From Patescibacteria group bacterium (lineage in GTDB: Bacteria > Patescibacteriota > Dojkabacteria > JAHIVN01), in NCBI GenBank assembly GCA_043816305.1, contig JBDRHZ010000043.1:42322-106321 (forward strand): 64,000 nucleotides of DNA, read 5' to 3'. The notes under the pieces were generated by a model. That model was not told the origin of the DNA. It searched no databases and was given only the letters and a program-made list of their open reading frames with translations. This document shows, one piece after another, positions 1-64,000 of the stretch. Positions within the stretch are counted from its first letter, which is position 1. Every line of letters starts with the position of its first letter. The translations under genes and the position numbers were made by a program.

Positions 1-529
1 CAGCCCCATCGCTGCAGCCCATCGGAAATATCTGAAAGTAGAAGTATACATCAACATCATAAACGATAAGTTCTGGAGTATCTATCATAAAATCGCGTCC
101 ATACTTTTCCTGAAAATCCAACCTGCCTAGCGGTCCTCCGGCTCCATTCACATCTAGACTTGATGCATTACTATTCTCATCACGATTCAAAACAAACTTG
201 ATGTTTGGTTCCAAGGTTGATTCATCTTCGACACAAGCCATCTCAGTACAGCTGACACTTCCTTTTTCACAACTGCAGGTATTGCAACCGTCAACCGAAT
301 CGAAAGTATCGCCACTCTCATACATCTTGCCTGAATAATTACAGACCTGACTTCTCGATTGTCTATCTTCATCCTCTTTATCCAAGTAGTAAAACAGCCC
401 GACCCCAAAACCAATGAGGAGCATCAGGACAAAAAAAATCATTCCCAAAATCAAAAGAAGAGTAAAGACAGTTGGTTTACTGAGAATATCTGATTTTAAA
501 TCGTCCGTTTGAGATTTTTTGCTGCTCAT
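1..529 (-). CDS. membrane-anchored cysteine-rich protein, partial (C-terminus runs off the left edge)
   Basis: Hand translation from ATG (rc of 527-529): MSSKKSQTDDLKSDILSKPTVFTLLLILGMIFFVLMLLIGFGVGLFYYL (one TM helix), then CNYSGKMYESGDTFDSVDGCNTCSCEKGSVSCTEMAC. The frame stays open to position 1. It is absent from the ORF track, presumably because no stop lies in the window. Confidence 0.5.
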   Translation of the reverse strand, partial: MSSKKSQTDDLKSDILSKPTVFTLLLILGMIFFVLMLLIGFGVGLFYYLDKEDEDRQSRSQVCNYSGKMYESGDTFDSVDGCNTCSCEKGSVSCTEMACVEDESTLEPNIKFVLNRDENSNASSLDVNGAGGPLGRLDFQEKYGRDFMIDTPELIVYDVDVYFYFQIFPMGCSDGA

Positions 530-656
530 AATTAATGATCATTACTAAAAGAGTATTTACTTATAACACACAAATCGAAATTTGATAATTTTAAGGTTCG
601 ACCGAGTCAAAGAAAACGACAGAAGAATCAAACAGTGCTAAGAAAAGTCGAGCTGA

Positions 657-1871
657 CTAGAATTCCTCAGTTGCCAGAATCTCGATATTCTTTTCTTTCA
701 AAAGATCCGACACTACTTTGGTCTCAAGACTGACTAGACTGATACCCTTTAGTTTGAGATCTGCCTTAGGACACTCTATACAGTTGGGAGTCTGATATGA
801 GATGAGTAGTTGATCATCAATCCAAAGAGGTCGTGACTCTTGATCACGAAGTCTTTTCATGACTTCGTTGCCGATATCATATACCCAGATCGTTGTCACT
901 CCGCTAGGCCAGTCGTATGTCCAATAGGCGATTTTTGTCTTGTCGGGAGACGGTTTAAAGTCAAATGCTCCAACGATTCTTTCTGATAATTGGCGAGACT
1001 TCTTTTCCCCAAGCGATTGAACATATAGACTATTATTCTTTTTGAAATATATCAGTTCATTACTCATGAAAAAAGCGGATGTTGGAATGTTTCCGATTTC
1101 CTTGTTCAAACTGAACAGCACTGTACCTGTCAGGTCAAACACAACAACAGTCGGCTCGCCGACAAATGTAAATGTATTTACTAGAAGTATTCTTTCATCG
1201 TTTGGAGAAAATCTGATATAGGTAGAATCACCGAAATCATCTATTTTGAATGCATCATACTTAAATTTCCCCAGATTCCTAAAGGAGCCATTATTTTTCA
1301 GTGTTAAATACAATTCACCATTTTGTTCAAAAAGATATGCCAGGTTTGTTTCTTTCGAAGACCACTTCAGTGCCAGCACATCACTAGCTTGTAGTTCAAA
1401 CGAATCAACTATCTTTTTCTTGCTTATCGAATATGTATTTATGGTACAGCTTCCAGTATCGCATTCAGAGTAGCTCAACTCATCTTTGTTTTTCCAGCTC
1501 AGGGATGAGTATTTTTTATTCTTGTTTATTTCTATACCAAACCTCTTTTCGGTTTCAACGTTATAAACAAAAAGTTCCCCTTTTGACATATAGGCAATCT
1601 TTCTTACTCGCGGGTCCTCTTTCTTTTTATCACCATCCTTATCTTTCTCTGCTGTGGCAACCAGCTCTGCATGTCCGGTCCCAACAATCTTACTATTAAC
1701 AAACTTGAAAGTGATTGAAGCTACAATTCCTGCGATGATTAGCCCAACTGCACAGAGAACAAATATCAGTATCTTTTCTCCTCTTTCTTCATTACTATCG
1801 CTTGTAGAGATGTCTTCATATGATAGGAACTCTTGAAGAGACTCTTCTTGTCGTGGTATTTTTTCCTTCAT
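657..1871 (-). CDS. membrane-anchored beta-propeller-like protein (TolB/PD40-like repeats)
   Basis: ORF track 657..1940. I start it at the internal ATG (rc 1869-1871, MKEKIPRQEE) ahead of a single TM helix (ILIFVLCAVGLIIAGIVASITF). The remainder is beta-rich with FSPNDERILL and PSPDKTKIAYW type blade motifs. Confidence 0.55.
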   Translation of the reverse strand: MKEKIPRQEESLQEFLSYEDISTSDSNEERGEKILIFVLCAVGLIIAGIVASITFKFVNSKIVGTGHAELVATAEKDKDGDKKKEDPRVRKIAYMSKGELFVYNVETEKRFGIEINKNKKYSSLSWKNKDELSYSECDTGSCTINTYSISKKKIVDSFELQASDVLALKWSSKETNLAYLFEQNGELYLTLKNNGSFRNLGKFKYDAFKIDDFGDSTYIRFSPNDERILLVNTFTFVGEPTVVVFDLTGTVLFSLNKEIGNIPTSAFFMSNELIYFKKNNSLYVQSLGEKKSRQLSERIVGAFDFKPSPDKTKIAYWTYDWPSGVTTIWVYDIGNEVMKRLRDQESRPLWIDDQLLISYQTPNCIECPKADLKLKGISLVSLETKVVSDLLKEKNIEILATEEF

Positions 1872-1995
1872 AGTGGGAACTTGAACTATTAATTGAATTA
1901 TAAGGAAAAACTGGTATAGAAAGCAAGCGTTTCTTAACAATTATTTGATTCACAAGCCCGACTGTTATATTATTCATTGCCAAAGATCTCTCACT

Positions 1996-4182
1996 ATGAT
2001 TCTAAACAACTTAAATCCTCAGCAGCAAGAGGCTGTGAGTACAATTGAAGGGCCATTATTGATCCTTGCTGGAGCAGGATCTGGGAAAACACGCGTCCTT
2101 ACACACCGGATTGCTTACATTTTACAGAAGCGCTTAAGCAGACCGGAAGAAATACTTGCAGTTACCTTTACAAACAAAGCGGCTGGAGAGATGAAATCTC
2201 GAGTAGAGAAGCTGGTTAACCCTTCTGCTGCAAACAGATACCAGATAACGGGTACCAGTTCCCAGCTCCCATACATCGGAACTTTTCACTCTATCTGTGT
2301 AAAGATTCTCCGCCGGGACGGCCATCATCTGGGCATTGACCCAAATTTTTCAATCTACGATACAGATGATCAGCTTTCAGCTGTCAAACAGGCAATGAAG
2401 GAACTAGGCTTAAGTATAAAGGAGTTTAATCCCAAATCAATTCTTAGCTTCATCTCAAGCTCAAAGAACGAGCTGGTCACTCCGGATGAGTACAAGAAAT
2501 TTTCTCAAGGATATCTGCAAGACGCTGTAAGTACAGTTTATCCAAAATATCAAAAAATTCTTCGCGCTAACAATGCACTTGACTTTGATGATCTTATCGG
2601 AAGAACTGTAGAACTTTTGCGAACCGCTCAATCAGTACTGAACATATATCAAAGCCAGTTTAAATACGTACTTGTTGACGAATATCAGGATACAAATCAT
2701 GCACAATATGTTCTCGTAAACAAAATTGCGCAGAAAAAAAGAAATATCTGTGTAGTTGGAGATGATGATCAGGCAATTTACAGCTGGAGAGGGGCGACTA
2801 TCAAGAATATTCTTTCTTTTGAAGAGGATTATCCCGAGGCAAAGGTCATAAAGCTTGAACAAAACTACAGAAGTACGCAGAATATCTTAGACGCCGCACA
2901 CAATGTAATCCAGCATAATCAGGCAAGAAAGCCCAAAAAGCTCTGGACTGAAAAAGATCGGGGGCCGAAAGTCGAAGTTTACCGAGCACTTGATGAGAAA
3001 GATGAGTCAAAATTCGTTGTGGAAAAAATCCTTGAGGAAAAAGATTTCCAAAATACCGCAGTTCTATACAGAATAAATGCACAGTCACGAACGCTTGAAG
3101 AAGCATTTTTGAACTATGGCGTGCCTTATCAGATATTTGGCGGGATAAGCTTTTATCAGCGGAAAGAAATAAAAGACACCCTCGCTTATCTGAGATGTCT
3201 TTATAATCCGCAGGATGATGTCAGCTTGAAAAGAATAATAAATACACCTCCTCGTAAAATTGGCTCAGTTACTATAAACAATCTTCAAACGAAAGCTTCC
3301 AGCAATAAGATCTCTATCGTAGAACTCTTGATGCAAAAGCTCGAGACAAAAGATATCACAAATAACTCGGTCCAGAAGGTTGCCCTCATTCTCGAAAAGA
3401 TGAAAAAAGCCTCGCTTCAGCTCAAGTTAACCGACCTCATAAACTTTGTTTTAAATGAGTCCGGCTACCTGGACTGGCTCAATGATGGCACTCCGGAAAA
3501 CGATTCCAGAATAGAAAATATCAAAGAATTGATAACTGTGGCAGGCAAATACGATGAGATGGAACCCGAGTCAGCACTGACAGAATTTCTAGAGGAAGTA
3601 TCTTTGATAGAAGAACAACAGCTAAAAGCGCAAACTCAGAAGGACAAAAATAGGGTAACTCTGATGACTATGCATTCAGCAAAAGGACTTGAGTTTAAAA
3701 CTGTATTTATAGCCGGGATGGAAGAAGGACTTTTCCCGCACTCACGAAGCTATACTGATCCGACCGAGATGGAAGAGGAGAGAAGACTGGCCTATGTAGG
3801 TATCACAAGAGCAAAAGAGAATCTTTACCTAACTCATGCTGAAAGCCGAAGAGTATTTGGAGCCGAACAGGATAACCTTGTCTCAAGATTTATCTCAGAC
3901 ATCCATGAAGAACTAGTAACCTACACTGCATGGGACGCTACTGATGGAATTATCGATAACAGCTCAAGCCACCATAATAAACACGCCCTCACTACTCAAT
4001 TTGATCAGATCGATCTCATCGTCGGTGATAGAGTAGAACACAATGAATTTGGTAAAGGCAGAGTAATGGAGATAAATGATAACATAGTCAAAGTCGACTT
4101 CGGTCCGCTGGTTGGAGTAAAACAGCTGGCAGTTGAATATGCCAATTTGAAGAGAATAGAGAAAGAATTTGAAGATAGCTAA
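1996..4182 (+). CDS. pcrA: ATP-dependent DNA helicase PcrA/UvrD (SF1)
   Basis: Carries the full SF1 motif set: AGAGSGKTRVLTHRIAY, VDEYQDTN, VVGDDDQAIYSWRGA, QNYRST, MTMHSAKGLEF, VGITRAKE. Start moved to ATG 1996 (MILNNLNPQQQEAV). Confidence 0.92.
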   Translation: MILNNLNPQQQEAVSTIEGPLLILAGAGSGKTRVLTHRIAYILQKRLSRPEEILAVTFTNKAAGEMKSRVEKLVNPSAANRYQITGTSSQLPYIGTFHSICVKILRRDGHHLGIDPNFSIYDTDDQLSAVKQAMKELGLSIKEFNPKSILSFISSSKNELVTPDEYKKFSQGYLQDAVSTVYPKYQKILRANNALDFDDLIGRTVELLRTAQSVLNIYQSQFKYVLVDEYQDTNHAQYVLVNKIAQKKRNICVVGDDDQAIYSWRGATIKNILSFEEDYPEAKVIKLEQNYRSTQNILDAAHNVIQHNQARKPKKLWTEKDRGPKVEVYRALDEKDESKFVVEKILEEKDFQNTAVLYRINAQSRTLEEAFLNYGVPYQIFGGISFYQRKEIKDTLAYLRCLYNPQDDVSLKRIINTPPRKIGSVTINNLQTKASSNKISIVELLMQKLETKDITNNSVQKVALILEKMKKASLQLKLTDLINFVLNESGYLDWLNDGTPENDSRIENIKELITVAGKYDEMEPESALTEFLEEVSLIEEQQLKAQTQKDKNRVTLMTMHSAKGLEFKTVFIAGMEEGLFPHSRSYTDPTEMEEERRLAYVGITRAKENLYLTHAESRRVFGAEQDNLVSRFISDIHEELVTYTAWDATDGIIDNSSSHHNKHALTTQFDQIDLIVGDRVEHNEFGKGRVMEINDNIVKVDFGPLVGVKQLAVEYANLKRIEKEFEDS

Positions 4183-4286
4183 AATCTCAAAGTGCCTAAG
4201 CTCAAAAGCCCATCTGCTCATCCACTCACTGGCTCATCTGCTCCCATCGTGATATCATATACAGAACTTAACTTTGAATTATAACC

Positions 4287-4544
4287 ATGCCCGAACAATT
4301 AGGCAGATATATCTTCCTGGCTTTCATTTTACTGCTTGCAGTTTTTCACTCCTATCTCTGGATCAAAATTATTCAGAAAATGGGCTACAAAGGCTGGCTG
4401 CCTATTCTCTTGACAGCAATCATGAGTCTTTTTCTTTATATGTCCGGCTATTACTTCCTTGTACTGCTCATCTTTCTTTCATTCCTGGCGTTTGGAAAGT
4501 GGCCGATTCTAAGAAAAGCTGTAAATAAGTCAAAAAAGAAGTAA
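4287..4544 (+). CDS. small hydrophobic membrane protein (85 aa)
   Basis: Two to three predicted TM segments (YIFLAFILLLAVF, LPILLTAIMSLFLYMSGYYFLVLLIFLSFLAF) and a basic tail KSKKK. The overlapping frame 4274..4528 looks less protein-like. Confidence 0.4.
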   Translation: MPEQLGRYIFLAFILLLAVFHSYLWIKIIQKMGYKGWLPILLTAIMSLFLYMSGYYFLVLLIFLSFLAFGKWPILRKAVNKSKKK

Positions 4545-4613
4545 TAGAAAGTATTCTATACTGGAATTAAGAGTAAATACCTGGAATAACGATATATTTA
4601 ATATATATTACTT

Positions 4614-5465
4614 ATGGAGCAAGATTCAGGAAGAGTAACAACTGAACAGTTATTCAACAACCCTTTAACTGCTCAAAGACTAGTTGGCCTACTTGCTAGT
4701 ATGAGACCAGAGGTCCAACGTATCTCTATCGTGAATCAGGAAACAGGGCAAAGAGAGGAGTTTAACCTAAAATTATCTAATTTGGATCTGAATAAAAGAT
4801 TAGGAGAAGTAATCACCGAGGGTGGTAGACCTTTTGTTGTAAACATCGAAGACCAAGAGTTCATACTAACATATTTCCACTTGAACCAAGATATCGCTCA
4901 ATTTCTGATTGATCATCTTAAATACCCTGGTAGCAGAGAAGCTACATTTCGAATAATTACATTTGCATATCCACCTATAGCTACAGCTCTTAGAGAGAAT
5001 TGCACTCTTGAAGCTCTTAGAGCAAAATTCCCGGCTTGTGACAAACCTGAAATCCTGTTACAAAGAATAAAAAGTCTAATTGTGCATCTCGAATCTCCAT
5101 TTATTCTTGATACAATTGTTGAGGCCGACGGGGGGAACCATGCCGCAAGAAATTTGGACGAAAGAATAATGATAGCTGCAGCTTCTCCAGAAGTAGATCT
5201 ACATTCTTTTTTGACATATACAAAATTATCTGGGAACTCACTACAAAGCACCCTTATTTCTTTCTTGACTGTTCGTGCACTTCTACCGGAAAATAGAGCC
5301 ATTCTGAATCTAAACAAGCAAGCAGATCACTTACAACTCTTACTTGGAAAATCATATACAGAAAGAGTCCCTGCTGAGAAAATATTCATTGCAAGACAAT
5401 TTGACAAGTTTGTAGGGAAACTACTCGGAATAATCCTAACAGAAGGAGCAGAAGCAACCGTATAG
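4614..5465 (+). CDS. hypothetical protein, no recognisable motif (atypical-composition ORFan)
   Basis: Uninterrupted 283-aa ORF with an ATG start. Looks helical, is Lys-poor relative to its neighbours, and has no catalytic or binding motif I can name. Confidence 0.6.
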   Translation: MEQDSGRVTTEQLFNNPLTAQRLVGLLASMRPEVQRISIVNQETGQREEFNLKLSNLDLNKRLGEVITEGGRPFVVNIEDQEFILTYFHLNQDIAQFLIDHLKYPGSREATFRIITFAYPPIATALRENCTLEALRAKFPACDKPEILLQRIKSLIVHLESPFILDTIVEADGGNHAARNLDERIMIAAASPEVDLHSFLTYTKLSGNSLQSTLISFLTVRALLPENRAILNLNKQADHLQLLLGKSYTERVPAEKIFIARQFDKFVGKLLGIILTEGAEATV

Positions 5466-5482
5466 AATCTAGCTCTTCCCAA

Positions 5483-6505
5483 CTACAGAGTATCTTTTAT
5501 CCATTTATAAAGTTTATACCCTAAACCTCTAAACACCTTCACATACTGCGGAAGCATATCTACATGCTCACCACCGAAACCGCTTTTGAAGTAGGAAATT
5601 CCAAATAGGGAATGGTCCTGATCACCCTTTGGTGCTGCTCCCCACTGATCGTAAAAGTTCCTACCGGCTTTTGCCTGCTGCTTAATGATTTCCCACTTTA
5701 GTAAGTATGAGGCCTCTACATCTCGGCCCTTCTTTGTCGCACCTCCATAAAGTTCATACACCTGGTAATCGTTCAAAACCAATAAATATGCCGCAACTAC
5801 TTCTCCTTTATACTCTGCCACGTAAATCTTGATGAGGTCCTCTTTTGACATCTCATCCCAGATTCTCTGAAAATAATCTTTCGGATGAGTCTTGAAGCTT
5901 GTGCTGCCTTTTACTGATTCTATTACTTTGTAGAATTTGTCAACCGCTTCATAGCCTTCGACTTCTTTTGCCACAACTCCCTCTCTCACAGCTTTCCGGA
6001 TATTTCTCCTCCACTTTGATCGAACACTTTGAAATAATTCTTCCTCAGTCCTATCGATTCGGATAACGTCAGTCCAGTTTGGTTGGATAGTTTCTCCGGC
6101 TACCTTCCATCCATCAGTTTCTAATACCATTTTGAAGCTTTCGTTCCAGTTTTCAAATCTCAAGTCATCCTCAGGATCTATCAGTACAAAAGCAATATGC
6201 CTTTCATTTAAGCACTTTGTCAATTCTTGGATAACGTAATCTAAGTACTTGATGTCTCTGACAGAAACTCCCCGGGGAATGTAGGCAAAGCTCGAAAGAC
6301 CAATAAATCGAGTAAACTTTTGAAGAGGGAACTTTCTATAATGAATTGATAATACTGCTACCAAATTTCCCTCCTTGAAAATACCAACCCTTTCTACTCT
6401 CCAGTTGTAAGACTTTACCTCTCCCCAGTTCCAGGATTGAAGCGGCGAACCGCCGAAATGCTGCCAAGCTTGTTTATACTGTTCCTCGTTTAATTTTTTT
6501 ACCAT
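5483..6505 (-). CDS. FemAB-family peptidoglycan bridge aminoacyltransferase (FemX-like)
   Basis: PLQSWNWGEVK, YELYGGATKKG, YDQWGAAP and FKSGFGGE match the FemAB/FemX pattern. Length 340 aa. Confidence 0.85.
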   Translation of the reverse strand: MVKKLNEEQYKQAWQHFGGSPLQSWNWGEVKSYNWRVERVGIFKEGNLVAVLSIHYRKFPLQKFTRFIGLSSFAYIPRGVSVRDIKYLDYVIQELTKCLNERHIAFVLIDPEDDLRFENWNESFKMVLETDGWKVAGETIQPNWTDVIRIDRTEEELFQSVRSKWRRNIRKAVREGVVAKEVEGYEAVDKFYKVIESVKGSTSFKTHPKDYFQRIWDEMSKEDLIKIYVAEYKGEVVAAYLLVLNDYQVYELYGGATKKGRDVEASYLLKWEIIKQQAKAGRNFYDQWGAAPKGDQDHSLFGISYFKSGFGGEHVDMLPQYVKVFRGLGYKLYKWIKDTL

Positions 6506-6556
6506 ACGATTGTTTTACTATTGTAAGACGATTATGTAACTATTGTCGAACAATCG

Positions 6557-7549
6557 CTAGCCTCCGGACCTCTGTCTCCACTCATTCACCTTATTCATCA
6601 CTCTATACACAACATAGCCAATCCTATCGAACACATAGGTATACTGAGGAGGAAAATCAATTACTTCACCGCCAAATCCCTCCTTGAACTGAACAAGACC
6701 AGGGTATTTAAACTCCGCTCCCCACTCATCATAGTACTTTTTACCAAGTTTCTTTGCATGCCGGATAGTAAACCATTTCATCAGATAGTTTGCCAATAAC
6801 TCATTTCCCTTTTGGCTGCAGCCGCCATACATCTCAAATGCCGAATTCTCATTGTACAAAACCATATATGACCCCACCACTTCACTTCCAGCTTCTGCGA
6901 TAAATAAATCAACATTCTCTCCAAACAAATCCCAAATCTTTTTATAGTACGAGCCTTCATGCAGAACATATCCTTTTATCTTACCTATATCCTCGATAAT
7001 GCGAACAAAAGAGCTAATATCAAAACTCGTTCCAATGCGTATTTTCACTCCATTCTTCTCAGCTTTGCGGATGTATTGTCTATGTTTCGACCTCATTTCA
7101 GACAGCAATTCTTCCTCTCTTTTTGATAAATCTAGTACCACCGTCCTATTCGGCTGGATTTGTAGGCCAGTAGCTTTAAACCCAATTCTTTCGTATAACT
7201 TTGGGCTTTGAGTTTTAAGTTTTGAATTGTAGCTAATGTTAGGATCGATCATCAAGTGAGACAGGTGTAATTCGTGTTTTGTAATTTGGCCAATCACATT
7301 CTCAAGATACTTCTCATCCTTTACAGCTATTCCTCTGGGAATGTAGCCAAACTTTTTTCCGTAAATTGGAATTTTTCTTGTAAGAATGGTAAGAATTGAT
7401 ACAACTTCATCTTCATCAAATACACCAAGGCGCACTGGTTGCCATTTCGGTTTCTTCAATTCTCCCCAAGCGCAGGACTGAAGCGGGTGGACATCGAGAA
7501 CCTTTTCTTGCTTTAAATATTCTTCTTTTGAGAGTTCTTTTATTGACAT
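6557..7549 (-). CDS. FemAB-family peptidoglycan bridge aminoacyltransferase (second tandem copy)
   Basis: HPLQSCAWGELK, FEMYGGCSQKG, YDEWGAE, FKEGFGGE. Paralog of 5483..6505. Confidence 0.85.
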   Translation of the reverse strand: MSIKELSKEEYLKQEKVLDVHPLQSCAWGELKKPKWQPVRLGVFDEDEVVSILTILTRKIPIYGKKFGYIPRGIAVKDEKYLENVIGQITKHELHLSHLMIDPNISYNSKLKTQSPKLYERIGFKATGLQIQPNRTVVLDLSKREEELLSEMRSKHRQYIRKAEKNGVKIRIGTSFDISSFVRIIEDIGKIKGYVLHEGSYYKKIWDLFGENVDLFIAEAGSEVVGSYMVLYNENSAFEMYGGCSQKGNELLANYLMKWFTIRHAKKLGKKYYDEWGAEFKYPGLVQFKEGFGGEVIDFPPQYTYVFDRIGYVVYRVMNKVNEWRQRSGG

Positions 7550-7789
7550 TGTTGTATGTTTTTATGGTTGTTAAGTTAACACTTCCCTGCAGCCATTTAA
7601 CCATAAAACAATATGGCCATTATTCTTCGATTATAATTTGTATAACGGAATATAGCAAAAATAGTAGCAGTAGATGTGTCAGTAGCAGGACAGCTACAAA
7701 ATATTATCTATAGCAAAACTAATTCCTATCTTGATTGACAAACGCTAAGCTAGTTTTATATAATCAAAGTTATTATTTAGTCTTAACAA

Positions 7790-8704
7790 ATGTCTGTAAA
7801 TTGTTCTATTGGAAAGAAAATCAAAAAAACAAGAGGAGATCTGGGATTATCTCAAAAAGAACTTGGAATACTTACAAACTATTCTGTCCCGACCCTCAGC
7901 CTTATCGAAAGCGGTAAGATAAATATATCAGTCGAATCATTATCAAACATAGCTATGGCGCTGAAGAAACCACTCTCTTATTTCCTCCAAAATGCTCAAG
8001 ATAAGAAGTATGAGGTTAGTACGAAACTTATTGCAATAGAGAATGAGCTTGATGAAATTAAAAGCTCTCTAAATCAGGAGGTTATAAGAGCTCGAAAATC
8101 AAACTTCAATCTTGCCGTAAGCGGAGGAGTGGGAACTGGTGACAATGGAAGATTTCATCTAATAAATGAACTAGCAAAACACTTCCAAGCGAAAGCTTTT
8201 CCAGAAAACCCAGCTGCAAATCCATACATAGAAAAATTCTACAAAGAAAAAGGCAAGTGGGGATTCCACAGCCAGCTATTCTTCTTTAAGGAAAATTTCA
8301 AGCAGCAGGCTGAGATTAAGAAGAAGCTTGGACCTGTAATTCAAGGTAGAAGTTTGTACGAAAACTTTAGAGTGTTTGCTACTGTTTGGTTCGAAATGGG
8401 CTATTTAAACAGAGTAGATTTTCAGCTGCTCGGAGATCTTTATGATCAAGCAATTCAAATCATCAGAAAACCTGATCTGATAGTCTATCTAGAAAGCGAT
8501 CCGAAGAAAATCTCAAAAACAATTCCTAGATTCAAAGAAAGAAAGATCAATTTGAACCACATTAGAAGAATTCACAGTAAATATAAAGCTTGGACGAAGA
8601 CATTTGATATAGCGCCTATTCTAAGCTTTGATATTCATAAACTCGATCTTTTTGAAAAGAAAAGCATCAAACTGATAGCAGAGGAAATTCAAAACGCCCT
8701 CTAA
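7790..8704 (+). CDS. XRE-type HTH fused to a deoxynucleoside-kinase-like domain with degenerate catalytic motifs
   Basis: The N-terminus (IGKKIKKTRGDLGLSQKELGILTNYSVPTLSLIESGK) is an XRE HTH. The C-terminal part aligns by eye to the dNK/dCK family: FPENPAANPYIEKFYKEKGKWGFHSQLFF, GRSLYENFRVFA, PDLIVYLESDPKKISKTI. The P-loop reads SGGVGTGDNG (nt 8120-8149) instead of GxxGxGKS/T, and the ERS motif reads GRS. Confidence 0.75.
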   Translation: MSVNCSIGKKIKKTRGDLGLSQKELGILTNYSVPTLSLIESGKINISVESLSNIAMALKKPLSYFLQNAQDKKYEVSTKLIAIENELDEIKSSLNQEVIRARKSNFNLAVSGGVGTGDNGRFHLINELAKHFQAKAFPENPAANPYIEKFYKEKGKWGFHSQLFFFKENFKQQAEIKKKLGPVIQGRSLYENFRVFATVWFEMGYLNRVDFQLLGDLYDQAIQIIRKPDLIVYLESDPKKISKTIPRFKERKINLNHIRRIHSKYKAWTKTFDIAPILSFDIHKLDLFEKKSIKLIAEEIQNAL

Positions 8705-8730
8705 TTATTGTATATAATGATATAGTTTGA

Positions 8731-8744
8731 TATACTATAGTATA
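8731..8744. promoter_or_regulatory. perfect 14-bp palindrome TATACTATAGTATA immediately upstream of the HTH-Nudix gene
   Basis: Read directly from the sequence. It lies 4 nt before ATG 8748, inside an AT-rich promoter-like stretch (TATATAAT at about 8711-8718). Candidate autoregulatory operator. Confidence 0.35.
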
Positions 8745-8747
8745 GTT

Positions 8748-9356
8748 ATGAGACAACTTATTTCAATCAACAAAGCGGCGGAATTATTAAACGTACACCC
8801 AAACACTCTAAAGAGATGGGATAAATCCGGCGAGCTAAATGCTATACGATTCGGAATTCGCGGGGATAGAAAATATAGAGAGGAAGACCTCCAGAAATTT
8901 ATAATCTCTTCAAGAAGAAAGAAGAAGATTTACCCAAATGTAGGCCCTCTCGTTGCTGTTGCCTGTATGGTACTAAAAGGTGATAAAATTCTTCTTGGTA
9001 AAAGAACCGCTGAAATGTGCAGGGGGGAGTATTGTCTCGTCGGAGGATCGCTTGCCTTTGGAGAAACATTTGAAGAAACTGCAAAGAACGAAGCGATACT
9101 CAAAGCTAACATAAAGATATCCGAACCGAGAATAATATGTGTCACTAACAATAGAAAAAATATACCTAAAATAAATAGACAAAACATCACAATAGGAACC
9201 ATAGCGAAGTATAAATCAGGAAAGGTCAGAGATAAACAGCCAGATAGGATAATCAATTGGAAATGGTACTACTTGGATAATCTGCCAACACCAATCATCG
9301 AAGCAGATACGAAGATAATTGAATGTTATAAGAAGGGGAGGTTTTATATAGACTAG
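8748..9356 (+). CDS. MerR/excisionase-type HTH fused to a Nudix-fold domain with degenerate Nudix box
   Basis: The N-terminus (ISINKAAELLNVHPNTLKRWDKSGEL) is an excisionase/MerR-like HTH. The Nudix box position reads GSLAFGETFEETAKNEAILKANI. The G-x5-E spacing is kept, but REUXEE is replaced by NEAILK, so most catalytic Glu residues are missing. Start taken at ATG 8748. Confidence 0.7.
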   Translation: MRQLISINKAAELLNVHPNTLKRWDKSGELNAIRFGIRGDRKYREEDLQKFIISSRRKKKIYPNVGPLVAVACMVLKGDKILLGKRTAEMCRGEYCLVGGSLAFGETFEETAKNEAILKANIKISEPRIICVTNNRKNIPKINRQNITIGTIAKYKSGKVRDKQPDRIINWKWYYLDNLPTPIIEADTKIIECYKKGRFYID

Positions 9357-9411
9357 TGGAAGGGAGAATTTTGGATATTGGTTGTTAGTTATTAGTTGTA
9401 AATTGGGAATT

Positions 9412-9472
9412 GGGCATAAAAAAGCAGTTTCGTCGCCAAACGTCCCAGCTGTTTTTACGCCCATTTAATTTT
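9412..9472 (+). terminator. candidate intrinsic terminator after the HTH-Nudix gene
   Basis: Imperfect long hairpin GGGCATAAAAAAGCAG...CAGCTGTTTTTACGCCC followed by the T-rich ATTTAATTTT. Confidence 0.4.
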
Positions 9473-9488
9473 AGCAAATAATCTGTAC

Positions 9489-9508
9489 AAATGCGATTTA
9501 TCGCATTT
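9489..9508. promoter_or_regulatory. 9-bp-arm palindrome AAATGCGAT-TT-ATCGCATTT upstream of the zinc-ribbon mini-ORF
   Basis: Perfect dyad read from the sequence, 12 nt upstream of ATG 9520. Confidence 0.3.
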
Positions 9509-9519
9509 ACATAATAACT

Positions 9520-9672
9520 ATGAAGAAATCGCAAAACCCGAAAACACCCCTCTGCCCAAGATGTTTTAATGTAATTAAAGAGGTAGATGACAAATGCCCA
9601 AGGTGTGGATTTCCACTTTTGTCAGACAACCACATAGTATATGTTGAAGACTTAACACCTAAGAACCCCTAG
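9520..9672 (+). CDS. 50-aa zinc-ribbon mini-protein (below ORF-track cutoff)
   Basis: Hand translation: MKKSQNPKTPLCPRCFNVIKEVDDKCPRCGFPLLSDNHIVYVEDLTPKNP. It has two CPxC knuckles spaced 10 aa apart. Its 3' end overlaps the convergent 9659..11206 ORF by 14 nt. Confidence 0.4.
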   Translation: MKKSQNPKTPLCPRCFNVIKEVDDKCPRCGFPLLSDNHIVYVEDLTPKNP

Positions 9673-11206
9673 TTGCCAAATCAATTGCTTTTAGTGAGGC
9701 ATTTATACCCATCAAAAACAATCCTGCATCATAAGACTCTTCATGACAAGCCATCATCAAAATATGTCTCAACCTTGCCATACTTCGCCATACGTAGTGA
9801 ACATCACTTCTTCCTAATAGTAGAGGGAAAGATTGATGGGATATTTCAAATGCTTCATAAAAGGCCTGTTCTATATTTATAAGCAAAGGTAGAAAAAAGT
9901 CTTCGTCCATTCTACACTCTACCTGATTTCTATCTTCGCGTGGCCTTACATATAAATTCTTATGGGGAAACCTCCATCTAGGAGAACCCTCTTCTACTTT
10001 TATTGAACGTGTTATCAGATCTTTGTAATCTGCAAGCACTTCACGAAATAAGCTTACCGCTTGGGGATAGACCCTCAGGCTAGCAATTAGTATTTCCTGA
10101 GGCAAACCAAGCAGATAAAAAACCGCTCTATTTCTTGCGTCTTTTAATATTCCCATCCTTTCTACCTCTGCAACAAATTCGTGCAGTGGGAGCACCTTCC
10201 CAGCGATATCACGATCCCAACCAAGTTCTCCCTTCATTCCTTTTTGAAAAGTCTTCATCCTACTAGGTATATCTTCTTCCTTCAACATCTCCATAATACT
10301 ACTAACACCATACATCAAACCAGCTTCTGCTAACTTTTGGTATAAGGTTGCAAGAAGCCCAAGACCTGGTCCATTTAGATACATTTGTCTTCTATCCAGA
10401 TCGTTTGATCGCATCAACAAGGCTTGGATAAGTTCTGGATGAAGAATTATCCCTACTGTCCGACTAGATATAGCTGTGTTTTGCAGTAAACCCAGTGCAG
10501 CTTGGGGTAAGAAAATCTGACTGTGATCTCCTGCCTCATATCTAAATCTGAAGGTATTATAGAGATAACCTAAAACAGCCATGGGAACTCCGCCATCACA
10601 GGCAATCCTTATTTCATTTCCCACACCCCAATGCTTGCGGGTAAAAACAAAAAGTTTCGTATCGATCAACTCTCTAAGTAACTGTGCAGATAGAATTTTT
10701 TCTAGATAATCAATATTTCCTAGCAGGGCCTCGTTCTTATTAGTTCTGGGCATAAAGGTAAACCTAGCCCTGCTAGACCAAAATACAAAACTATCCTCGC
10801 CCTCAGGAACAGAGAAAACCCACTGAGCAGATGCTATAAGTGTTGATTTCCCTGATCCAGGCGTACCGCATATAACATCACGCATAAAAGTATCAAGTCC
10901 TTCTGCTTCCGGAACACATAATCTCAACAACGTCCTCCAAGCATCTTGCAATTGTATAGGCAAACCTCTTACACCGCCTCGTGAACAAACAGCTCTATCA
11001 TACAAGGTAGTTATAACCTTAATAGCGGTTGGCCCCAGATTATCTAGAAGGAGCTGCTCCTCTGCAAGGCTTTCAGCCGGCCTCCGAGGTTCGGTTGACA
11101 AAAATTCCCATAAATCCCCATCCTGTCCTTCAACAGAAATACGGCCGGCACCCCCAGGATGTGGAGGTTTTGCATACCTAGCTCCTCCCGCTCTCTCTGT
11201 ACTCAT
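9659..11206 (-). CDS. P-loop NTPase of unknown family with long helical C-terminal region (atypical-composition ORFan)
   Basis: Walker A GTPGSGKST (aa 114-122; nt 10844-10867 encode GTPGSGKS). A possible Walker B lies at IRIACDGG. The N-terminus is Gly/Pro/Arg-rich. My rough hand count is 18 Lys versus 42 Arg, against about 48 Lys and 25 Arg in DnaA. The start ATG overlaps the upstream stop (TAATG at 11204-11208). Confidence 0.7.
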   Translation of the reverse strand: MSTERAGGARYAKPPHPGGAGRISVEGQDGDLWEFLSTEPRRPAESLAEEQLLLDNLGPTAIKVITTLYDRAVCSRGGVRGLPIQLQDAWRTLLRLCVPEAEGLDTFMRDVICGTPGSGKSTLIASAQWVFSVPEGEDSFVFWSSRARFTFMPRTNKNEALLGNIDYLEKILSAQLLRELIDTKLFVFTRKHWGVGNEIRIACDGGVPMAVLGYLYNTFRFRYEAGDHSQIFLPQAALGLLQNTAISSRTVGIILHPELIQALLMRSNDLDRRQMYLNGPGLGLLATLYQKLAEAGLMYGVSSIMEMLKEEDIPSRMKTFQKGMKGELGWDRDIAGKVLPLHEFVAEVERMGILKDARNRAVFYLLGLPQEILIASLRVYPQAVSLFREVLADYKDLITRSIKVEEGSPRWRFPHKNLYVRPREDRNQVECRMDEDFFLPLLINIEQAFYEAFEISHQSFPLLLGRSDVHYVWRSMARLRHILMMACHEESYDAGLFLMGINASLKAIDLATRGS

Positions 11207-11826
11207 TATGCCTTCTGTAATATATAACCCTTTCCTTTCACATTCTTCAACCTGTAGTTAGAAGGCAGTTTCTTTTTCAACCGTTCTATCAGTTTATATG
11301 TTCCCCAAAGTGAAAATTCTCCACGTTGCACAAGATCTGAAATCTCATACAGAGATACCAGATCTTCCTCCCTCTCCTTGAAGTACTCAAAAACTTGGTT
11401 TAACAAAGGCGATGATTCGAGACATTTCCTTGATAGACTCCCAAGATACGCCTGTTCCAAAAGAGGACTAATAGTGTTTCCTTTCGAATCCAATAATCCT
11501 AACAATTGTAGTTTCGATTTTGGGAAATAGGCGAATAAATCAACAAGCTCTTCAAGTACCATTTCTACGGGAGGATATTCCAACACCTCTTTTTTATCCA
11601 AAGACTTGTATGTATCAACAAAGCTACAAAGCCTCTTGATCAGCCCGGGAATACCCCCACTAAGTCTATATATTTCTTCTTCAAACTCACTTGGAATGTT
11701 CCAGCCATTTGTGAGCCGTCTTTGGTCGATAGCATGCTTTGTCTTTCCGAAATCAAAAGGTTTCCTGATTTTTACACATGAGACCGGCCTGACTGATTTG
11801 GGAAAATATCTCTTCGGATGTATCAA
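11206..11826 (-). CDS. winged-helix (OmpR/PhoB-type C-terminal) DNA-binding protein, upstream partner of the NTPase
   Basis: The C-terminus (WGTYKLIERLKKKLPSNYRLKNVKGKGYILQ) matches the Trans_reg_C pattern (xxxIxRLRKKL...I.TVRGxGYxL). An LSGGIPGLIKRL motif resembles the GxP helix of STAND/AAA+ lids. TTG start at 11826, with no ATG in frame upstream. Confidence 0.55.
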   Translation of the reverse strand: MIHPKRYFPKSVRPVSCVKIRKPFDFGKTKHAIDQRRLTNGWNIPSEFEEEIYRLSGGIPGLIKRLCSFVDTYKSLDKKEVLEYPPVEMVLEELVDLFAYFPKSKLQLLGLLDSKGNTISPLLEQAYLGSLSRKCLESSPLLNQVFEYFKEREEDLVSLYEISDLVQRGEFSLWGTYKLIERLKKKLPSNYRLKNVKGKGYILQKA

Positions 11827-12016
11827 AAAATCATACTCCTTTGTGCCCCCACTGCTTCAGTTTGATAAACGAAGAGACTCTAACATGCCCCAAGAGTGCC
11901 AATACAGATATGAAAGCGAAATGCGGTTAATCTACAGTGAAGATTTCGATGAGTACAGATTAAGGAATTAGATATAGTATCTACCAGCAAATTTAGCTAA
12001 ATTGATCGAAGTTGCC

Positions 12017-12541
12017 ATGGAAGAAATTTTGACAGATGAACAAAGAAGAGAAGTTATTCAAACTAGATGTTTTTCACTAATAACCCAGCGTTTCGATTTA
12101 GAATGCAATTGTTTACTTGAAGGAGAATATGCAGCATTCATTGTTCGTTCAAATATAGCAGGCGGAACAGTCTTTGGTCCAGGTAACCAGGTTCGGCCCA
12201 TACATGTAGTATTTACAGACTACTTGCAACACTTTTGTAGCACTCAGGCGATATATCTAAATTTAGATGTTTTGAAGGGCACTATCCTTGAAGCTCTAGA
12301 GGGGATCGAAGCACATCGCATAGAAACCTTCGCTCTATCTTATCCTGACGTAAGAGGCATTCTTCATTACGAGGATTTGCAAAATATCCAGCCAGAAGGA
12401 ATAGATTACGTTCAAACAAACTTTGCTGCTTTAAGCAAACTGTATCAAGTACTTACAGCATCTATTTATGACTTAATAAGAGAGCTGGCAGAGAAACAAG
12501 AATTTAAACATCTTGCAGTTCTTGCCAATAAAGAAGTTTAA
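12017..12541 (+). CDS. hypothetical protein (atypical-composition ORFan), divergent from the wHTH-NTPase operon
   Basis: ORF track 12002..12541. I prefer ATG 12017 (MEEILTDEQRREV). No recognisable motif. Confidence 0.55.
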   Translation: MEEILTDEQRREVIQTRCFSLITQRFDLECNCLLEGEYAAFIVRSNIAGGTVFGPGNQVRPIHVVFTDYLQHFCSTQAIYLNLDVLKGTILEALEGIEAHRIETFALSYPDVRGILHYEDLQNIQPEGIDYVQTNFAALSKLYQVLTASIYDLIRELAEKQEFKHLAVLANKEV

Positions 12542-12582
12542 ATTGAGAGTTGAAAGCTAGATAGTCGGATAGTTTGATACCT

Positions 12583-13076
12583 TCAGTTTCTCTTAGAATT
12601 GTACTTGTTCTCCTCAACATAACTTACTAAAAGTTTGGCATATTTTTCCCTATCTTTAGGATTCGAAAGCTCTCTCTTTCCATATTGCACATAAAGACCA
12701 TCGCCAGAATATCTTGGAAACACATGCACGTGAAAATGCCATAGGTCCTGATCACCGGCCGGCTCATTATGCTGCCACAAAGATACTCCATCACAATTGT
12801 AAGTTTTTCGAATAGCTATACTTATGTACTTCACAAATTCGGCAATTCTAATATTCACTTTTCTGGGAAGGTCATAAATATTCTCGTAGTGATTTCGAGA
12901 ACTTACCAGAACATGGCCGGGATTATTCGGCCACCAATGGGAGGCTATATGGGAGAATATAAACTCATCTATGTAAATAATGTCTGTGCCTGTTTGGTAT
13001 ATGGAAATTCTCCTTCAACTCCAATGGCAACAGCGCAAAGCGGGCACTTGTAGTCCTTTGGTTCGTGATTGAACAT
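12583..13076 (-). pseudogene. HIT-family hydrolase interrupted by a single-nucleotide frameshift
   Basis: From ATG (rc 13074-13076) the frame reads MFNHEPKDYKCPLCAVAIGVEGEFPYTKQAQTLFT and stops at rc 12969-12971. The +2 frame continues DIIYIDEFIFSHIASHWWPNNPGHVLVSSRNHYENIYDLPRKVNIRIAEF...HFHVHVFPR, which contains the HIT motif HxHxHxx. The total of 494 nt is one short of an intact 165-codon gene. The break lies near 12981-12992. Confidence 0.6.
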
Positions 13077-13083
13077 GTTTTGT

Positions 13084-13659
13084 CTACTTGAAACTCAATC
13101 CGTCTGCACTTCTAAATTCTACTTTTACCCCATCAATTTCAACTTCAAGAATGCAGCAGTCATCTTTTTTATCCAGCTCTTTCCCCAAGAATTCCTTGCA
13201 GAATACCTCAAGAACTTTTCCATGCGTTACAGCAAGAATTCTTTCCGCATCAAAATCTTGAATCTTCTCTATCATAATCTTTAATCGTCTAATCAGATCG
13301 TCGACACTCTCACTTCCAGGCACCCATTCTCCATTTTCATACGCCTCGTGCAGCTCAGGATAATTCTTTTCGATATCTTCTTTTTTTTCTCCGCACATCA
13401 AGCCATAAGTATTTCGCTCCTTGAGATAAAGCCATTTCTCTGCTTTCAATCCTACGCCCTGACCAAGAATCTCGGCTGTCTCAAATGCCCGAAGAAGGGG
13501 GGAGGAAAGAATTTTATCTATATTGAATTTCTTGACTTTATCGACAGAATCTTCTGCCTGCTGTCTGCCTTTTTCAGAAAGCAGCAAGTCACCCCATCCT
13601 CCATACCTATTCTCAACATCATCCATTCCCTCACCATGGCGCATAAAGAATACTTTCAT
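13084..13659 (-). CDS. histidine phosphatase family protein (phosphoglycerate-mutase-like)
   Basis: VFFMRHGEG...GGWGD and a later AVTHG give the RHG...H catalytic pattern. Its stop lies 7 nt before the HIT start. Confidence 0.8.
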   Translation of the reverse strand: MKVFFMRHGEGMDDVENRYGGWGDLLLSEKGRQQAEDSVDKVKKFNIDKILSSPLLRAFETAEILGQGVGLKAEKWLYLKERNTYGLMCGEKKEDIEKNYPELHEAYENGEWVPGSESVDDLIRRLKIMIEKIQDFDAERILAVTHGKVLEVFCKEFLGKELDKKDDCCILEVEIDGVKVEFRSADGLSFK

Positions 13660-13798
13660 AATTTCAAATTAAAAGTTTAAGTTAATTAATTCTACATCAA
13701 GAGACGACTATCGATCAATACCGATCGTCAGGACATAATACTTGTTAATCCAGCTCGAAATTGTATATAATCTAAACATTGTCAATAATTACTGTACG

Positions 13799-14374
13799 AT
13801 GAACTTTGATCTGGTATTAAAACAATTGGGTTTTAAACTAAGAGAACGTCAGATTATTGCTTATCTGTACTCAAAGGGAAATTGTAAAGCAAGTAAAATA
13901 GCTCTTGAGCTATGCATTCCGAAAAGCACTATTCTTTTTGTTTTGTATAAACTTGAAAAGAAGGGGTTTGTCACAAAGATTAAAAAAGCAAAGTCTTATA
14001 TATTTACACCTGCTGATCCGACTGCCCTAATCAATCATTTCGACAACACGATTCAAGAAGCAGAAGCAAAGAAAGAAAAAATTCTGCCACTCATTCCAGA
14101 GATTAGGCGACTGAAAGATCATAAGGCTGACGCCAAAATTGCATATTACAGTACAGATTCATCTATAAAAGAACTGCGCCAGTCATTGCTGGAGCAGGTC
14201 GACAATAAAGACACAAAGATTCTTTATGATAAAGAATCTGTAAAAATTTACGCCAACGATCAGTACTTGTTTCTGCTCTCAGATGATCTAGCAGTCAGAT
14301 TTGAGAATAGAGGGACATTAGTTAAATTTATCAATGCCTTTAAATACGTAAATGCCTACGAAATCAAAAAGTGA
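13799..14374 (+). CDS. TrmB-like winged-helix transcriptional regulator
   Basis: LRERQIIAYLYSKGNCKASKIALELCIPKSTILFVLYKLEKKGFVTK. Start taken at ATG 13799. Confidence 0.6.
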   Translation: MNFDLVLKQLGFKLRERQIIAYLYSKGNCKASKIALELCIPKSTILFVLYKLEKKGFVTKIKKAKSYIFTPADPTALINHFDNTIQEAEAKKEKILPLIPEIRRLKDHKADAKIAYYSTDSSIKELRQSLLEQVDNKDTKILYDKESVKIYANDQYLFLLSDDLAVRFENRGTLVKFINAFKYVNAYEIKK

Positions 14375-15077
14375 GGCCACAAAGACTAAAGTCCTAAATA
14401 CGCGTATTTCATCGTCAGGCGAAACCCTCCGTAGCAGAATTGCGAAGGAGGGTAAAATCATATACTTCTTCCGGCACGGCGAAGAGATGAATGATGTCGC
14501 AGGGAAATTCGGCGGATGGTCTGATCCGGCACTTTCCCACAAGGGCATCAAATTAGCCAAGAAGACAGCACTATATCTGAAACCGAAAAACTTTAATATA
14601 ATTCTAACTTCCCCGCTGGAAAGAGCAAGCCAAAGTGCCGATATCATTGGAAAGATCATAGATGTTGATGTAAAGGAACTTGTCTACCTAAAAGAAAGAA
14701 ATACCTACGGCATTCTTGGTGGCATTTCGAAGAAAACAGCCAAAGAAGATTATCCTGAATTGCTGCGTTCTTATAATGCACAGGAATTCATACCCGGAGC
14801 AGAAAGATACGATGACTTCAAGAATAGAGTAGAGACACTTATTCGGAAATTGCTTGAAACTGAGTATCAAAGAATTCTATGTGTTACACATGGATATCTT
14901 ATCACTACACTTATAGAAGAATTTCTCGGTTTAAATAGAGAAAGTATCGAAGACGGCTGTTTACTTGGTTTGCGTTCTGTGGGTCGAAAGTTTGAAATAC
15001 TTGAAACAAAGAACATGACATACACCGAAGGGCAGAAAACGTATGATTCAGAAAGGTATCGGAAATTCAAATCCTAA
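14352..15077 (+). CDS. histidine phosphatase family protein (second copy)
   Basis: IIYFFRHGEEMNDVAGKFGGWSD and CVTHG. Paralog of 13084..13659. Confidence 0.75.
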   Translation: MPTKSKSEATKTKVLNTRISSSGETLRSRIAKEGKIIYFFRHGEEMNDVAGKFGGWSDPALSHKGIKLAKKTALYLKPKNFNIILTSPLERASQSADIIGKIIDVDVKELVYLKERNTYGILGGISKKTAKEDYPELLRSYNAQEFIPGAERYDDFKNRVETLIRKLLETEYQRILCVTHGYLITTLIEEFLGLNRESIEDGCLLGLRSVGRKFEILETKNMTYTEGQKTYDSERYRKFKS

Positions 15078-15788
15078 CTACTGCAGGGTGAAAACCCCTA
15101 TCATATGCACCTTCAACTTATTTAAAACTGGAAAACTCAAAAAGAACTCTATTGCCACACCGATATAAAAGAAAAACCTGTTAATGGCTATATAAGTCGG
15201 GTCGCCATTTAAAATCAGTCGATTAATTGTAAAATTGTTTAATTTGGCAAGTTTAAATAGCTTATCAGCCGAATTAGCACGGTAGACAGCAGGCATTGGA
15301 TCAGTCACTAAATTCTCGCTCATCTTTCCTACAACTTTTTTCCGGAGCCAATCAGGAATTATTCTGTTGAAGAATACTACATAGTTCCAGTTATTTGGTG
15401 CAAGGAAAACCAGCCTTCCGCCTTTTTTCAGGACTCTTGAGAACTCTGCAAAAGCTTTCGAAGGATCCTGGATATGCTCAAAGACCCATGAGGAAATGAT
15501 CATATCAACACTCTCGCTTTCTACTTGAGGAATATTCTCAAGACTTGCTACAATCTTTTCATCCAACACTTTATTCATCTTCAGAAATTCTTCACTCACG
15601 TCAACTCCAATAACTCTTTTTGCTCTTTTATACTCCTTTTCAAACATAGATGAAAAGCCGCAACCAGCTTCAAGAACAGTTGAATCCTGTTCAATATACG
15701 ATCGGACTAAATCCTTGTAGATGGAAACGGAATCTGTCCAGGAAGAGTTGATTTTTTTGTATTCTTGTCTGTATTGGTCTTGTAACAT
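15078..15788 (-). CDS. class I SAM-dependent methyltransferase
   Basis: Motif I VLEAGCGFS, acidic loop VIGVDVSEE, post-I LKKGGRLVFLAPN. Confidence 0.8.
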   Translation of the reverse strand: MLQDQYRQEYKKINSSWTDSVSIYKDLVRSYIEQDSTVLEAGCGFSSMFEKEYKRAKRVIGVDVSEEFLKMNKVLDEKIVASLENIPQVESESVDMIISSWVFEHIQDPSKAFAEFSRVLKKGGRLVFLAPNNWNYVVFFNRIIPDWLRKKVVGKMSENLVTDPMPAVYRANSADKLFKLAKLNNFTINRLILNGDPTYIAINRFFFYIGVAIEFFLSFPVLNKLKVHMIGVFTLQ

Positions 15789-15944
15789 TAGTCGTATGTT
15801 ATCAGCTATTTTAATCTATTATTCTTATGAACACCTGAGAGAATTCTATTATGAATCCTGATTCTAGTAAAGAGTCCCTAACAGATTGTCTAGGACTAGA
15901 TATGCTAGGTTTTACCATTTATACTAAAAGATTGATTTCAGTAA

Positions 15945-16209
15945 AGTAAGTTTATACGTACTAAATAATTTTCTTTTTCCAAAGAAACCCCGTATGTATA
16001 AAATTCGATCATAGATAAAAAAACGATTGATCCAGAGTACTTGGGGTCCGGGGTTTTCACGTTTCAGAAATATTGTTTTTGAAAGCCAGCGTTGCTAAAA
16101 ACTTGAAAACCCCGGTGGCTTTTTTCATCTATTTTTTGGCCACCCAAAAAATAGATGATTTTGATTCTTTTCTAAAAAGAATACATGGAGTAATACGTAT
16201 AAACTTACT
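15945..16209. other. 265-bp element bounded by perfect 16-bp inverted repeats with nested strong hairpins (candidate structured ncRNA or MITE-like element)
   Basis: AGTAAGTTTATACGTA (15945-15960) pairs with TACGTATAAACTTACT (16194-16209). Inside is a 12-bp stem CCGGGGTTTTCA/TGAAAACCCCGG (16048-16059/16104-16115) followed by a T6 run (16120-16125). There is also a 14-bp hairpin CATCTATTTTTTGG-CCAC-CCAAAAAATAGATG (16126-16157). Confidence 0.4.
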
Positions 16210-16273
16210 ATGAAGTAAAAAACCTCTTTAAACCGAAGATACAAATAACAAACTGCTGATTCCTAACTACTGC

Positions 16274-17401
16274 TCAATCCAATCTCATCGGCATCACAAT
16301 GTGTAAAAAGTCTTTGTCTTCAACGTCTTTGAATACTCCAGGAGCCGTGACTCCGTTTGTTTCAAAGTAGACATCTTCCCCTTCTATAGCATTTAACATG
16401 TCCAGCAAAAATTTGATATTGTATCCTGTCACAAGGTCTTCTCCCTTAACATCCAAGATTTCAATACTACTCTCATTTTCACCGACATCTGCTACCTGAG
16501 CAGATAGCCTTAATTTGCCTTTGGCAGCTAAAATCTCAAAAACGGCTTTATTTCCAACAGCTGAACGGGCAAATATACTTACAACTTTTAGTGATCTTCC
16601 TAGCATTTCCTTATCCACTCTGAAGCTGTGCTTCGTTTCCTTCGGAAGAATTTGTTGATATTCAGGAAATTCTCCCTCTATCAATCTTGTGGAAATCTCT
16701 ACATCCTGCACCTTGAAAATCATCTGGTTTTTGTCTTTGAGGAGATATCCCTCTAAGGTTTCATCGTCTTCTCCTAAGTCATGCGTAATTCTTGCTAGTT
16801 CACTCAAGGCTCTTGCAGGAATTATATGACTGAATTCAGAAGTACCTTTTCTATCAATATCCAGTACCTTCTTTGATAACCTAAATCCGTCAACTCCAAC
16901 TATAGTAAGCTTTTTTGAGGTAGCTTCGAAAAGAACGCCTGTTAAAACCGGACGGGAATCGTCATGCGCAGCAGCAAATATTACCTTATCGAGAGACTTA
17001 GCAAACTGAAGTGCCTTTACTTTAAAAGCAGGAGTTTCTTTTGCATGGGGCAGAGGAGGAAATTCTTCTGCATCAACAACATTGAATTCCGCACTGCTTT
17101 GTTTATTCTTGACAACTAACACTTTATCTCGAAATTCCAGATTTAGAGGTCCAGATGAAAGCGAATTTACAAATTCAGCCAGCGTCCTTGCATTTGCTGT
17201 TGTCTTTCCCTTTGCTTTTACATCGGCTCCAACAAGTGTGCTTATCCCGAGTTCAAGATCTGTTGTTGAAAGCTTCAATTGATTGTCAACTATCTCTATC
17301 AAGACATTTGAAAGAACTGGAATCGAAGGATTTGAACTTATCGTTTTTGAAACATAGTTGAGAGCTTTTGCAAAGCTTTCTTGAGTTAAGGTTGCTTTCA
17401 T
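16274..17401 (-). CDS. dnaN: DNA polymerase III beta sliding clamp
   Basis: 375 aa, located directly downstream of dnaA. Typical N-terminus MKATLTQESFAKALNYVSKTISSNPSIPVLSNVLIE and C-terminus LHIVMPMRL. Confidence 0.95.
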   Translation of the reverse strand: MKATLTQESFAKALNYVSKTISSNPSIPVLSNVLIEIVDNQLKLSTTDLELGISTLVGADVKAKGKTTANARTLAEFVNSLSSGPLNLEFRDKVLVVKNKQSSAEFNVVDAEEFPPLPHAKETPAFKVKALQFAKSLDKVIFAAAHDDSRPVLTGVLFEATSKKLTIVGVDGFRLSKKVLDIDRKGTSEFSHIIPARALSELARITHDLGEDDETLEGYLLKDKNQMIFKVQDVEISTRLIEGEFPEYQQILPKETKHSFRVDKEMLGRSLKVVSIFARSAVGNKAVFEILAAKGKLRLSAQVADVGENESSIEILDVKGEDLVTGYNIKFLLDMLNAIEGEDVYFETNGVTAPGVFKDVEDKDFLHIVMPMRLD

Positions 17402-17979
17402 ATTAATATGTATTATATTAAATAATTTAGAAGTAGTAATAGTATAGGCAGTGGATTTGTTTATAAGTTTAACTTGTATCTATTTCAAGGCGTTTTTCTG
17501 AACTTATCCGTGTGGATTGTTTTTCTCTACAGTTTTAAGTTATAAAAAGAGTATCTAATTTTTACTACTTGATGTCAAGCAATAATACGATGTGTTTAAG
17601 TAAGGGGTTTGTGTGGAAGAATATGTTGATGGTATTTGGATAACTTTTGACAAAAAGTGTTATGATTTTTGTGGTAATGACCCTTTATACTCAATTAATA
17701 TTATATTTGCTGGGATATTCTCTTCTAATATAAAATCCACACTCAAGGAGTTGTTCACAAAGCTCGCACAGTTATACACAAAGAATTGAATCTCAAAAAA
17801 GATTGATAAATCGGTATCTTTAGAAAGGTTATTCACATATTGACATGATGCTCATGGCGGATGGGGTTAGAAAGCAGGACATGGCGTTACAAGTCTTTCT
17901 GAGATATTACTTCGGTATCTATATGAAGGAGTGCTTGCAGGATTTAACTGAAGTAGATAATTCTAGGTTTAACTGAGGC
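17402..17979. promoter_or_regulatory. candidate oriC (dnaA-dnaN intergenic) with DnaA-box cluster and AT-rich unwinding region
   Basis: One-mismatch DnaA boxes: TTTGGATAA (17635-17643, rc orientation), TTATACACA (17772-17780), TTATTCACA (17829-17837). Weaker boxes at 17733-17741 and 17751-17759. Very AT-rich stretch at 17401-17450. Confidence 0.6.
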
Positions 17980-19362
17980 TTAAATAGTTGGCTGCTGCTG
18001 GATTTCGTTTATCAGGTTGTCGATCTGTTCTTTGAATGTCAAGTTTGTCTGAATCATGCTTTGAACTTTGTCGATAGCATGGATTGCAGTTGTATGATCT
18101 TTCCTTTCAAGGATCTCTGAAACTTCCTGGAGCTTGTATCCGAATTCATCTCGGAGAATATACATGCATATCTGGCGAGCAAAAGCTATTTCCTTCGTTC
18201 TTCGAGGCCCTTTTATTTCTTTGGAAGAAACTCCAAACTCCTTTGCCACTTTCTTTATGATGGTGGAAGTTTTTACAGCTTTTCTTTTTGAATTGGGGTC
18301 TTTGCCAAGTATCTTTGCTATCTCAGCTTGTGTGAGTTCGTCCTCTTTTTTCATGGAATTATAGAGATTGACTTTTTGGAGTGCGCCTTCGAGTTCTCTA
18401 ATATTCTCTTTTATTATTTCGGCAATGAAACGTAGAAAGGGTTCTGGAAGATTTATACCGAACTCCTTTTGCTTTTGTTCGAGTATTGCTATACGTTCTT
18501 CATATCTTGGCTTTGATATATCTGCTACCATGCCTCCTTGAAATCTGGAGATCAATCTGTCTTCGATATTGGGGATTTCTTCGGGTGTTCTATCAGATGT
18601 GATGACAATTTGTTTGGAAGCCTGAAAGAGAACATTGAAAGTGTTGAAAAAGGCGCTCTGAGTTTCTTTTCTGTTGGAGAGCATTTGAATGTCATCTATG
18701 ATAAGCACATCCAATTTCCTATATTTATCTCTGAACTTATCCATAGTATTTGAACGTATGCAGGCAACCATATCATTTAGGAAGTTTTCGGTTGTACTAT
18801 ACAGAACTTTTTTTGTAGTATCACGATCGATGATCTCTCTTCCGATAGCCTGGGCTAGATGGGTCTTGCCTATACCTGTTGTGCCGTATAGGAATAGAGG
18901 ATTGTAGCTCTTTCCCGGGTTTTCAGAAACGGAAATTGCAGCTGCATGAGCAAGCCTGTTAGAATCTCCAACGACATAATTTGCAAAAGTGTATCGCTCA
19001 TTCAAACTGGAAGACCGAATATGTTGATATGAAGCTTCATCTATTCCGTCTTTTACTTGCAGAATAGGAGCAGTGTCGTCCGCCTCTGTTTTTTTGGATG
19101 TATCTTTCACAAGGTACTTGTCGTATTTGAATTCCGGATTGAGATCTTTTCCATACACAAATGAAATAGTTTTTTGAATGAGATGCTTGTGTTTTTGGTT
19201 AAGCCAGTCAGCAGTATAACTGTTTTTAACACCAATTAGAGCCTTCCTGCCTTCGATATCTATGAGTCTTGTGTCTCTAAACCATGTCTTGAATTGAGCG
19301 GGAGAATCAAGCTTTATCTCAATCTGTGCAAGAGTTTTTTTCCAGATATCGGTTTTATCCAT
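17980..19362 (-). CDS. dnaA: chromosomal replication initiator DnaA
   Basis: AAA+ Walker A GTTGIGKTHL, Walker B LIIDDIQ, sensor and box VII residues, and the C-terminal DnaA signature (RQICMYILRDEFGYKLQEVSEILERKDHTTAIHAIDK). Confidence 0.97.
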   Translation of the reverse strand: MDKTDIWKKTLAQIEIKLDSPAQFKTWFRDTRLIDIEGRKALIGVKNSYTADWLNQKHKHLIQKTISFVYGKDLNPEFKYDKYLVKDTSKKTEADDTAPILQVKDGIDEASYQHIRSSSLNERYTFANYVVGDSNRLAHAAAISVSENPGKSYNPLFLYGTTGIGKTHLAQAIGREIIDRDTTKKVLYSTTENFLNDMVACIRSNTMDKFRDKYRKLDVLIIDDIQMLSNRKETQSAFFNTFNVLFQASKQIVITSDRTPEEIPNIEDRLISRFQGGMVADISKPRYEERIAILEQKQKEFGINLPEPFLRFIAEIIKENIRELEGALQKVNLYNSMKKEDELTQAEIAKILGKDPNSKRKAVKTSTIIKKVAKEFGVSSKEIKGPRRTKEIAFARQICMYILRDEFGYKLQEVSEILERKDHTTAIHAIDKVQSMIQTNLTFKEQIDNLINEIQQQPTI

Positions 19363-19427
19363 GTGTTTTTTTGGGCAACTTGGGTAGAAAATTGGGTAGT
19401 GTATTTGATGTCTATACTTTATGAGTA

Positions 19428-19456
19428 TGTGGATAACTTGTCAAGAAAGTGGATAA
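19428..19456. promoter_or_regulatory. two DnaA boxes upstream of dnaA
   Basis: TGTGGATAA (19428-19436) is the perfect complement of TTATCCACA. AGTGGATAA (19448-19456) has one mismatch. Confidence 0.6.
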
Positions 19457-19528
19457 TTCAGCTTATAGCTTACAGTTTACCGCATATAAACGTATTTGTT
19501 GTAAAAAGTGGAACAAGTCATACACATC

Positions 19529-19537
19529 TGATATAAC
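19529..19537 (+). promoter_or_regulatory. extended -10-like element TGATATAAC upstream of ORF 19567
   Basis: TGn-TATAAC lies 30 nt upstream of the ATG. Confidence 0.3.
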
Positions 19538-19566
19538 AATCACATATTAAATATTAGAGATTAGAG

Positions 19567-19923
19567 ATGGTCGAGTGTGAACTAGAAGGGCGTGTCCCTA
19601 TCTTTGAAGCCAAACCAGATACTATTTATACCGGGGTTGAAGGAGCACAAGGAAATGTTGCTAGAGTAAGGTACCTAGACTTAGATACTGGAGGATTCTC
19701 TTTTTTGGATGGTTGGGATGTAGATTTGTTTATTAGGTTTAGGGTGGTGCAAGCCCGCTTTCCGGCAGGAAGCCAAGTTGCTCATCAAACCGCTGCTGGG
19801 AGGATGGTGTTTATTGAGAGGGTAGAAGCTGATACTGGAGCGGGAGCAGGAGAGTTTCGCATAATTAGGAATCTTGACTATGTAATAGTTCGACCGGTTA
19901 AACAGGCATCGGTTGCAGTTTGA
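19567..19923 (+). CDS. hypothetical 118-aa protein (atypical-composition ORFan) next to the origin
   Basis: ATG start. Sequence looks beta-rich and is Gly/Arg/Val-rich with only 2 Lys (hand count). No motif recognised. Confidence 0.5.
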   Translation: MVECELEGRVPIFEAKPDTIYTGVEGAQGNVARVRYLDLDTGGFSFLDGWDVDLFIRFRVVQARFPAGSQVAHQTAAGRMVFIERVEADTGAGAGEFRIIRNLDYVIVRPVKQASVAV

Positions 19924-19988
19924 GTTCAGGGTACCATCGATTCAGATCAAGAACCAAACATCCAACAACGAATTACCAATTACCAGTG

Positions 19989-21374
19989 TCAGTACGGATA
20001 CCAGAAACTTCTTTTCTTCCCGCTCTCATTTTTCGAAACGACTTTCTTCTTCAGACACTGCTGAATCTTCGATTCAGTTGTTTCAATGCCCGAATCTTTC
20101 CATCCGGTCCAGTGATCCCATCCGGGGAAAGTGATGAACGTTTCATTTATCGAAACCAAGCCTGATTCAAGTTTTACGGCAATTTCCTCAGCATTTTTAA
20201 TATTCATAGAAAATACAGAATTTGACAGTCCATAATTGGTATCGTTTGCTTTACTTATAGCTTCATCTTCATTTTTAACGATAACTACAGGAACTGTGTT
20301 GCCAAATGTCTCTTTTTTTATCAGTTCAATATCATCATTCTTTGCGAGAATTACTGATGGGGAGAGCCAGTAGCCATTATTTCGATCCAGTTTATCTCCA
20401 CCGCACAAGACTTTTGCACCATTCTTCCGACTGTCTTGAATCCTTCGATATACTTTTTCTAACGCCTCCATTCTGATATACGGTCCATAGTCGATTCCTG
20501 CTCGTAGATTTTTCACTATTTTTGTTATTTTAACGAGAAATTTATCTGCTACTTTTTTTACAACGTAAACTCTTTTCACGCTGACACACTCCTGCCCTGC
20601 GTTATATGTTCCTCCCCAGGCAATCGATTTGGCTGCCAAATTGAGGTCTGCGTCTTCAAGTACTAGTGCCGCGCTATTTCCACCAAGCTCAAGCTGGACA
20701 GGTCGAATGCCGAAGTTTTGCAGAATGTCTTTCCCAGCTTCGACAGATCCGATCATGAATAGCTTATTAATGCTCGATTTCACAAGGAGTTTTCCGACTT
20801 TTTCATCTCCAATCAATATTTGTATTAAGTCCTTTGGAAAACTTGCCTCAACAAAAAGCTCTTTGCAAAGAAGTCCGACAAGTGTTGAGTATTCTGAAGG
20901 TTTAAATACAACAGCGCTTCCGGATACTAAAGCAGGGATGATATACACCATAGGAGGATAGAAAGGAAAGTTCCAGGGAAGAATCAGGCCGATTACTCCT
21001 TGAGGAACGTACTGAATTTCTGCCGTTGTCTTGGGAAATGTCTCAGGGTTGAATGTGTAATTCTGTATCTTTACCTTTGAGAATTCTCCTAGATAATAAT
21101 CAACAGCATCAATTACGTCATACAATTCAGCCTCACAGTCAGGAGTCATCTTCCCAGTTTCCTCCTTTATCAACTCAAGAATTTCGGCTGATCTTTTATG
21201 CATCACCTTTTTTAATCTCTTGAAAAGCTCAGCCCTTTCTTCAAATGTAGTTTTCTGCCAAGTAATTTGAGTATCTCTTGCATTCTCTACTGCAGAATCG
21301 ACTTTGGCTTTTGTGAAATTTTCAAACTCCTTTAATATTTTTCCGTTTGCGGGATTGATCGACTGGATTTTCAT
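19989..21374 (-). CDS. NAD(P)-dependent aldehyde dehydrogenase family protein
   Basis: LELGGNSAALV (catalytic Glu region), GQECVSVKRVYV (catalytic Cys), FPWNFPF. Confidence 0.9.
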   Translation of the reverse strand: MKIQSINPANGKILKEFENFTKAKVDSAVENARDTQITWQKTTFEERAELFKRLKKVMHKRSAEILELIKEETGKMTPDCEAELYDVIDAVDYYLGEFSKVKIQNYTFNPETFPKTTAEIQYVPQGVIGLILPWNFPFYPPMVYIIPALVSGSAVVFKPSEYSTLVGLLCKELFVEASFPKDLIQILIGDEKVGKLLVKSSINKLFMIGSVEAGKDILQNFGIRPVQLELGGNSAALVLEDADLNLAAKSIAWGGTYNAGQECVSVKRVYVVKKVADKFLVKITKIVKNLRAGIDYGPYIRMEALEKVYRRIQDSRKNGAKVLCGGDKLDRNNGYWLSPSVILAKNDDIELIKKETFGNTVPVVIVKNEDEAISKANDTNYGLSNSVFSMNIKNAEEIAVKLESGLVSINETFITFPGWDHWTGWKDSGIETTESKIQQCLKKKVVSKNESGKKRSFWYPY

Positions 21375-21391
21375 TCTTCTGATTTAAAATA

Positions 21392-22198
21392 TTAGATTGG
21401 AATTGCATTGTGCCAGAGAAGTAGGCAGAATGCTTTCATAGAGTCGGCGATTTTTTGATTCTGAATCAGGTAGGCGAGTGAATTTAAATCTTTGTGAAAA
21501 CCATAAGCGAATATGATTTTGTCATCAAAGCAGAAAAGATCGACGTCTATGTTGCCCGCCAAACTCTTCAAATACCTCGGTTGATACAAACCTTTTAGAT
21601 CAGGATTCTTTCGTAAGAACTGTCTGCATTTTCTTATGTCACTTTTATTCTCTATGAACACAAACCTGTCGCCATGTTTTCTGAGTACAGATTCCTGTCC
21701 GCTTGAGATAAGTTTTCCTGTCTTATCAAACTTGTAATAATTGTCAAAATCGAAATTGCCTCCAAACCCAAGCAAGCCTTCGCTTGAAGTACCAATGATC
21801 TTATCCAAATCCGCGCGAATGTTTGCTCCTTTGAAGACCTTGAAGTCGCTAGCAACATCAAGATTTTCTCCGTTCGAAAGAGAGAGGAGCAGTGGAACTT
21901 CACGCTTCAGCTGCTCAAACTGTTTTTCGGTTTGAAGTTTGTAATCTTGGGCTAATCGGATAAGCTTTCTGGGACTGACCGCTTTGTATTTTATTTTGCT
22001 TTTCGGATCGGTTGATCTGAAAATAAGCTTTTTTGCTTTTAGAGAATCTAGAATTTCGTAAAGCGTTGTACGATTGATTTTGAGTTCTTGAGAAAGAGAA
22101 GTAATTTTTTGGGGAGGATTTGTAAGAATAGTTTTATAAACCAGGTATTCCTCATCTGAGAGTCCGAAGTACTTTGTATCGATCGCAGAATTTGCCAT
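21392..22198 (-). CDS. TrmB-like winged-helix transcriptional regulator
   Basis: LSDEEYLVYKTILTNPPQKITSLSQELKINRTTLYEILDSLKAKKLIFR. Its stop lies 18 nt upstream of the aldehyde dehydrogenase start. Confidence 0.6.
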   Translation of the reverse strand: MANSAIDTKYFGLSDEEYLVYKTILTNPPQKITSLSQELKINRTTLYEILDSLKAKKLIFRSTDPKSKIKYKAVSPRKLIRLAQDYKLQTEKQFEQLKREVPLLLSLSNGENLDVASDFKVFKGANIRADLDKIIGTSSEGLLGFGGNFDFDNYYKFDKTGKLISSGQESVLRKHGDRFVFIENKSDIRKCRQFLRKNPDLKGLYQPRYLKSLAGNIDVDLFCFDDKIIFAYGFHKDLNSLAYLIQNQKIADSMKAFCLLLWHNAIPI

Positions 22199-22424
22199 AG
22201 TAGTATTATATCACGGGTGTAAGTAATGTCAAACAGAACTTACAGCCCTTGTGATTACAAAACCTAATTTACGTTGAATAAGCGATGTAGTAAGATAAGT
22301 AAACAGCATATAGCGGATAGTGGCCAGTGAAATAGTTAAGTAGCATGCTGATGGCTGATAGCGGAGAGCTGATCATAAAAAAGTAAATAACTAATAATAA
22401 CTATAAATAACTGAATTTAATTAT

Positions 22425-23195
22425 ATGTTCACAACAATTCGGAGTCTCAAAATCAGTTACGAAGTTTTGGGAGAGGGCGAACCGATACTTCTGCTCCATG
22501 GCTGGGGCGGAAGTCTGGAAAGCATGAAGGCTTTAGGTTCTAGGCTTAAGGATCAGGGGTTTAAAGTAATTCTCGTTGATTTGCCTGGGTTTGGAAAAAG
22601 TGATAAGCCGAGAGAAGCTTTCTGGCTTGAGGATTATGCGCAGATAATTGAAGAATTTCTCAAACAGCTGGAAATTGAGAATCCGGTTCTTTTTGGGCAT
22701 TCGTTTGGAGGGGCGATATCTATAAAGATTACTACTCGCAAGAATGTGAAAGTGAAGAAGCTAATATTATGTAACAGTTCCGGGATAAGATTGCCAAAGG
22801 AAAAGAAGCAGAAAGTTGTGGGAAAGGTTGCTAAAATAGTCAAAGCTTTCGCTAGAATTCCATTACTTGGCAGGCTTTATCCGTACTTGCGCAAGTTCTT
22901 CTATTATTACATATTGGGTGAACGCGACTACATAGACCACCAGGAAATTGCTGGTACTTTTGAAAAAGTAATAGTAGAAGATCTGACTGAGCAATTAAAC
23001 ATAGTAGATATTCCAACACTGCTTCTGTGGGGTGAGAATGATACTTCGACGCCTCTTGCTCAAGGTGAAACAATGCGACTAAGAATTCAAAATTCAAAAC
23101 TCAAAGTCTATGAAGGGGAGGGGCATGGAATACCGAAATTTAAACCGGAATTGGTGGTGAAAGACATAGTTGAGTTTATCTCCGGTAGCAGGTAG
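22425..23195 (+). CDS. alpha/beta hydrolase
   Basis: HGWGGS oxyanion region, nucleophile elbow GHSFGG, C-terminal GEGHG. Confidence 0.85.
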   Translation: MFTTIRSLKISYEVLGEGEPILLLHGWGGSLESMKALGSRLKDQGFKVILVDLPGFGKSDKPREAFWLEDYAQIIEEFLKQLEIENPVLFGHSFGGAISIKITTRKNVKVKKLILCNSSGIRLPKEKKQKVVGKVAKIVKAFARIPLLGRLYPYLRKFFYYYILGERDYIDHQEIAGTFEKVIVEDLTEQLNIVDIPTLLLWGENDTSTPLAQGETMRLRIQNSKLKVYEGEGHGIPKFKPELVVKDIVEFISGSR

Positions 23196-23240
23196 CCAGT
23201 ATCCGCTACCGGTTACCGGCTCCCGGCTACCAGATACCGG
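23196..23240. repeat. cryptically simple spacer built from TACCGG-like words
   Basis: CCAGTATCCGCTACCGGTTACCGGCTCCCGGCTACCAGATACCGG, read directly. Confidence 0.6.
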
Positions 23241-23309
23241 TTTGTAGATGCATTACAAAATTTCTCCATTTATGCTAAGATTTGAGTATTAAAATAATCT
23301 TACCTGGCG

Positions 23310-24005
23310 ATGTACAGAATTCTTTACTTTCTAATATTTGTATTTGCATTTTGGTTTATTCATGCCCTTTCCCGAATATTAAACCATACTTACCTGTGGC
23401 AGTTAAAAGAGTACCGTCTGGATAGGATAAGGGTATTTCTGCGTGAGAAGAAGATTCTATCTCTAAAGATTTATCCAACAATAATCGCATTTCTGCTTGG
23501 CTTATCCGGCTTTGTGCTGACGAAATATATGCATGTCCGCTGGCTTTATATAGCTCTTGTCCTGGGTTTTGGGTACTTTGTGTATTCCTCTTTAGGTACA
23601 CTTACCAAGCTCATTTCTCGGAAACTGACTTTTCCAAAGAAGAGCTTGAGAAATCTGCTTATAGTAGGAAGTGTTCTTGTGATGTCTCTTGTTCCACTTG
23701 CCTCATCATATATGTTCTATCGTTCGATTTACATTGAGATAGACGGCAGGCACGATAACATAGATCCTCAGATCGTAACCAGTATAGACGAATTCTTCCC
23801 GCAGAAAATGGGCGATACTGATTACTATGCAGTTCCTCTAGAGACTGGAACAATAGTTCTTTACTTCCTGCTCTTATTTGCCTTTGATCTGATTCTGCCA
23901 ATTCTTGTAGCTCTGTTTGTCTTTTTGACAGCTATTCTTTCGGCAGTTACACGTAAAAAAAAATTAGAAGGGCTCGGAAAAAAATCTCCAAAATCGAAAA
24001 TCTAA
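23310..24005 (+). CDS. multi-pass membrane domain ORF, probably the N-terminal part of a membrane-anchored Mur ligase
   Basis: Six or more hydrophobic segments. It ends 48 nt after an A9 run (23955-23963). The -1 frame continues straight into the Mur ligase P-loop. Confidence 0.6.
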   Translation: MYRILYFLIFVFAFWFIHALSRILNHTYLWQLKEYRLDRIRVFLREKKILSLKIYPTIIAFLLGLSGFVLTKYMHVRWLYIALVLGFGYFVYSSLGTLTKLISRKLTFPKKSLRNLLIVGSVLVMSLVPLASSYMFYRSIYIEIDGRHDNIDPQIVTSIDEFFPQKMGDTDYYAVPLETGTIVLYFLLLFAFDLILPILVALFVFLTAILSAVTRKKKLEGLGKKSPKSKI

Positions 24006-25045
24006 AGATAGTTGGTATCACGGGAAGCTATGGAAAAACAACTACAAAGGAAATTCTTCATTTGATTCTTTCATCAAAATTCAAGACCTACTCAACTCCA
24101 AAAAATTATAACTCTACAATCGGTGTTGCAATATCAATTCTTGAAAATCTGAATTGGCTGGCGGATGTTTTCATAGTTGAAATGGGGGCGTATAAGAGAG
24201 GGGAAATTAAGGAAATATGTGATCTAGTCCCTCCAGACATAGCTATCATTACAGCTGTTTCAGAACAGCACCTGGCGCTTTTTGGTGATATCGAAAATAC
24301 ACTCATGGCAAAATATGAGATAGTGGAGAATTCTAAAAAAGACGCGACTATAGTTTTGAATGGGGATAATGATCTGGTTCTTCGAGTGGCGGGAAAATCG
24401 AGCAAGAATAAGATACTCTATTCTACAACAAAAGAGCTGGATCTGTGGGCAAGTGATATAAAGTCAAAGGGGGATTATGTAGAATTTAACGTACATCATA
24501 AAGGAGAGAATAAGAGGTTTGAAGTAAAGGTTTTGGGTGAGCACAATGTATCAAATGTACTTGCCGCTACAGCATCTGCATTAACACTTGGGATGACACT
24601 TGATGAAATTGCAGAGGTGCTAAAGAAAGGATCAAAAAGAAAAAAGATCGGTAGACTAGCCATTCGTAAAAGTAGGTTTGGATATCAGGTAATTGATGAC
24701 AGCTACAATTCAAATTCACAGGGGTTCAGTGCAGCTCTGGACATTTTGAGTCGAACAAAGGGTGGAAAAAAAGTGTTGGTTACGATTGGGATTATTGAAG
24801 CTGGTGATCGTTTAGGTGAGGTATATAAAGCACTTGCAAGGCAGATAGTAGATGTCTGCGATGTCCTGCTGACAACTGATAAGAGACTAGTGTCTGCAGT
24901 AAAGGATGAGAAAGCGAACTTTGAAATCATTCTTGATACAAACTTGAAGAGGCAGCTCAGTTTCCTGACTCGAGAACTTGGCCGGGAGGATGTAGTCCTA
25001 TTTGAAGGTCCAAATATTCGTCTTTTGAATGAGATATTAAAATAA
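23957..25045 (+). CDS. MurF-like Mur ligase (central ATP-binding and C-terminal domains), with no canonical start upstream of its P-loop
   Basis: The frame is open from 23957: KKIRRARKKISKIENLKIVGITGSYGKTTTKE (P-loop at 24014-24046), later VIDDSYNSNSQGFSAALDIL. The ORF track starts at TTG 24062, which would delete the P-loop. Confidence 0.8.
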   Translation, partial: KKIRRARKKISKIENLKIVGITGSYGKTTTKEILHLILSSKFKTYSTPKNYNSTIGVAISILENLNWLADVFIVEMGAYKRGEIKEICDLVPPDIAIITAVSEQHLALFGDIENTLMAKYEIVENSKKDATIVLNGDNDLVLRVAGKSSKNKILYSTTKELDLWASDIKSKGDYVEFNVHHKGENKRFEVKVLGEHNVSNVLAATASALTLGMTLDEIAEVLKKGSKRKKIGRLAIRKSRFGYQVIDDSYNSNSQGFSAALDILSRTKGGKKVLVTIGIIEAGDRLGEVYKALARQIVDVCDVLLTTDKRLVSAVKDEKANFEIILDTNLKRQLSFLTRELGREDVVLFEGPNIRLLNEILK

Positions 25046-25061
25046 AATTAATTGAATTCAA

Positions 25062-26303
25062 ATGATTTTTACCGCACTTAGTCCAAATACACAAAAAGAC
25101 GACTTTGATATTGCCAGAAGGCTAGTATTTAAACCTCAAGATTATGAGAATGGTGCGGAAATTGAAGAACTCAGGACTTGGTTTGCCAGTACTTTGGATG
25201 TCATGTCCGTTGTTTTATATGAAAGCGCCAGAACAGGACTTTTTTTTCTGCTGAAAGAGCTGGGTGTCGGAAAAGGAGATGAGGTTGTGTTGCAGGCCTT
25301 TACATGTGTTGCGGCAGTGAATCCAATAAAGTGGACCGGAGCTAAGCCAATATATGTTGATGTCAACCCAGGAACTTACAACCTGGATCTTAATGATCTG
25401 GCAAACAAAGTGAATGAAAGAACAAAGGCAATTCTGGTCCAGCATACATTTGGCTATCCAGCTGAGATTGAAAAAATTCTTGATTTTGCAAAGACAAATG
25501 GTCTTTTTATCATAGAGGACTGTGCACATACTATTGGAGGAATGTTGAAAGGGAAACCTCTGGGAAGCTTTGGTGACGGGGCGGTATTCAGTCTTGGTAG
25601 AGATAAAGGTATATCATCAAGTTTTGGAGGAGTTGTCGCAACAAAGAGGAAACTTCTAGGTCAAAAGTTGATCGGACAGGAAAAGTTCCTGGCATATCCG
25701 TCAAAATCTTGGATAAGAAAACAGCTTCTTTACACTGTGACAAGTTTCTTAACAAGGAAATACTATGATACACTTTCACTTGGCAAGTTGATACATCTCA
25801 TCTCGTTTAAGCTGGGACTTGTGAGCAGGTCTACAGAACAGGTTGAGAAAAGGACAGGAGCTTTTCCACGTCATGCTAAAAGCCGAATGCCAAATGCATT
25901 TGCAAAGACAGCTCTCAATCAGCTGCATAAACTTGAGACAATAAATTTATCAAGACTGAAGATAAGCAGACTTTATATGAAGAGTTTAGCAGGGATTTCA
26001 GGAGTAAAACTTCCCGGATGGGAACTTGCTGATGGTATTTTCCCGCTTAGGTTCCCACTGCTTGTTGAGAAACGCGATGAATTAGTCGAGTACTTATCTT
26101 CGAGGGGCGTGCTTGCTGGCGATTGGTATGATGTTCCGGTAGCTCCTAAAGATGTTGATCTGCTTGCTGCATCGTATCAGCAAGGAAGCTGTCCGAATGC
26201 AGAGTCTGTCAGTCGTAGTGTAGTAAACTTGCCAGTGAATGTGAACATGTCCGAATCGGATACTGAGAAAGTGATTCGGTTAGTTAGGGGATTTTTTGGG
26301 TGA
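25062..26303 (+). CDS. DegT/DnrJ/EryC1/StrS-family PLP-dependent aminotransferase
   Basis: ILVQHTFGYPAEIEKILDFAKTNGLFIIEDCAHTIGG and FSLGRDKGISS (PLP lysine). Confidence 0.85.
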   Translation: MIFTALSPNTQKDDFDIARRLVFKPQDYENGAEIEELRTWFASTLDVMSVVLYESARTGLFFLLKELGVGKGDEVVLQAFTCVAAVNPIKWTGAKPIYVDVNPGTYNLDLNDLANKVNERTKAILVQHTFGYPAEIEKILDFAKTNGLFIIEDCAHTIGGMLKGKPLGSFGDGAVFSLGRDKGISSSFGGVVATKRKLLGQKLIGQEKFLAYPSKSWIRKQLLYTVTSFLTRKYYDTLSLGKLIHLISFKLGLVSRSTEQVEKRTGAFPRHAKSRMPNAFAKTALNQLHKLETINLSRLKISRLYMKSLAGISGVKLPGWELADGIFPLRFPLLVEKRDELVEYLSSRGVLAGDWYDVPVAPKDVDLLAASYQQGSCPNAESVSRSVVNLPVNVNMSESDTEKVIRLVRGFFG

Positions 26304-26363
26304 AGACAGTTGGCCAACTATTGTTGAACAATTGTCATACTATTGTAGTACAATCGCGGGCCA

Positions 26364-27404
26364 ATGGTCATAAAAAAAATAACAAACAAAACAACCTGGG
26401 AAGACTTTGTGCTTACGCAAGGTTATAACTCTCACTTTCAGTCTTGGAACTGGGGTGAGTTTGAGAGGAGCCAAGGTAATAAATTTGAGAACCTGGGGAT
26501 ATATGAAGGAAGTAAATTGATTGGTCTTCTGCCTACAAAGTGTGTTCGGGCTAGGAGAGGAAAATATCTGCAGCTGAGACATGGTCCGATCTTTGATTTT
26601 TCAGATACTAAGCTGTTGAAGTATTTTGTGGACTTTATATACAAAAAAGCTAAAAACGAAGGTTTCTGGTTTGTCCGAATTAGCCCGCTGATCCCGATAG
26701 AAGATGAAGAAAAATATTCGAACGAACTGTCAGGATTTAAACCATGCTCGCTTCACAATAATGACAGTGAACTCACCTGGATATTGAATATCACAAAAGG
26801 AGAAGACGATATACTTGCAAATATGCGAAAGAATACCAGGTATTATATACGTAAGGCGGAGAGAGACGGGGTAAAAATTGAAAAGACAAAGGATCTGGAT
26901 AAGATGGAAGAATTTTGGCAGATCTATCAGAATACGGTGCAAAGACAAAAATGGGCAGCATACTCACGGGAGTACATAACAAAAGAGTTTCAATCGTTTC
27001 TTGCAGACGATCAGATAGACTTGTATCTGGCAAAGTACAATGGAAAGTATATTGCTGCATCACTTATCCTTTACTACGGAAAACAGGCAATTTATCATCA
27101 CAGCGGGAGTCTTTCTGCATATTCCAAAATTCCAGCGAGCTACCTTATTCAGTGGGAAGCTATTAAAGAATCAAGAAATAGAGGTTTAAAGTACTATAAC
27201 TTTTGGGGAATCGCACCCATAGAGAAGGTCGGGGAAGAATATGAAATTGAAGAAGGGCATCCTTGGGAGGGATTAAGCTTTTTTAAGCAGGGTTTCGGAG
27301 GGGGACCTAGGCAGTTCATGCATGCAAAAGATCTGCCGGTTAGTCCGCTGTACAATCTGACTAGAATCTTTGAGAGGGTTGAAAAAAAGAGCAGGGGATA
27401 TTAG
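26364..27404 (+). CDS. FemAB-family peptidoglycan bridge aminoacyltransferase (third copy)
   Basis: HFQSWNWGEFE, IYHHSGS, YNFWGIAP, FKQGFGGG. Confidence 0.85.
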   Translation: MVIKKITNKTTWEDFVLTQGYNSHFQSWNWGEFERSQGNKFENLGIYEGSKLIGLLPTKCVRARRGKYLQLRHGPIFDFSDTKLLKYFVDFIYKKAKNEGFWFVRISPLIPIEDEEKYSNELSGFKPCSLHNNDSELTWILNITKGEDDILANMRKNTRYYIRKAERDGVKIEKTKDLDKMEEFWQIYQNTVQRQKWAAYSREYITKEFQSFLADDQIDLYLAKYNGKYIAASLILYYGKQAIYHHSGSLSAYSKIPASYLIQWEAIKESRNRGLKYYNFWGIAPIEKVGEEYEIEEGHPWEGLSFFKQGFGGGPRQFMHAKDLPVSPLYNLTRIFERVEKKSRGY

Positions 27405-27530
27405 CAAATAGCTAACAGTAAACAGCTTACAGCGAAACAGTCAGGCAGTGAAGTAGTGGATGGAGAGACAGTAAAACAGTTTTCATATCTTAATAAATAT
27501 GAGTAACGGTAAAATCTTAGTTATCTAGTC

Positions 27531-28172
27531 ATGAAACTATTCCTTTATTCTGGTGGATCCAGGGAACAAAATGAAGAAATGAATCAGAGCCTTGTCAAGC
27601 AGCTGCCACTTGATTCAACTTTTTGTTTTATCCCTTCGCAATCAGACAAAACGAGGAAATATTTTGAAGAGTTTAAAGCCTGGTTTGGATATTGTGGGTA
27701 CGAGAATTTCAAATACTTTGATCTGGATGAGGAATATGATGAAACAAAACTTCTGGAAGTACAAGAATCTGATGCAATTTACCTTTCTGGGGGGAATACT
27801 TTTCATTTTTTATATAATATAAAGATGCGGGGATTTGATAAGTTTTTGAGACTCTTCGTACAGAGGGGAAGTATCTTGATAGGTTTAAGTGCTGGGAGTT
27901 ACATTATGACACCGAGTATAGCTTATACGGTAGAATACCATAGGTGGAAAGGAGACTTTGAGGAGCTTAATGTCGATAAAATTAATGACTTTAAAGCTGT
28001 GGGTTTAGTTGACTTTGAAATAGTTCCTCATTTTGATCATGAGGACAAGCGCGATTTTACTGAAAAGTACAAGAAAACAACAAGAAATATGATTTACGGC
28101 ATGTATGACGGTTCGGGTATAATTGTGAAAGATAAAAAGATAGAATTTGTTGGAAATATTGTAGAATTGTAG
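27531..28172 (+). CDS. peptidase S51 family (dipeptidase E / cyanophycinase-like)
   Basis: AIYLSGGNTFHFL and LIGLSAGSYIM (nucleophile Ser) plus a later His. Confidence 0.75.
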   Translation: MKLFLYSGGSREQNEEMNQSLVKQLPLDSTFCFIPSQSDKTRKYFEEFKAWFGYCGYENFKYFDLDEEYDETKLLEVQESDAIYLSGGNTFHFLYNIKMRGFDKFLRLFVQRGSILIGLSAGSYIMTPSIAYTVEYHRWKGDFEELNVDKINDFKAVGLVDFEIVPHFDHEDKRDFTEKYKKTTRNMIYGMYDGSGIIVKDKKIEFVGNIVEL

Positions 28173-28176
28173 GAAT

Positions 28177-29529
28177 TTGATTAATCAAATTCAAAAAGAA
28201 ATTATGAAAAAAATATTCTCAAAAATCATTCTCAAATACCTTCAAACCTTAACAAGACTTTATGTTAAGAGGCAGGATATCGACATCTTTGGTCTTACCG
28301 GGAGTGTAGGAAAAACAACACTTACTCTCGCCTTATATGGGATTCTCTCAAAAAAGTTTAAGATAGGGATGACTTACCGTGACGGCCACGGCCTGAACAG
28401 CGAATCAGGGATTCCTTTTGCTATATTAGAAGTGCACGTCAGCGGCTACTCTCCGCTAGATTGGATAAAATACTTATTCACAGCAACGCTGCATTTTTTC
28501 TTCAAGAAGAGCGATTACGAGAAGTTCATTATCGAGATGGGCGTTGATAAGCCAGGTGATATGGACTTTATTCTATCAATGACTAAAGTAGATCTAGGCA
28601 TTTTTCTGACTATTTCCAAGACTCATACAGAGAATTTCGAGAAGTTGAACAAAGATCTTCTTCAAGCAGTTTTTGATGAGAAGGCAAAGATTATCAAATC
28701 TCTAGATAAGAATAGCTGGGCTGTTTTGAATTATGATATTGAACTCATTCGTGGCCTTGAAAATATTACTAAGGCAAAGACTATAACTTTTGGACTCAGT
28801 GAGGGTGCAGATGTCCGAGGAATCGTAAAGGATGTATCGCCAGACTTATTTGAAGGAGAAATAAACTTCAAAAGTCAGTCTCATAGAATTAAGATTAAAA
28901 AATTCTTCATAAATAAGGGTATTTTTACTACTATGCTGGCGGCGTTTGCTGTAGGTGTAACGTATGGAATAAAGGCAGATGACTGCATCGATGCGCTGAA
29001 AAATATAGAAATGCCGCCTGGACGGTTGTCCCGGATTGAGGGCGTTAAAAATACTATTATCATCGACAGTTCATACAACGCCTCTAAAACATCAATGTTT
29101 GAAGCAGCTGGCGTACTCTCCTTGTTCAAGGACAGAAAAAAGATTGCCGTACTGGGAGATATGCGTGAACTTGGAAAAGAGTCGAAAATTGAGCATGAAG
29201 AAATAGCAGTTGAATTCTCAAAGGTAGCAGATGAGATGGTCCTGATTGGTCCAGCTTTGAAAAAGTACTTTCTACCAAAAGCCTTAGAAAAGGGCTTTAT
29301 GAGTGAAAAGATGCATTGTTTCGGGAATACTTGGAAGGCTTTGAACTTTATTAAAGAAAAACTGATCCAGAGAGGTGAAGCAATTCTGGTCAAGGGGTCA
29401 CAAAACACCTTGTTCCTCGAGATAATAGTTGAAAGGCTGATGAAGCATCCTTCTCAAGCAGACAAGTTGCTTTGCAGGAGAGGAGAGTACTGGGAAAAGA
29501 AAAGACAGTATCTCAAAACTCAAAACTAA
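28177..29529 (+). CDS. Mur ligase family protein (second MurF-like paralog)
   Basis: IFGLTGSVGKTTLT P-loop, IIIDSSYNASKTSMFEAAGVL, VLGDMRELG. TTG start at 28177; alternative ATG at 28204. Confidence 0.8.
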   Translation: MINQIQKEIMKKIFSKIILKYLQTLTRLYVKRQDIDIFGLTGSVGKTTLTLALYGILSKKFKIGMTYRDGHGLNSESGIPFAILEVHVSGYSPLDWIKYLFTATLHFFFKKSDYEKFIIEMGVDKPGDMDFILSMTKVDLGIFLTISKTHTENFEKLNKDLLQAVFDEKAKIIKSLDKNSWAVLNYDIELIRGLENITKAKTITFGLSEGADVRGIVKDVSPDLFEGEINFKSQSHRIKIKKFFINKGIFTTMLAAFAVGVTYGIKADDCIDALKNIEMPPGRLSRIEGVKNTIIIDSSYNASKTSMFEAAGVLSLFKDRKKIAVLGDMRELGKESKIEHEEIAVEFSKVADEMVLIGPALKKYFLPKALEKGFMSEKMHCFGNTWKALNFIKEKLIQRGEAILVKGSQNTLFLEIIVERLMKHPSQADKLLCRRGEYWEKKRQYLKTQN

Positions 29530-29671
29530 TATGTCAAATCAGTGATTAAAAACGAAAGTCACTGACAGTGTAAAATGTTTTGTGAGGGTATTTAATCTAC
29601 AATTTCCTGCAAAAACTGCAGGAATAATGCTTTAATATGCGGGAAATAATTCTGTTCTTAATGAAGTTGTT

Positions 29672-29950
29672 GTGGCCGAAGAACAGATACAGCAAGAGAG
29701 TGTAGTAATCGAAAGAACGTTACTTGTAAATGGGGAAATTATCGCCGTATCAGCTTTTCTGGCTCTTACGGGGATTGCGATACTGAGATACTCTTCTTCT
29801 GCAAGTGTTGGAACGCTTATGATAACTGGCGGGATAGAGGTATATTTTACAGCCTTAAACAGGTTTGGATATCTAAGAAGTGCTGCAATAAAAAATATTG
29901 AAAGACTCTCACCTCAAGTGATACGAATTCTAGGTTTGAAGGAGCCATGA
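29672..29950 (+). CDS. small membrane protein (92 aa), GTG start
   Basis: Two hydrophobic segments (IIAVSAFLALTGIAIL, VGTLMITGGIEVYF). No homolog recognised. Confidence 0.3.
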   Translation: MAEEQIQQESVVIERTLLVNGEIIAVSAFLALTGIAILRYSSSASVGTLMITGGIEVYFTALNRFGYLRSAAIKNIERLSPQVIRILGLKEP

Positions 29951-29992
29951 AACTTTGATTTTCATCTTTTGACAGGTTAGAATGTCCCTTAT

Positions 29993-31897
29993 ATGAAAAG
30001 TAGAAAGACATTTTTCAGGGGACTGATAACTATCTGTATCCTAACTACGATAGGCCTTTCTGTGTATTATCTCACTAGCAGGAATACGTTTGACCTTAGA
30101 GGAAGAGCTGAGTCAACAGAAGCTGAAGTGACAATCTCTCCTTCAGAAGAAAACTTCCCAGTTGAGACTTTTAAAAATTATGGTGTGAATATTTTCACTA
30201 CGAGGTATGAGATGCTTTTTGAAGCGGGTGCTGAAAGCGAGTATGCGGATTTTCTTGCTATTTATAAGGATTTCGACTTCAAGACTCTACGATTTCCAAA
30301 TGGCTGTCACATCGCTTGGTACAACTGGAAAGATCCAGATAGTTCAACAAATCCGGCTCCAACTGTCGAGCAAGTCCTGCAGTTCGCTAAAGATTCGGAT
30401 AGCGAGCTGATATTTGAGATGTCAACTTTAGGATTCCTAGATTCTGCTATTCGCGATCATAAGTACACGAATCCCTGCGGAAATGAGATAGAATTTCGCT
30501 GGTCTGAGAATGATATCCGCTGGTTTGTTCAGGAGTACACTGTGAAACGTAAAGCTGCAGGTGAGAATTACATCGAGTATTATGAACTTGGTAATGAAGA
30601 ATGGGGCTACTATAACCATGACCTACAGCGGATGCTTACTCCAGCAGAATATGTTAATGCAGCTAAGGCTGTTTCTCAGATTATAAAGCAAGAAGCTCCC
30701 TATGTAGAGATCATCGGAGTCAGTACTTGGCAGGACAGTGCAGTGTGGGGAGCGCAAGAGTATATCAATAATCCCTCATTCTTCGATAATGTAACACTCC
30801 ATACCTATTGGCATGATGCTTGGTTGGGTGAGCCTCCAGAAGGGGAAAGCTTGTTTTCGATTGATTGGCATATCAAGCCGATTTTGGATGCTTACCAACA
30901 GGTGTTTGCTGGTGTGGAGAAGTTTCAGAGGCCTGCATATACAGAATGGAATCTTTTCTGCTGGCCAGAGGGAAATAGCGGAAGACCTCATAAAAATACT
31001 ATGAAATTTGAGCATACTCTCTATATTCTTGAGCATATGCTTGTACAGTCTGAGTACAATATCAAAATGACAAATTATCATGAATTCCATCCACTTGCGG
31101 ACAATGTACAGAACTACGGAGGCTGCAATCTAGTTTTTAAAGATGGGGAGGAGTATGGGCTCTCGGCGGCCGGTATCGGGTTATATACTTATTCACAGCA
31201 CTATGCCATTGAGCATGTAAAGACAGTTGTTGACTCGCCGATTTATTCTTACGAACCATACGGATATGGTGAGGATTTTAGGTTTCAGTCCTTGTTTGCT
31301 TCGTCTGCAAAATCAGATGACAAAGTTCATTCTATAATTATAAATCGTAATCCTGAAAAAGATATGGAAACTACGATTAATCTTGCTGATTTCTCAGATG
31401 AAGTGAAGTATGATTTATATTTACTTCACGCACCGGCATTAAGTAGTGATAAAGAAGAAATTAAACTAGATCAAATGGAAAAAGGAAAAGTTGTCGATAG
31501 TACCTTTGTAATTGACATTCCGAAGTACAGTGCAGTGATTCTCGAGATCACAAAGGAAGAATGTGTGTCTGATTGTTCAAGCAAAGTCTGCGGAGATGAC
31601 AATGGCTGCGGGGGTAAATGTACCGGCTGTCCAAAGGGAGAAATATGTAATGAGAAAAGCTGGAAATGTGAGAAGACCGTGCCTTCGAATAGCTGTTCAG
31701 TTGCAGATATCAATGGCAAAGAGAATAGTCCAGATGGTGAAGTGAATGCATATGATCTGTCTATGGTTCTCTCAAACTGGAAGTGTACGACAGGACCAAA
31801 TTGTGGAAAAGCAGATATTTGGGGGAGGGATGATAAAAAAGATGGTCAGGTTGGACCGTTTGATCTGTCGAGGGTACTGAGCTGTTGGAAGAAATAA
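29993..31897 (+). CDS. secreted clan GH-A (GH51-like) glycoside-hydrolase-like protein with Cys-rich linker and dockerin-like C-terminal repeats
   Basis: Signal anchor LITICILTTIGLSVYYL. YYELGNEEWG is a GNE acid/base motif and AYTEWNLFCW is a (D/T)EWN nucleophile motif. Linker CGDDNGCGGKCTGCPKGEIC. Two Ca-loop-like repeats: DINGKENSPDGEVNAYDLSMVLSNW and DIWGRDDKKDGQVGPFDLSRVLSCW. Confidence 0.7.
   Translation: MKSRKTFFRGLITICILTTIGLSVYYLTSRNTFDLRGRAESTEAEVTISPSEENFPVETFKNYGVNIFTTRYEMLFEAGAESEYADFLAIYKDFDFKTLRFPNGCHIAWYNWKDPDSSTNPAPTVEQVLQFAKDSDSELIFEMSTLGFLDSAIRDHKYTNPCGNEIEFRWSENDIRWFVQEYTVKRKAAGENYIEYYELGNEEWGYYNHDLQRMLTPAEYVNAAKAVSQIIKQEAPYVEIIGVSTWQDSAVWGAQEYINNPSFFDNVTLHTYWHDAWLGEPPEGESLFSIDWHIKPILDAYQQVFAGVEKFQRPAYTEWNLFCWPEGNSGRPHKNTMKFEHTLYILEHMLVQSEYNIKMTNYHEFHPLADNVQNYGGCNLVFKDGEEYGLSAAGIGLYTYSQHYAIEHVKTVVDSPIYSYEPYGYGEDFRFQSLFASSAKSDDKVHSIIINRNPEKDMETTINLADFSDEVKYDLYLLHAPALSSDKEEIKLDQMEKGKVVDSTFVIDIPKYSAVILEITKEECVSDCSSKVCGDDNGCGGKCTGCPKGEICNEKSWKCEKTVPSNSCSVADINGKENSPDGEVNAYDLSMVLSNWKCTTGPNCGKADIWGRDDKKDGQVGPFDLSRVLSCWKK
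31731..31824 (+). repeat. 94-nt tract identical to 33743-33836
   Basis: Base-by-base comparison of the two paralog 3' regions. The flanks diverge immediately on both sides. Confidence 0.9.
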
Positions 31898-31926
31898 ATA
31901 TAAGGTATAGTTGTAATGAAAACTTT

Positions 31927-33909
31927 ATGAAGAAATTAAGCAAGGGGTTATTTTTGATATTTTTAATGCTAGCTATAGCAGGAGCTGTATATATTATTAG
32001 AAGAGAGGATTCTTTAGATATCAGGGAAAAGGCAGCAGGTTTTGATGCGACGGTAATAGTTCATTCTGGTTCGGTAGGTCATGACATAAAATATGGAGCA
32101 CATTTAAATGTCCATTCCGACTCCAGTCAATTTACGGTAATAAGCGATAAAAATTCAGATAAACATAAAAGTTTTGTTGAAAATTTCAAAAAGTTGGGGT
32201 TCAGTTACCACAGGATAGGTTTTAATGTAGCAGAATATGACTGGACTACAGAAAAAAATAGAGATGCGATATACGACGTCCTCGACTTTTCTGATGAAGT
32301 TGACTCAGATCCAATTTTTCTCATGTCAGTCGCGGGGATAATTGATCCTGCCAGGGAACATAAGTACATGAATCCTGTTGGTGATGAAGTTACTGTCAGG
32401 TTTCCTATTGGCGACTTGGATGATCCAGCTGTCTATGGGATAAAGGATTTTGTGAAAGAATTTACCCTGGATCGTAAGAATGCCGGTAAGAAATATATTA
32501 AATACTATGAACTCGGGAATGAGGAATGGGGCTGGTGGGATGAAACTGAGCAGAGATTTCTAACTCCTCAAGAATATATAGCAGCAGCTGATCAGGTATC
32601 AGCTGCAATTGAAGAGGTGATACAGAATGACGCAACGCTAAAGAGTGAAGTAAATGTACTGGGAGTAAGTTCTAGAGTCTTGGCTGAGGGTTATGGTGGA
32701 GCGGCTGTTCCCTATGGCGATGGTGATTTTGTCATCTGGGGGGCAAAGGAGTACGAAACGAGCCAGAATTTTTATGATTATGTAACATATCATGGGTACT
32801 GGCATGACAGGTGGGCTGCAGACATGCCTGAAGGAGAAAGTTTATTTGCCCTGGATTTTCATACTGCAGTGGATTTTGTTATGTACCAGGACTTTTTTCC
32901 TGCTGTAATTAAATTCCAGAGGCCCGCTGTTACCGAATGGAATCTTTACTGTTGGACAAATCCTAATGCCGGAAGACGTCATCGAAACGCTCAAAAATTC
33001 GAGCATTTGTTTTACGTACTTGGAAATCAGCTCAAGCAATTCGAATATGATGTTCCTTTTAGTATATATCATAACTATGTTCCTCCGACCTATACGCTGT
33101 CAGAACAAACAAATACTGAAAGAGGCGGGTGTAATCTGCTTCACCTTATAGAGCAGAATGGGAGCGAGTACGGAATAAGTGCACCCGGGGTGGCGTTTGA
33201 AATTCTTAAAGATCATTTTGGTGAATCATATGTGAAAACTGAGATCTCTTCGCCGAAAATATCGCTGGATCAATATAGTGGGGTCAGCGGGGAGTATGAT
33301 TCTATTATAGGAGGTTCCTCGGTCAAGGATAAAAAAATATATACAGTTCTGATTAACAGAGATTGGGATGAAGATCTGACAACAAAGATATCTCTAGAGG
33401 GATATAGCGGAGATGTTAATTACAGCATGTATCTTCTAGACGCTCCGGCTCTAAATAGTTCTTTAGATGACATATCGTTTGTTCCAACTGTCCAGAATAA
33501 GATTACTGCAAATGGTTTTGACGTTGTAATACCAAGTATGAGTTCTGTGGTACTTGAGATCACAAAGAAAGAATGTATTCCCACTTGTTCAGGGAAACTA
33601 TGTGGTGAAAATAACGGCTGTGGAGGGAAGTGTACAAACTGCCCGGAAGGGAAGTACTGCGATACTGGAGACTGGCTGTGCAAGGAGACCAGTCCATCAA
33701 GGGGTTGTTCTATTGCGGATATAAATGGAAAGTCAGATAGTTCAGATGGTGAAGTGAATGCATATGATCTGTCTATGGTTCTCTCAAACTGGAAGTGTAC
33801 GACAGGACCAAATTGTGGAAAAGCAGATATTTGGGGCAAGGACGATAAGAAGGACGGTGAGGTTGGACCATTTGATTTATCTAGAGTGTTGAGCTGTTGG
33901 AAGAAATAG
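31927..33909 (+). CDS. paralog of 29993..31897: GH-A-like domain plus Cys-rich linker plus dockerin-like repeats
   Basis: YYELGNEEWG, AVTEWNLYCW, CGENNGCGGKCTNCPEGKYC, and the same dockerin-like tail. Start set at ATG 31927 (MKKLSKGLFLIFLMLAIAG) rather than the overlapping 31885. Confidence 0.7.
   Translation: MKKLSKGLFLIFLMLAIAGAVYIIRREDSLDIREKAAGFDATVIVHSGSVGHDIKYGAHLNVHSDSSQFTVISDKNSDKHKSFVENFKKLGFSYHRIGFNVAEYDWTTEKNRDAIYDVLDFSDEVDSDPIFLMSVAGIIDPAREHKYMNPVGDEVTVRFPIGDLDDPAVYGIKDFVKEFTLDRKNAGKKYIKYYELGNEEWGWWDETEQRFLTPQEYIAAADQVSAAIEEVIQNDATLKSEVNVLGVSSRVLAEGYGGAAVPYGDGDFVIWGAKEYETSQNFYDYVTYHGYWHDRWAADMPEGESLFALDFHTAVDFVMYQDFFPAVIKFQRPAVTEWNLYCWTNPNAGRRHRNAQKFEHLFYVLGNQLKQFEYDVPFSIYHNYVPPTYTLSEQTNTERGGCNLLHLIEQNGSEYGISAPGVAFEILKDHFGESYVKTEISSPKISLDQYSGVSGEYDSIIGGSSVKDKKIYTVLINRDWDEDLTTKISLEGYSGDVNYSMYLLDAPALNSSLDDISFVPTVQNKITANGFDVVIPSMSSVVLEITKKECIPTCSGKLCGENNGCGGKCTNCPEGKYCDTGDWLCKETSPSRGCSIADINGKSDSSDGEVNAYDLSMVLSNWKCTTGPNCGKADIWGKDDKKDGEVGPFDLSRVLSCWKK
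33743..33836 (+). repeat. 94-nt tract identical to 31731-31824
   Basis: See the partner repeat. Confidence 0.9.
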
Positions 33910-33978
33910 TTTTCTCACAGGTGCTTTCTTGGTAAAATATCTGTATGCGTCTAGTTAAGCTTGATATCATGAACTAAT

Positions 33979-34677
33979 ATGGTTATAGACATTCTCACAA
34001 TTTTTCCAAAAATGTTTGACTCCCCGTTTGCAGAGTCTATCGTGAAACGTGCTATTGATGCGGGTAAAGTCATCATAAATACTCATGACTTGCGGAAATG
34101 GACTAGTGATAAACATAAAACTGTTGATGCGAAGCCTTTTGGAGGGGGAGCAGGAATGGTAATGATGATAGAACCAATTTACAAGGCATTGCATGAACTT
34201 GATCCGGATCATGGTGCATACAGAATACTATTTACCGCAAGAGGTGCAAGAATTGTGCAGGAAAAGGTGCGGGAATTATCGCAGAAAGAACGTATTATTC
34301 TGGTATGCGGGCATTATGAGGAAATCGATCAAAGAGTGCATGACTTTCTTGTTGATGAGTGTATTTCAATAGGGGATTTTATTTTGACTGGTGGTGAGAT
34401 TTCTTCGATGGCTTTGACAGATGCGGTTGTGAGATTGATTCCTGGAGTCCTGGGAAATGAAGAGTCTTTAAAAGAGGAATCTTTTTCGACAGAGAACTCA
34501 AATATCAAATCTCAAAACTCAAATTTCAATTATCTAGAATATCCTCACTACACGCGCCCTGCAGAGTTTAAGGCAAAGGAGGGGAAAGTGTTAGAGGTGC
34601 CAGAGGTTCTTCTCTCTGGAAACCATGGGAAGATAAAGAAGTGGAGGGAACAGAATAGAAGAATTGCATGTAAATAG
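33979..34677 (+). CDS. trmD: tRNA (guanine37-N1)-methyltransferase
   Basis: IDILTIFPKMFDSPF, DAKPFGGGAGMVMM, LVCGHYEEIDQRV, YPHYTRPAEF. Confidence 0.9.
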   Translation: MVIDILTIFPKMFDSPFAESIVKRAIDAGKVIINTHDLRKWTSDKHKTVDAKPFGGGAGMVMMIEPIYKALHELDPDHGAYRILFTARGARIVQEKVRELSQKERIILVCGHYEEIDQRVHDFLVDECISIGDFILTGGEISSMALTDAVVRLIPGVLGNEESLKEESFSTENSNIKSQNSNFNYLEYPHYTRPAEFKAKEGKVLEVPEVLLSGNHGKIKKWREQNRRIACK

Positions 34678-34738
34678 CTGTAAGGACGTGATTAACTCGC
34701 GTCTCAGACGGCTAATTAGTGTTTAACATTCTTTCAAT

Positions 34739-35251
34739 ATGAAATTCATCAAGGAAATCTTTGAAAAGGACGTTTTTGGTAAAGAAATTTTAAGAAATGA
34801 TATGAAGCTAACGATCAGAAGATCTGTCAGGGCTGTTGCGTTCAATAAAGAGCAGAAGTTCCCCTTGGTATTTTTAAGTGAGAATGACTATCATATTATT
34901 CCTGGTGGAAAAATTGATGAAGGAGAGACTCTGGAGTCTGCACTGAGAAGAGAATTTATGGAAGAGGTTGGATTTGACTTGAAAATCACTGAAGAAGTAG
35001 GAGTGATTGTCATGCATGAGTATTATGAGGAGACTCTTCATATAAATTACTGTTACTTAGGAAAGATTCTTGGAGATGAAAAGGAGCGTGTTTATACTAC
35101 AGAGGAAAGTGATCAGGTACCAGTTGTAAAGTGGTTCAGATTGGAAGATGCGATAAAGGTTCTTAAGGCGGATAAGCCAAGAAATGATTTAGGGAAATTT
35201 AACCGATTCCGGGATCTGGCTTTTCTGGAGGAGGCGAGAAGTAGTGAATAG
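34739..35251 (+). CDS. Nudix hydrolase (canonical Nudix box)
   Basis: GGKIDEGETLESALRREFMEEVGF fits GX5EX7REUXEEXGU. Confidence 0.85.
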   Translation: MKFIKEIFEKDVFGKEILRNDMKLTIRRSVRAVAFNKEQKFPLVFLSENDYHIIPGGKIDEGETLESALRREFMEEVGFDLKITEEVGVIVMHEYYEETLHINYCYLGKILGDEKERVYTTEESDQVPVVKWFRLEDAIKVLKADKPRNDLGKFNRFRDLAFLEEARSSE

Positions 35252-35297
35252 TGTAAAGTGTATAGTGTAATTAACCGATTGCAGAATATTGTTGAGT

Positions 35298-35867
35298 ATG
35301 AAAGATATTGAAGTAGAACTTAAATACCGGGTCAAGAACAAGAAAGGATTATTATCTTGGCTAAATAAACACGCAAAGAAGGCATATGAATATCATCAAA
35401 TTGACGAGTACTTTACACGTCCGGACAAGAACTTCTTTGATAAGAAGATACCGGATGAATATCTGAGAATTCGCAGAAGCGGGATGAGTTATTCAATTGC
35501 ATATAAACTGTGGTACTCAACTGAAGAGGGCGAGGGGACGCACTGCGATGAATATGAAACGGATGTGAAGGATGGCAAGCAGCTGGAAAAGATTTTCAAA
35601 GCGCTTGAATTTAAAACTCTGGTGATCGTGGACAAAAAGAGGGCAGCATATGATTACAGAAACTTCGAAATAGCGGTAGATGACGTTCGGGAAGTAGGTG
35701 TAGTATGCGAGATTGAGATTAGGGGGAATTTTAAAAGTATCGACGAGGCTCAAGCCCAAATAAGGGAAATGGCTATGAAGCTTGGGTTTGAGGAGAAAGA
35801 TAGGTCAGAAGACATTAAATTAGGATATGCACTCTTGATAGCGAAGAAGAAGGGATTATTTAGCTGA
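35298..35867 (+). CDS. CYTH-domain protein (CyaB/ThTPase-like)
   Basis: IEVELKYRV is the ExExK signature, with later acidic and basic beta strands. Start at ATG 35298. Confidence 0.8.
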   Translation: MKDIEVELKYRVKNKKGLLSWLNKHAKKAYEYHQIDEYFTRPDKNFFDKKIPDEYLRIRRSGMSYSIAYKLWYSTEEGEGTHCDEYETDVKDGKQLEKIFKALEFKTLVIVDKKRAAYDYRNFEIAVDDVREVGVVCEIEIRGNFKSIDEAQAQIREMAMKLGFEEKDRSEDIKLGYALLIAKKKGLFS

Positions 35868-36041
35868 AAGATATTTGTGAGTGACGGATAGCAAATAGCA
35901 TACAGTATACAGACTACCTTTCTGCAGGCTCAATGCAGGCGGGTTACGGTGTACCCTTCGACTATGCTCCCATGGTCTGACGACCAGGACAGGCAGGGCA
36001 AGCAGTTTACAGTTCTACCCTTTTCCGATATAGTATTCACT

Positions 36042-38171
36042 ATGAAAGACATAAGATCGCTGTTGTATCCAAAATCGATAGCTATAGTTGGAGCATCCCG
36101 AGACAGGGGCAAGCTTGGCCGGATTATTCTTGATAACGTAACGAAAAACGGATTTACAGGTGATATTTACCCGGTGAATCCAAAAGCCAAGAAAATTAAG
36201 AATATTGTCTGTTATCCAGATATCAAGTCTATAAAAAAGCCAATTGATCTGGCCATCATCGCAATACCTTCGACATTTGTATTTGATACAGTCAAAGATT
36301 TAACTCCAAATGAGGTAAAAAATGTAGTTGTTATCTCAGCCGGCTATTCGGAAATAGGACAAGATGGCATGATGGCCGAATTAAAACTCGGAGCGGTTCT
36401 GGAGAAAAATGGAATTAACCTCTTGGGTCCTAATTGTCTTGGGCTTATCTCCAGCGGAGTAAATCTGAATGCAACGTTTGCTAAGAACAATGTAAAGCAA
36501 GGGAATGTTGCATTTTTGTCTCAATCTGGAGCTTTGGGATCTGCGGCGCTTAGCTGGGCTGAGGAGACTGGTGTCGGTTTTTCCCATTTCGTCTCCATTG
36601 GCAATAAGGCCGATCTAGCAGAGAATGATTTTGTAGAATTCTTCACTTTGGACGAATCGGTGAAGGCAATATTTATGTATCTGGAGGATTTTGTAGACGG
36701 TAGAGAGCTTATGAAACTCGGACAGAAGACGAGAAAGCCAATAGTGGTCATGAAGCCTGGTGTATCAGAAGAAGCACAGAAAGCACTCGGTTCGCATACA
36801 GGATCTTTGGCACAGGATGATCTGATTGTCTCTGCGGCTATGAGACAGGGGGGAATAATTCGGGTTGATACCATAGAGAATATGCTGAGTTTGATGCAGA
36901 TGTTTTCCTTTCCGAAGCAGTTAAAAGGTCCCAATGTTGCCATTGTAACAAACGCAGGAGGACCAGGAGTAATTACTACAGATGCTATAGTTCAGGCAGG
37001 ACTCAATGTCGCCAAAATCAGTCAAAAGACCCAGCAAGCCCTGGCTATGAACCTTCCCTCATCCGCTAGTGTAAAAAATCCTATAGATGTTTTGGGAGAT
37101 GCAAGGGCAGATAGATATGAGATAGTCCTGCAAAAAGTCTTGACAGATCCGGGGGTGGATTGTGTTTTAACTCTTCTCACGACTCAGGTAATGACCGAAG
37201 TAGAAGAAACTGCCAAAGTAATAGTAAAAGCTGCTAAAACAAGCGGTAAATTCATTGTTCCTGTTTTTATAGGTGGGAAAGGTCTTGATAAGGGACTCGG
37301 GGTATTTCGTGATAATAATATGTCATTTTTCAGGTATCCCAATGATGCTATTGACGTTTTAGCCTATTTTTATGAGCATTCAAGAGAAGGGAAGAGGGAA
37401 CAACACAAACTTAGAGCAATTCTGAGTACGAACAAGGAGAAGTTCTCTAAGATGATGGAGAAAAGCTATGAGGTTTCGGACTTAGTAGATGTTGAAAGGT
37501 TATTGAAAGAATATAAGATACCTTCACTCGAATCCTACTTTGCTCAAGATATAGCAGGGGCAAGAAAGAGTGCAGAGGCCTTGGGATATCCTCTTGTAAT
37601 GAAGTTGATTCACCCTGAACTTTTGCATAAAACGGACGTAAATGCTGTCAGGCTAAACATCCGTAGTGAAAATGAACTGGAAGAGGCTCTAGTATCGTTA
37701 GAAAAATTAGGCACGAAACTAGAACTGACAAATTATAAACTGCAAGTACAGCATTTTGTCAAAGGTGCTGTTGAGCTTATCGTTGGTGTCAAAAGAGATG
37801 ACGCACAATTTACAGAAATTGGAGGGGAGAGAATCCTGCGCAAACATGGCTTTGGACACACTCTGCTTTTTGGGATGGGCGGCATATATACTGAGATTTA
37901 CAAAGACGTAGCTCTTCGAATCATTCCTCTAATGGAGCGCGATGTTTCAGGAATTATCAGAGAAACTAAAATCAGTGAGGTTCTCAAAGGTGCGAGAGGG
38001 CAGAACTACGACTTGAAGGAGGTAAAAAGAGTCATTCGTAACATAAATCAGCTGATATTGGACTTTCCTCAGATATCAGAACTTGATATAAACCCGCTTT
38101 TTGTGAAAGAGAACGGAGTTTGGGCTGTAGACGTGAAAATGGTTGTGAAAAGGTATACTCCTAGTGAGTAG
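36042..38171 (+). CDS. ADP-forming acetyl-CoA synthetase / NDP-forming acyl-CoA synthetase (fused alpha-beta)
   Basis: SIAIVGASRDRGKLG (CoA-binding), GPNCLG, FLSQSGALG, VSIGNKADL, and a C-terminal ATP-grasp (LGYPLVMKLIHPELLHKTDVNAVRLNI). Start at ATG 36042. Confidence 0.85.
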   Translation: MKDIRSLLYPKSIAIVGASRDRGKLGRIILDNVTKNGFTGDIYPVNPKAKKIKNIVCYPDIKSIKKPIDLAIIAIPSTFVFDTVKDLTPNEVKNVVVISAGYSEIGQDGMMAELKLGAVLEKNGINLLGPNCLGLISSGVNLNATFAKNNVKQGNVAFLSQSGALGSAALSWAEETGVGFSHFVSIGNKADLAENDFVEFFTLDESVKAIFMYLEDFVDGRELMKLGQKTRKPIVVMKPGVSEEAQKALGSHTGSLAQDDLIVSAAMRQGGIIRVDTIENMLSLMQMFSFPKQLKGPNVAIVTNAGGPGVITTDAIVQAGLNVAKISQKTQQALAMNLPSSASVKNPIDVLGDARADRYEIVLQKVLTDPGVDCVLTLLTTQVMTEVEETAKVIVKAAKTSGKFIVPVFIGGKGLDKGLGVFRDNNMSFFRYPNDAIDVLAYFYEHSREGKREQHKLRAILSTNKEKFSKMMEKSYEVSDLVDVERLLKEYKIPSLESYFAQDIAGARKSAEALGYPLVMKLIHPELLHKTDVNAVRLNIRSENELEEALVSLEKLGTKLELTNYKLQVQHFVKGAVELIVGVKRDDAQFTEIGGERILRKHGFGHTLLFGMGGIYTEIYKDVALRIIPLMERDVSGIIRETKISEVLKGARGQNYDLKEVKRVIRNINQLILDFPQISELDINPLFVKENGVWAVDVKMVVKRYTPSE

Positions 38172-38347
38172 AATGTAAGAATCATGTAACCAGTTTTCTA
38201 TAGAAATCAATTTTTCCACCAGGTAGCTATTGTCATTCAATCTTTAAACTTAAGAACAAAGAGCGAAAGCTGTTGTTGTAAAAGTTATGATTAGGGGGTT
38301 ATTGTTTGTAATTATTAGCTTCTCAATTCAATAAGGTTTTTTCCTGT

Positions 38348-38785
38348 TTAAACGATTTCAAGTGCGGTCTCTATGATAGCATTCACTCCTTTCCGTACGT
38401 AATTGCCGCCCTTGAACCCAGCGAGTTTGTTTCTGAGAGCTGAGGTCAAAAGCCTCGTGACAAGTGATATATCTTCTTCTGGGCACATGATGATGAGCTT
38501 CTTGCTTCCAACGGACAGGATTTCTGCAGATATTTCGCCGAGAACCTCTTTGAAGAATTTTTTCTTGTATTCTTCCCGAACCCTTTGTTTATCCGATATC
38601 CCTCCACCAGATGTGCCTCTGAAATAGCCGGCCTTGTCATCCCAGACTGGAAGTTTTGCCTGAAGTTTTCTTTCTTTGATTGCTCTTCCTGAGATTTGTA
38701 GGCATTTGGCGTGCTTTTCATCAAGGATAAGTATGCAGAATTTGTCCAGGACTTTTTTTGCCTGGGAGATATTTAGCTGGGCCAT
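38348..38785 (-). CDS. hypothetical protein, possibly eRF1-like / host-attachment (baeRF) family
   Basis: Overall pattern (LILDEKHAKCLQI..., KKLIIMCPEEDISLVTRLLTSALRNKLAGF) resembles that family. This is a weak by-eye call. Start at ATG rc 38783-38785. Confidence 0.35.
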   Translation of the reverse strand: MAQLNISQAKKVLDKFCILILDEKHAKCLQISGRAIKERKLQAKLPVWDDKAGYFRGTSGGGISDKQRVREEYKKKFFKEVLGEISAEILSVGSKKLIIMCPEEDISLVTRLLTSALRNKLAGFKGGNYVRKGVNAIIETALEIV

Positions 38786-38958
38786 GTAGAATGGGTGAAA
38801 AGTTATGTAGAAATAGTTTAACATAAGTAGGGAAGGATTTGAATTGTTTATTTGCGATATTGTTATATTGTTGGAAATGCAGGCTTGTAGTAGAGTCTGG
38901 TTTCAACTGGATGATTCTGCACTGATATATAGTCAGCTATAATTATCAGCACTGACAG

Positions 38959-38979
38959 ATGCGGCCTGGAAGGCCGCAT
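38959..38979. promoter_or_regulatory. GC-rich hairpin ATGCGGCCT-GGA-AGGCCGCAT in the leader of the 39049 operon
   Basis: A perfect 9-bp stem, by far the most GC-rich structure in this AT-rich intergenic region. It lies downstream of promoter-like TGATATATA (38923-38931) and TATAAT (38938-38943). Confidence 0.35.
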
Positions 38980-39048
38980 TCTACTAGCAACTCGTAATGG
39001 AGTACGTTTCCAGGCGTTTTACAATGTTACTATTAGCGGATTGATTTT

Positions 39049-39336
39049 ATGGACAGCGAACCTACGAGAGTACCTCGAACAGTTAATGTAGTATTGTCGG
39101 AAGGTACTTCTCTATTTCCTCTGGTTCCAGTGGCAGGAACCGGAGATTGGGACGAAACTATATCTGTTATCGGCTGGGGAGGGGATAGGCTTATTTTAGG
39201 AGGGAATGGCTCTGGTCCTGTTCCCTTTTTTTCAGGCAAGTATATGTTTGTTCAGGAAATTCTTTCTGGGATTGTTGTGAGAGTACTTCATGGTGATGTT
39301 TATTATGTTGTTCCACAAGGCTCTGTACAGTTCTGA
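39049..39336 (+). CDS. hypothetical 95-aa protein (atypical-composition ORFan 1 of 3)
   Basis: ATG start. Gly/Val/Pro-rich with 1 Lys (hand count). Looks beta-rich. Confidence 0.5.
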   Translation: MDSEPTRVPRTVNVVLSEGTSLFPLVPVAGTGDWDETISVIGWGGDRLILGGNGSGPVPFFSGKYMFVQEILSGIVVRVLHGDVYYVVPQGSVQF

Positions 39337-39358
39337 CTTGAGGTTTTGTATAGATTGC

Positions 39359-39367
39359 TGATATAAT
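39359..39367 (+). promoter_or_regulatory. perfect extended -10 element TGATATAAT
   Basis: TGn-TATAAT lies 30 nt upstream of ATG 39397. Confidence 0.4.
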
Positions 39368-39396
39368 CAGGGTTATCTGCCATATTTAGTAAAATA

Positions 39397-39744
39397 ATGG
39401 AGCTACTACATCGATTTACCAGCTGGATGTGTGAAACGAGAGATACGGCAAAGTCTGAGCAAGTATTTGATCAATTCATATCCAGAAGAGATCCTGCAAC
39501 GAGAAGACGGCTAGAGACAATACTAGTAAGAACTATCCTAGGTTCTAAAGTAGTAGGATTGGAAATAATAGCCCTAAGTTCTTATTCTATATTAGGGTTA
39601 GGCCTTACGATTGGTATTTGGGAATGGTCGAATGGAGAAGAAGTCAAGTTTTTAATCCGGCAAAGACTTAGAGATGTAGAATTGGTGATGAAATTGAAGG
39701 GAGTAGAAGCGGTAAGGGCTTTGTTTATGGGAAATCAAAGGTAG
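39397..39744 (+). CDS. hypothetical 115-aa protein with central hydrophobic segment(s) (ORFan 2 of 3)
   Basis: VVGLEIIALSSYSILGLGLTIGIWEW suggests one or two TM helices. The flanks are Arg-rich. Confidence 0.5.
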   Translation: MELLHRFTSWMCETRDTAKSEQVFDQFISRRDPATRRRLETILVRTILGSKVVGLEIIALSSYSILGLGLTIGIWEWSNGEEVKFLIRQRLRDVELVMKLKGVEAVRALFMGNQR

Positions 39745-39777
39745 ATAATTCAGAAACATTAGTGCATAGATTAAGCC

Positions 39778-40332
39778 ATGGAAATCGAAGCTATACATAC
39801 AGTTCTCGAGTTTGACTATATCCCATCGCAGCAAGTTTCGGCTTTAATACCTGATAAAGCAGGTCCCATCCAAGCAAGAACCGGAAATTTCCGTGCCGGT
39901 CCATTTACAGTAGATTTCATTAGAGGAGCTAAGCTTGAAGTAGTGGGGCTTTTGCATTTCAAACTTGATGCTTCACGTTTAAACTATGGTTTTCTTGTTC
40001 GAGATATGGATAGTGCTGGGGAAAGATTGTATTGGCTTTCGAGCAAAGCTCTGTCTTTGGACCAGCTTTATGAAATAGGCGGAGTGCAGGCATTTGACTT
40101 TCGGAGAGATAATGGTGAGCGTTTTCGGGTAGTGGTAAATATAACTGGAGAGAAAGTTGTTGTTAGGCTGGATGAGGTAGGGGAGTATCCTTATCCGGCA
40201 GGCTTTGTCGGCGCAACTGGATTTGAAAAGACGGTAGTTAGCCCAGAAAATATTCGTGATCTTATACACGCTATAGGGTTCTTTATCGAGAGTAATTTTG
40301 ATGTTGCAACCATAAGAGCAGCATTTAGGTAG
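39778..40332 (+). CDS. hypothetical 184-aa protein (ORFan 3 of 3)
   Basis: ATG start. Looks beta-rich. No motif recognised. Confidence 0.55.
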   Translation: MEIEAIHTVLEFDYIPSQQVSALIPDKAGPIQARTGNFRAGPFTVDFIRGAKLEVVGLLHFKLDASRLNYGFLVRDMDSAGERLYWLSSKALSLDQLYEIGGVQAFDFRRDNGERFRVVVNITGEKVVVRLDEVGEYPYPAGFVGATGFEKTVVSPENIRDLIHAIGFFIESNFDVATIRAAFR

Positions 40333-40350
40333 GGAACAGATTAACTATAA

Positions 40351-40383
40351 TTACTCAAACTCCCTGATCATCTAAATTATAGA
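40351..40383. repeat. left copy of 33-nt direct repeat TTACTCAAACTCCCTGATCATCT(A/G)AATTATAGA
   Basis: 32/33 identical to 43053-43085, 2,702 bp away, in the same orientation. Confidence 0.9.
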
Positions 40384-40420
40384 ACATCACTTCCCTTATT
40401 TAACAAGTTCTTTTTTTACT
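40351..40420 (-). pseudogene. decayed duplicate of the last ~70 nt of the oxidoreductase beta-subunit gene
   Basis: The rc reads PVKKELVK*GK*CSII*MIREFE*, against the genuine gene end KKTLVEEVKEYSIIQMIREFE* at 43053-43120. The first 33 nt are 32/33 identical; the remainder is roughly 65% identical by hand alignment. Confidence 0.7.
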
Positions 40421-40462
40421 GGAGAAGTCTGGTTGGGTGACGAATGTTTAATTAAATTGCGA

Positions 40463-41749
40463 TTATTTGATTAGGTTTATATTATTGCTAATAAGTTCAA
40501 GATTAATGTCTGCTCCCATAGCAAGTACATTGCACCTTTCCTTAACAAGTATTTCTCTAGCTATGGTTGCCAGCTCTGTTTGCTTTATATTCTTTTGGAT
40601 GAAGTCGCTCGAAATATTTTCCTCATTGAGTTCTGTACCATAAAATGCTGCTTCGGCTAGAAGTTGAGAGTAGGGTAGGTTTTTCAAATGTACTATATCA
40701 TTAAGTGTTTTTTTTCGAGCTAGTAGAAATAACTTCTCGTCAGTTCCAATTGTTGAAATAATTGAAAAAAACTCTTTTAGTGTTGTGTCGATCAAAATGG
40801 GGTTTATCGGGAGCAGAACTTTGATCCAAGTATGATCAAGCAGTTTGTGCAGGTGTACAAAGTGATTGTATACAGAACCAAGTTTTTTGGTAAGCTGTTG
40901 ATGAATCAGTACTTGTAAATAATTGATTAATGTTCTTAGTTTCAGAATATTCTCAAAAGAGTATTCTATATAAAATGGAAAACCAACAAGGAGATAGTCC
41001 AGTTGTAAGTGTAGTGTCTTCTCTACCCAGACATGCGAATGAAAGTTTTTATGGCTGATAACTTCCGAGTCTTGTTCTTCCAGAGGCCGATCTTCTATTG
41101 ATCCAAGCTGACTCACTCTAGGGGTTGCTATGTTTTTGTTGATATATTCGGCTACCCCTCCAGAATCTAAGTTTCCCACGACCGCTATATATAGAGGATG
41201 TCTCAGAATTCTATCTCTGAAAGATAATATTTGACTTGCCGAAAGTTTAGAGACAGTTTGATAGGTACCTATTGTCGGGTACTTGAATCCTGAGCTCGAA
41301 TTCTGCCAGATTCTCTCGTTGAACAGATCTTGTATATGTATATCAGGGAAGTCTTTCCTTTGACGAATTTCAGTTCTAACTATATTTTTCGTCCGTTCGA
41401 GAATGGCGTTATCAATATTTATTTCAGATAAGATCAAAGAAATTACCTTTATAGCTTGCTCGATGTATCTATGAATGCAGGAGACTGTAATAAGTATGTA
41501 TTCATAAGTTGTTTTAGCGTAAATATGGATGTTATACCTATGTAGTAACTCACCGTATTTCTCGACTGGTTGATTATTTTGTGGACTAAAGTAGAGGAGA
41601 TGCTCAATAAGGTGGCTGATGCCTGCATTTGCGGAGTTTTCATAACGGTTTCCTGCAGGAATAACGAGAGTGATACTTGAAAATTCTTCTTGGGTAGATT
41701 TTTTATGAAATAGTTTTGAGCCATCTGGAAAGTTGTGCGATTTGATCAT
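40463..41749 (-). CDS. M16-family (pitrilysin/insulinase-like) zinc peptidase
   Basis: GISHLIEHLLYF carries the inverted zinc motif HxxEH. Length 428 aa. Confidence 0.8.
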   Translation of the reverse strand: MIKSHNFPDGSKLFHKKSTQEEFSSITLVIPAGNRYENSANAGISHLIEHLLYFSPQNNQPVEKYGELLHRYNIHIYAKTTYEYILITVSCIHRYIEQAIKVISLILSEINIDNAILERTKNIVRTEIRQRKDFPDIHIQDLFNERIWQNSSSGFKYPTIGTYQTVSKLSASQILSFRDRILRHPLYIAVVGNLDSGGVAEYINKNIATPRVSQLGSIEDRPLEEQDSEVISHKNFHSHVWVEKTLHLQLDYLLVGFPFYIEYSFENILKLRTLINYLQVLIHQQLTKKLGSVYNHFVHLHKLLDHTWIKVLLPINPILIDTTLKEFFSIISTIGTDEKLFLLARKKTLNDIVHLKNLPYSQLLAEAAFYGTELNEENISSDFIQKNIKQTELATIAREILVKERCNVLAMGADINLELISNNINLIK

Positions 41750-41788
41750 TTTACAAAGACACGAATTTGAACTATTATAAATAATACA

Positions 41789-42091
41789 ATGAATTCAGAA
41801 GAAATAAAAATTAAAATCAAAGAACGATTTCCAGGAGTTTACGAAGGAAGGAATCTAGAGGTATTGATGAGAGAGGTCGAGATGCTTACCCCAGTGATTA
41901 AAAATGGATTGGTAGAATTTCTCGAAAGTGAAGTTGTACCTGATATTGAAGTGGAGGGCTACAGTCTTGAGAAGTTAGTTTCTGAACATCAAATGAATGT
42001 ATTGGCTGCCTTTCTGACGCTAGATTGGTTAAGGAAAGAACCGGAAGAAGCCAAAAAGTCGTTGTTGAGGGGACATGATGCTATTGTCTAA
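41789..42091 (+). CDS. hypothetical 100-aa acidic protein (possible immunity-type protein)
   Basis: Host-like, Lys/Glu-rich composition. First gene of a three-gene small-protein array that contains a SUKH protein. Confidence 0.45.
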   Translation: MNSEEIKIKIKERFPGVYEGRNLEVLMREVEMLTPVIKNGLVEFLESEVVPDIEVEGYSLEKLVSEHQMNVLAAFLTLDWLRKEPEEAKKSLLRGHDAIV

Positions 42092-42137
42092 TATTGTATT
42101 TTGCTGACTTTATCTAACTTTTTACATATTTATACAT

Positions 42138-42578
42138 ATGTGGGATAGAATATTAGGTACACTTTCAGAAAAATTTGAAGTAAAAAAATTCGATGGTGCC
42201 GGAGAAAAGGATATAAATGTTCTTGAGGATAAGCTTGGTGTGAAACTTCCTGAAGAACTTAGAGAACTGTTGAAGAATACAGATGGGTTGGAAGTAGAGA
42301 AGACAAGGATAATCCGGCCGGTCAAAGATATATTAGAAGATAATGAACGATTCCGATCGGACGAAAATATTCTTAGAAGCTTTATGCCTTTTGACAGTCT
42401 GCTGTTCTTTGGGGATTCGGGTGGAGCAGGGGATCTGTTAGCCTATGCTATTATTCAAGGGGAGATCAGTAAAACAGGTGTATATGTCTGGGATCATGAA
42501 AATGACAGCAGAACTTGGATAGCGCCTTCAATTCAAAAGCTTTTAGAGTGGTGGATAGATGGGAAAATAAAGGTTTAA
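42138..42578 (+). CDS. SMI1/KNR4 (SUKH-1) family protein, typical polymorphic-toxin immunity fold
   Basis: INVLEDKLGVKLPEELRELLKNTDGLE, LLFFGDSGGAGDLLAY, GVYVWDHEND, SIQKLLEWW. Confidence 0.75.
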   Translation: MWDRILGTLSEKFEVKKFDGAGEKDINVLEDKLGVKLPEELRELLKNTDGLEVEKTRIIRPVKDILEDNERFRSDENILRSFMPFDSLLFFGDSGGAGDLLAYAIIQGEISKTGVYVWDHENDSRTWIAPSIQKLLEWWIDGKIKV

Positions 42579-42608
42579 TGTGTCTATTTTAATTTATTTA
42601 AAATAAAG

Positions 42609-43043
42609 ATGGCCAACTACAGTGTAGAAGATCTTATCGTGAAAGGTTGTACTATAAAAAGCCGAGAGGTAGATGGTAAGGTGTTGTGGACTCTGAAATT
42701 TGAATTTGAAGAGTTCCAGCAGAAAGAAGAGGATGGGGGAAATAAAACTCCTGTTTCATTGGGATTTAGCGACTTTGATTTGGGAATTGAAAGAATTGAA
42801 GATTTAGACGGATTTACAACGGAACTCAGAGAAAAGTTTCATGATGGAGGAGATGGATCGCTATATTTGTTTGAACACAACCCTCTAAACTGGATGAAGC
42901 TGAAGTTTACAAAGGCAGGAGAGAATAGGTATTCGGTTGAATGCGAGTGTTCAGTTGAATTTTCAGGATTTACCGGAGAAGGTGATCAGGACAAGGATTT
43001 TCGATTAAGTTTTACAACTATAGCTGATCATGAGGCGAGATAG
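42609..43043 (+). CDS. hypothetical 144-aa acidic protein (possible immunity-type protein)
   Basis: Small, acidic and probably beta-rich. It follows the SUKH gene. No motif recognised. Confidence 0.45.
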   Translation: MANYSVEDLIVKGCTIKSREVDGKVLWTLKFEFEEFQQKEEDGGNKTPVSLGFSDFDLGIERIEDLDGFTTELREKFHDGGDGSLYLFEHNPLNWMKLKFTKAGENRYSVECECSVEFSGFTGEGDQDKDFRLSFTTIADHEAR

Positions 43044-43052
43044 TAGCAAGGA

Positions 43053-43085
43053 TTACTCAAACTCCCTGATCATCTGAATTATAGA
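43053..43085. repeat. right copy of the 33-nt direct repeat (this is the true 3' end of the beta-subunit gene)
   Basis: See 40351-40383. Confidence 0.9.
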
Positions 43086-43919
43086 GTATTCTTTTACTTC
43101 TTCAACCAAGGTCTTCTTTTCACCTTTTCTTTGAACCAGTCTCTGGGAGTAGGGGATACTCTTTTTATCCTGGTAGATTATTCCTGTGGCGATCTTCTTT
43201 TCAACATCACTTGCTGTTTCAAAAGCTCTTTTCCAGTCTGAAGCGTCATAGTTCTTCCTTTCGGCTAAGTCAAACACTCTTTCCTGGAACCACTGGAATG
43301 TATTCAGCTTGTTAAATGTGATGCAGGGCTGTAAAAATTCTACAAAAGAGAATCCTTTGTGTTCCACAGCACTTTTCATTACTTTTACCATTTGTTTTGG
43401 ATTTCCTGCAAAAGTTTTAGCTACGAAAGAAGCGTTTGAGATCAGTGCCAGTTGTGCAGGGACAATGTTATTCTCAACTATTCCTAAGGGAGCCGTTTTT
43501 CCGGGGTTTCCTTCTTCTGTAGTTACTGTCGGCTGGCCGGTTGTCAGACCAAATGTTTGGTTATTATGCATTAGTACTGTAATGTTGTAATTGCTCCTTG
43601 CAGCCCACATCAGGTGATTTACTCCTTCCTCCATAACGCCACCATCTCCGCCGATCGCGATGACTGTCAGTTCAGGGTTTGCTATCTTGATTCCCATTGC
43701 AGCAGCTACAGTTCGACCGTGAAGTGATTTGAAGCCGTAAGTGTTGACCTTGTCAGCCATATTGCCGCTGCAGCCTATGTCGTAAGTCAGAACTGTATTA
43801 TACGGTTCGAGTTCCATCTCCGAAAGTGCCTGTTTTAGACTGTTCCAGATGCCATAGTTCCCGCATCCTGGACACCAGGTTGGGGTTACTGTTGTGTTGA
43901 AGTCCTCGAGTTGTGCCAT
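43053..43919 (-). CDS. 2-oxoacid:ferredoxin oxidoreductase beta subunit (TPP-binding)
   Basis: TWCPGCGNYGI, IGGDGG (TPP motif GDG), CITFN. Confidence 0.9.
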   Translation of the reverse strand: MAQLEDFNTTVTPTWCPGCGNYGIWNSLKQALSEMELEPYNTVLTYDIGCSGNMADKVNTYGFKSLHGRTVAAAMGIKIANPELTVIAIGGDGGVMEEGVNHLMWAARSNYNITVLMHNNQTFGLTTGQPTVTTEEGNPGKTAPLGIVENNIVPAQLALISNASFVAKTFAGNPKQMVKVMKSAVEHKGFSFVEFLQPCITFNKLNTFQWFQERVFDLAERKNYDASDWKRAFETASDVEKKIATGIIYQDKKSIPYSQRLVQRKGEKKTLVEEVKEYSIIQMIREFE

Positions 43920-43975
43920 CTGTTCTAGTAATACATAAATATTTTAGCTTTTAGAAATTTCGAATAACCTGCTAT

Positions 43976-45703
43976 CTAAATTTTTGTTTTTAAAATCTCT
44001 ACCAGCTCGTCCTTAAAAAATGGTGTTCCAACGTATTTTGTTATTCTTGTCTTTATATCAATCCCTGTTTCACACCTGATAAGCTTGGCGAACTGGCCTG
44101 AATAATTATTTTCAACTGCAATCAGCTTGTTTCTTTTTGCATATCTTTTTATGGTTTCTATTTCAATCGGATAAACGAAAGAGTAGTGCAATGCATTTAT
44201 ACGGCTTTTTCCGTTATTTAGCTTCTCAAGTGCGTCAATAATTGGTCCCTTTTGTGACCCCCAGCAGATAATAGTTGTTTTTGCCTTTTCCGGTCCATAA
44301 AGCTTAGGTTCTGGAAGTTCAGAAATTATTCCTCCGTATTTCCTCATTCTCTTGTCCATCATCTGTTTTCGTGCATAAAGATCTTCTGTAGAATAGCCTT
44401 TTTCATCATGTTCGTCGCTGTTTGCGAGATATACCCCTCCCTTTGATCCGGGAAGTGACCTTGGGGAAACTCCTGAAACCGTAATTTTATAGCGTTTGAA
44501 CTCGAGCTGATTAGCGAGATCAGGTTCAGAGAGTATCTGTCCTCGGCTTACCTTGATTTTTCCATCTTTAAATCGCTTTGCTTGGTACCAGCTTTCAGAC
44601 AGGTATTTATCAAGGAGTATGATCACAAGTGTTTGATATTTATCAGCCAGATTAAATGCTTGTGGAACAAGCTCAAATACCTCATTGATATCTCCAGGAG
44701 CAAGTACGATCTTGGGAAATTCCCCATGTCCTGCTCGTGATACAAACTCGAGATCTCCTTGTTCCGTCCAGGTAGGCAGTCCCGTTGCCGGTGCAGGTCT
44801 CTGTGAGTTGAAAACTACGAGTGGTGTCTCATTGATACCTATTAATGAGAGACTTTCTGTCATGAGAGCCAATCCACCACCCGAAGTCCCGCAGGCAGAA
44901 CGTGTTCCTGCAAAACTGGCACCTATAGCCATTTGGATGGCAGTGATCTCATCTTCGGCCTGTTTCACGATCATCTTTGTCTTATCAGTTCTACTTGCAA
45001 GGTATTGCAGAATTCCAGTTGAAGGGGTCATCGGATATGCACAGTAAAGTCTGCAGCCAGAGGCATAAGTGGCGAGTCCGGCTACTTCATTTCCAGTTCC
45101 TATTATCCTATCGGTGGAGCCTTTTAGCTGTTTCAATTCAACGAAGTACTGATCAGCAACGACTTTAAATCCATCTTTCGCGCATTTTATATTTGTTTCT
45201 ATATCCTTGGATTTCTTGCCGAAGATTTGTTTCAGTTGGTTTTCGAGAACTTTGAATTCTTTTGTCAGCATGCTCCAGACTGCTCCGGTGATGACAGAGT
45301 TTTCCATTACTGGTTGTCCGTTATTCTCTTTTACGATTTCATCAACTGGGATGACAAGGATCTGTATACCCTTGTTATCGAGAGATTTCTTTACTCTTGG
45401 CTTGATAACTCTATTATCATCGCAGATCAGAAGTCCTTTTCGGTTCAGATCCTCATGGTGCTTCTCAATAGTCTCATCGTTCAATGCAACTAAGATGTCA
45501 AATCTTTGCGTAATCGAGCCTATCTGCTTGTCGGCTACATTTATCTGAAATGTGGAATGACCTCCTCGAATGAGAGAAGGGTACTCGCTATAGGAAAATG
45601 TCCAGTAGCCCAGATCCTTGAGTGCCTTTGTGAGTATGTAGCCGGAGGTTTTTACTCCTTGTCCGGCGCTCCCGCCAATTTTTATCGAAAAAGTCTGTTT
45701 CAT
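43976..45703 (-). CDS. 2-oxoacid:ferredoxin oxidoreductase alpha subunit with fused N-terminal gamma domain
   Basis: IKIGGSAGQGVKTSG (gamma domain), then GNEVAGLATYASGCRLYCAYPMTPST (alpha domain). Start at ATG rc 45701-45703. Confidence 0.85.
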   Translation of the reverse strand: MKQTFSIKIGGSAGQGVKTSGYILTKALKDLGYWTFSYSEYPSLIRGGHSTFQINVADKQIGSITQRFDILVALNDETIEKHHEDLNRKGLLICDDNRVIKPRVKKSLDNKGIQILVIPVDEIVKENNGQPVMENSVITGAVWSMLTKEFKVLENQLKQIFGKKSKDIETNIKCAKDGFKVVADQYFVELKQLKGSTDRIIGTGNEVAGLATYASGCRLYCAYPMTPSTGILQYLASRTDKTKMIVKQAEDEITAIQMAIGASFAGTRSACGTSGGGLALMTESLSLIGINETPLVVFNSQRPAPATGLPTWTEQGDLEFVSRAGHGEFPKIVLAPGDINEVFELVPQAFNLADKYQTLVIILLDKYLSESWYQAKRFKDGKIKVSRGQILSEPDLANQLEFKRYKITVSGVSPRSLPGSKGGVYLANSDEHDEKGYSTEDLYARKQMMDKRMRKYGGIISELPEPKLYGPEKAKTTIICWGSQKGPIIDALEKLNNGKSRINALHYSFVYPIEIETIKRYAKRNKLIAVENNYSGQFAKLIRCETGIDIKTRITKYVGTPFFKDELVEILKTKI

Positions 45704-45768
45704 AGGCAGTTTGAAAGATGATGAGTAAAGGATATTACAAAGCGTAGAGAAGGTCAAGAAAAAAGAAG

Positions 45769-45797
45769 AAATTAGATAACTAGAAAATTAGATAACT
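45769..45797. promoter_or_regulatory. 13-bp direct repeat AAATTAGATAACT x2 upstream of the oxidoreductase operon
   Basis: Copies at 45769-45781 and 45785-45797, 66-94 nt upstream of the start at 45703. Confidence 0.3.
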
Positions 45798-45880
45798 TTG
45801 TAATTAAGTAATGGTACTTAGGAAGTAGGGATTCATCAGGGGCTGGGGCTTAGATTGTATAGTTAGTCTTACGAGATTTT

Positions 45881-46384
45881 CTACTTATTTAATTGAAAAC
45901 TGTCTTTTATCTCTCCTATATCGTCAAAAGCTGCTTGCAGATCCTGTGGTGCGATACCATTCATCTGGGCAAATGTATAAACATATTCTGAGTTCTCGCC
46001 TAATTTTATTTCCATCCCAAGTTCTTCCAGCATAGGATCCCAGTCATTTTGGGAGTAGACAGTTATCGTAAACATAGAAACTTCTCCCTGGGTACTGCTT
46101 GTCAGCTTGAACTGGTAGTATGCCTCGAATTCCAATCCTGCGCCTGGTGTTTTATCAACATTATAACCTTCCCAGCTGTTTGGAAATAAAAGTGAAAAAT
46201 CATGTTCATAATTGGTGTACGGAAGATTGTCTGCTATACTTGTCGAGGTGGAAGTTTCTGTGGTGTCCTCATGCTCAACAGTACTGCTGGAATTTAGTAA
46301 TAAATATGCTGCTATCCCGCCTGCAGAGCAGCAGCACAGAAGTAGTACTACCACAACGATTACGATTATGATGGTTTTGTTCAT
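45881..46384 (-). CDS. membrane-anchored extracytoplasmic protein, unknown function
   Basis: N-terminal anchor IIIVIVVVVLLLCCCSAGGIAAYLLL followed by a Ser/Thr-rich linker. Confidence 0.5.
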   Translation of the reverse strand: MNKTIIIVIVVVVLLLCCCSAGGIAAYLLLNSSSTVEHEDTTETSTSTSIADNLPYTNYEHDFSLLFPNSWEGYNVDKTPGAGLEFEAYYQFKLTSSTQGEVSMFTITVYSQNDWDPMLEELGMEIKLGENSEYVYTFAQMNGIAPQDLQAAFDDIGEIKDSFQLNK

Positions 46385-46444
46385 GCTTGGGCCGTAAGAA
46401 TTAATGCTAAATTCATTATAGAGGTAGGGGAGAGATTTGTAAAA

Positions 46445-47419
46445 TTAAAAGAGAAGATGTCCTAATCTTTCCAATGCAGTTACTTTGAATACTCTGAGGT
46501 CTGGTGTAAGGGTTTCCTCGGCAAGGACGGTTTGTACAATATGTTGAAGAGCTGCAGGATGACATCTCCTAAGCTCACGGAGAAGAGATTCTGCTTGAGA
46601 ACCCCCAGGGTCTGATGACAGCATTGTGTTGAGAAGTCTTCTTTGGGCATCGACATCATCGGGTGTTCCAAATATTGCAATTTTTATCTCGGTCGTTCCT
46701 CCTACTTTGAGTACATCATCAAGTTCGTATAGTACTGTTGGAGGAACTTCTGTTGTTGCAGGAGGAGTAGACCTTGTTGTTACAACCCTTTGTCGGGGAA
46801 TTTGCTGTCCTGCTGCAATTAAAGCTGCTGATCTCATTGCAAGTACATTTGCCTGAGCATTTTTTATAACTCCAGGAAGATCTAGTTGGATAAGAAGCTC
46901 AATTACAGAAGGTATAGAGTTATCAGCGCAGTACCTTTCAACAACAAGAGCAAGATCTGGTAAATTTAAGGCTTGAAGATTGTCACGAACAGATCCGTTT
47001 TCGGTTGGCTGTGAGAAAATTTGGGTTCGTATTCTGGAAATGAGTGCTAGTTTATCATGAAAAGTAATAAAACTACCTTCTACATAATCATATACGACAG
47101 TTCTAGCTCGTAGCCTTGCATCTGGAATCATACCTTGGATAACTTCTGTAAATCTTCTAGCTGAATATGTGGTGTCTTCAAATTTCCCCGTTTTCAGAAA
47201 TAACTTAACGAGCCCTTCTCCTTGTTCGACTTTATGTTTTCTATCTATCTCGGCTGCTGTTTGTCTGGCAAAGTGTTCTTGAAGTTCCCGTTGTCTAAAC
47301 GAGGGACCGTTTACCGATCTGTTCACAGCCTTTCTTGCCTGAGCTGCATCTAGCTTTGAAGTGTCTTGATCTGTGATAGCGTTATCACCACGTTGTCTTA
47401 GGGATTCATGAATTGACAT
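46445..47419 (-). CDS. hypothetical 324-aa protein (atypical-composition ORFan)
   Basis: Long clean ORF. Arg/Ala/Leu/Thr-rich and looks helical. No motif recognised. Confidence 0.6.
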   Translation of the reverse strand: MSIHESLRQRGDNAITDQDTSKLDAAQARKAVNRSVNGPSFRQRELQEHFARQTAAEIDRKHKVEQGEGLVKLFLKTGKFEDTTYSARRFTEVIQGMIPDARLRARTVVYDYVEGSFITFHDKLALISRIRTQIFSQPTENGSVRDNLQALNLPDLALVVERYCADNSIPSVIELLIQLDLPGVIKNAQANVLAMRSAALIAAGQQIPRQRVVTTRSTPPATTEVPPTVLYELDDVLKVGGTTEIKIAIFGTPDDVDAQRRLLNTMLSSDPGGSQAESLLRELRRCHPAALQHIVQTVLAEETLTPDLRVFKVTALERLGHLLF

Positions 47420-47450
47420 ATAGTATCATTTACAAATAGGGATACTATAT
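47418..47450. promoter_or_regulatory. 10-bp inverted repeat ATATAGTATC / GATACTATAT abutting the start codon of ORF 46445..47419
   Basis: Arms at 47418-47427 and 47441-47450 with a 13-nt spacer. On the mRNA this would fold the last 33 nt of the 5' UTR up to the AUG. Confidence 0.35.
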
Positions 47451-47523
47451 AAATTACACCAATTGTTTAGCTCATAGTAAACCGTTTGTTAAATTGGGGT
47501 TACTGCTGTAAAATCAACGTATA

Positions 47524-48420
47524 ATGACAATAAACGACCTTCTACAAAAAGGCGGAGAGATTCTTAAGCATGATTCTCAGACTCCTGATCTGGATAGTGA
47601 GATTCTCTTGAGTTTTGTTCTCGAGAGGGATAGGGCATATCTTTATACTCACAGAGAAGAGCCTGTCAAAGAGAAATTAAAACAAAAGTATTACTCCCTT
47701 TTAGAACGAAGAAAAAATGGGGAACCGATTGCCTATATTACAAACACCAAGGAATTTTATAGCCTTGATTTTTATGTTGATAAGAACGTTTTGATTCCAA
47801 GGCCTGAAACTGAGGATCTTGTCGATTTAGCATTTGAGGAAATACAAAGATTAGTAAAGAATGTGAAATCGAGAGCGGGGAGTGTGAGGATCGTTGATGT
47901 CGGGACCGGGAGCGGTTGTATAGGGGTTACGCTTATCCATAAGATTATTGAAAGCGGGTTGAACGGGAAAACCGGATTCGATTTCTACCTCATCGATATT
48001 TCCGGAAAAGTATTGAATGTTGCTAAGAAGAATTATATAAAACTTATCAGTGATGTGAAGAATGTAAAGGTGAATTTCGTTAAGACGGATCTTCTGAAGG
48101 GCTTTAAGAATAAGTTCGATATTATAGCCTCTAATCCGCCATACATCCCGAGCGGAAAGATTGATTTCCTGGATAGAGCTGTAAAGGATTTTGAGCCAAG
48201 AGTAGCTTTGAACGGTGGAAGGGGAGGACTGGTCACTATAAAACGACTTATCAACGAGGCTGTAAAACGGTTAATGCCAGAGGGCCGGTTTTTGTTTGAG
48301 CTTCTTGAAGAGCACCCCGAAACGGTGAAATTATACTTGGAAGAAAATTTTCCCAAATACAAAGTAGAATTTAAAAAGGATAGTTTCGGTGAGTGGAGAT
48401 TTGCAGTGGTTAGTAGGTAG
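47524..48420 (+). CDS. prmC: release-factor glutamine N5-methyltransferase
   Basis: VDVGTGSGCIG (SAM motif I) and IIASNPPYIP (NPPY). Confidence 0.85.
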   Translation: MTINDLLQKGGEILKHDSQTPDLDSEILLSFVLERDRAYLYTHREEPVKEKLKQKYYSLLERRKNGEPIAYITNTKEFYSLDFYVDKNVLIPRPETEDLVDLAFEEIQRLVKNVKSRAGSVRIVDVGTGSGCIGVTLIHKIIESGLNGKTGFDFYLIDISGKVLNVAKKNYIKLISDVKNVKVNFVKTDLLKGFKNKFDIIASNPPYIPSGKIDFLDRAVKDFEPRVALNGGRGGLVTIKRLINEAVKRLMPEGRFLFELLEEHPETVKLYLEENFPKYKVEFKKDSFGEWRFAVVSR

Positions 48421-48519
48421 TAATCAGTCAAAAGTCAACAGTCTTTAGTTATTCTTTCTATTTAAAATGGGCTCAAATACTTGAGATTTAAAGCTGATAA
48501 CTGACAGCTGAACGCTGAC

Positions 48520-48885
48520 TTAGCAGGTGCTGTGAATCAAAACATTTACTTTCTTTCCCTCTTTTAGCAGCTTATTGTACTCTTTTACGGCCTTGGGGGA
48601 TTTCAAAGCTTTGTAGAAAATTCCCTTTTGATCGGCTTCTTCCTTTATTACCTCGGGGACTTTCAAAACACTTGCCCAGCCGGTGCCGATAATTATCACC
48701 TCCGGATCATTCTCGAAGAGTCTTTCCACTTCCCACTTGCCAATTTCATGACTGGTCCCGAAGTACTCCACTAGTTTAGGATAATCTCTTTCCTCGACGA
48801 GATTTCCTGAAATGAGAACGTCATGATACTGATCGTCTCCAATTTTTATCTTTCCCCAAGCTATTTTATCAATCTTTAGGCTCAT
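48520..48885 (-). CDS. Mth938-like domain protein (DUF498/NDUFAF3-like)
   Basis: WGKIKIGDDQYHDVLISG and VIIIGTGWASVLKVP give the typical pattern. Length 121 aa. Confidence 0.65.
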   Translation of the reverse strand: MSLKIDKIAWGKIKIGDDQYHDVLISGNLVEERDYPKLVEYFGTSHEIGKWEVERLFENDPEVIIIGTGWASVLKVPEVIKEEADQKGIFYKALKSPKAVKEYNKLLKEGKKVNVLIHSTC

Positions 48886-48964
48886 TCCCCAGTCGAACAG
48901 ATATTATATTAATGTATAATTAATGCACCTTATTATATTTAATAACGAAAATATTCCCTGATAT

Positions 48965-49744
48965 TTACGAAAGATCAATTGCCTGTTTCGGGAATAACGT
49001 TACCTGTTTCCCTCGAAATTTGTTTGTAAGTTTGAGGATGCTATGTCCGAAAGAAGAGAAAAGTAACAGGACAAATGGGGGAGTTTTTTTCTTGTTAACA
49101 CTTTCTTCAAGGAAGAGATTAATCAGTTTTTTAAAGATTCTCTTATCATTTAAATATTGATCAAATATCACAAAATCGATATCTGCATTCTTTGCAAAAT
49201 CGCGATCTATTTCAGAATCTCCAAAATAAATGAGCTCTTCTTTTTTAAGTTTTTGAGAAGAAATGAGGTCAAGCAGACACTTTGGATCCGGCTTCTTATA
49301 CCCCTCATCAACGCAGGAAATTATTGTCTCAAAGTAACCTGAAATCCTGGTTTTTTTCAAGAATGCCTCAAGTGTATCCTTACTTCTATTTGTACAAATG
49401 TGCAGGGTTTTGCCTCTATTCTTGAGGAAGTCTAAAATGTCGATAACACCTTCGAATAGAGAAGCTCTATAACTTTCGTCTTTTTGAATTTTCTGGTCCA
49501 GAAGGAGCATTCTTTCAACACTTGTCATCAATCCAAATTCCTTTATCATTCTCCTGTAGTGATCCCGGATAGTAGAACCTGCATATTTATCGTGTAGATC
49601 AATAACATTTTGGGGATTGATATCAGGATCAATTTTCGTGACAACACGAGCAATAGTTTCACTTGAAAAGTCTCTAGCATCAATCAAAGTTTCGTCAAGA
49701 TCAAAGACAAAGTGCTGTTTGTATGTGTCGTTTTGTACTTTCAT
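48965..49744 (-). CDS. HAD-superfamily hydrolase
   Basis: FVFDLDETLID (DxDxT), CTNRSK, GDSEIDRDFA. Confidence 0.75.
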   Translation of the reverse strand: MKVQNDTYKQHFVFDLDETLIDARDFSSETIARVVTKIDPDINPQNVIDLHDKYAGSTIRDHYRRMIKEFGLMTSVERMLLLDQKIQKDESYRASLFEGVIDILDFLKNRGKTLHICTNRSKDTLEAFLKKTRISGYFETIISCVDEGYKKPDPKCLLDLISSQKLKKEELIYFGDSEIDRDFAKNADIDFVIFDQYLNDKRIFKKLINLFLEESVNKKKTPPFVLLLFSSFGHSILKLTNKFRGKQVTLFPKQAIDLS

Positions 49745-49862
49745 AGCGTTTTCTTGTAACGACTCGGATTATAGCATAATAGGGGAGAATGGGCCAATTA
49801 ATGCAATTTGCAAGTGATGTAAATATTGATTAAGGCAAAAGGATTACTGACACGGAAACAAT

Positions 49863-50075
49863 TTATTGCCTCTTTCTCTCTTGAATTAAGAGGAGAATAT
49901 TTAGAATCAGTGCTACTGTGAAGAATAACGCTCCTAGGAAGCATTTGGAGACTAGCTGCTTTTCGCTACCAGAACAGGACTCACAGTCCTGAAAGTACTC
50001 CATGTACCATTGGTACCAAGCGAAGAGGGTACCTCCGAGCAATACAGCGAATTGGGCAAAGAGAAGTTTTTTCAT
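49863..50075 (-). CDS. small membrane protein with CxxC (70 aa)
   Basis: Two TM segments flank DCESCSGSEKQ. Confidence 0.4.
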   Translation of the reverse strand: MKKLLFAQFAVLLGGTLFAWYQWYMEYFQDCESCSGSEKQLVSKCFLGALFFTVALILNILLLIQERKRQ

Positions 50076-50219
50076 GAGAAAAGTAATTAATAGTTAATTT
50101 AGTTAAATTCTGATAGTTCATTAATAGTATATTAAGGAGGATGTGAATGCAATTTAAGTTGACAGATAATGAGGCTAAGCAGAGGATATAATCAGGGGTT
50201 TGCCACTCTGAACCCAGGC

Positions 50220-50245
50220 CATTCTTTTTTACGCAAAAAAGAATG
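50220..50245. other. perfect 11-bp hairpin CATTCTTTTTT-ACGC-AAAAAAGAATG
   Basis: Read directly. It sits in the 320-bp gap between 50075 and 50395. Confidence 0.5.
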
Positions 50246-50394
50246 TAAAAAGCGCTGGAGTTAATTAGTTTGCTGACAGTAAAAATATTCGACCCGAAAT
50301 TTCCCACCCAAATAATTAACCCCAGACCCCGATCTTTTTCACACCTTAATCAAGATATATCGCTTTATCCCAGTTTATTTGTATAGGATTCGAT

Positions 50395-50961
50395 TTATTT
50401 TTCCTTGAACTTCATGACACTATAAGTGCTTATTTTCACATTCTCCTTCTTCCACATATCTTGGGGCAAGCCTGCCTTTAGACACAAGCTTGATAAGAAT
50501 TCTTCTGGATTGTCGACCTCTTCCCAGACTTGGGGGAGGTAGGTAGCCGAATGAAAGCCCATTTCTAGAATTACTCCAGGCTTATCTTTCGATAGAAATT
50601 CAATCAGAGCTTCAGGGCTTGTCCGCTTATAAGCTTTTGGTTCGCTCAGTATAGATATCTCGATTCTGATACCGTCTAACTCCTCCTTTGTTAGTTGTGG
50701 AAATCGGGGATCGTTAAACGCTGCTGAGTAGGTGTTCTCAATGATATCTCTATACAATTCTATTTGAGGAACCAGCTTACCTATACAGCCACGAAGCGCA
50801 CCATTATTGGTTAGAGTTACAAAAGTTGCTTTCTTTTCCTTATACTTTTTCGGTATGTCAGAATCTTTGACACTCAGTTCCTCACCGGTTTTGAGGATAT
50901 GCTCGAGTGCTTTACGAGAAAGCTTGAGGAGAAATTGTTTGTCTTTTTCAGTTAATGACAT
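50395..50961 (-). CDS. amrA: AmmeMemoRadiSam system protein A (AMMECR1 domain)
   Basis: ATFVTLTNNGALRGCIG signature and DPRFP. Confidence 0.9.
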   Translation of the reverse strand: MSLTEKDKQFLLKLSRKALEHILKTGEELSVKDSDIPKKYKEKKATFVTLTNNGALRGCIGKLVPQIELYRDIIENTYSAAFNDPRFPQLTKEELDGIRIEISILSEPKAYKRTSPEALIEFLSKDKPGVILEMGFHSATYLPQVWEEVDNPEEFLSSLCLKAGLPQDMWKKENVKISTYSVMKFKEK

Positions 50962-50970
50962 TGGGCTTAT

Positions 50971-50982
50971 GGGCTGATGAGC
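50971..50982. repeat. GGGCTGATGAGC: one of four copies of the intergenic motif GGGYYGATGAGC
   Basis: Other copies at 56521-56532, 63817-63828 and 63833-63844. Confidence 0.7.
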
Positions 50983-51031
50983 CTACGGGCCGAAGAGCCT
51001 TTGCTCCATTCAATTAACATAAATTAACTAT

Positions 51032-51049
51032 CAATCAATCAATCAATCA
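51032..51049. repeat. (CAAT)4 microsatellite in an operon-internal spacer
   Basis: TCAATCAATCAATCAATCAG, read directly. Confidence 0.8.
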
Positions 51050-51072
51050 GTAATCAATTAACAGTCTTCCGA

Positions 51073-51867
51073 TTATTCATAATACACAATCGAAGCATAT
51101 CCCACAACCTGCGTCTTATCACCGGCAGTATCACCTGAGTTTCTATAATCTAGAAGTTTTGTCTTCCATTTATTCGCCTTCGCGACTTCATTTAGAATGA
51201 GAATGCCATCAACTCCGCAGGCTTGGTTTGCTTCGATAAATGAGTCAAGTGCGAGAATAGCATCAATAGTTTCTTTATCAGTTTCACAAGCCTCCTTGTA
51301 TGGCAGGTAATGCGACAGGTCAGAACTGATAATTATCAGTGTTTCTTCATTTAGATGCTCGTTTATTGTGGCTGCTATTTCCTTGAAGGCATTCAGCCTT
51401 CCGCATACTAAAGGAGTTATTTTAAATTCTTTCAATACGCTTTGCAGGAAAGGGAGCTGAACTTCAATACTGTGTTCAAAAAGGTGGGCTTCATTCACAA
51501 GGCTGAAATCTGATTCATCTTTCAGCTCCTGAGATAGGGGAGAGAGCTGGACTATTCCAAGCGGTGTCCGCCAGAAATTATAGCTAGTGAGACCAATGTT
51601 TGTAAACGTTACTTTGTGCGAAGGACCGATGAGAATGATATTGGATATTGGTTGTTGGACAGTAGCTTCCTGTAGCAATTTATAGCCGTGTGCTGCTACT
51701 GGAGCTGAATACTCATATCCGGCATGCGGTAAGATGAGCGCTTTTATCTTTCCATTTACCTTTTCGGGTCTAACGTCTTTAAGATACTTCTCGATATCCT
51801 TTTTGAGTTTTTCCTCGTCTTCAGGATAAAAAGTACCTGCAAAAGCCGGCGGGCGGATGTTCATCAT
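51073..51867 (-). CDS. amrB: AmmeMemoRadiSam system protein B (MEMO1 family)
   Basis: PAFAGTFYP, LILPHAGYEYS, SSDLSHY. Confidence 0.85.
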   Translation of the reverse strand: MMNIRPPAFAGTFYPEDEEKLKKDIEKYLKDVRPEKVNGKIKALILPHAGYEYSAPVAAHGYKLLQEATVQQPISNIILIGPSHKVTFTNIGLTSYNFWRTPLGIVQLSPLSQELKDESDFSLVNEAHLFEHSIEVQLPFLQSVLKEFKITPLVCGRLNAFKEIAATINEHLNEETLIIISSDLSHYLPYKEACETDKETIDAILALDSFIEANQACGVDGILILNEVAKANKWKTKLLDYRNSGDTAGDKTQVVGYASIVYYE

Positions 51868-52052
51868 AGCTGGAAATGTTTAAGATTACATTAGTGATTA
51901 TCCTTTAAGTATGACTGGTTGTCAATGTAGAAACCGGTAACCGGGATCAGGTGTCAGTAGACGGTAAACAAGTTGCTGTCCACTGTCTTTAGTTATTGCG
52001 AGTTATTCTGAGCAACTGAGACTATTGTTGGTGGTGAGTGCTGACTGCTATT

Positions 52053-53075
52053 CTACTTCCACATTCCCTCAATTCTAGCATTGCACTTTCCACATTTCCC
52101 ATCTTTCAAATTCTCAATTCTAGTATATCCCCAGTCCCTTTTTATTAGTAGTTCTTCACACTTTGGGCAGTAAGTACTATGCAGGTCCTGGTCATGAATA
52201 TTACCTGCGTAAACGTATTTCAGTCCCGCGGTTTTTCCTATCCTATAAGCTTCTTTAATCTTCGCTTCTGATGTTGAGGAAATATTACGCATTTTGTAGG
52301 AAGGACTGAAGCGAGTAACGTGCCAAGGAATTGATTGAGAAACTGATACAATAAATTGAGCAATCTGATCTAATTCATGTGGTGAATCATTTTGGCCAGG
52401 TATTATCAAAGTAGTAAGCTCTATCCAAATGCCTTTATTGTATAAAAGCTTGATGCTATCCAAAACGGGCTGTAATTTTGCTTTGCATATTTTAGTATAA
52501 AAGGTGTTACTAAACGACTTGAGATCGATGTTGATAGCGTCTAGGTATGGGGACATTAGTTCAACAGCTTCCTTTGACCCATAGCCATTTGAAACATATA
52601 CGTTTTTAATTCCAGCTTTCTTTGCAAGTTTGGCTGTGTCATATGTGTACTCGCAGAAAATGAAAGGCTCATTGTATGTGTAGGAGATGATTTTTATATT
52701 ATTTTCTATGCAGAAATAGACGATTTCTTTTGGAGATAGTTTATAAAGCGGGGGAACAGGGATAGACTTATCTTTGGTACACTGAGACATCCATGCATTT
52801 TGGCAGAAGTCGCAGCCAAAGTTGCAACCTATTGTTCCCACGGAAAAAACTGAACTTCCAGGTAGAAAGTGAAAAAATGGCTTCTTTTCTATGTCGTCGA
52901 CTTCAGATCCGGAAGTCAGTCCATAAACAAGAGAGTAGAGAATGCCATCCTTGTTCTGCCTCACTCCGCAGATTCCGCATCTATCAGGTACGATTTTACA
53001 GTAGTGATTGCAGGCAGTGCACTCCACGAGGTTATTTTTGAGTTTTTTGAAAAGAAGGGCTTTGTGCATATACAT
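52053..53075 (-). CDS. amrS: AmmeMemoRadiSam system radical SAM enzyme
   Basis: GCNFGCDFCQN is the CxxxCxxC cluster. There are additional N- and C-terminal Cys pairs. The start is either ATG 53075 or 53069. Confidence 0.9.
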   Translation of the reverse strand: MYMHKALLFKKLKNNLVECTACNHYCKIVPDRCGICGVRQNKDGILYSLVYGLTSGSEVDDIEKKPFFHFLPGSSVFSVGTIGCNFGCDFCQNAWMSQCTKDKSIPVPPLYKLSPKEIVYFCIENNIKIISYTYNEPFIFCEYTYDTAKLAKKAGIKNVYVSNGYGSKEAVELMSPYLDAINIDLKSFSNTFYTKICKAKLQPVLDSIKLLYNKGIWIELTTLIIPGQNDSPHELDQIAQFIVSVSQSIPWHVTRFSPSYKMRNISSTSEAKIKEAYRIGKTAGLKYVYAGNIHDQDLHSTYCPKCEELLIKRDWGYTRIENLKDGKCGKCNARIEGMWK

Positions 53076-53076
53076 G

Positions 53077-53129
53077 ATAGTTTAGCATATTTTTCAACTT
53101 TATGAAGGGTAGAAAATATGCTAAACTAT
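53077..53129. promoter_or_regulatory. perfect 17-bp inverted repeat in the divergent promoter region between amrS and ORF 53134
   Basis: ATAGTTTAGCATATTTT (53077-53093) pairs with AAAATATGCTAAACTAT (53113-53129), separated by a 19-nt spacer. Confidence 0.45.
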
Positions 53130-53133
53130 TATT

Positions 53134-53958
53134 ATGGAAAGTCTCTCATTTATAAGAAAGGAAAGAGAAATTCCCTTTTTTAGGGTAGATGGAAGTGGGA
53201 AAATTGAACTAGCATTACCTGAAGACTGTTTAGACATGGCCCCTATATCAGTATCCTTGAAGTTTGTGAAACCTATTAAAACTAGTAAAGATCAACTCCA
53301 GGATTGGGGTTTCATTGGGAAGAAACTTGCTGGTTTCGTGGCAGGACTTTCAGAACGATTCAATGAAGTAACTGATACTTTTGGATTAAGGACTGCAGTA
53401 ATTGATATCCTTAGGAGATTAGGTGTAGAAACAGCCGAGTATAGGGAGAAAAGACTTCCTTGTATAGTCCAGAATGTTACTAATCTGGCCGGCTTACGGG
53501 AAATTACGAAAAGGTATAGGGGAACGATTGATGCTATTGGTAACATGGTAACTTACGAGGCTAGGGTGTTGGTAGATTTCACTACTGGAGCTATAATTGT
53601 TCCAAGAGATCAAGTATATCCTACACAAAAGGCTTCAAGAAATCAAGGAGTTATTGCTTTAAGAATTGCTCTTGGTCAACATTTTGGTTATGCGGGAGAA
53701 TTTACTAAGGGCGAAGTGCATACAGTAATGACTTATCGTATTGAGGATGATTCTAGGGAGTGGCAGTCTGAAATGGTTCGAAGAGTTTTTGATATGTCTA
53801 TTGCATTGTTTAATTTGGGTATAGAAGCGAGAGATTTAGGAAGGAATCAGGTAGCAAGTAGAAGAGTATCTTCTCGACCAAGGTCTTATGTTGTAGATTG
53901 GAATGTTCCAGGCAATACTCCTCACCCTTATACTCCAGGTCCATTTGCCAGAAAATAA
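53134..53958 (+). CDS. hypothetical 274-aa protein (atypical-composition ORFan) with basic Pro-rich tail
   Basis: Clean ORF with an ATG start. C-terminus RRVSSRPRSYVVDWNVPGNTPHPYTPGPFARK. No motif recognised. Confidence 0.55.
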   Translation: MESLSFIRKEREIPFFRVDGSGKIELALPEDCLDMAPISVSLKFVKPIKTSKDQLQDWGFIGKKLAGFVAGLSERFNEVTDTFGLRTAVIDILRRLGVETAEYREKRLPCIVQNVTNLAGLREITKRYRGTIDAIGNMVTYEARVLVDFTTGAIIVPRDQVYPTQKASRNQGVIALRIALGQHFGYAGEFTKGEVHTVMTYRIEDDSREWQSEMVRRVFDMSIALFNLGIEARDLGRNQVASRRVSSRPRSYVVDWNVPGNTPHPYTPGPFARK

Positions 53959-53982
53959 TATAAAATTCTCTAAATGGTATCG

Positions 53983-54330
53983 TTAGCCTAGTTGCCACTG
54001 AAAGATTCTCAGCTTAATCACATACTTTTCTGATACTTTTACACCTTCTTTTTCCAGCAGCTCCTTCTGTAAATCCTTAGTTACTTCAGGATTTCGTATG
54101 CTTATGTAGCCATTTGAGTTTATCACTCGCCACCAGGGGATATGTACTCCTTCGGGTGTGTTTCTGAGCGCCCAGCCGACCTGACGAGCAGCTCTTGGCG
54201 AGCCGATGAGTGCCGATATGAAGCCGTAAGTAGTTACTTTGCCTTTTGGGATTCGGGAGACTGCCTTGTAAACGCGTGAGTTGAAGGACACGAATGCAAA
54301 CGAATGAACGAATTTAATTAATGCAAACAA
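53983..54330 (-). CDS. MGMT-family DNA-binding protein, alkyltransferase-like (ATL) type lacking the acceptor Cys
   Basis: IPKGKVTTYGFISALIGSPRAARQVGWAL, then IPWWRV where MGMT has PCHRV. Confidence 0.7.
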   Translation of the reverse strand: MFALIKFVHSFAFVSFNSRVYKAVSRIPKGKVTTYGFISALIGSPRAARQVGWALRNTPEGVHIPWWRVINSNGYISIRNPEVTKDLQKELLEKEGVKVSEKYVIKLRIFQWQLG

Positions 54331-54956
54331 AGTTTCTGCACTATCTCAGCATGAACGTCTTGGATAGACTGTTCGCCGTTGATTTTTATCACAATCCTTT
54401 GTTTCTCATAAAATTCAAGCATTGGATTCATTTCTTTTAGGTCAGTGTTGATCCTTTTTAGAGCAGCTTCTTTCGTTTCATCTTCTCTTTGAAAGAGTTT
54501 TGATCCGCATTCATCGCAGATTCCGGGTTTTTGGGGTTTCGGGGTGGTAAGGATATTGTAGCTGATATTGCAGTGCTCATTTGAACATGTCCATCTGCCT
54601 GCTATTCTGTGGAGTGCATTTTTCTTGCTTATGTCGATGAATATTACTTTGTCAAATTTGTAGCTCTTGTCAAATGCCTTTGCTTGAACCAGTGTTCTCG
54701 GAAATCCATCAAACACAACACCTTTTTGACAATCATCTTCTGCAAGTCTTTGTGAAACTATTTTCAAGATAAGTTTGTCAGGTATATAATTCCCTTTGTC
54801 GATATAAGAGCGCACTTCCTTTCCAAGTGGAGATGTTTTATCAATCTCTCTTAGAAGATCCCCACTCGAAATATGAGGTACGTTCAATTCTTCGGCAATT
54901 TGTCTAGCTTGGGTTCCCTTTCCTGAAGCTTTGATACCAACTATAAGGATATGCAT
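54318..54956 (-). CDS. adk: adenylate kinase (zinc-lid type)
   Basis: GIKASGKGTQA P-loop, VVFDGFPRT, and lid Cys residues CSNEHC...CDEC. Confidence 0.9.
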   Translation of the reverse strand: MHILIVGIKASGKGTQARQIAEELNVPHISSGDLLREIDKTSPLGKEVRSYIDKGNYIPDKLILKIVSQRLAEDDCQKGVVFDGFPRTLVQAKAFDKSYKFDKVIFIDISKKNALHRIAGRWTCSNEHCNISYNILTTPKPQKPGICDECGSKLFQREDETKEAALKRINTDLKEMNPMLEFYEKQRIVIKINGEQSIQDVHAEIVQKLCLH

Positions 54957-55085
54957 GTATGTTTCTAAAAAATCTAATTTGCTCTGAATATAACAGATTT
55001 AAGAGAAGGGATCAATCGGAGTGGCTTCCGGGTTAAGTATTATTTTTGTCGCTTATCCGCTCATTAGCTCATAAGCTCAAAGGCT

Positions 55086-55796
55086 CTAAAGCACATTTAT
55101 GCCCCAGATTGACAAGAACCAGAAGACGGCTGTTAGAGCTAAGATCAGGATTGAAGCAACTCCAAGTATCTTTGGAAGAATTTTTTTGATAGGAGAGGGG
55201 TCGAAAGAAAGCGCTGGATCGAATACAAAGCCCAGCAATATACCTCCAACGAGCCCTCCTATGTGTGCCCAGTTATCTATACCTGGTGCGATAAAGCCAA
55301 ATACCAGGTTATATGCAACAAAAGGAAGCAGCTGTCTTTCGTCAATTGGGAGATCAAAAACGTACGTTTTCTTTGCCCAGGCGTTTCCAAGAATTAAGCC
55401 GACTAGTCCGAATAAGGCACCTGAAGCTCCTGCAGATACTGAAAATGGGCTGCTCAGTACCAGGCTCAACAGTCCTGCTGTGATGGCAGTGATAACATAG
55501 GTAGCAATGAGTTTGGTCCTTCCGAAGAAATCTTCGACGAAGTTGCCAAGCTGGTACAGTGTGTAGGAATTTATCAGCAGATGGAAAATTCCTATATGCA
55601 GAAACGCGCTGCTGACGATTCTCCATACTTCACCTCCAAGAACAAGATATCTATTTAAAGCACCGTATTCAACTAAAACAGCTGTATTAGTTGAACCGCC
55701 AGAAATTTCCATTGCAGCCCAGATCAGGACGTTCGTTCCCAATATAATGTACGTAATTTTTGTCTCGATTTTCAGTTTTGCCAGTATATCCTGCAT
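55086..55796 (-). CDS. rhomboid-family intramembrane serine protease
   Basis: Six TM helices, GASGALFG (GxSG) and a downstream AHIGG. Confidence 0.85.
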   Translation of the reverse strand: MQDILAKLKIETKITYIILGTNVLIWAAMEISGGSTNTAVLVEYGALNRYLVLGGEVWRIVSSAFLHIGIFHLLINSYTLYQLGNFVEDFFGRTKLIATYVITAITAGLLSLVLSSPFSVSAGASGALFGLVGLILGNAWAKKTYVFDLPIDERQLLPFVAYNLVFGFIAPGIDNWAHIGGLVGGILLGFVFDPALSFDPSPIKKILPKILGVASILILALTAVFWFLSIWGINVL

Positions 55797-55917
55797 GCGT
55801 ATGAAATGTGATAATTCAATTGACTTGGAATTTTAACAATTTTTGGAGGAAAATGGTAATGCAAAAGTTATTTGCTGCGCATTATGTGGTCATTGTGTAA
55901 ATGGTGGTTGTAAGTTC

Positions 55918-56454
55918 CTAATTTGCATCAACGATCGTGGTTTCTGTCTTTTCAACCGTTCCGTCGGGATGAGTGATTTCGACCCACATCTCATATCTTC
56001 CTGCGGCGTACTTTGACCAGTAAGTTTTGTATTCTCCGTCTTCTGTACCTTTCTCACCAAGGCCTATTTCAAACGTTTCCCCGCTTGAGTTCTTTACATA
56101 GAATGCCACTTTTGTGTCCTTTGAGTAGAAGCTTTCCAGCGACAATCCTACAACCTCATCCGGCAGAGTGATAGTAGAGTACTGCTCCGGATATATCAGA
56201 ACGAAGTCTTCTGTGATAGTTTTTTCATCACCAGTTTGGGGCAGCTCGAAAGAACTATTAGGGATAAATGCGACCGAGGAAAGGTATAGCAGAGAGCCAA
56301 GAAGCATGCCTGTACTTATGACAACAATAGGCATCGTTTTGCTTAAGCTGTTTATGATATCAAGCTTCTTTTCGATTCGTGCGATTCTTTCCAGAAGTCC
56401 GCCGATAGATTTCTCCTTTTTGGTACTTTTTGTTTTTTTCATCTTTTTGGGCAT
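55918..56454 (-). CDS. membrane-anchored protein, unknown function
   Basis: Basic N-terminus, one TM helix (MPIVVISTGMLLGSLLYLSSVAF), then a beta-rich ectodomain. Confidence 0.5.
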   Translation of the reverse strand: MPKKMKKTKSTKKEKSIGGLLERIARIEKKLDIINSLSKTMPIVVISTGMLLGSLLYLSSVAFIPNSSFELPQTGDEKTITEDFVLIYPEQYSTITLPDEVVGLSLESFYSKDTKVAFYVKNSSGETFEIGLGEKGTEDGEYKTYWSKYAAGRYEMWVEITHPDGTVEKTETTIVDAN

Positions 56455-56520
56455 AAGCCGAAAAATTAGGGTTAATATCCTAAGTATAAGATACTAAATT
56501 CGAAGGGTGGTGTAAAGCGG

Positions 56521-56532
56521 GGGCCGATGAGC
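56521..56532. repeat. GGGCCGATGAGC: copy of the GGGYYGATGAGC motif
   Basis: Read directly. Confidence 0.7.
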
Positions 56533-56612
56533 ATTGGAGCTTTTGGACCTTAAGGCTTGATGGCTTTGAAGCTAGTCACCAAGTAGATATTTTAATATCA
56601 AAAATGTAGCTG

Positions 56613-59600
56613 CTACTTCACCGGTATTCCATCAGGCCAGCAGTGATTCTTGTAGTCACAGTTTTCGCAGTGTCTATACTCCTTGGTCCTGTCAAATTTC
56701 AAATCTCTAATTTGGTCCATTGTTTTACATATTAAGGTTTTGAGATCCTCTATATCTTCGCTTTCATATTCAAATTCTTCTTTTTTTGCCTTTTTACCCG
56801 GTTTTGATTCCAAGAAGTCGAATTCTCCTTTTACCACATCATAGTTGAAATTCCGATCCAGCTGGGAAAGTAGTTTATAAAAGTTCAGCTGTCTGATCAG
56901 GTCTCTATCAGAATATTTTGTCTTGCCTTCGATCTCACCACGCGATTTTGGAGTTCCAGTTTTGTAATCTGTTACTTTTATTGTCTTTCTATCTCTATCT
57001 ACCCAGTCCATACGGTCAATCTTGCCTGATAGGGGAATGTCTCCCAGATACACTTTTTTGAAGCCGAAGGAATACTCTATGAAAAGAGGTTCCCGGAAGG
57101 TTTCCTTGTTATTCTCAAAGTATCTCTCTAGAACTTCCTTTCCCCGGTTTAGTGTCGGTTGAAATTCCTGATCAGTTAAAATTTCATTTCTTAGTGCATT
57201 TTCATATTCTAAAAGCAGAGAATCCGGTTTAGGTATTTTATGAGTCTTTTTGAATGTTTTAAAGAATATTTCAAGTGCTTTATGGATTGCAGTTCCAAAA
57301 GCTAAATGTACTGCTTTTGCCCTTGGTGTGCGAAGTACATTGTTGATCTTGAATTTGTAATGGCATTTCAGATATGTGTTTAATGCTGTGACGCTGAGTT
57401 TCATATTGCTGATGACTGATTTGAGAAAGTTTTCTTCTTCCAGGTAAATATCCTCAATTTTTTTTGTTACCGGAAGCTGTAGTTGTGCAATATCGTTCTG
57501 TGAAACGGCTTTTTCAAATTGTTCTATATTTACTTTTTCGATAAGTTTCCTTTCTATCTCGCTTATGAACATCGAAGGGACTGTTTGTCTGGTATAGCCG
57601 CCGCCTGGATAATTTTCGGCGTAGGTTAGAAAAATCTCTTTCTTTGCGCGGGTAAGGGCAACGTAGAACAACCTTCTCTCATCTTCGTTTTTCTCTTTTT
57701 TATCAACCTGTGTGTTTTTGACGATTCCTTCAGGAAGCTTGATTGCCTCCCGATTTGGATTATTTCCCCATTTTTTGTCTATGCACTTTGCAATGAATAC
57801 ATATTCAAATTCAAGTCCCTTGGATTTGTGAGCAGTCAGCAGTTTCACAGCCTCAGCATCTCCCGCCAGAGGCTGCTCTTCGATCTTGATGCCGTTCTCC
57901 CTCATAAGCCCGATATTCTCCAGGAACTTTTCAAGGTTCAGTGTATGGTCTGCCCGGTTCAAGCTTTTTATTTCGTTGAAAAATGTGTTGAGGGTTCTGA
58001 TGCGGGTTGTGTTCAGTTTATCTGAAAGAATCCAGTTCAGGAAGTTGCTTTCCTGGATAACTGTTTCAAAAAATTTAATAAACGTTGCATTTGCATTCAG
58101 ACTCTGCCATTCATTCAGCTTTTGCACAAATCTGATAAATTTATCTGCTTCCGCTAGATCAGTCTCGTTGAAAACATCTTCATCTATGATTGTATCTAGA
58201 AGATTTAGCTTTTTTTCAGACGAGAACCTGGCTAGTTTCAAGATGTCCAGTTTATCAAATTCGAGGAAGTCGAAGTTCAGAAGAGTGAAGATGTCGATGT
58301 CATTGCTTGGTTTTGTTTTTAGCTCATTGATTACTTTCAGAAGAATCAGAAGCCTGTTGATATCTCCGTCTTCAAGAATATTTCTCCCAGTAGCTATTTC
58401 GAATCTTATCCCGACTCTAGACAAAGCATCCTTTATATCGTCCACGTCTCGGTTATTTCTGACAAGTACTGCTATTTGATCAGGATCGACCTTGTTCTTT
58501 ATCAATTCTTGTATCCTTTGGGCGAGAAAATCATTTTCAAGCGAAGCATTCGAAAACTTAGCAGTCTTCAAGGCTATATTCTTATGGTTGATTTCACTTC
58601 GAAGATTCTTATTTACATCTTTGAGTTTCAAGAGATTCTTTTTGATAAGGCTTCTTGAAGCATCCAGGATGTGCTGGCTTGAACGGTAGTTTGATGTTAA
58701 TGTAATGATTTCCGTCTTATCGAAGAGATTTTTGAAGTAGAGAACATTTTCAAGAGAAGCCCCCTGAAAGCGGTAAATGGACTGCTCATCATCTCCAACA
58801 ACAAATATGTTTGGATTTTCCCAGTGATCAGTAAGCAGTTTCACGATCTGGTTTTGGGCAGAATTGGTGTCTTGATATTCATCAACGAGAATGAAGAGGT
58901 ATCTTTCCTGCAGTGTGAGCTTGAGATTCTTGTCTTTTTTGAGTGTTGCTACGACGAAATTTATCATGTCCTCAAAGTCGTATCTTTGTATCTCTTTGAG
59001 TTTCCTCTGGTAGCTTCTGTAAATCAGCAGTAATTCCTGCTGTTTTTGGTAATCACGCTTCATCTTTTCGTATTTTGCATAAGGCTTTCCTGTCCTGGGG
59101 TTTATTTGCTTTTTCTCAGTTTTTAGCTGTTTTGACTCGTTATCCAGGAGTGAAGAGTAACCACTAGGATTAATTCCCTCACGTTTGAGGTTCTGTATGT
59201 TTTGGATGATGTCCTGTAAATAATAATAAGGAGTATTGGCTGGTTTTAGGGCATCTAGGTCGGTTGAATCAATCAATTCCTTAAATACCTGAATTCTCTC
59301 AAGCTCTGAAAGTGGAGTGGTATCCTCTGAAATCTGAAAGAATTCTCCATATTCTTTTATGACTTCAGTGCAGAATGAGTGAAAAGTGTTGATATTTACA
59401 TAGTAAGCTGTCGGACCGATGATCTCAACCAGTCTTTCTCTCATAGCCTTCACGCCGCTTTCAGTGAAAGTAAGGGCAAGAACTGATCTGGGGTCGGTGT
59501 CTGTTTTTTGCAGTATGTTAGCGATACGCATCGTGAGGGTCATCGTTTTTCCCGTGCCGGGACCGGCGATGATCATGACAGGGCCATCCAGCGTATCAAC

Positions 59601-59654
59601 TGCTTGTTTTTGCTCTTTGTTCAGCTTTTTGTAGAGAGTAGAGAAGTATGGCAT
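56613..59654 (-). CDS. UvrD-family helicase fused to a C-terminal PD-(D/E)XK / Cas4-like nuclease (AddA/AddB-like)
   Basis: AGPGTGKTMT, VDEYQDTN, VVGDDEQSIYRFQGA, SNYRSS, TAHKSKGLEF, VALTRAKKE. The C-terminus has CHYKF...DRMD...TDYKTG...CENCDYKNHC, a four-Cys cluster plus nuclease core. Confidence 0.85.
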   Translation of the reverse strand: MPYFSTLYKKLNKEQKQAVDTLDGPVMIIAGPGTGKTMTLTMRIANILQKTDTDPRSVLALTFTESGVKAMRERLVEIIGPTAYYVNINTFHSFCTEVIKEYGEFFQISEDTTPLSELERIQVFKELIDSTDLDALKPANTPYYYLQDIIQNIQNLKREGINPSGYSSLLDNESKQLKTEKKQINPRTGKPYAKYEKMKRDYQKQQELLLIYRSYQRKLKEIQRYDFEDMINFVVATLKKDKNLKLTLQERYLFILVDEYQDTNSAQNQIVKLLTDHWENPNIFVVGDDEQSIYRFQGASLENVLYFKNLFDKTEIITLTSNYRSSQHILDASRSLIKKNLLKLKDVNKNLRSEINHKNIALKTAKFSNASLENDFLAQRIQELIKNKVDPDQIAVLVRNNRDVDDIKDALSRVGIRFEIATGRNILEDGDINRLLILLKVINELKTKPSNDIDIFTLLNFDFLEFDKLDILKLARFSSEKKLNLLDTIIDEDVFNETDLAEADKFIRFVQKLNEWQSLNANATFIKFFETVIQESNFLNWILSDKLNTTRIRTLNTFFNEIKSLNRADHTLNLEKFLENIGLMRENGIKIEEQPLAGDAEAVKLLTAHKSKGLEFEYVFIAKCIDKKWGNNPNREAIKLPEGIVKNTQVDKKEKNEDERRLFYVALTRAKKEIFLTYAENYPGGGYTRQTVPSMFISEIERKLIEKVNIEQFEKAVSQNDIAQLQLPVTKKIEDIYLEEENFLKSVISNMKLSVTALNTYLKCHYKFKINNVLRTPRAKAVHLAFGTAIHKALEIFFKTFKKTHKIPKPDSLLLEYENALRNEILTDQEFQPTLNRGKEVLERYFENNKETFREPLFIEYSFGFKKVYLGDIPLSGKIDRMDWVDRDRKTIKVTDYKTGTPKSRGEIEGKTKYSDRDLIRQLNFYKLLSQLDRNFNYDVVKGEFDFLESKPGKKAKKEEFEYESEDIEDLKTLICKTMDQIRDLKFDRTKEYRHCENCDYKNHCWPDGIPVK

Positions 59655-59659
59655 GGATT

Positions 59660-59668
59660 TGGTATAAT
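59660..59668 (+). promoter_or_regulatory. extended -10 element TGGTATAAT upstream of ORF 59731
   Basis: TGn-TATAAT lies 63 nt upstream of the ATG. The identical 9-mer recurs at 63918-63926. Confidence 0.4.
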
Positions 59669-59730
59669 TGTTACTGAAAATATTGTATCATATTCGTGAT
59701 TTAATATTTAATATAGTCATAACGGTGGAA

Positions 59731-61110
59731 ATGCCAGAGGTAGCAAGAGGACTAAGGCTAAAGGATAGGCTCAAGGGGCTTTTTCATGCCCTTAGATATG
59801 AGATGCAGAGAGTTCCTGAACCAATCGCTACTGAAGTTGGCCTTGAAGAATTCAAAGAAAGGTTGCAGACAAAGGATCTAAAAACCTGGTTGGCTGTTAT
59901 GATAGGAGAGGAAGTGAGCAGAAGGGCTATACAACTAAGAGAAGAATACGAATTTTTGGAGGATGATTATTTCCAATTTCAGTATTTTTTACTCAGAAAT
60001 GCACTTCTAGACAACGAAATGTGTGATGCAGCAAGGCTATTGGGAACTTACTACAGAAGTGGGGAAGATGACCCCCCAGAAATAGCTAGGGTTTCAGCAA
60101 GTTTTATAGAGGGACAACTTGATTTTTTTGTTGGAAATAAGAAATTAGCACAGAGCATTATAGGAGAAATCAAAAGTACACCATCCCAGTTATTCTTTCA
60201 TGGAACTGTATGGCATAGATGGGAAAAGATTAGAGTGGCTGGTTTTCGAACAGAAGAAGGGCTTGCAACAATAACAGCAAATGCCGCCTATGCTCTTCTT
60301 CAGTACGCTTCTCCAACAAGTGAGTCGAGTCTTGCAGATTATGTTGATCTTTTGCCGGATCTAATAGCTAGGGGTGTTATAGCTGACAGAGGAAATTTAG
60401 CTGACAACTTTCTTGCAATGGTAGAGTTGATGTCTGGATCGGATATGATGGCTTTACATGGGGTTTTACTTGTGGTAGACAATAGATTCCCGGGGTTACA
60501 GATAAATCGTGGTATAGAAGGGGGAGATTCTGGGACTATTAGTTATGCATTTTATAGAGGTTCTGCCGATAAAGAGGGGGTGCGGGGGACATTTCGTGGG
60601 CAGAGATACAGGATGACTATTAGTCCAGATATTTTTGCAGCGGTAATTAGGAATACTGTTGGTTTTCAAACCCTTTTAGAAGATATTAGTATGGCTTTTG
60701 ACTCACATGATGCAGAACTTCTCGCAAAGGCTCAGCAAAGGATGGTAGAATATTTTCTTAATTCAAATGAGTTTGATGTGGAGTTTCCTAGAGAGGAAAT
60801 GGATCAAAAGGCAAAAGCCATCTTTGCAAGAAATGTTTTTTTGTCGATCTGTGGTGGGCATTATCAATATGAGGCTGCAAAATTGCTGACACTAGCAGAA
60901 TTTCTAAGAGGGCAGATCTTGGCAGGTACACATACTTATGCAATGATCAAAGATAGAGCATTAAGAATTAAGGATACTGTTGACTCCTGGCTCTATAGTG
61001 ATGTACATTTGCGTCCAGAGTTAAAGACCTATGTTGAAACTGTTGCAAGAATGGTTTACCAAGTTGTTGAGCCATTGGCTGCCTATCCTCAACGCGTTTC
61101 GACTACTTGA
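59731..61110 (+). CDS. hypothetical 459-aa protein (atypical-composition ORFan)
   Basis: Start set at ATG 59731 (MPEVARGLRL), preceded by GGTGGAA. There is only a weak, unproven resemblance of LFFHGTVWHRWEKIRVAGF (aa 154-172) to the HGT-x-GL segment of Tpt1/PARP-like ADP-ribosyl-transferase folds. Confidence 0.6.
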   Translation: MPEVARGLRLKDRLKGLFHALRYEMQRVPEPIATEVGLEEFKERLQTKDLKTWLAVMIGEEVSRRAIQLREEYEFLEDDYFQFQYFLLRNALLDNEMCDAARLLGTYYRSGEDDPPEIARVSASFIEGQLDFFVGNKKLAQSIIGEIKSTPSQLFFHGTVWHRWEKIRVAGFRTEEGLATITANAAYALLQYASPTSESSLADYVDLLPDLIARGVIADRGNLADNFLAMVELMSGSDMMALHGVLLVVDNRFPGLQINRGIEGGDSGTISYAFYRGSADKEGVRGTFRGQRYRMTISPDIFAAVIRNTVGFQTLLEDISMAFDSHDAELLAKAQQRMVEYFLNSNEFDVEFPREEMDQKAKAIFARNVFLSICGGHYQYEAAKLLTLAEFLRGQILAGTHTYAMIKDRALRIKDTVDSWLYSDVHLRPELKTYVETVARMVYQVVEPLAAYPQRVSTT

Positions 61111-61165
61111 TTAGCATTAAGCCGATGTCCAATGTATATATACTTGGGCCAACATTAGTATAAAT

Positions 61166-62131
61166 ATGTCAGAAGTACCATTTGATCCACAAGATAGAAG
61201 GAGAAAGCGAGATACAGTTCCGCTACCACGCGCAGATATACACCCTGTGGCTGTTGAGCATGGGGCTTCCTTATCAGAAGCAAGAGCTTTTAAGGCTCAA
61301 GAGCCACCTGTTCGAGCTGTATTAGGTGATCGTCCAGTATCTGAAGGCGCACCAGTTGATAATGGAGTACCGTCACCTGTCAGGCTTCCCGAATATATGC
61401 GGGTAAATACTTTTTTTGTTAGAGATCCAAGTGGAGGAGTCCTTGAAGTTTCAGATCCACGAGAATTTACTCAGGAGATGCGGCAGGCTTTGAATTCAAC
61501 CAAATTCACGTTTCACTGCAATAGAGACTATTCTGTCAACCATATTGAGTCTGACAAGGCTAGATTCTTTGCTCTGTTTGTTGCAGGTGGAGCAAGGAAG
61601 GACGTGATACTTTTTGTCGACAGATTGCAGAAAATGGGATGGGTTATGTATCGAGGTGCTTCAGATAGCCCTTTTGTGATAGATCGAGATATGAAGGTCA
61701 GGGTAGACTATAGATATGAAACGGCGGATCCCCTTCTGGATCAGGAACTTGTTGGTGCCCACAGATACTTGCCTGAATTTAGGGGGTCGGATATAGGCAT
61801 TTTACCTACTGATCTAACTGAAGATAATTATTTTGCAAGAATTGCCGATGGGCTTTTCTCGTTCCCATATAGGTTAATTGGCTGGGCTGTTTATTCATTT
61901 AAAGCTGGATCCTTGGATTTCCTCGATCCTGCTGAGGCGCATGCAGGCAATATGGGATTTTGTATATGGGATAAACGACCTTACAAAGACTTTATTTCTT
62001 CTTTTCCTATCATAAGATTTAAGTGGTATAGAGTAGGGAATGGTTTACAGAAAGTGCTGCCTTTTAAGAGAATTCTTCTCCCAGGAATTTGTTGGGTTAC
62101 GTTTGAGGATATAGAGAAAAGTGCGAGATAG
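61166..62131 (+). CDS. hypothetical 321-aa protein (atypical-composition ORFan) with Pro/Arg-rich N-terminal region
   Basis: Clean ORF. The first ~75 aa are Pro/Arg/Val-rich and probably disordered. No motif recognised. Confidence 0.6.
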   Translation: MSEVPFDPQDRRRKRDTVPLPRADIHPVAVEHGASLSEARAFKAQEPPVRAVLGDRPVSEGAPVDNGVPSPVRLPEYMRVNTFFVRDPSGGVLEVSDPREFTQEMRQALNSTKFTFHCNRDYSVNHIESDKARFFALFVAGGARKDVILFVDRLQKMGWVMYRGASDSPFVIDRDMKVRVDYRYETADPLLDQELVGAHRYLPEFRGSDIGILPTDLTEDNYFARIADGLFSFPYRLIGWAVYSFKAGSLDFLDPAEAHAGNMGFCIWDKRPYKDFISSFPIIRFKWYRVGNGLQKVLPFKRILLPGICWVTFEDIEKSAR

Positions 62132-62137
62132 GGTATT

Positions 62138-62752
62138 TTACACTCTCTCTGCTATGTGCCGTAATCCCTCGAGCGTTCTCCAGACAGTATCTTGTTCTCT
62201 GCCGTAAAGATTCGCAGCTATAGTTGATATTCTTCTCTGATTTAATCCGGGCAATTGTTGCCTAACCTGGTCAACCGCAGAGAGAAACTGATAAATTGTT
62301 GAATGCCGATGGAGTATTGCCTGTGTTATTGAACCTGTAACATTGGGATTTTCTGAACTGATGAGGAGATTTAACAGAGGTAAATTCTTTGTTATTTCAA
62401 CTATCTTTGAAGTACTCCCGATTGATCGATAATAGGGATTTCCGTCTTGTAATTGATCCGGCCTTGCAACTAACTTCAATATCATATGCGCTGCTGCTGT
62501 ATAAGCACTTTCATCTTGCAGGACTTTGATCGCTGCACGGATTACTTCTGTGGAGAGAGCATCTGCTGAGAAAACTGGAGCTAACATACCTACACTAATA
62601 GTATTTACTCCATCTTCGAGTCGTGCTAAACAGCTCATTAGAGCTCTTTCCTGGGGAGATAGGTTTTCAGGGTTAAGCCTATTTGAAGCCCTTTTTTCAC
62701 GATCTACAACTCTTCCTTTTCTTGCAAGGACTTCCCAGAGTTCTTCAGTCAT
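62138..62752 (-). CDS. hypothetical 204-aa helical protein (atypical-composition ORFan), 10 nt downstream of the YhaM-like gene
   Basis: ATG rc 62750-62752. The stop of the upstream gene is at 62763-62765. Convergent with 61166..62131, with a 6-nt gap. Confidence 0.55.
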   Translation of the reverse strand: MTEELWEVLARKGRVVDREKRASNRLNPENLSPQERALMSCLARLEDGVNTISVGMLAPVFSADALSTEVIRAAIKVLQDESAYTAAAHMILKLVARPDQLQDGNPYYRSIGSTSKIVEITKNLPLLNLLISSENPNVTGSITQAILHRHSTIYQFLSAVDQVRQQLPGLNQRRISTIAANLYGREQDTVWRTLEGLRHIAERV

Positions 62753-62762
62753 AGCCAGTTCT

Positions 62763-63704
62763 CTAATCCAAATAAACTTGTGTTCCTATCCACTTCTGCC
62801 ACTCGGAGAAACCCGGATCGCGGCCTTCGCCAAGCTTGATAGCTTTCTGAAATTGCCGGATCTGGCTTGATGCATGGTCAACAAAGTGAACTATAGCAGC
62901 TTCGATAGTAGCCGGTTTGATAGGGGAGCCATTCTCGAGCTCGCCCTGGTGGGAAATAATGATATGTTCAAGCTTCATCCACAATTCGTCAGGAAATTCT
63001 TTCGGCAGATGATCTCGAGTAAGATCTATACCCAATACCAGGTGTCCGATTAAACGCCCTTTTGTTGTCCGGATAATAGCCGTCTTTTTCAATGCTAGTT
63101 CTTCAAGTTTCCCTATGTCATGGAGGATGATTCCTGCCACAACTAGATCCTTGTCTGCTTCCGGGTAGCTTTTCAGAAGAGGCTCTGACATATCAAGCAT
63201 TTCAAGGGTGTGTTCAAGCAGCCCGCCGACGAAATCATGATGTACTTTTTCTGCAGCCGGTGCTCTTTTATATTTCTTTACAAATACTTCGTCTCCAAAA
63301 ATATCTTTAAGCAGATTCTTGAGGTCCTTACTTTTAACATCATTTATGACAGCAAGAAGCTGTGAGTACATTTTTTCGAGGTCTTTGTCAGTCGATTGAA
63401 CTAAGTCTGAAATGTCATAGTCCTCCGTTTTATCAAGTTTCTTAAGGATCATTTGAAGTTGATCGTTATATGACTGAATTTGAGCGTCTACTTTTACAAC
63501 ATCTCCTGATTCGAGATTTTTTATATGACAATTGGGGAAATCATCCTGCCAGATTTTTGCTGAAACTTCTCCTGTTCGATCTTGAAGTACCAATCGATAG
63601 TAGGGGTTTTGTGCACGGGTTTTGTGCATTTGAACTTCTTCGACAGAGAAAACTTCATCGGTGATAAAGTCTCCGTCTTTCAAGTCTTTTACGAATATTT
63701 TCAT
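62763..63704 (-). CDS. YhaM-like 3'-5' exoribonuclease (OB-fold plus HD domain)
   Basis: N-terminal OB fold (YYRLVLQDRTGEVSAKIW), then HHDFVGGLLEHTL and IILHDIGK (HD domain). Confidence 0.8.
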   Translation of the reverse strand: MKIFVKDLKDGDFITDEVFSVEEVQMHKTRAQNPYYRLVLQDRTGEVSAKIWQDDFPNCHIKNLESGDVVKVDAQIQSYNDQLQMILKKLDKTEDYDISDLVQSTDKDLEKMYSQLLAVINDVKSKDLKNLLKDIFGDEVFVKKYKRAPAAEKVHHDFVGGLLEHTLEMLDMSEPLLKSYPEADKDLVVAGIILHDIGKLEELALKKTAIIRTTKGRLIGHLVLGIDLTRDHLPKEFPDELWMKLEHIIISHQGELENGSPIKPATIEAAIVHFVDHASSQIRQFQKAIKLGEGRDPGFSEWQKWIGTQVYLD

Positions 63705-63816
63705 GATAAGTAGATTAAAAGTTATTAGGTAACTAGGTAATTAAACTATTTAGCTGTTCTTTGCATTATACTAGGATCTCTCTCGTATGGGAATGGTTAT
63801 GCGAGGAATATGGAAT

Positions 63817-63844
63817 GGGTCGATGAGCTAGTGGGCTGATGAGC
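63817..63844. repeat. two tandem copies of GGGYYGATGAGC (GGGTCGATGAGC, GGGCTGATGAGC) followed by complementary GCTCAT words
   Basis: Copies at 63817-63828 and 63833-63844. GGGCTCATTTGCTCATATGCTCACC follows at 63863-63887. Confidence 0.7.
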
Positions 63845-63952
63845 TTATTAGTTACTGAGTTCGGGCTCATTTGCTCATATGCTCACCAGCTTGCTATAGA
63901 AAAATAGGGTGAGAGGATGGTATAATGGGATATCTTTATTTGAATTATATTT

Positions 63953-64000
63953 ATGAGCGGAGAAGGAGCACCAGAAGGAGAAAACACGGGGAGACAGAAT
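63953..64000 (+). CDS. 5' end of an ORF running off the right edge (MSGEGAPEGENTGRQN...)
   Basis: ATG 63953 lies 27 nt downstream of a TGGTATAAT extended -10 (63918-63926). Only 16 codons are visible. Confidence 0.3.
   Translation, partial: MSGEGAPEGENTGRQN

Follow-up and report, generated by a model that had tools for sequence, protein, structure and literature searches.

A lysine-poor, arginine-rich class of ORFans interspersed with housekeeping genes in a Patescibacteria genome

ORFans are classically atypical in composition and often derived from mobile elements; the classical forms are short genes, AT-rich at each of the three codon positions and hence rich in Lys, Asn and Ile. Phage "morons" are extra genes equipped with their own promoter. 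A bias to Arg over Lys is a feature of the A chains of AB toxins. Lysine deserts are reported to be prevalent in bacteria that use pupylation (PMC10665810) and are also reported in components of the ubiquitin system (PMC10169902). Here we consider a class of genes in a 64-kb window, the whole stretch of Patescibacteria DNA that was analysed, and compare it with these. Like classical flexible-slot ORFans, its members have no homologs, are patchily distributed among close relatives, lie between backbone genes, have a GC3 below that of core genes and probably show weak codon adaptation. Unlike them, they reach 515 aa, are GC-richer at codon positions 1 and 2, are Lys-poor and Arg-rich, share an acidic N-terminus and have borders without mobility genes or repeats. 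Foreign-GC genomic islands ("alien genes") likewise deviate in composition and are missing from sister genomes, but the deviation of the present class is opposite in sign at silent sites, its codon choice is host-like, and it is scattered as one- to three-gene inserts for which no integrase or repeat borders were found. The likeness to lysine deserts and Lys-poor toxins lies in a selective depletion of Lys, with Arg kept or raised relative to the proteome, that is conserved through divergence; however, Lys is depleted about 2.6-fold rather than absent, and no secretion signal that might serve delivery was found in the class by hydrophobicity scan. We treat this resemblance as a lead only.

All 12 ORFs delineated in an earlier note on this DNA were recovered at their coordinates, and a further ORF at 29672-29950 on the + strand (92 aa, GTG start with the N-terminus VAEE, Lys 2.2 %, Arg 6.5 %, GC3 0.31) is likely a 13th member; the class accounts for about one fifth of the genes in the window. 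The K/(K+R) ratio of the class, 0.15-0.40, shows zero overlap with the 0.56-1.0 of 48 other long ORFs, although the significance of the contrast (Mann-Whitney p = 1e-7) is inflated, since the ORFs had been picked partly on K/R, and the separation holds for the 64-kb part of the genome that was covered. Consistent with the hand counts made earlier (about 18 Lys and 42 Arg in the 515-aa ORF, and about 48 Lys and 25 Arg in DnaA), pooled residues of class and natives differ in Arg (8.2 % vs 4.2 %), Lys (3.6 % vs 9.5 %) and Ala (8.1 % vs 5.4 %); overall, Ala, Pro and Arg are up and Lys, Asn, Ile and Tyr are down. The Gly enrichment that had been claimed together with that of Arg and Ala was not seen (p = 0.35). 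The class had also been described as GC-elevated, which holds for codon positions 1 and 2, to which the rise is limited; median total GC is marginally higher (0.419 vs 0.396 in the others, p = 0.03), whereas GC3, which was not a criterion in picking the ORFs, is lower (0.245-0.325 vs 0.313-0.478, p = 2e-7). Position 3 falls below that of any typical native gene, and no other silent sites in the window are as AT-rich as those of the class.

Synonymous codon usage in the class is host-like and more A/T-ending than that of natives, and AGA/AGG make up 73 % of its Arg codons, as had been noted. The shift between Lys and Arg codons far exceeds the analogous shift between Asn (AAY) and Ser (AGY), and the codon-boundary dinucleotide signature deviates from that of natives by 0.108, a value that no random native subset reaches (0.051 +/- 0.012). 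The acidic N-termini also bear out the earlier description, with Glu occupying the second or third residue of 11 of 13 class proteins and of none of 36 others (p = 3e-9). DnaA, PcrA, the AddA-like protein and PrmC are low-abundance housekeeping proteins and yet Lys-rich; therefore, low expression alone is inadequate to explain the class. A low K/(K+R) is not diagnostic by itself, given that relatives have a Lys-poor HrcA and a Lys-poor Ham1-like protein.

Gene order shows class members as insertions into a conserved backbone, six of them being missing from otherwise collinear relatives (metagenome contigs with backbone proteins 52-70 % identical) and a seventh, c12017, being placed at a truncated conserved gene. 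For instance, c4614 (4614-5465, + strand; 283 aa, N-terminus MEQD, Lys 4.2 %, Arg 6.4 %, GC3 0.28) is missing in the syntenic relative L016, where PcrA directly adjoins FemAB. The gene c46445 (46445-47419, - strand; 324 aa, MSIH) has PrmC on one side and a conserved 167-aa gene on the other, and in L075 its slot holds a 516-nt spacer dissimilar to it; the other empty slots in sister genomes measure 0-29 nt. Between an MGMT-domain gene and a radical-SAM gene, which are 5 nt apart in L020, the window carries c53134 in opposite orientation (53134-53958, + strand; 274 aa, MESL, with an Arg/Pro-rich C-terminal tail). Likewise, the HD/OB and AddA genes, direct neighbours in L019 and in L075, are separated in the window by three class genes, beginning with c59731 (59731-61110, + strand; 459 aa, MPEV), followed by c61166 (61166-62131, + strand; 321 aa, MSEV, with a Pro/Arg-rich N-terminal region) and c62138 (62138-62752, - strand; 204 aa, MTEE). 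The last of these, missing in both L019 and L075, shares its strand with the HD/OB gene and follows it after 10 nt, the gap at 62753-62762 being as described earlier. Antiparallel placement recurs in c19567 (19567-19923, + strand; 118 aa, MVEC), which has the most extreme K/(K+R) of the class (0.15) and is flanked by dnaA and a gene for aldehyde dehydrogenase, antiparallel to both, and in the three-gene cluster opened by c39049 (39049-39336, + strand; 95 aa, MDSE) and continued by c39397 (39397-39744, + strand; 115 aa, MELL, Arg 11.3 %) and c39778 (39778-40332, + strand; 184 aa, MEIE), antiparallel to the flanking baeRF-like and M16 peptidase genes. The relatives hold other Lys-poor ORFans elsewhere (L075 18043-19293, L019 8356-10590, L100 2126-2632), which are non-homologous to the class genes of the window. 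We found no integrase or transposase among the neighbour genes scanned, and no target-site duplications, terminal repeats or convincing flanking repeats at the five sites examined. As for the extended -10 elements ascribed to several members, a TG-extended TATAAT does occur upstream of 59731, ending at 59668, but promoter-like sites overall are about as many as chance would give (44, against 42 in shuffled sequence). Alternative upstream TTG starts are available at 59668 for c59731 and at 12002 for c12017, though the ATGs chosen earlier are still reasonable. An inverted repeat at 53074-53132 (20 nt, 95 % complementary) spans the sequence that directly precedes each of two genes, c53134 and the displaced radical-SAM gene, and probably represents a pair of divergent promoters or an operator common to both.

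Searches of sequence collections show the class members to be ORFans: Pfam matches none of 13, the ORF at 29672-29950 included, as against 20 of 27 others (Fisher p = 1.3e-5), a feature that likewise played no part in picking the ORFs. No match was obtained for c4614 in Pfam, NCBIfam, PHROG, PADLOC, PDB or the plasmid collection, for c12017 in the Pfam and NCBIfam family libraries, or for c46445 in family HMM libraries or phage and plasmid collections. Nor was any accepted for c53134 in family HMM, PHROG, PADLOC, PDB or plasmid searches; a weak match to UPRTase (E = 7e-4), which falls well short of the curated cutoff and is uncorroborated, was rejected. In a word-index search of 5.8 billion proteins c59731 retrieved itself only, and it had no metagenome, viral or PDB relative, while for the 515-aa c9659 HMMER was run exhaustively against 1.84 billion representatives and found no relative beyond its own clade. 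These two members are those covered by sensitive homology searches, the rest having been compared with curated HMM libraries and a few PDB, phage and plasmid sets, and the Pfam, NCBIfam, PHROG, PADLOC and PDB negatives are compatible with remote relatives. The best E-value of the class in PHROG is 0.047; IMG/VR, GenBank phages and PLSDB yielded no relatives in searches that are insensitive for fast-evolving proteins; and the sole PADLOC match, in a scan of the class other than c62138 and three small members, is of c9659 to mad8 (E = 0.023), in the P-loop region only. By sequence, the members are not paralogs of each other: the best BLASTP pair is c4614 and c59731 (pairwise E = 5e-4 over 77 aa), and profile comparison gave no sign of the hidden paralogy that the earlier note had raised (best hhalign probability 6.7 %). 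AF2 gave no reliable structure for either protein modelled, the mean pLDDT being 45 for c59731 and an unusable 32 for c9659. Eleven of the 13 proteins look soluble and lack a signal peptide, with a single TM-like segment at residues 16-41 of the 29672-29950 product and TM-like segments in that of c39397; the hydrophobicity scan found no Sec-type signal peptide in the class, and no consistent C-terminal signal was seen by eye, which bears on the effector repertoire of the lineage that the earlier note had put forward as a possible alternative.

One member belongs to a family in which the composition can be followed through divergence. The gene c9659 (9659-11206, - strand; 515 aa, K/(K+R) 0.30) belongs, as the downstream gene, to a conserved module of two genes, the other of which (11206-11826, - strand) codes for a Lys-rich protein of 206 aa with a K/(K+R) of 0.66. 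The partner's stop overlaps the c9659 start in a TAATG at 11204-11208, which confirms the translational coupling proposed earlier, and this overlap is kept across the family. Based on its single Walker A motif, GTPGSGKS, also recorded in the earlier note, we propose that c9659 is a putative P-loop protein. It shares with P-loop NTPases the pattern GxPxSGK[ST], the Lys of which is invariant in seven aligned family members; it differs from them in that no Pfam, NCBIfam or PDB family is matched at threshold level, no Walker B was identified and its companion is Lys-rich. At the family level, generic P-loop matches alone were retrieved, all sub-threshold (best E at least 0.017). The partner in the window is about 122 N-terminal residues shorter than its homologs, of which P0014-P0025 have 303-354 aa with a degenerate P-loop at the N-terminus and give alignments to it that begin at residue 89-154, mostly about 120-135; distant homologs bear an OmpR-type winged-helix domain (PF00486). 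Coinciding with the missing 5' part, 190 nt upstream of the truncated gene and divergent from it, is the class member c12017 (12017-12541, + strand; 174 aa, MEEI), and we infer that its insertion may have caused the truncation. Orthologs of c9659 (P0012 on L016 and genes on L098, L099, L100, L101 and L104) diverge down to 13-27 % identity, and each is the most Lys-poor gene of its locus. Across the seven genomes, of 27-39 % GC, K/(K+R) is 0.30-0.50 in this family and 0.58-0.74 in the overlapping partner. As the low ratio persists across diverged orthologs while the partner is Lys-rich throughout, we regard the Lys-poor state of the family as maintained, a decaying relic being expected to behave otherwise; this argument rests on one family, as one of the 13 members has orthologs.

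In light of the absence of homologs, the ORFs might be held to be spurious, opposite-strand shadows of other genes or products of a chimeric assembly, but this reading is effectively refuted. The annotated frame scores best in all 13 under the native codon model, in line with the earlier view that these are not junk, and no competing long ORF occurs in any other frame at these loci. The proteins are identical in two NCBI assemblies and the c61166 junction recurs in L017, an assembly of an independent read-set (Logan), which excludes a chimeric contig; moreover, spurious ORFs would accord poorly with the invariant Walker A Lys and conserved start/stop overlap of the c9659 family. The 12 class ORFs, and probably the 13th, are genuine protein-coding genes. 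Their birth de novo from non-coding DNA of the lineage, with the composition of unevolved sequence, would suit genes confined to a single lineage without homologs, the more so as random sequence of this base composition is calculated to give a K/(K+R) of about 0.4-0.5, nearer the class than the natives. We consider it very improbable: ORFs of 174-515 codons are not openable by chance at 35-39 % GC, the sister slots yielded no precursor sequence, the strong codon periodicity is protein-like (G1 = 0.35), native genes show no alternative-frame or antisense similarity to the class, and the c9659 family is old.

The earlier note favoured an old horizontal origin in a GC-richer donor, such as the partner of an episymbiont, after which silent sites would have ameliorated while amino acids lagged. 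Its claim of acquisition stands to the extent that most members are inserted at places where sister genomes lack them; furthermore, residues of the GARP type are up and those of the FYMINK type down, roughly as a donor of some 55 % GC would produce, GC1 and GC2 are higher than in natives, and the deviant dinucleotide signature fits a foreign origin. That the composition is left over from such a donor is poorly supported in view of a GC3 of 0.25-0.33, where an intermediate value rather than one below natives is predicted, of host-like codons, and of c9659 orthologs that hold their composition at 13-27 % identity even in a 27 % GC genome. The Lys/Arg shift is also much stronger than that of the Asn/Ser pair, the searches gave c9659 no homolog beyond the clade and c59731 none at all, and none of the 13 matches Pfam, whereas most genes of ordinary bacteria do; we consider this reading unlikely, and a recent GC-rich-donor transfer an unlikely source of the signature. 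Alternatively, the genes might be moron-like cargo of unsampled phages or mobile elements of the clade, stranded singly after integration or illegitimate recombination, with the composition of the element's gene pool. ORFans without family matches, with own promoters, opposite orientation and patchy occurrence among relatives, would be in keeping with this, as would the deviant dinucleotides, a GC3 below the host's, which is usual for mobile DNA, and the one insertion that coincides with a host-gene truncation. Yet the sites examined bear no integrase, target-site duplication or terminal repeats, no PHROG match has E < 0.04, there is no IMG/VR, GenBank-phage or plasmid relative (CPR phages being barely sampled), and the Lys-poor composition is left unexplained; we regard such an origin as rather doubtful.

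We therefore prefer, with about an even chance of its being right, a clade-specific accessory gene pool with a selected Arg-for-Lys composition. The class would represent the accessory genes specific to one lineage, a clade of Patescibacteria (CPR) that is poorly sampled. Its members would have entered the conserved housekeeping backbone by insertion, one at a time or up to three together, often antiparallel to the neighbours and with an own promoter, while in relatives other slots would be taken by genes of like composition that are not homologous to these. The signature of the class, which combines Arg for Lys, higher GC at codon positions 1 and 2, the lowest GC3/C3 and Glu at residue 2 or 3, would be a property that the gene pool maintains at the protein level; selection accordingly appears to prefer Arg to Lys in the class proteins. 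Arg AGA/AGG codons are one transition away from Lys. As the Arg codons of the class are host-like and mostly of this type, silent sites have reached equilibrium, yet Arg has not given way to Lys. The low GC3 might stem from weak codon selection or from non-core genes missing out on the GC enrichment that recombination drives, and the Glu-rich start could result where the 5' coding end has to be A-rich and unstructured but is closed to Lys codons. The class proteins are probably of low abundance, cytoplasmic or contact-delivered, and may serve interaction with a partner, host or phage.

Per-gene statistics set the twelve ORFs that an earlier note on this DNA had singled out, all of which were found in the window, apart from every other long ORF: the Lys share of Lys plus Arg, K/(K+R), runs from 0.15 to 0.40 in the 12 candidates and from 0.56 to 1.0 in all 48 others (hereafter natives). 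The hand-counted excess of Arg over Lys is borne out by the pooled composition, with 8.2 against 4.2 % Arg, 3.6 against 9.5 % Lys and 8.1 against 5.4 % Ala, whereas the Gly enrichment claimed alongside it is absent from the class relative to the other ORFs. The label "GC-elevated" is misleading, because total GC is barely raised (median 0.419 versus 0.396, p = 0.03) and, although GC1 and GC2 are up, GC3 is down (0.245-0.325 in the class versus 0.313-0.478 in natives, p = 2e-7), C-ending codons being scarcer for nearly every amino acid. Arg codons are host-like, as had been noticed, with 73 % AGA or AGG and the same pattern in native genes. The acidic start likewise proved real, Glu standing at residue 2 or 3 in 11 of 13 class proteins and in none of 36 ATG-start natives (p = 3e-9); the thirteenth is the ORF at 29672-29950 (+), which matches the class features. 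Two properties lay outside the earlier reader's selection: none of the 13 members matches a Pfam or NCBIfam family, as against 20 of 27 other ORFs tested (Fisher p = 1.3e-5), and the codon-boundary dinucleotide signature of the class is further from the natives than that of any of 200 random native subsets. The class is not defined by missing annotation alone, because the proteins encoded at 11206-11826 (-), 29993-31897 and 45881-46384 also lack a family match and yet are Lys-rich or without Arg excess. It is a discrete class, comprising about one-fifth of the genes in the region and recognisable by composition; literature searches turned up no earlier account of a comparable class in Patescibacteria. 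The boundary may be less sharp genome-wide, given a 498-aa ORF just past the right end of the window (L017 643-2139, -), with an MSGE start, long hydrophobic stretches, intermediate composition (K/(K+R) 0.48, GC3 0.35) and no significant Pfam match. A low K/(K+R) by itself does not identify the ORFan class, because HrcA repressors and a Ham1-like protein on related metagenome contigs (L046 5854-6597, L049 7347-8111, L051 14295-15020 and L018 418-1041) are Lys-poor and Arg-rich too.

Class members are real genes rather than assembly artefacts. Under a codon model trained on native genes the annotated frame is the best of six in all 13, and there are no competing long ORFs on other frames; shadow-ORF, alternative-code and frameshift-derivative origins were rejected, since the annotated frame is always best and tblastx and blastn detect no cross-frame similarity. 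The TAATG stop/start overlap reported between the gene at 11206-11826 and c9659 (class members are named by their start; this one spans 9659-11206) is present and is also kept in one relative, and the junction running from the HD/OB protein gene through c62138 to c61166 was found again in the assembly of an independent read set. Shine-Dalgarno motifs are absent upstream of both gene classes in the window, and AT-rich, -10-like hexamers often lie within about 10-30 nt of the ATG in class and natives alike, which suggests that initiation in this organism may be leaderless or Shine-Dalgarno-independent.

The window has a mean GC of 39.3 % without a GC island, and the neighbors of the class ORFs are ordinary housekeeping genes, coding for PcrA, two FemAB proteins, MerR-Nudix, dNK, a histidine phosphatase, DnaA and aldehyde dehydrogenase; for a Mur ligase, an ADP-forming acetyl-CoA synthetase, a baeRF-like protein, an M16 peptidase and POR; and for PrmC, a HAD hydrolase, Memo, a radical SAM protein, an MGMT domain, adenylate kinase, a rhomboid, an AddA-like helicase-nuclease and the HD/OB protein. 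The replication origin probably lies within the window, because the cumulative GC skew, with its minimum near 17 kb, turns close to the spacer between dnaA and c19567 (19363-19566), where a 15-nt inverted repeat encloses a consensus DnaA box (TGTGGATAA, 19429-19437).

By exact look-up, two NCBI assemblies hold every queried protein, 9 candidates included, labelled "hypothetical protein". Searches with class proteins against genome collections and metagenomes gave no matches; the members compared with PHROG, PADLOC, PDB, IMG/VR, GenBank-phage and plasmid collections yielded no relatives there, and c59731 (459 aa) retrieved only itself from 5.8 billion clusters. For c9659 (515 aa), HMMER run exhaustively over 1.84 billion representatives recovered one true homolog, P0012, at 30 % identity. 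ORFan status is no surprise in a clade so thinly sampled: DnaA has no close relative among GTDB species representatives, its best match being 39 % identical. Hidden paralogy among the members, raised earlier, was not detected by all-versus-all BLASTP and hhalign, the best pair, c4614 and c59731, reaching a pairwise E of 5e-4 over 77 aa and an hhalign probability of 6.7 %. Predictions make 11 of the 13 proteins soluble without a signal peptide and give two small ones membrane segments; AlphaFold2 models of c9659 (mean pLDDT 32, two-sequence alignment) and c59731 (45, single sequence) were too poor to use. By eye, FFHGTVWHRWEKIRVAGF in c59731 resembles the first motif of ADP-ribosyltransferase/Tpt1-type enzymes, a candidate dropped as HMM, PDB and model support were absent; assignment of c53134 as a uracil phosphoribosyltransferase (E = 7e-4; score 19 bits, cutoff 114) was rejected, also with PDB support absent. 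The C-terminus of c62138 resembles a helix-turn-helix by eye, its sole support being a match to the male-killing Wmk family at E = 0.16. Separately, the 398-aa database protein P0011, built of at least six tandem repeats of about 55-60 aa (…APFGPGAGRIRARFADGPLWRFRRSEPRRR…), aligns with the Gly/Pro/Arg-rich N-terminus of c9659 (residues 15-45) at 49 % identity over 31 aa, with an E-value (1.5e-8) that is probably inflated by the repeats.

We then compared gene order with related metagenome loci; relatives came from samples SRR6144141, SRR6514274, SRR24270824 and SRR33126934 and from the JGI contigs Ga0180432_10000026, FWPV01014733 and Ga0114923_10014479. The contig carrying P0012 (L016, 34.5 % GC) is collinear with the window, presenting in order a Lys-rich homolog of 11206-11826 (49 % identical) that overlaps the start of P0012, two FemAB genes (53-55 %) and PcrA (60-63 %); c4614 is absent there and PcrA adjoins FemAB. 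Scanning metagenomes for the AddA-like protein yielded 80 loci, the closest of which (L075, L018, L019, L020 and L083, at 60-68 % identity) have a common backbone conserved at 52-70 % identity, except for a poorly conserved gene of about 175 aa, in the order HD/OB, AddA, 175 aa, rhomboid, Adk, (MGMT), radical SAM, Memo, 188 aa, 121 aa, PrmC and 167 aa. The presence/absence check against sister genomes shows most members to be insertions, six being missing from collinear relatives. Of these, c62138, c61166 and c59731 are inserted between the HD/OB and AddA genes, a pair separated by 11-29 nt in L075 and L019; c53134 is inserted between the MGMT and radical-SAM genes, 5 nt apart in L020; and c46445 occupies a slot between PrmC and the 167-aa gene that holds only a dissimilar 516-nt spacer in L075. 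That spacer (L075 22062-22577), gene-free in a compact genome of 31 % GC, contains G/C-rich complementary stretches, GGGGTCTGGGGAG … CTCCCCAGGACC, which might form a structured RNA. Most inserted genes are opposite in orientation to both neighbors, and the five sites examined showed neither flanking repeats nor integrases nor any other mark of mobility. A 20-nt inverted repeat, 95 % complementary (53074-53093 and 53113-53132), places near-identical sequence directly upstream of c53134 and of the displaced radical-SAM gene, which c53134 has parted from its former operon. Apart from the c9659 family, none of the roughly 100 fetched loci holds a detectable relative of the class proteins; different slots in the relatives are occupied by further ORFs that are Lys-poor, Arg-rich and unannotatable and begin with ME, MQE or MSE (for example L075 18043-19293, 416 aa; L019 8356-10590, 744 aa; L100 2126-2632, 168 aa). 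Variable genes also exist outside the class: the HAD hydrolase gene (48965-49744, -), missing in L075, and the MGMT-domain gene (53983-54330, -), missing in L075 and L019 and present in L020, are both native and Lys-rich in composition.

The Lys-rich partner of c9659 (11206-11826, -) retrieved 11 homologs besides the window copy, and in the closer relatives the gene downstream of it, 393-585 aa long and without a Pfam match, overlaps it in every case. These downstream genes are 13-27 % identical to c9659, the Walker A lysine being essentially the sole invariant residue, and profile searches gave generic P-loop matches only. In 7 of 7 genomes, with locus GC of 27-39 %, K/(K+R) is 0.30-0.50 in the downstream gene versus 0.58-0.74 in the co-transcribed partner, and GC3 is below the partner's in 6 of 7. 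Since the two genes have one operon and one past in common, their difference in composition is explained neither by how strongly they are expressed nor by when they were acquired; and as most residues have been replaced while composition was kept even at 27 % GC, the low-Lys composition of the family is a maintained property, unlike an un-ameliorated relic. The 27 % GC relative has a second, shorter copy of the module (L099 9854-11546), in which P0022 (176 aa) is paired with a 391-aa downstream gene that is not Lys-poor (K/(K+R) 0.67). Comparison with homologs indicates that the window partner (region to 11838) lacks about 122 N-terminal residues, a region that in relatives is a degenerate P-loop, GENVCLCSAPKMGDN, and is carried by 9 of the 11 homologs (332-354 aa), the shorter ones being P0018 (303 aa) and P0022, both from L099. 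c12017 sits where this missing part should be, and the partner encoded in the window may be a remnant or may still function in shortened form.

The class is a clade-specific accessory gene complement, and several origins for its composition can be weighed. Acquisition from a GC-richer donor, as the earlier note had proposed, agrees with the way in which amino-acid usage is shifted and with the deviating dinucleotide signature, but the class has the lowest GC3 in the genome, its Arg codons are host-like, no donor homolog or Pfam family was found and the c9659 family keeps its composition across relatives, leaving such an origin largely unsupported. Low abundance or expression as the sole cause of Lys-poverty is rejected, given that the low-abundance housekeeping proteins DnaA, PcrA, AddA and PrmC are Lys-rich, as is the co-transcribed partner of c9659. 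The lengths of the ORFs and the lack of precursors in the empty slots of relatives defeat the idea of de novo birth. A mobile-element source is possible, although positive evidence for it is absent and it would not by itself explain lysine avoidance; halophile-type adaptation was rejected, as Asp and Glu are not raised. With the donor, low-abundance, de novo and mobile-element accounts each failing or falling short, we favor selection for Arg over Lys in the gene pool of the class. Under such selection, the Glu-rich start could be what is left when an A-rich 5' end must avoid Lys codons, and the low GC3 might reflect weak codon selection or a lack of recombination in non-core genes.

A narrower proposal, which we consider rather improbable, is that these proteins have evolved to avoid lysine itself, as residue or as codon. 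In one possible version their place of action would be foreign or hostile, such as the interior of a host into which they are delivered and where lysines are tagged by Pup- or ubiquitin-like conjugation; in another, also possible, they would have to be synthesized while tRNA-Lys is destroyed in a phage-defence conflict. Lysine deserts (PMC10665810, PMC10169902) follow the same logic as this lysine-avoiding effector or counter-defence reading.

CPR/Patescibacteria genomes are rich in unannotatable genes, and the interaction of these tiny episymbionts with their partners is largely obscure. The class represents accessory ORFan genes of an unusual kind: it corresponds to the portion of the genome that is inserted and lineage-specific, and its Arg-for-Lys bias lasts through deep divergence. 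Composition thereby offers a homology-free handle on the accessory gene pool of CPR-type genomes and raises the question of why lysine is selected against in these proteins; clear, testable predictions follow. If donor history were the cause, the class would identify the type of donor; if Lys-directed tagging or attack on tRNA-Lys were the cause, it would point straight to where these bacteria meet their host or phages at the molecular level. Should lysine avoidance prove true, an M-(x)-E start together with Arg in place of Lys would be the hallmark of a so far unrecognised effector or counter-defence pool in episymbiotic CPR bacteria, one that could be found from composition alone.

Follow-up and report, generated by a model that had tools for sequence, protein, structure and literature searches.

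Two adjacent HTH–enzyme-fold fusions in a Dojkabacteria genome as probable regulators derived from inactivated nucleotide enzymes

In the genome of a tiny uncultured bacterium (Patescibacteria/Dojkabacteria), two neighboring open reading frames each join a DNA-binding domain to an enzyme fold, and the question they raise is whether their products still act as enzymes or have become regulators. The window, that is, the whole 64-kb stretch of DNA that was analyzed, carries them as gene A (7790-8704) and gene B (8748-9356). A sequence-only reading of the window had described gene A as an XRE HTH fused to a deoxynucleoside kinase (dNK)-like domain and gene B as an excisionase/MerR-type HTH fused to a Nudix fold, both with disabled catalytic motifs. 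Comparison with 111 standalone dNKs and 35 standalone Nudix proteins bears out the loss of both motif sets.

A pseudo-deoxynucleoside kinase behind an XRE HTH

The features of gene A are as follows.

7735-7764, plus strand: gene A promoter of the sigma-70 type, TTGACA-18-TATAAT, matching at 12 of 12 hexamer positions
7790-8704, plus strand: gene A, an XRE-HTH/pseudo-deoxynucleoside-kinase fusion of 304 aa (Pfam, AF2, Foldseek, pN/pS)
7820-7984, plus strand: XRE-type HTH, residues 11-65 (PF01381 HTH_3, E 3.5e-9, 37 bits against a cut-off of 23)
8003-8101, plus strand: long linker helix from HTH to dNK domain, residues 72-104 (DSSP on the AF2 model, with a lower pLDDT of 58-81)
8120-8158, plus strand: degenerate P-loop SGGVGTGDNGRFH, residues 111-123 (against 111 standalone dNKs)
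8345-8353, plus strand: G186-R187-S188 where D/E-R-S is expected (against standalone relatives)
8507-8539, plus strand: shortened LID, residues 240-250 (alignment to standalone dNKs)

Gene A belongs to the XRE (Cro/C1) HTH family, with HTH_3 above threshold, and to the dNK family by both sequence and fold. The dNK profile PF01712 covers residues 110-301 (E 7.5e-34, 117.7 bits against a cut-off of 27), and the AF2 model (pLDDT 89.6) finds dAK, dGK, and dCK as its top Foldseek matches in the PDB, with target-normalized TM scores of 0.72-0.83. The two profile matches confirm the fusion as first described.

In standalone dNKs (n=111), every position of the P-loop AGNIGVGKST is 92-100% conserved, including the lysine (99%), serine (95%), and threonine (92%). 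The gene A loop reads S111-GGVGTGDNGRFH-123, that is, GGVGTG-DNG-RFH, with a three-residue DNG insert and an R-F-H that both HMMER and MAFFT align to K-S-T. Gene A thereby lacks the Walker-A GxxxxGK[ST] of an active dNK (K to R, S to F, T to H). The aspartate of the DRS motif, present in 100% of the standalone relatives (n=111), is a glycine in all three members of the clade to which gene A belongs, with Arg187 retained; the earlier readings of the P-loop as degenerate and of GRS in place of ERS were correct, alignment setting R-F-H at K-S-T after the insert. In the LID, R244 is replaced by threonine and one invariant arginine is deleted within a three-column gap. R247 and E250 are kept, leaving R247 as the only one of three LID arginines, so that neither the acidic (D/E)RS residue nor the Arg-rich LID of an active dNK is present.

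The acceptor side is preserved. Gene A retains E139, Y151, W157, Q162, R187, E191, F196, and E250, with E53, Y86, W58, Q97, R128, F137, and E197 as aligned dCK residues. Their nucleoside-acceptor roles are presumably those established for dCK and other dNK structures, and the site is represented in gene A by E139, Y151, Q162, R187, F196, and E250. Gene A has thus kept its nucleoside-acceptor pocket and lost the phosphate-donor machinery, namely the Walker-A Lys-Ser/Thr, the Mg-binding DRS aspartate, and two LID arginines. The public-record label "deoxynucleoside kinase" is probably wrong as a functional statement.

The same division is seen across the three-member clade, in which the P-loop drifts and the acceptor pocket is invariant. 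Invariant columns number 38/61 in the acceptor block and 33/59 in the HTH, against 3/17 in the P-loop and 9/29 in the LID. E250 is not conserved in the other two members; the remaining acceptor residues are invariant, although conservation of the "pocket" may in part be due to the stability of the fold. In the P0003 orthologue, the P-loop glycines are lost too, leaving no glycine-rich loop at all. Both gene A and gene B are under purifying selection: gene A and its L001 orthologue differ with a pN of 0.17 against a pS of 0.85, and comparisons for the two genes overall give a pN of 0.10-0.37 against a pS of 0.73-0.93, values reported in place of dN/dS because synonymous sites are saturated.

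XRE-dNK fusions are very rare: 1.84 billion proteins contain about 8 clusters of them at 50% identity. They comprise a handful of metagenomic Patescibacteria-like sequences, and a scan of genome contigs for further family members matched only a Dojkabacteria MAG already in the set. Three fusions (P0199, P0053, and P0049) carry intact GNIGxGK[ST], DRS, and RxxxRGRxYE motifs, and others (P0198, P0048, and P0050-52) are at intermediate stages of decay. The existence of fused relatives with intact and intermediate kinase motifs indicates that fusion came first and decay later.

Upstream of gene A, TTGAC-N-TATAAT promoters also precede the orthologues in L001 and L004. An inverted-repeat search and an alignment of the three upstream regions revealed no convincing conserved operator for gene A, yielding as candidates only weak palindromes around the -10 element that cannot be superimposed: ATATATGTTT-N9-AAACATATAT in L004, one matching at 8/11 positions in L001, and a poor one in the window.

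The Nudix-like protein and its promoter repeats

Gene B and its upstream region contain the following features.

8707-8747, plus strand: putative gene B operator of four 10-bp-phased direct repeats (array score and related loci)
8731-8744, no strand assigned: 14-bp perfect palindrome TATACTATAGTATA, formed by array units 3 and 4 (exact; unique in the window at up to 2 mismatches)
8748-9356, plus strand: gene B, an HTH_17 (excisionase/BldC-type)/pseudo-Nudix fusion of 202 aa (Pfam, PDB, AF2, Foldseek)
8760-8903, plus strand: winged HTH_17, residues 5-52 (PF12728, E 1.5e-9, 38.4 bits against a cut-off of 27)
9045-9113, plus strand: degenerate Nudix box GSLAFGETFEETAKNEAILKANI, residues 100-122 (against fused and standalone relatives and AtNUDX1)

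The gene B HTH also matches the BldC structures 6ama/6amk (E 4e-4) and falls just under the cut-off of the excisionase family TIGR01764 (28.1 bits against 28.8). Classical MerR proteins combine an N-terminal winged HTH, a long coiled-coil dimerization helix, and a C-terminal effector region, and their operator is a palindrome in a 19-20-bp promoter spacer. The MerR_1 match of gene B (E 1e-7) is restricted to the HTH (residues 6-50), the AF2 model passes from a 14-residue helix (45-58) directly into the Nudix fold with no MerR coiled coil, and the promoter has a 17-bp spacer and a direct-repeat array, all of which place gene B outside the classical MerR family. Of the excisionase/MerR-type assignment, the HTH_17 match and the Nudix fold therefore stand, the excisionase/BldC type of the HTH is probable, and the MerR architecture does not hold.

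The C-terminal part of gene B has the fold of the Nudix superfamily. PF00293 covers residues 68-190 (28.6 bits against a cut-off of 21.1), AtNUDX1 is matched in the PDB with an E of 4e-18, and the best PDB fold matches of the AF2 model (pLDDT 90.5) are NUDX1, NUDT15, and MutT by Foldseek. Aligned with AtNUDX1, the box reads G100-SLAFG-E106-TFEETAK-N114-E-A-I-L118-K119-A-N121, followed by I. Relative to the GX5EX7REUXEEXGU of active Nudix enzymes, it carries R to N, EE to LK, and G to N changes; it retains G-x5-E and has NEAILK for REUXEE, as had been read from the sequence. RExxEE occurs in 0/9 HTH-fused Nudix proteins (gene B and eight others) and in 35/35 standalone relatives (34 with R, one with K). 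Gene B thus combines a NUDX1/MutT-type fold with loss of the metal-binding RExxEE residues and a conserved lysine at the second glutamate, the latter shared by 8/9 HTH-Nudix fusions. These fusions are also very rare, 5.8 billion proteins yielding 9 clusters at 90% identity. Decay of the catalytic motifs in gene A and gene B characterizes the lineage or family and is not a one-off. An intact Nudix paralogue lies elsewhere in the window, at 34739-35251.

The array upstream of gene B consists of the units GTATATA (8710), ATATAGT (8720), ATATACT (8730), and GTATAGT (8740), with the consensus GTATA[C/G]T. It overlaps a TTGTAT-17-TATACT promoter, and its last unit ends 1 nt short of the ATG. Its score of 24/28 exceeds both the best of 40 Markov shuffles (21) and anything elsewhere in the window (at most 20). 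Arrays of three to four units also lie 5' of gene B orthologues in L001, L005, L006, L007, L009, L017, and L018, making eight lineages with the window; in five of these (the window, L001, L005, L007, and L017), the array has four units and stops 1 nt short of the start codon. The arrays persist although synonymous sites are saturated, and their position varies in three loci. With a relaxed two-unit regex, each related locus gives a single match, which in every case lies 5' of the gene B orthologue.

Conservation of phased arrays across eight lineages suggests an autoregulatory operator to which gene B would bind head-to-tail, as BldC does. Since units 1 and 3 coincide with the -35 and -10 hexamers, part of this conservation may be promoter conservation. 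The 14-bp palindrome of the sequence-only reading, which had proposed it as a regulon marker, is exact; unique in 64 kb at up to 2 mismatches, it is no such marker and is better read as two units of the four-unit, 10-bp array. With no second array copy in the 64-kb window or the related loci, no regulon beyond gene B itself can be named.

Genomic setting of the two genes

Across divergent genomes, both genes belong to the block femAB / X / Nudix-TF / zinc-ribbon gene / His_Phos_1, a conserved piece of the chromosome ~8 kb from dnaN-dnaA. Their side-by-side pairing is confined to close relatives: outside the window, a single relative (71% identical) has gene A and gene B next to each other, and at other loci a relative of either is present without its partner. 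The two are independent modules of a conserved block near oriC and do not form an obligate pair.

The pair had also been placed immediately upstream of an "NTPase ORFan" locus. Its three proteins (9659-11206, 11206-11826, and 12002-12541) fall in no Pfam, PADLOC, or PHROG family. The adjacency of the pair holds in the window; the orphan locus interrupts the conserved block there and has no counterpart in the related loci compared (L001-L013), so that it is not linked to the pair and is treated as a lineage-specific insertion. Defense or phage membership of the two genes was considered and rejected: hits to PADLOC and PHROGs were essentially confined to the generic HTH, kinase, or Nudix parts, and viral contigs were negative.

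Proposed regulators, alternatives, and analogues

With a DNA-binding domain joined to a nucleotide-metabolism enzyme fold that lacks its catalytic residues, each of the two genes most likely encodes a small-molecule-sensing gene regulator. On the strength of the motif comparisons, gene A and gene B are probably transcription regulators with catalysis-deprived enzymes as effector domains, an estimate that covers the whole mechanism described here, and ligand sensing is their most likely mode of action; the ligands and targets named are candidates. Gene A would dimerize through its kinase fold, as dNK-family enzymes do, and bind, but not phosphorylate, a (deoxy)nucleoside or nucleotide. The ligand would reposition the two N-terminal XRE HTHs through the long linker helix and alter operator binding, with operators most likely at either the consensus promoter of gene A or the divergent promoter of femAB. 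Gene B would bind a nucleotide-like diphosphate ligand without hydrolyzing it, with its excisionase/BldC-type winged HTH arranged head-to-tail on the four 10-bp-phased repeats. Since both promoter elements of gene B (-35 and -10) lie under these repeats, as does its start of transcription, which is predicted at about 8743-8745 and would leave the message leaderless or nearly so, the gene B protein is proposed to autoregulate, with the ligand tuning occupancy. The conserved promoter array lends support to this presumed DNA-binding, autoregulatory role.

The dead folds could instead be mere dimerization or oligomerization scaffolds of constitutive, ligand-independent DNA-binding regulators, which seems unlikely. 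Such a role would fit the loss of donor-site residues in gene A and metal-site residues in gene B, the variability of E250 within the gene A clade, and the fact that enzymes of the dNK family, like NUDX1/NUDT15, form oligomers (the title of 8puu names a tetramer). It is at odds with the acceptor block, in which conservation across the gene A clade is highest (E139, Y151, Q162, R187, and F196 are among its invariant columns) and for which scaffolding alone would hardly account. The glutamate-to-lysine change of the Nudix fusions further suggests that a phosphate contact is retained, and NrtR and BzdR, which share the design, do bind effectors (PMC2330246, PMC3602430).

That either protein is a bifunctional enzyme-regulator, NadR- or BirA-like and still catalytic through displaced or alternative residues, is very improbable. 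The XRE-dNK fusions with fully intact motifs make bifunctionality plausible for the wider family, Arg121 of gene A lies at the lysine position and is in principle a conceivable stand-in for the Walker-A lysine, and the gene B box keeps E106 and one further glutamate (E115). Yet gene A has lost K, S, T, D186, R244, and a LID arginine together, its P0003 orthologue has dispensed with the glycine-rich loop, and two of three box glutamates plus the arginine are replaced in every HTH-Nudix fusion. Displaced intact catalytic residues, which the sequence-only reading had suggested looking for by alignment, were found in neither gene A nor gene B by regex and alignment, and an NrtR homologue of cyanobacterial origin whose signature is perturbed is barely detectably active (PMC2330246). 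There is scarcely any likelihood that the genes belong to a mobile or defense element, with gene B as an excisionase-type recombination directionality factor and gene A as a prophage or defense-island XRE repressor linked to the NTPase orphans. HTH_17 is an excisionase family (TIGR01764, phrog_66), the XRE HTH of gene A matches defense-associated HTH models, and the adjoining genes at 9659-12541 are orphans with a P-loop among them. Against this, integrase or phage genes are absent nearby, relatives are absent from 2.9 million viral contigs, both genes sit in the chromosomal block close to dnaN-dnaA, and the orphan locus is missing from the related loci compared.

Regulators made from inactivated enzymes, as proposed for gene A and gene B, are an uncommon but not unprecedented design, of which NrtR and BzdR are known examples (PMC2330246, PMC3602430). 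These two are the closest analogues, and gene A and gene B belong to neither family. Judged by architecture, gene A resembles BzdR more closely than NrtR: BzdR/BoxR of Azoarcus sp. CIB likewise has an N-terminal XRE HTH, a linker, and a C-terminal non-catalytic effector module with a P-loop NMP-kinase fold, and its loss of kinase activity is reported to be essential for its regulatory role (PMC3602430). The BzdR effector module is shikimate-kinase-like and its ligand is benzoyl-CoA, whereas that of gene A is a deoxynucleoside kinase (PF01712) with presumably a nucleoside or nucleotide as ligand. The BzdR-type model PRK08154 (NF006015) scores 37.8 against a cut-off of 204 and covers only the HTH and linker (residues 6-100), so gene A is not a BzdR member.

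NrtR, to which both genes had aptly been likened with different architectures, is an autoregulating, non-catalytic ADP-ribose sensor in which an N-terminal Nudix-like fold with a perturbed GX5EX7REUXEEXGU signature is followed by a C-terminal winged HTH (PMC2330246, PMC6800001). Gene B also fuses a perturbed-signature Nudix fold to a DNA-binding domain. It lies outside NrtR in having the reverse domain order (HTH then Nudix), an HTH of the HTH_17 type, a NUDX1/NUDT15/MutT-like rather than ADP-ribose pyrophosphatase-like Nudix domain, and a putative direct-repeat operator in place of a palindrome. The small MerR-like/excisionase-like protein BldC of Streptomyces has a winged HTH of probably the same type and attaches head-to-tail to short direct repeats whose number varies (PMC5859096), which the three to four phased repeats of gene B fit. 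Unlike gene B, BldC has no effector module, being a stand-alone domain of 68 residues, and its repeat is AATTxxxx(C) at ~9-bp spacing rather than 10-bp; the HTH_BldC model NF033787 (E 1.4e-6, 28.1 against a cut-off of 77) places gene B outside BldC proper. NDUFA10, retrieved by the dNK profile, is a dNK-family protein used non-catalytically, as a mitochondrial complex I accessory subunit; unlike gene A, it has no DNA-binding domain. NadR joins an XRE-type HTH to nucleotide-metabolism enzyme domains (PMC2330246), which in contrast to that of gene A are active and of other families.

The literature searched held nothing relevant on an XRE-deoxynucleoside-kinase (HTH-dNK) fusion, and no report of an HTH_17-Nudix fusion was found in a search aimed at Nudix-type regulators rather than at HTH_17 by name. 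For BzdR, the route in which an enzyme recruits a DNA-binding domain and then loses catalysis has reportedly been reconstructed only synthetically. Spanning intact, intermediate, and fully degenerate members, the XRE-dNK family offers a natural test of this route. Patescibacteria have few regulators and rely on nucleoside salvage, and for them such sensors could be central. A wider conjecture, which we regard as decidedly doubtful, is that the XRE-dNK series records how a salvage kinase turned into a transcription factor, and that Dojkabacteria-like episymbionts, which depend on scavenged nucleosides, use dead-kinase and dead-Nudix regulators as dedicated sensors of (deoxy)nucleoside or nucleotide supply, coupling it to cell-wall synthesis and growth from a block beside femAB and near dnaA/dnaN-oriC. 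The predicted gene B operator, with four phased repeats abutting the start codon, provides an immediately testable DNA target.

Architecture and catalytic losses of the two fused proteins

Genes A and B are adjacent, co-directional open reading frames that each fuse a helix-turn-helix (HTH) to an enzyme fold. The sequence-only reading took both to carry disabled catalytic motifs, and Pfam matches, folds and alignments against standalone relatives confirm this.

7790-8704 (+), gene A: 304 aa; XRE-type HTH_3 at residues 11-65, deoxynucleoside kinase (dNK) domain PF01712 at residues 110-301 (E 7.5e-34)
8748-9356 (+), gene B (Nudix-TF): 202 aa; HTH_17/MerR_1-type winged HTH at residues 5-52, NUDIX domain at residues 68-190

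AlphaFold2 models of both proteins are confident (pLDDT 89.6 for gene A and 90.5 for gene B). In Foldseek searches against the PDB, gene A matches deoxynucleoside kinases and gene B matches NUDX1, NUDT15 and MutT; among solved structures, gene B is closest to Arabidopsis NUDX1 (E 4e-18), a Rickettsia MutT and NUDT15. Between HTH and enzyme fold lies a 33-residue helix (72-104) in gene A and a short helix (45-58) in gene B. The MerR-type coiled coil is absent from the gene B model, and the HTH matches BldC structures 6ama and 6amk, with the BldC NCBIfam model matched below its cut-off. Its earlier description as a MerR-type or excisionase HTH thus holds for the excisionase/BldC type and not for MerR. 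The closest relative of gene A comes from a Candidatus Dojkabacteria MAG, the window itself being part of a Patescibacteria MAG.

Gene A was aligned with 111 standalone dNKs and six other fused proteins, and columns at least 85% conserved in the standalone enzymes were tabulated. Its P-loop reads SGGVGTG-[DNG]-RFH versus the canonical AGNIGVG-KST: a three-residue insert is followed by K-to-R, S-to-F and T-to-H substitutions, consistent with the proposed loss of the Lys-Ser/Thr pair. The proposed change of ERS to GRS also holds, the DRS aspartate (100% conserved in standalone dNKs) being replaced by glycine. In the LID, R244 is substituted by threonine and a second invariant arginine is deleted; R169 and R209 are also lost. 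Gene A retains E139, Y151, W157, Q162, R187, E191, F196, R247 and E250. Seven of these (E139, Y151, W157, Q162, R187, F196 and E250) align by HMMER with human dCK E53, Y86, W58, Q97, R128, F137 and E197, the residues by which dCK and dNK structures hold the nucleoside acceptor.

Conservation within the clade of gene A (P0001, P0002 and P0003; 44-71% identity) is uneven. Columns invariant among these three proteins number 38 of 61 in the acceptor block (residues 137-197), 33 of 59 in the HTH, 9 of 29 in the LID and 3 of 17 in the P-loop, a region that reads GSNIRMRDGYRYP in P0003, where even the glycines are gone. The acceptor pocket is thus maintained and the donor site is drifting.

The degenerate Nudix box reported for gene B is a property of the fused family: RExxEE is kept in 35 of 35 standalone relatives (one with KE) and in none of nine HTH-fused proteins. 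The fused proteins replace the box arginine with N, S or D and the first glutamate of EE with varied residues; the second glutamate is lysine in 8/9, and the following glycine is usually asparagine. A separate stand-alone Nudix hydrolase gene in the window (34739-35251, +) has a perfect GX5EX7REUXEEXGU box (GKIDEGETLESALRREFMEEVGF), so that the genome also carries a paralogue that looks active by this motif.

Selection, fusion history and known analogues

Non-synonymous differences in genes A and B are 0.10-0.37 per site, and synonymous differences are saturated at 0.73-0.93. Neither gene is decaying, and both are under purifying selection.

The full XRE-dNK architecture is rare: scanning 1.84 billion representatives exhaustively with HMMER gave only ~8 clusters, and a word-indexed search of 5.8 billion proteins gave seven. 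GNIGxGK[ST], DRS and RIKxRGRxYE are all intact in fused P0199, P0053 and P0049, kinase motifs are partly lost in P0197, P0198, P0048 and P0050-52, and the donor side is wholly lost in the window clade. Because intact, partial and dead members coexist, fusion preceded the loss of catalysis. This natural series somewhat raises an otherwise moderate interest. No HTH_17-Nudix member with an intact box was found.

The view of both genes as inactivated-enzyme regulators, a known design in variant form, is largely right; it needed correction in HTH type, operator, pairing and the link to the orphan locus. Like BzdR, gene A joins an XRE HTH through a linker to an inactivated P-loop kinase fold, and loss of kinase activity is reported to be essential for the regulatory role of BzdR (PMC3602430). 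However, gene A belongs to another kinase family and is not a BzdR member, scoring 37.8 bits versus the PRK08154 cut-off of 204. NDUFA10 is another case in which the dNK fold is reused non-catalytically. Gene B resembles NrtR, whose effector sensor is a Nudix fold in which the signature is perturbed (PMC2330246), but differs in its reversed domain order, HTH type and Nudix subfamily, and is not a member. No description was found of the XRE-dNK fusion in the literature searched, or of the HTH_17-Nudix fusion in that on Nudix regulators.

Gene A would dimerize via its kinase fold and bind a nucleotide or (deoxy)nucleoside that it does not turn over, regulating from a putative palindromic site. 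Of the possible targets, the consensus promoter of gene A itself (7735-7764) and the femAB genes divergent from it would be the likeliest.

A direct-repeat array upstream of gene B

The 43-bp gap between the genes contains a promoter, TTGTAT-17-TATACT, with the ATG 11 nt after it. The 41 nt before the gene B start fall into a 10-bp register, ATTGTATATA / ATGATATAGT / TTGATATACT / ATAGTATAGT / T-ATG, with the unit GTATA[C/G]T (units 2 and 3 start with A). The same register occurs in seven related loci.

Array units upstream of Nudix-TF genes in related loci
L001: GTATAGT, ATATAAT, GTATACT, GTATAGT
L007: GTATAGA, GTACAGT, GTATACT, GTACAGT
L017: GTATATA, GTATAGT, GTATACT, GTACAGT
L005: GTATACT, GTATACT, GTATAGT, GTATGGT; GTG (alignment-consistent start) directly after
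L009: three good units
L018: three units; protein 45% identical
L006: three units; protein 36% identical

The four-unit array scores 24/28, compared with a maximum of 21 in 40 first-order Markov shuffles and at most 20 elsewhere in the window. A two-unit regex gives one match per related locus, always upstream of Nudix-TF at the array position. The array is conserved between genomes in which synonymous sites are saturated, which implies that this non-coding DNA is under selection. The 14-bp palindrome at 8731-8744, previously suggested as a regulon marker, corresponds to array units 3 and 4 and arises from the self-complementarity of the GTATAC core.

The -35 and -10 hexamers fall on units 1 and 3, so promoter function accounts for part of the signal; it does not explain units 2 and 4 or the precise placement of the array against the start codon. 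BldC binds direct repeats, variable in number, as head-to-tail multimers (PMC5859096), and by this analogy a phased direct-repeat operator fits better than a MerR-style palindrome. Gene B may bind the array, with two dimers perhaps occupying the four units, and repress its own transcript, which is probably near-leaderless. This could be modulated by a nucleotide-type ligand in the dead Nudix pocket, and the conserved lysine at the lost metal-binding glutamate may contact phosphate. This putative operator is concrete and testable, adding somewhat to the interest.

Genomic neighbourhood

Genes A and B adjoin each other in the window and a 71%-identical Dojkabacteria relative (L001-L003) only, so the side-by-side arrangement noted earlier is real there and is not an obligate pairing. 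XRE-dNK occurs without Nudix-TF in L004, between femAB and dnaN-dnaA and right beside the latter, and lies among other genes in L010. Nudix-TF without XRE-dNK adjoins a PfkB kinase in L005, directly follows a HIT gene in L007 and L017, and follows a DUF5667 gene in L009. By tblastn, the conserved block is femAB (-), XRE-dNK or HIT, Nudix-TF, a 50-aa zinc-ribbon gene and His_Phos_1 (-). PADLOC, PHROG and viral-contig scans gave no sign that genes A and B came from a phage or a defence system, and this reading was rejected.

5483-7549 (-): two tandem FemAB-family genes, divergent from gene A
7548-7612: imperfect inverted repeat with 23-nt arms, in the 5' region beside the femAB start
9412-9476: non-coding, single-copy hairpin
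9520-9672 (+): 50-aa zinc-ribbon protein, CPRC...CPRC
9659-12541: three orphan ORFs of 515 aa (GTPGSGKST P-loop), 206 aa and 179 aa
12583-13060 (-): HIT-family gene, HFHVHVFPR motif
13084-15077: TrmB/MarR-type regulator gene (13742-14374) flanked by two His_Phos_1 phosphatase genes
16274-17401 (-): dnaN, ~8 kb downstream of genes A/B
17980-19362 (-): dnaA, ~8 kb downstream of genes A/B

The cumulative GC-skew minimum falls at dnaN/dnaA, between and just upstream of them (about 17000-17900), and a replication origin therefore probably lies ~8 kb from genes A/B. The femAB layout recurs in L001/L002, L004 and L007; its adjacency to XRE-dNK persists at 44% identity and may be inherited synteny.

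The orphan genes match no family in Pfam, PADLOC or PHROG, have no counterpart in L001-L013, and the link to the regulators drawn earlier falls away. GC in this region is slightly higher (up to 0.45 versus ~0.37), and the genes appear inserted into the conserved block between the zinc-ribbon gene and His_Phos_1. The latter is also kept downstream of Nudix-TF in L007/L008 (64% identity). The HIT gene appears frameshifted, its N-terminal part (MFNHEPKDYKCPLCAV...) lying in another frame, through either pseudogenization or a fault in the assembly; the HIT genes next to Nudix-TF in L007 and L017 are intact.

The zinc-ribbon protein, directly downstream of the regulators, is conserved in the L001, L004, L005, L007, L009 and L014 lineages (40-60% identity), with weak Pfam zinc-ribbon matches only. 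An inverted repeat with 11-bp arms (9486-9511) precedes its start codon in the window. The strongly conserved hairpin consists of GGGCATAAAAAAGC, a variable apex and GCTnTTTTTACGCCC, followed by a conserved tail, ATTTAATTTTAGCA. It recurs in L001 (2415-2495), L004 (3125-3194), L005 (6814-6875), L007 (1728-1795), L017 (from 1564), L009 and L014, between the regulator gene (Nudix-TF; XRE-dNK in L004) and the zinc-ribbon gene, and matches no Rfam family. An A.C mismatch on the plus strand is G.U on the minus strand, which folds better (-19 to -25 kcal/mol) and on which the tail, TGCTAAAAT, resembles an extended -10. Possible identities for this conserved element are a terminator, an attenuator and a small antisense RNA.

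Follow-up and report, generated by a model that had tools for sequence, protein, structure and literature searches.

A duplicated gene end points to cassette insertion behind an oxidoreductase operon in Dojkabacteria

Introduction

Arrays formed by C-terminal or effector displacement, as found at Rhs, CDI and Vibrio cholerae T6SS loci, have been attributed to homology-facilitated illegitimate recombination (HFIR) (Kirchberger et al. 2017, PMC5361080, citing Jackson 2009, de Vries & Wackernagel 2002 and Prudhomme 2002), and HFIR with end displacement was proposed for the orphan arrays at T6SS and Rhs loci (PMC5361080). In such arrays a conserved gene serves as homology anchor and receives new DNA directly at its 3' end. 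An orphan fragment downstream is what remains of the previous 3' end, the distance from the anchor grows with the age of the material, the process does without an integrase, and immunity-type cargo is present. Gene ends are also used in streptococci, where CIMEs and ICE/IME integrate at the 3' ends of fda, rpsI and rpmG (PMC7563491). CIMEs are cargo segments of about 1-13 kb that lack recombination and transfer genes, and their direct repeats include the 3' end of an intact conserved gene; those of streptococci measure 1.2-13 kb and have kept their att sites without recombination genes (PMC7563491). In integron arrays, cassettes join at a fixed end by a conserved site with the newest nearest to it, and many of the genes are orphans.

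The genomes of CPR bacteria (Patescibacteria) are small and contain few recognisable mobile elements and many lineage-specific orphan genes. To our knowledge, gene acquisition by these bacteria is poorly documented. Here we describe a locus in a 64-kb stretch of a Dojkabacteria genome, referred to below as the window, where lineage-specific DNA lies directly behind a conserved metabolic gene. The locus appears to share the traits given above with the Rhs, CDI and T6SS arrays, the immunity-type cargo being a SUKH gene. It resembles CIMEs in its cargo segment and direct repeats, and integron arrays in its apparent newest-nearest order at a fixed end and its many orphan genes. Footprints of this kind are known, the setting is new, and no new kind of mobile element is revealed.

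Results

The beta subunit of a 2-oxoacid:ferredoxin oxidoreductase (288 aa; Pfam TPP_enzyme_C and PFO_beta_C) is encoded on the minus strand at 43053..43919, with the alpha-subunit gene (43976..45757, minus strand) as conserved backbone upstream of it. The end of the beta gene is duplicated. The first-pass annotation had described 33-nt direct repeats of the same orientation, identical at 32 of 33 positions, and a search of the 64-kb window with the pattern TTACTCAAACTCCCTGATCATCTRAATTATAGA returned these two sites and no others, 40351-40383 and 43053-43085, both on the plus strand. The sole difference between the copies is A/G. None of 100 dinucleotide-preserving shuffles contained a match, no match is expected by chance, and the pair is the only repeat of such a kind across the window. 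The right copy (43053..43085, read on the minus strand) is, as had been proposed, the genuine end of the beta gene: its functional last ten codons (SIIQMIREFE) and TAA stop complete the 288-aa ORF. The left copy (40351..40383, minus strand) is an intergenic pseudo-3' end of beta that reads SII*MIREFE* (asterisks are stops) and thus has an internal stop. It lies in a 130-nt gap between the stops of two convergent genes, a 184-aa gene (40332) and an M16 peptidase gene (40463). Each copy is located 9-18 nt past the stop codon of a convergent plus-strand gene.

Past the left copy, similarity to the beta gene is weak and runs for about 20-36 nt more (p about 0.002-0.02). This candidate continuation (40384..40419, minus strand) reads KKELVK*GK*C. 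In an anchored gapped extension it scored 10, as against 1.0-1.7 for shuffles and random coding windows (p ~0.002), and in an ungapped extension 19/36 bases matched where 34% is expected from composition (p = 0.017). A free-end-gap shuffle test of the flank similarity was not significant. One profile of beta 3' ends aligned with 54 nt of the left copy, and a larger one aligned with just its 33-mer region. The first-pass annotation had extended the pseudo-end by a decayed stretch of about 40 nt; the anchored and ungapped tests and one profile speak for such homology to the beta end, the free-end-gap test and the larger profile do not, and we regard it as only moderately supported by the alignments. 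The identity drops sharply at the border, from 1/33 mismatches in the 33-mer to 17/36 beyond it (Fisher p = 2e-5). No further beta-gene sequence was found upstream of 40420.

Neither 33-mer copy forms a hairpin or terminator, with folding z-scores near 0 on both strands, and an Rfam search gave no match. A reading of the left copy as terminator or structured RNA was rejected on these results. Dyad symmetry was seen in neither 33-mer core. The left copy is absent from all relatives compared. Conservation of this copy as a functional element, for example a terminator, had been named at the outset as evidence that would speak against displacement; instead we found neither conservation in relatives nor a significant RNA fold.

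The segment between the repeats (40384..43052, 2,669 nt) has a GC content of 0.365 compared to 0.393 for the window, which places it within the lowest 4% of same-size windows. Its tetranucleotide profile and distance are typical, and a foreign origin by composition was dropped as a candidate, slightly low GC with a typical tetranucleotide distance not being diagnostic. An M16 (insulinase-family) metallopeptidase of 428 aa with an intact HLIEH zinc motif is encoded on the minus strand (40463..41749). The protein is nearly an orphan: even the best homologs reach no more than 30% identity and cover less than half of it, and an exact-protein look-up returned nothing. Divergent from it, across a 39-nt gap, begins a plus-strand trio consisting of a 100-aa all-helical orphan (41789..42091), a SUKH (SMI1/KNR4) immunity-type protein of 146 aa (42138..42578), and a 144-aa orphan predicted with low confidence to be mostly beta-strand (42609..43043). 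The stop codon of the latter is 9 nt from that of the convergent beta gene. Single-sequence AlphaFold models of the 144-aa and 100-aa proteins (pLDDT 53 and 60, respectively) were not good enough for a search by fold. Pfam, NCBIfam and PADLOC scans detected no integrase, transposase or recombinase domain in the four cassette proteins, in agreement with the gene content given in the first-pass annotation, and none of the cassette genes is plasmid-like or replicative. Matches to viral contigs, phages or plasmids were obtained neither for the M16, 144-aa and 100-aa proteins nor for the cassette DNA. With a peptidase, a SUKH gene of the immunity type and two orphans, the cassette has the look of accessory cargo and not of mobility machinery.

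On the far side of the pseudo-end are three lineage-specific plus-strand genes of 95, 115 and 184 aa (39049..40332), followed by conserved backbone with an ADP-forming acetyl-CoA synthetase gene (plus strand) and a baeRF-family gene (minus strand) at 35949..38824. YibE_F, the ancestral neighbour of beta, is missing from the window. An ortholog of the 95-aa gene is found in L003, the closest relative (54% identity, E = 7e-30). Since the cassette has no ortholog there, the pseudo-end appears to mark the border between older and newer DNA, the three lineage-specific genes being older than the cassette. The 184-aa gene is an orphan for which no homologs were found, and pairwise comparison with its positional counterparts in L003 and L004 turned up no convincing match (best E-value 0.03).

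The alpha-beta pair is conserved in 12/12 lineages and the DNA just 3' of beta differs from lineage to lineage. In four related lineages (L012, L020-22, L024 and L025) beta directly abuts YibE_F, and in eight (the window, L003, L004, L014, L015, L017, L019 and L023) orphan ORFs unrelated to one another occupy the junction. In scans of genomes and metagenomes, beta yielded just two useful relatives, L003 and L004, in addition to distant homologs of 38-43% identity; the closest other genome is just 80-84% identical in beta and alpha. Exact look-ups of the beta and 184-aa proteins led to three other assemblies whose contigs match the window at 100% identity and add no independent information. We found no empty site in which the 184-aa gene adjoins beta, this gene being an orphan and the other assemblies of the organism being identical to the window. 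No donor genome carrying the cassette turned up in the collections searched, the cassette genes are absent from every relative, and no relative has a second beta gene at the locus. The pseudo-end carries the lineage-specific ending II.MIREFE and not the family consensus IK(G/E)(F/L)I(E/K)EFE, which argues that donor and recipient were close relatives, as a homologous anchor requires. The comparison with relatives supports an insertion of the segment between the repeats at the 3' end of beta, with the left copy behaving like a displaced, dead gene end. To this extent the integration and displacement proposed in the first-pass annotation are borne out by the four beta-YibE_F junctions and the absence of the cassette from relatives. 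Its further suggestion, a discrete element with the 33-mer as att core, was not supported: no recombinase was detected in the cassette or the 29 other ORFs scanned, dyad symmetry and terminal inverted repeats were not detected either, and the scars in other lineages involve a different stretch of beta or a different gene.

Two such scars were observed. In L017, a full pseudo-end of its own beta gene (9541-9588) lies behind a single-gene cassette. It comprises the last 16 codons and the stop with a 1-nt deletion, contains a 31-nt block of near identity (30/31), and its similarity runs on into the 3' flank. In L023, a repeat of ~69 nt (80% identity) duplicates the end and 3' flank of a 113-aa gene convergent to beta, bracketing an alpha/beta-hydrolase gene placed straight after beta. 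Outside real genes, a profile of beta 3' ends matched just the two beta pseudo-ends, those of the window and L017. Relative to the beta stop codon, the duplicated segments extend from -33 to 0 in the window and from -47 to ~+27 in L017. The identity block of L017 (-47 to -17) overlaps that of the window at -33 to -17, around TCTATAA. Both the L017 and L023 pseudo-ends are visibly decaying (indel, lost stops, 80% identity), and the cassettes of the scar-bearing lineages have no sequence or genes in common. As the boundaries and genes differ between scars, a single site-specific att is argued against, and the recurrence of scars at this junction is more suggestive of a recombination hot spot than of a self-mobile element. 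Within the clade, a partial gene duplication was also seen in L015, involving trmD.

The locus was compared with known element classes. No recombinase was found in the cassette or in 29 other scanned ORFs of the window; one may be encoded elsewhere in the genome, beyond the 64 kb and the ORFs scanned. Terminal inverted repeats of the cassette scored no better than shuffles (p = 0.13-0.99). Like a site-specific integrative element, the locus has direct repeats overlapping the 3' end of an intact target gene, but the segment does not encode its own integrase and the independent insertions in the window, L017 and L023 have no common core. As in a CIME, repeats are present and mobility genes absent, the repeats being at most putative att sites, and a related ICE/IME with the same att site was not found in the window, the relatives, or viral or plasmid collections. 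For HFIR-type displacement, a conserved anchor with a variable border, a partial anchor 3' end beyond the new genes and varying junction positions were all observed. Other classes did not match. A polymorphic toxin locus does not agree with a gene for a TPP-dependent oxidoreductase beta subunit and with scanned window ORFs free of toxin domains. For an integron, we found no IntI integrase and no significant fold or dyad at either repeat, and for a transposon or insertion sequence, no transposase and no terminal inverted repeats, the repeat being 33 nt long. A dif-like architecture was rejected in the dyad-symmetry and inverted-repeat test.

Discussion

We favour HFIR-like displacement over an integrase-type element with a 33-nt att core, and give about an even chance to the reading that 3'-end displacement at a recombination hot spot inserted a gene cassette and left the repeat as its scar. 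It is the topology that suggests direction and mechanism, including the order of events, the choice of the original copy and the enzymology, along the following lines. In the ancestral Dojkabacteria order, beta would have been followed directly by YibE_F and then by the baeRF-family and acetyl-CoA synthetase genes. Lineage-specific genes would have gathered just past the beta stop codon, the newest being the 2.67-kb block of the M16 gene and the divergent 100-aa, SUKH and 144-aa genes. The incoming DNA, probably taken up from a close relative before insertion, would have carried a beta 3' end followed by the cassette. Its beta-like part would have paired with the resident beta gene as homologous anchor, and the illegitimate joint at its far end would lie ~33 nt, or possibly as much as ~69 nt, ahead of the resident stop codon. 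The resident gene would now end in the imported copy (43053-43085), and the former end would have been pushed 2.7 kb downstream, leaving the dead fragment at 40351-40383 beside the older 184-aa gene. This process, HFIR or 'C-terminal displacement', would not need an integrase. Regarding uptake, natural competence is reported for Saccharibacteria (PMC10633639), which belong to the CPR, and not for Dojkabacteria.

The differences in gene and boundary among the scars are predicted by homology-driven events and not by a single att site. Against HFIR, its simple form predicts approximately uniform divergence across the duplicated segment. If the 36-nt extension is real, 97% identity followed by ~53% makes a mosaic, which a pre-diverged attP-like arm would fit better. 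In contrast to the Rhs, CDI and T6SS arrays, the anchor is a subunit of a housekeeping metabolic enzyme and not a polymorphic toxin, the displaced piece is just 33-69 nt and without function, the cargo is a peptidase with small orphans instead of effector-immunity pairs, and the host is a CPR bacterium. The locus offers a concrete, dated footprint with a metabolic operon as anchor, empty and orphan-filled junctions, and three independent displaced-end scars. It suggests that integrase-free, homology-anchored capture of foreign or novel DNA shapes CPR genomes, and the junction between beta and YibE_F provides a defined site for following gene gain in population metagenomes.

A possible, though rather unlikely, alternative is a site-specific integrative element lacking its own integrase (CIME-like or satellite) with the 33-mer as att core. 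A tyrosine or serine recombinase encoded elsewhere or by a helper would insert a circular 2.7-kb element that supplies the replacement end. The near-perfect direct repeats bounding the cassette, the target at the 3' end of a conserved gene, and the sharp step in identity, as expected for a core with a diverged attP arm, are consistent with this, as is the L017 cassette, which is also bounded by a beta pseudo-end with an overlapping block. With two of three scars at the beta 3' end and overlapping blocks, a beta-directed recombinase may act in trans. However, no recombinase was found among the ORFs scanned, the cores are without dyad symmetry, the identity blocks of the window and L017 are at different positions, the L023 scar is in a different gene, the cassettes have nothing in common, and the cassette was not found in any other context, phage or plasmid. 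In contrast to CIMEs, no cognate ICE/IME or integrase is known or was found for the beta 3'-end site, the repeats are not built like recombinase cores, neighbouring scars differ in their boundaries and in the gene involved, and there is no tandem accretion with a functional element.

We consider it improbable that a Campbell-type single crossover by general homologous recombination took in a circular DNA with a beta-end homolog and the four genes, crossing over inside the sole stretch of identity (33 nt). Such an event would give the observed topology without a dedicated integrase, and would account for a block of identity between diverged homology and for the different genes and boundaries in L017, L023 and the trmD case of L015. 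It would, however, depend on a hypothetical double-stranded circle as intermediate, the cassette has no gene of plasmid or replicative type, and 33 nt is near the lower limit of RecA-type recombination.

There is a small chance that the beta 3' end is a dedicated docking site, analogous to attI, of a cassette-capture system in Dojkabacteria. A putative recombinase encoded elsewhere would repeatedly insert promoter-bearing cassettes of orphan genes there, each leaving a pseudo-beta end as an attC analogue. If true, lineage-specific genes would arise in CPR genomes by way of an integron-like generator. Unlike in integron arrays, we found no IntI gene and no attC-like imperfect palindromes, gene orientations are mixed, and there is at most one repeat pair per locus.

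We strongly doubt that the left copy is selected as a functional element (for instance in transcription termination, RNA stability, or the binding of a protein or sRNA) or kept identical by gene conversion. Conservation is much higher in its 33 nt than in the 36 nt next to them, and both copies lie 9-18 nt past a convergent stop. However, the folding and Rfam results gave no sign of structure, no relative has the element, a recent event would also leave 1/33 mismatch, and the pseudo-ends of L017 and L023 are decaying. Least probable are two further origins, a staggered break at insertion with a long target-site duplication, or a tandemly duplicated beta paralog of which deletion left a remnant: direct repeats do flank unique DNA and the L015 case indicates that partial gene duplications occur in the clade, but bacterial transposition duplicates 2-14 bp and not 33-75 nt, neither transposase nor terminal inverted repeats were detected, and a paralog would have left uniform divergence instead of 97% then ~53%, with no relative having two beta genes at the locus.

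A minor observation concerns the SUKH protein of the cassette. It is 44% identical to proteins encoded on megaplasmids of the Bacillus cereus group, and these homologs adjoin an HNH/EndoVII nuclease fragment.

A direct repeat of the beta 3' end encloses a compact cassette

The 33-mer TTACTCAAACTCCCTGATCATCT(A/G)AATTATAGA had its sole matches in the window at 40351-40383 and 43053-43085, both on the plus strand and differing at one base, and the pattern was matched in 0 of 100 dinucleotide-preserving shuffles. This confirmed the direct repeats reported at these positions in the first-pass annotation. Across the 64 kb, one other long direct repeat was present, 237 nt at 83% identity (31660-31896 and 33672-33908); it corresponds to the Cys-rich C-terminal domains common to two tandem paralogs (29993-31897 and 31885-33909; about 650 aa apiece), both of which start with a hydrophobic stretch and lack a Pfam match.

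Read on the minus strand, the right copy (43053-43085) comprises the final 10 codons and the stop of the oxidoreductase beta gene (…YSIIQMIREFE*) and is, as annotated, the genuine 3' end of that gene. Beta (43053-43919, minus strand; 288 aa, TPP_enzyme_C and PFO_beta_C domains) comes after alpha (43976-45757, minus strand; POR/POR_N). The left copy (40351-40383) lies within the 130-nt gap separating the stops of two convergent genes, encoding a 184-aa protein (40332) and an M16 peptidase (40463); with its continuation beyond the 33-mer it reads KKELVK*GK*CSII*MIREFE* on the minus strand. The repeat pair is no assembly artefact, because contigs of other assemblies across the repeats, one NCBI contig of 28.9 kb covering both copies and contigs of two more assemblies covering one each, were 100% identical to the window. 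Contigs of two other assemblies from this population, ERZ27247128 and SRR6514274, both end inside the M16 gene (41336-41417), which could reflect low coverage or a population variant.

The continuation of the left copy had been described as decayed beta coding sequence. The reading itself was reproduced, and homology of this stretch is moderately supported. When anchored at the edge of the repeat, the alignment scored 10, compared to about 1-1.7 for shuffles and random minus-strand coding windows (p ~0.002), and the ungapped continuation matched at 19 of 36 positions vs 34% expected (p = 0.017); with end gaps left free, similarity past the 33-mer was not significant against shuffles. In one build, a profile made from beta 3' ends covered 54 nt of the left copy; a larger build covered the 33-mer region only. 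Identity drops sharply at the edge of the 33-mer, from 1 mismatch in 33 positions to 17 in 36 (Fisher p = 2e-5), and comparison of the downstream flanks of the two copies revealed no clear similarity.

The enclosed cassette (40384-43052, both strands, 2,669 nt) is a compact divergent unit, and Pfam matches bore out its annotated gene content. An M16 metallopeptidase gene on the minus strand (40463-41749; Peptidase_M16, E = 1e-18; HLIEH zinc motif intact) is separated by 39 nt from a plus-strand trio. The first gene of the trio encodes a helical orphan of 100 aa, the second a SUKH/SMI1-KNR4 protein of 146 aa (E = 1e-20), and the third an orphan of 144 aa, with its stop 9 nt from that of beta. 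Family scans of the four proteins yielded no integrase or transposase, in agreement with the first-pass annotation, and no defence-system match except a weak PADLOC match of the SUKH domain. The M16 protein is a near-orphan, its top matches being ≤30% identical over less than half of its length. No relatives of the 100-aa and 144-aa proteins were found in the plasmid collection and none of the M16 and 144-aa proteins on viral contigs; the AlphaFold models obtained for these two orphans, of 100 and 144 aa, were of insufficient quality for use. SMI1/KNR4 proteins encoded on Bacillus cereus-group megaplasmids match the SUKH protein along its entire length at 44% identity; their genes adjoin both a second SMI1/KNR4 gene and a fragment of an HNH/EndoVII nuclease, a typical toxin-immunity context. 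Cassette GC content was 0.365 vs 0.393 for the window (lowest 4% of same-size windows), with an average tetranucleotide distance.

The beta junction in related genomes

The window belongs to a genome of Candidatus Dojkabacteria (Patescibacteria/CPR), for which the collections searched yielded no independent conspecific; by beta, the nearest other genomes were 80-84% (L003) and ≤71% identical. We compared the window with the locus from 11 further Dojkabacteria lineages, which share the backbone PrmC … alpha, beta, junction, YibE_F, (baeRF), ADP-forming acetyl-CoA synthetase (ACS), NUDIX/TrmD. The junction is empty, with YibE_F straight after beta, in four lineages (gaps of 49 nt in L012, 178 nt in L020-22, 0 nt in L024 and 6 nt in L025). 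In seven relatives and the window it is filled by 1-5 ORFs between beta and YibE_F or the contig end, mainly convergent with beta. Only two of these ORFs belong to a Pfam family, one in L003 (DUF5122 propeller) and one in L023 (alpha/beta-hydrolase). No homology was detectable between lineages, with the exception of the 95-aa gene of the window (39049-39336), which is 54% identical (E = 7e-30) to a 93-aa L003 gene adjoining YibE_F. Outward from beta, the window carries the cassette, the pseudo-end, the 184-aa, 115-aa and 95-aa genes, baeRF and ACS; YibE_F is absent. Gene order and the L003 match thus place the pseudo-end exactly at the border between genome-unique DNA and DNA shared at least in part with L003, the closest relative. 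By these comparisons, gene gain at the beta 3' junction is recurrent.

Several minor features of the locus were observed. The baeRF family comprises bacterial relatives of archaeo-eukaryotic release factor 1, and its member here (38348-38824; also in L004, L012 and L024) is kept beside ACS in several Dojkabacteria. The L003 beta gene (L003 5336-6201) is divided into two ORFs, with a tblastn match in two pieces, probably owing to a frameshift error in this ~3x-coverage MAG and not to pseudogenization. In the variable region after beta, L019 has an 84-nt repeat (10681-10764 and 11584-11667, 71% identity) upstream of two adjacent small orphans, which holds a putative TTGACA…TATAAT-like promoter.

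Comparable scars in other lineages

When every locus was screened for repeats of its beta 3' end, one additional case emerged, in L017 (beta 66% identical to that of the window). Its beta end and a pseudo-end (8821-8867 and 9541-9588) lie 722 nt apart: a 31-nt block (30/31 identical; beta positions -47 to -17) recurs downstream as part of a complete pseudo-end of the final 16 codons including the stop codon. The pseudo-end tail has diverged and carries a 1-nt deletion (GTGAGGG-GTTTGAGTAA vs GTTAAAGAATTTGAGTAG), and the 3' flanks are similar again (an in-register 12-mer, 19/30 bases alike). The pair encloses one 154-aa orphan with its upstream region, and a convergent 304-aa gene is next. Outside real genes, the beta 3'-end profile, built from 8 and then 12 lineages, matched the window and L017 pseudo-ends only.

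A general repeat scan of the loci revealed two further cases. In L023, a repeat of ~69 nt (2941-3009 and 4184-4253, 80% identity) encloses the alpha/beta-hydrolase gene directly after beta; the duplicated segment is not beta but the final 17 codons and ~12 nt of 3' flank of a convergent 113-aa gene (real end …FLDGGSNKKWPITIINE* vs pseudo-copy …FLDGGSTKRLPIIIVSE). At a different locus in L015, a direct repeat of ~350 nt (14487-14838 and 16422-16774, 99% identity), which takes in ~50 nt of upstream sequence and the initial 300 nt of trmD, encloses an HTH/CYTH gene and a 202-aa gene; one trmD copy is left truncated at 108 aa. Here a 5' end is duplicated in a scar that is otherwise of this type and looks recent. 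With the L017, L023 and L015 cases, partial duplication of flanking genes around inserted DNA recurs in the clade, independent of any one sequence.

A probable recombination scar at the beta junction

Host flank, repeat, cargo, repeat and host gene follow one another at the locus. This topology would arise if incoming DNA carried its own copy of the gene end and a crossover or junction formed inside the resident end. Three candidate routes would produce it: a circle could integrate either site-specifically or through one RecA-type crossover, and the third route is homology-facilitated illegitimate recombination (HFIR), in which linear DNA would be joined by one-sided homologous recombination and an illegitimate second junction. 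HFIR has been proposed for Rhs C-terminal displacement and for orphan immunity arrays of the Vibrio cholerae T6SS (PMC5361080).

We favour the homology-driven routes, HFIR especially, over a recombinase that may have acted in trans on an att core at the beta end. Scans of the cassette and of 29 other window ORFs revealed no recombinase, a few further ORFs being inspected by eye only; the survey covered 64 kb, part of the genome, and such an enzyme may be encoded elsewhere. The 33-mer cores showed no dyad symmetry and the cassette ends no inverted repeats. The boundaries differ among all three junction scars and one scar was built from another gene; counting against the homology-driven view, beta is involved in two of the three, with identity blocks overlapping around TCTATAA. 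Also against it, streptococci commonly carry integrase-less cis-mobilizable elements (CIMEs) at the 3' ends of protein genes (PMC7563491), and, if the 36-nt extension is homologous, the mosaic of 97% and then ~53% identity along the left copy would suit a core plus diverged attP arm better than homology-driven insertion. Homology-driven insertion is favoured further because the L017 and L023 duplications extend beyond the stop codon into the flank, as DNA arriving from a related chromosome would leave them. In addition, the window pseudo-end reads II.MIREFE and not the family consensus IK(G/E)(F/L)I(E/K)EFE, so donor and recipient would be close relatives, and members of another CPR group, the Saccharibacteria, are documented to be naturally competent (PMC10633639). 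A functional role of the left copy is unlikely, as it has no fold, terminator or Rfam match and no conservation in relatives, and its equivalents in L017 and L023 are decaying; it has the properties of a dead scar.

On balance, the evidence favours a scar left by recombination at a hot spot of gene gain. Of the integration proposed in the first-pass annotation, the gene-end-displacing insertion was upheld and the discrete mobile element with an att core was not. Among known systems, the process at beta is most like the end displacement seen at toxin loci, with CIMEs a less close parallel. On their defining tests, the locus was rejected as an integron or a polymorphic toxin locus, and the cassette as a transposon or an integrase-bearing island. 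The footprint is of a known kind and this is a new example, in the unusual setting of a housekeeping oxidoreductase gene of a CPR genome; its main relevance is to how CPR genomes acquire orphan genes.

Orphan ORFs without Pfam matches, Arg/Ala/Gly-rich as judged by eye, also occur at 9659-11206, 39049-40332, 46445-47419 and 59668-62752. The three in 39049-40332 and one at 46445-47419 have low GC3 (0.25-0.34) at normal or high overall GC. They may represent a clade-specific class of fast-evolving genes. Genes resembling dnaN and dnaA, recognised by eye from translations, lie at 16274-19362, ~24 kb from the cassette; if correctly identified, they place the locus near the replication origin, away from the terminus/dif region.
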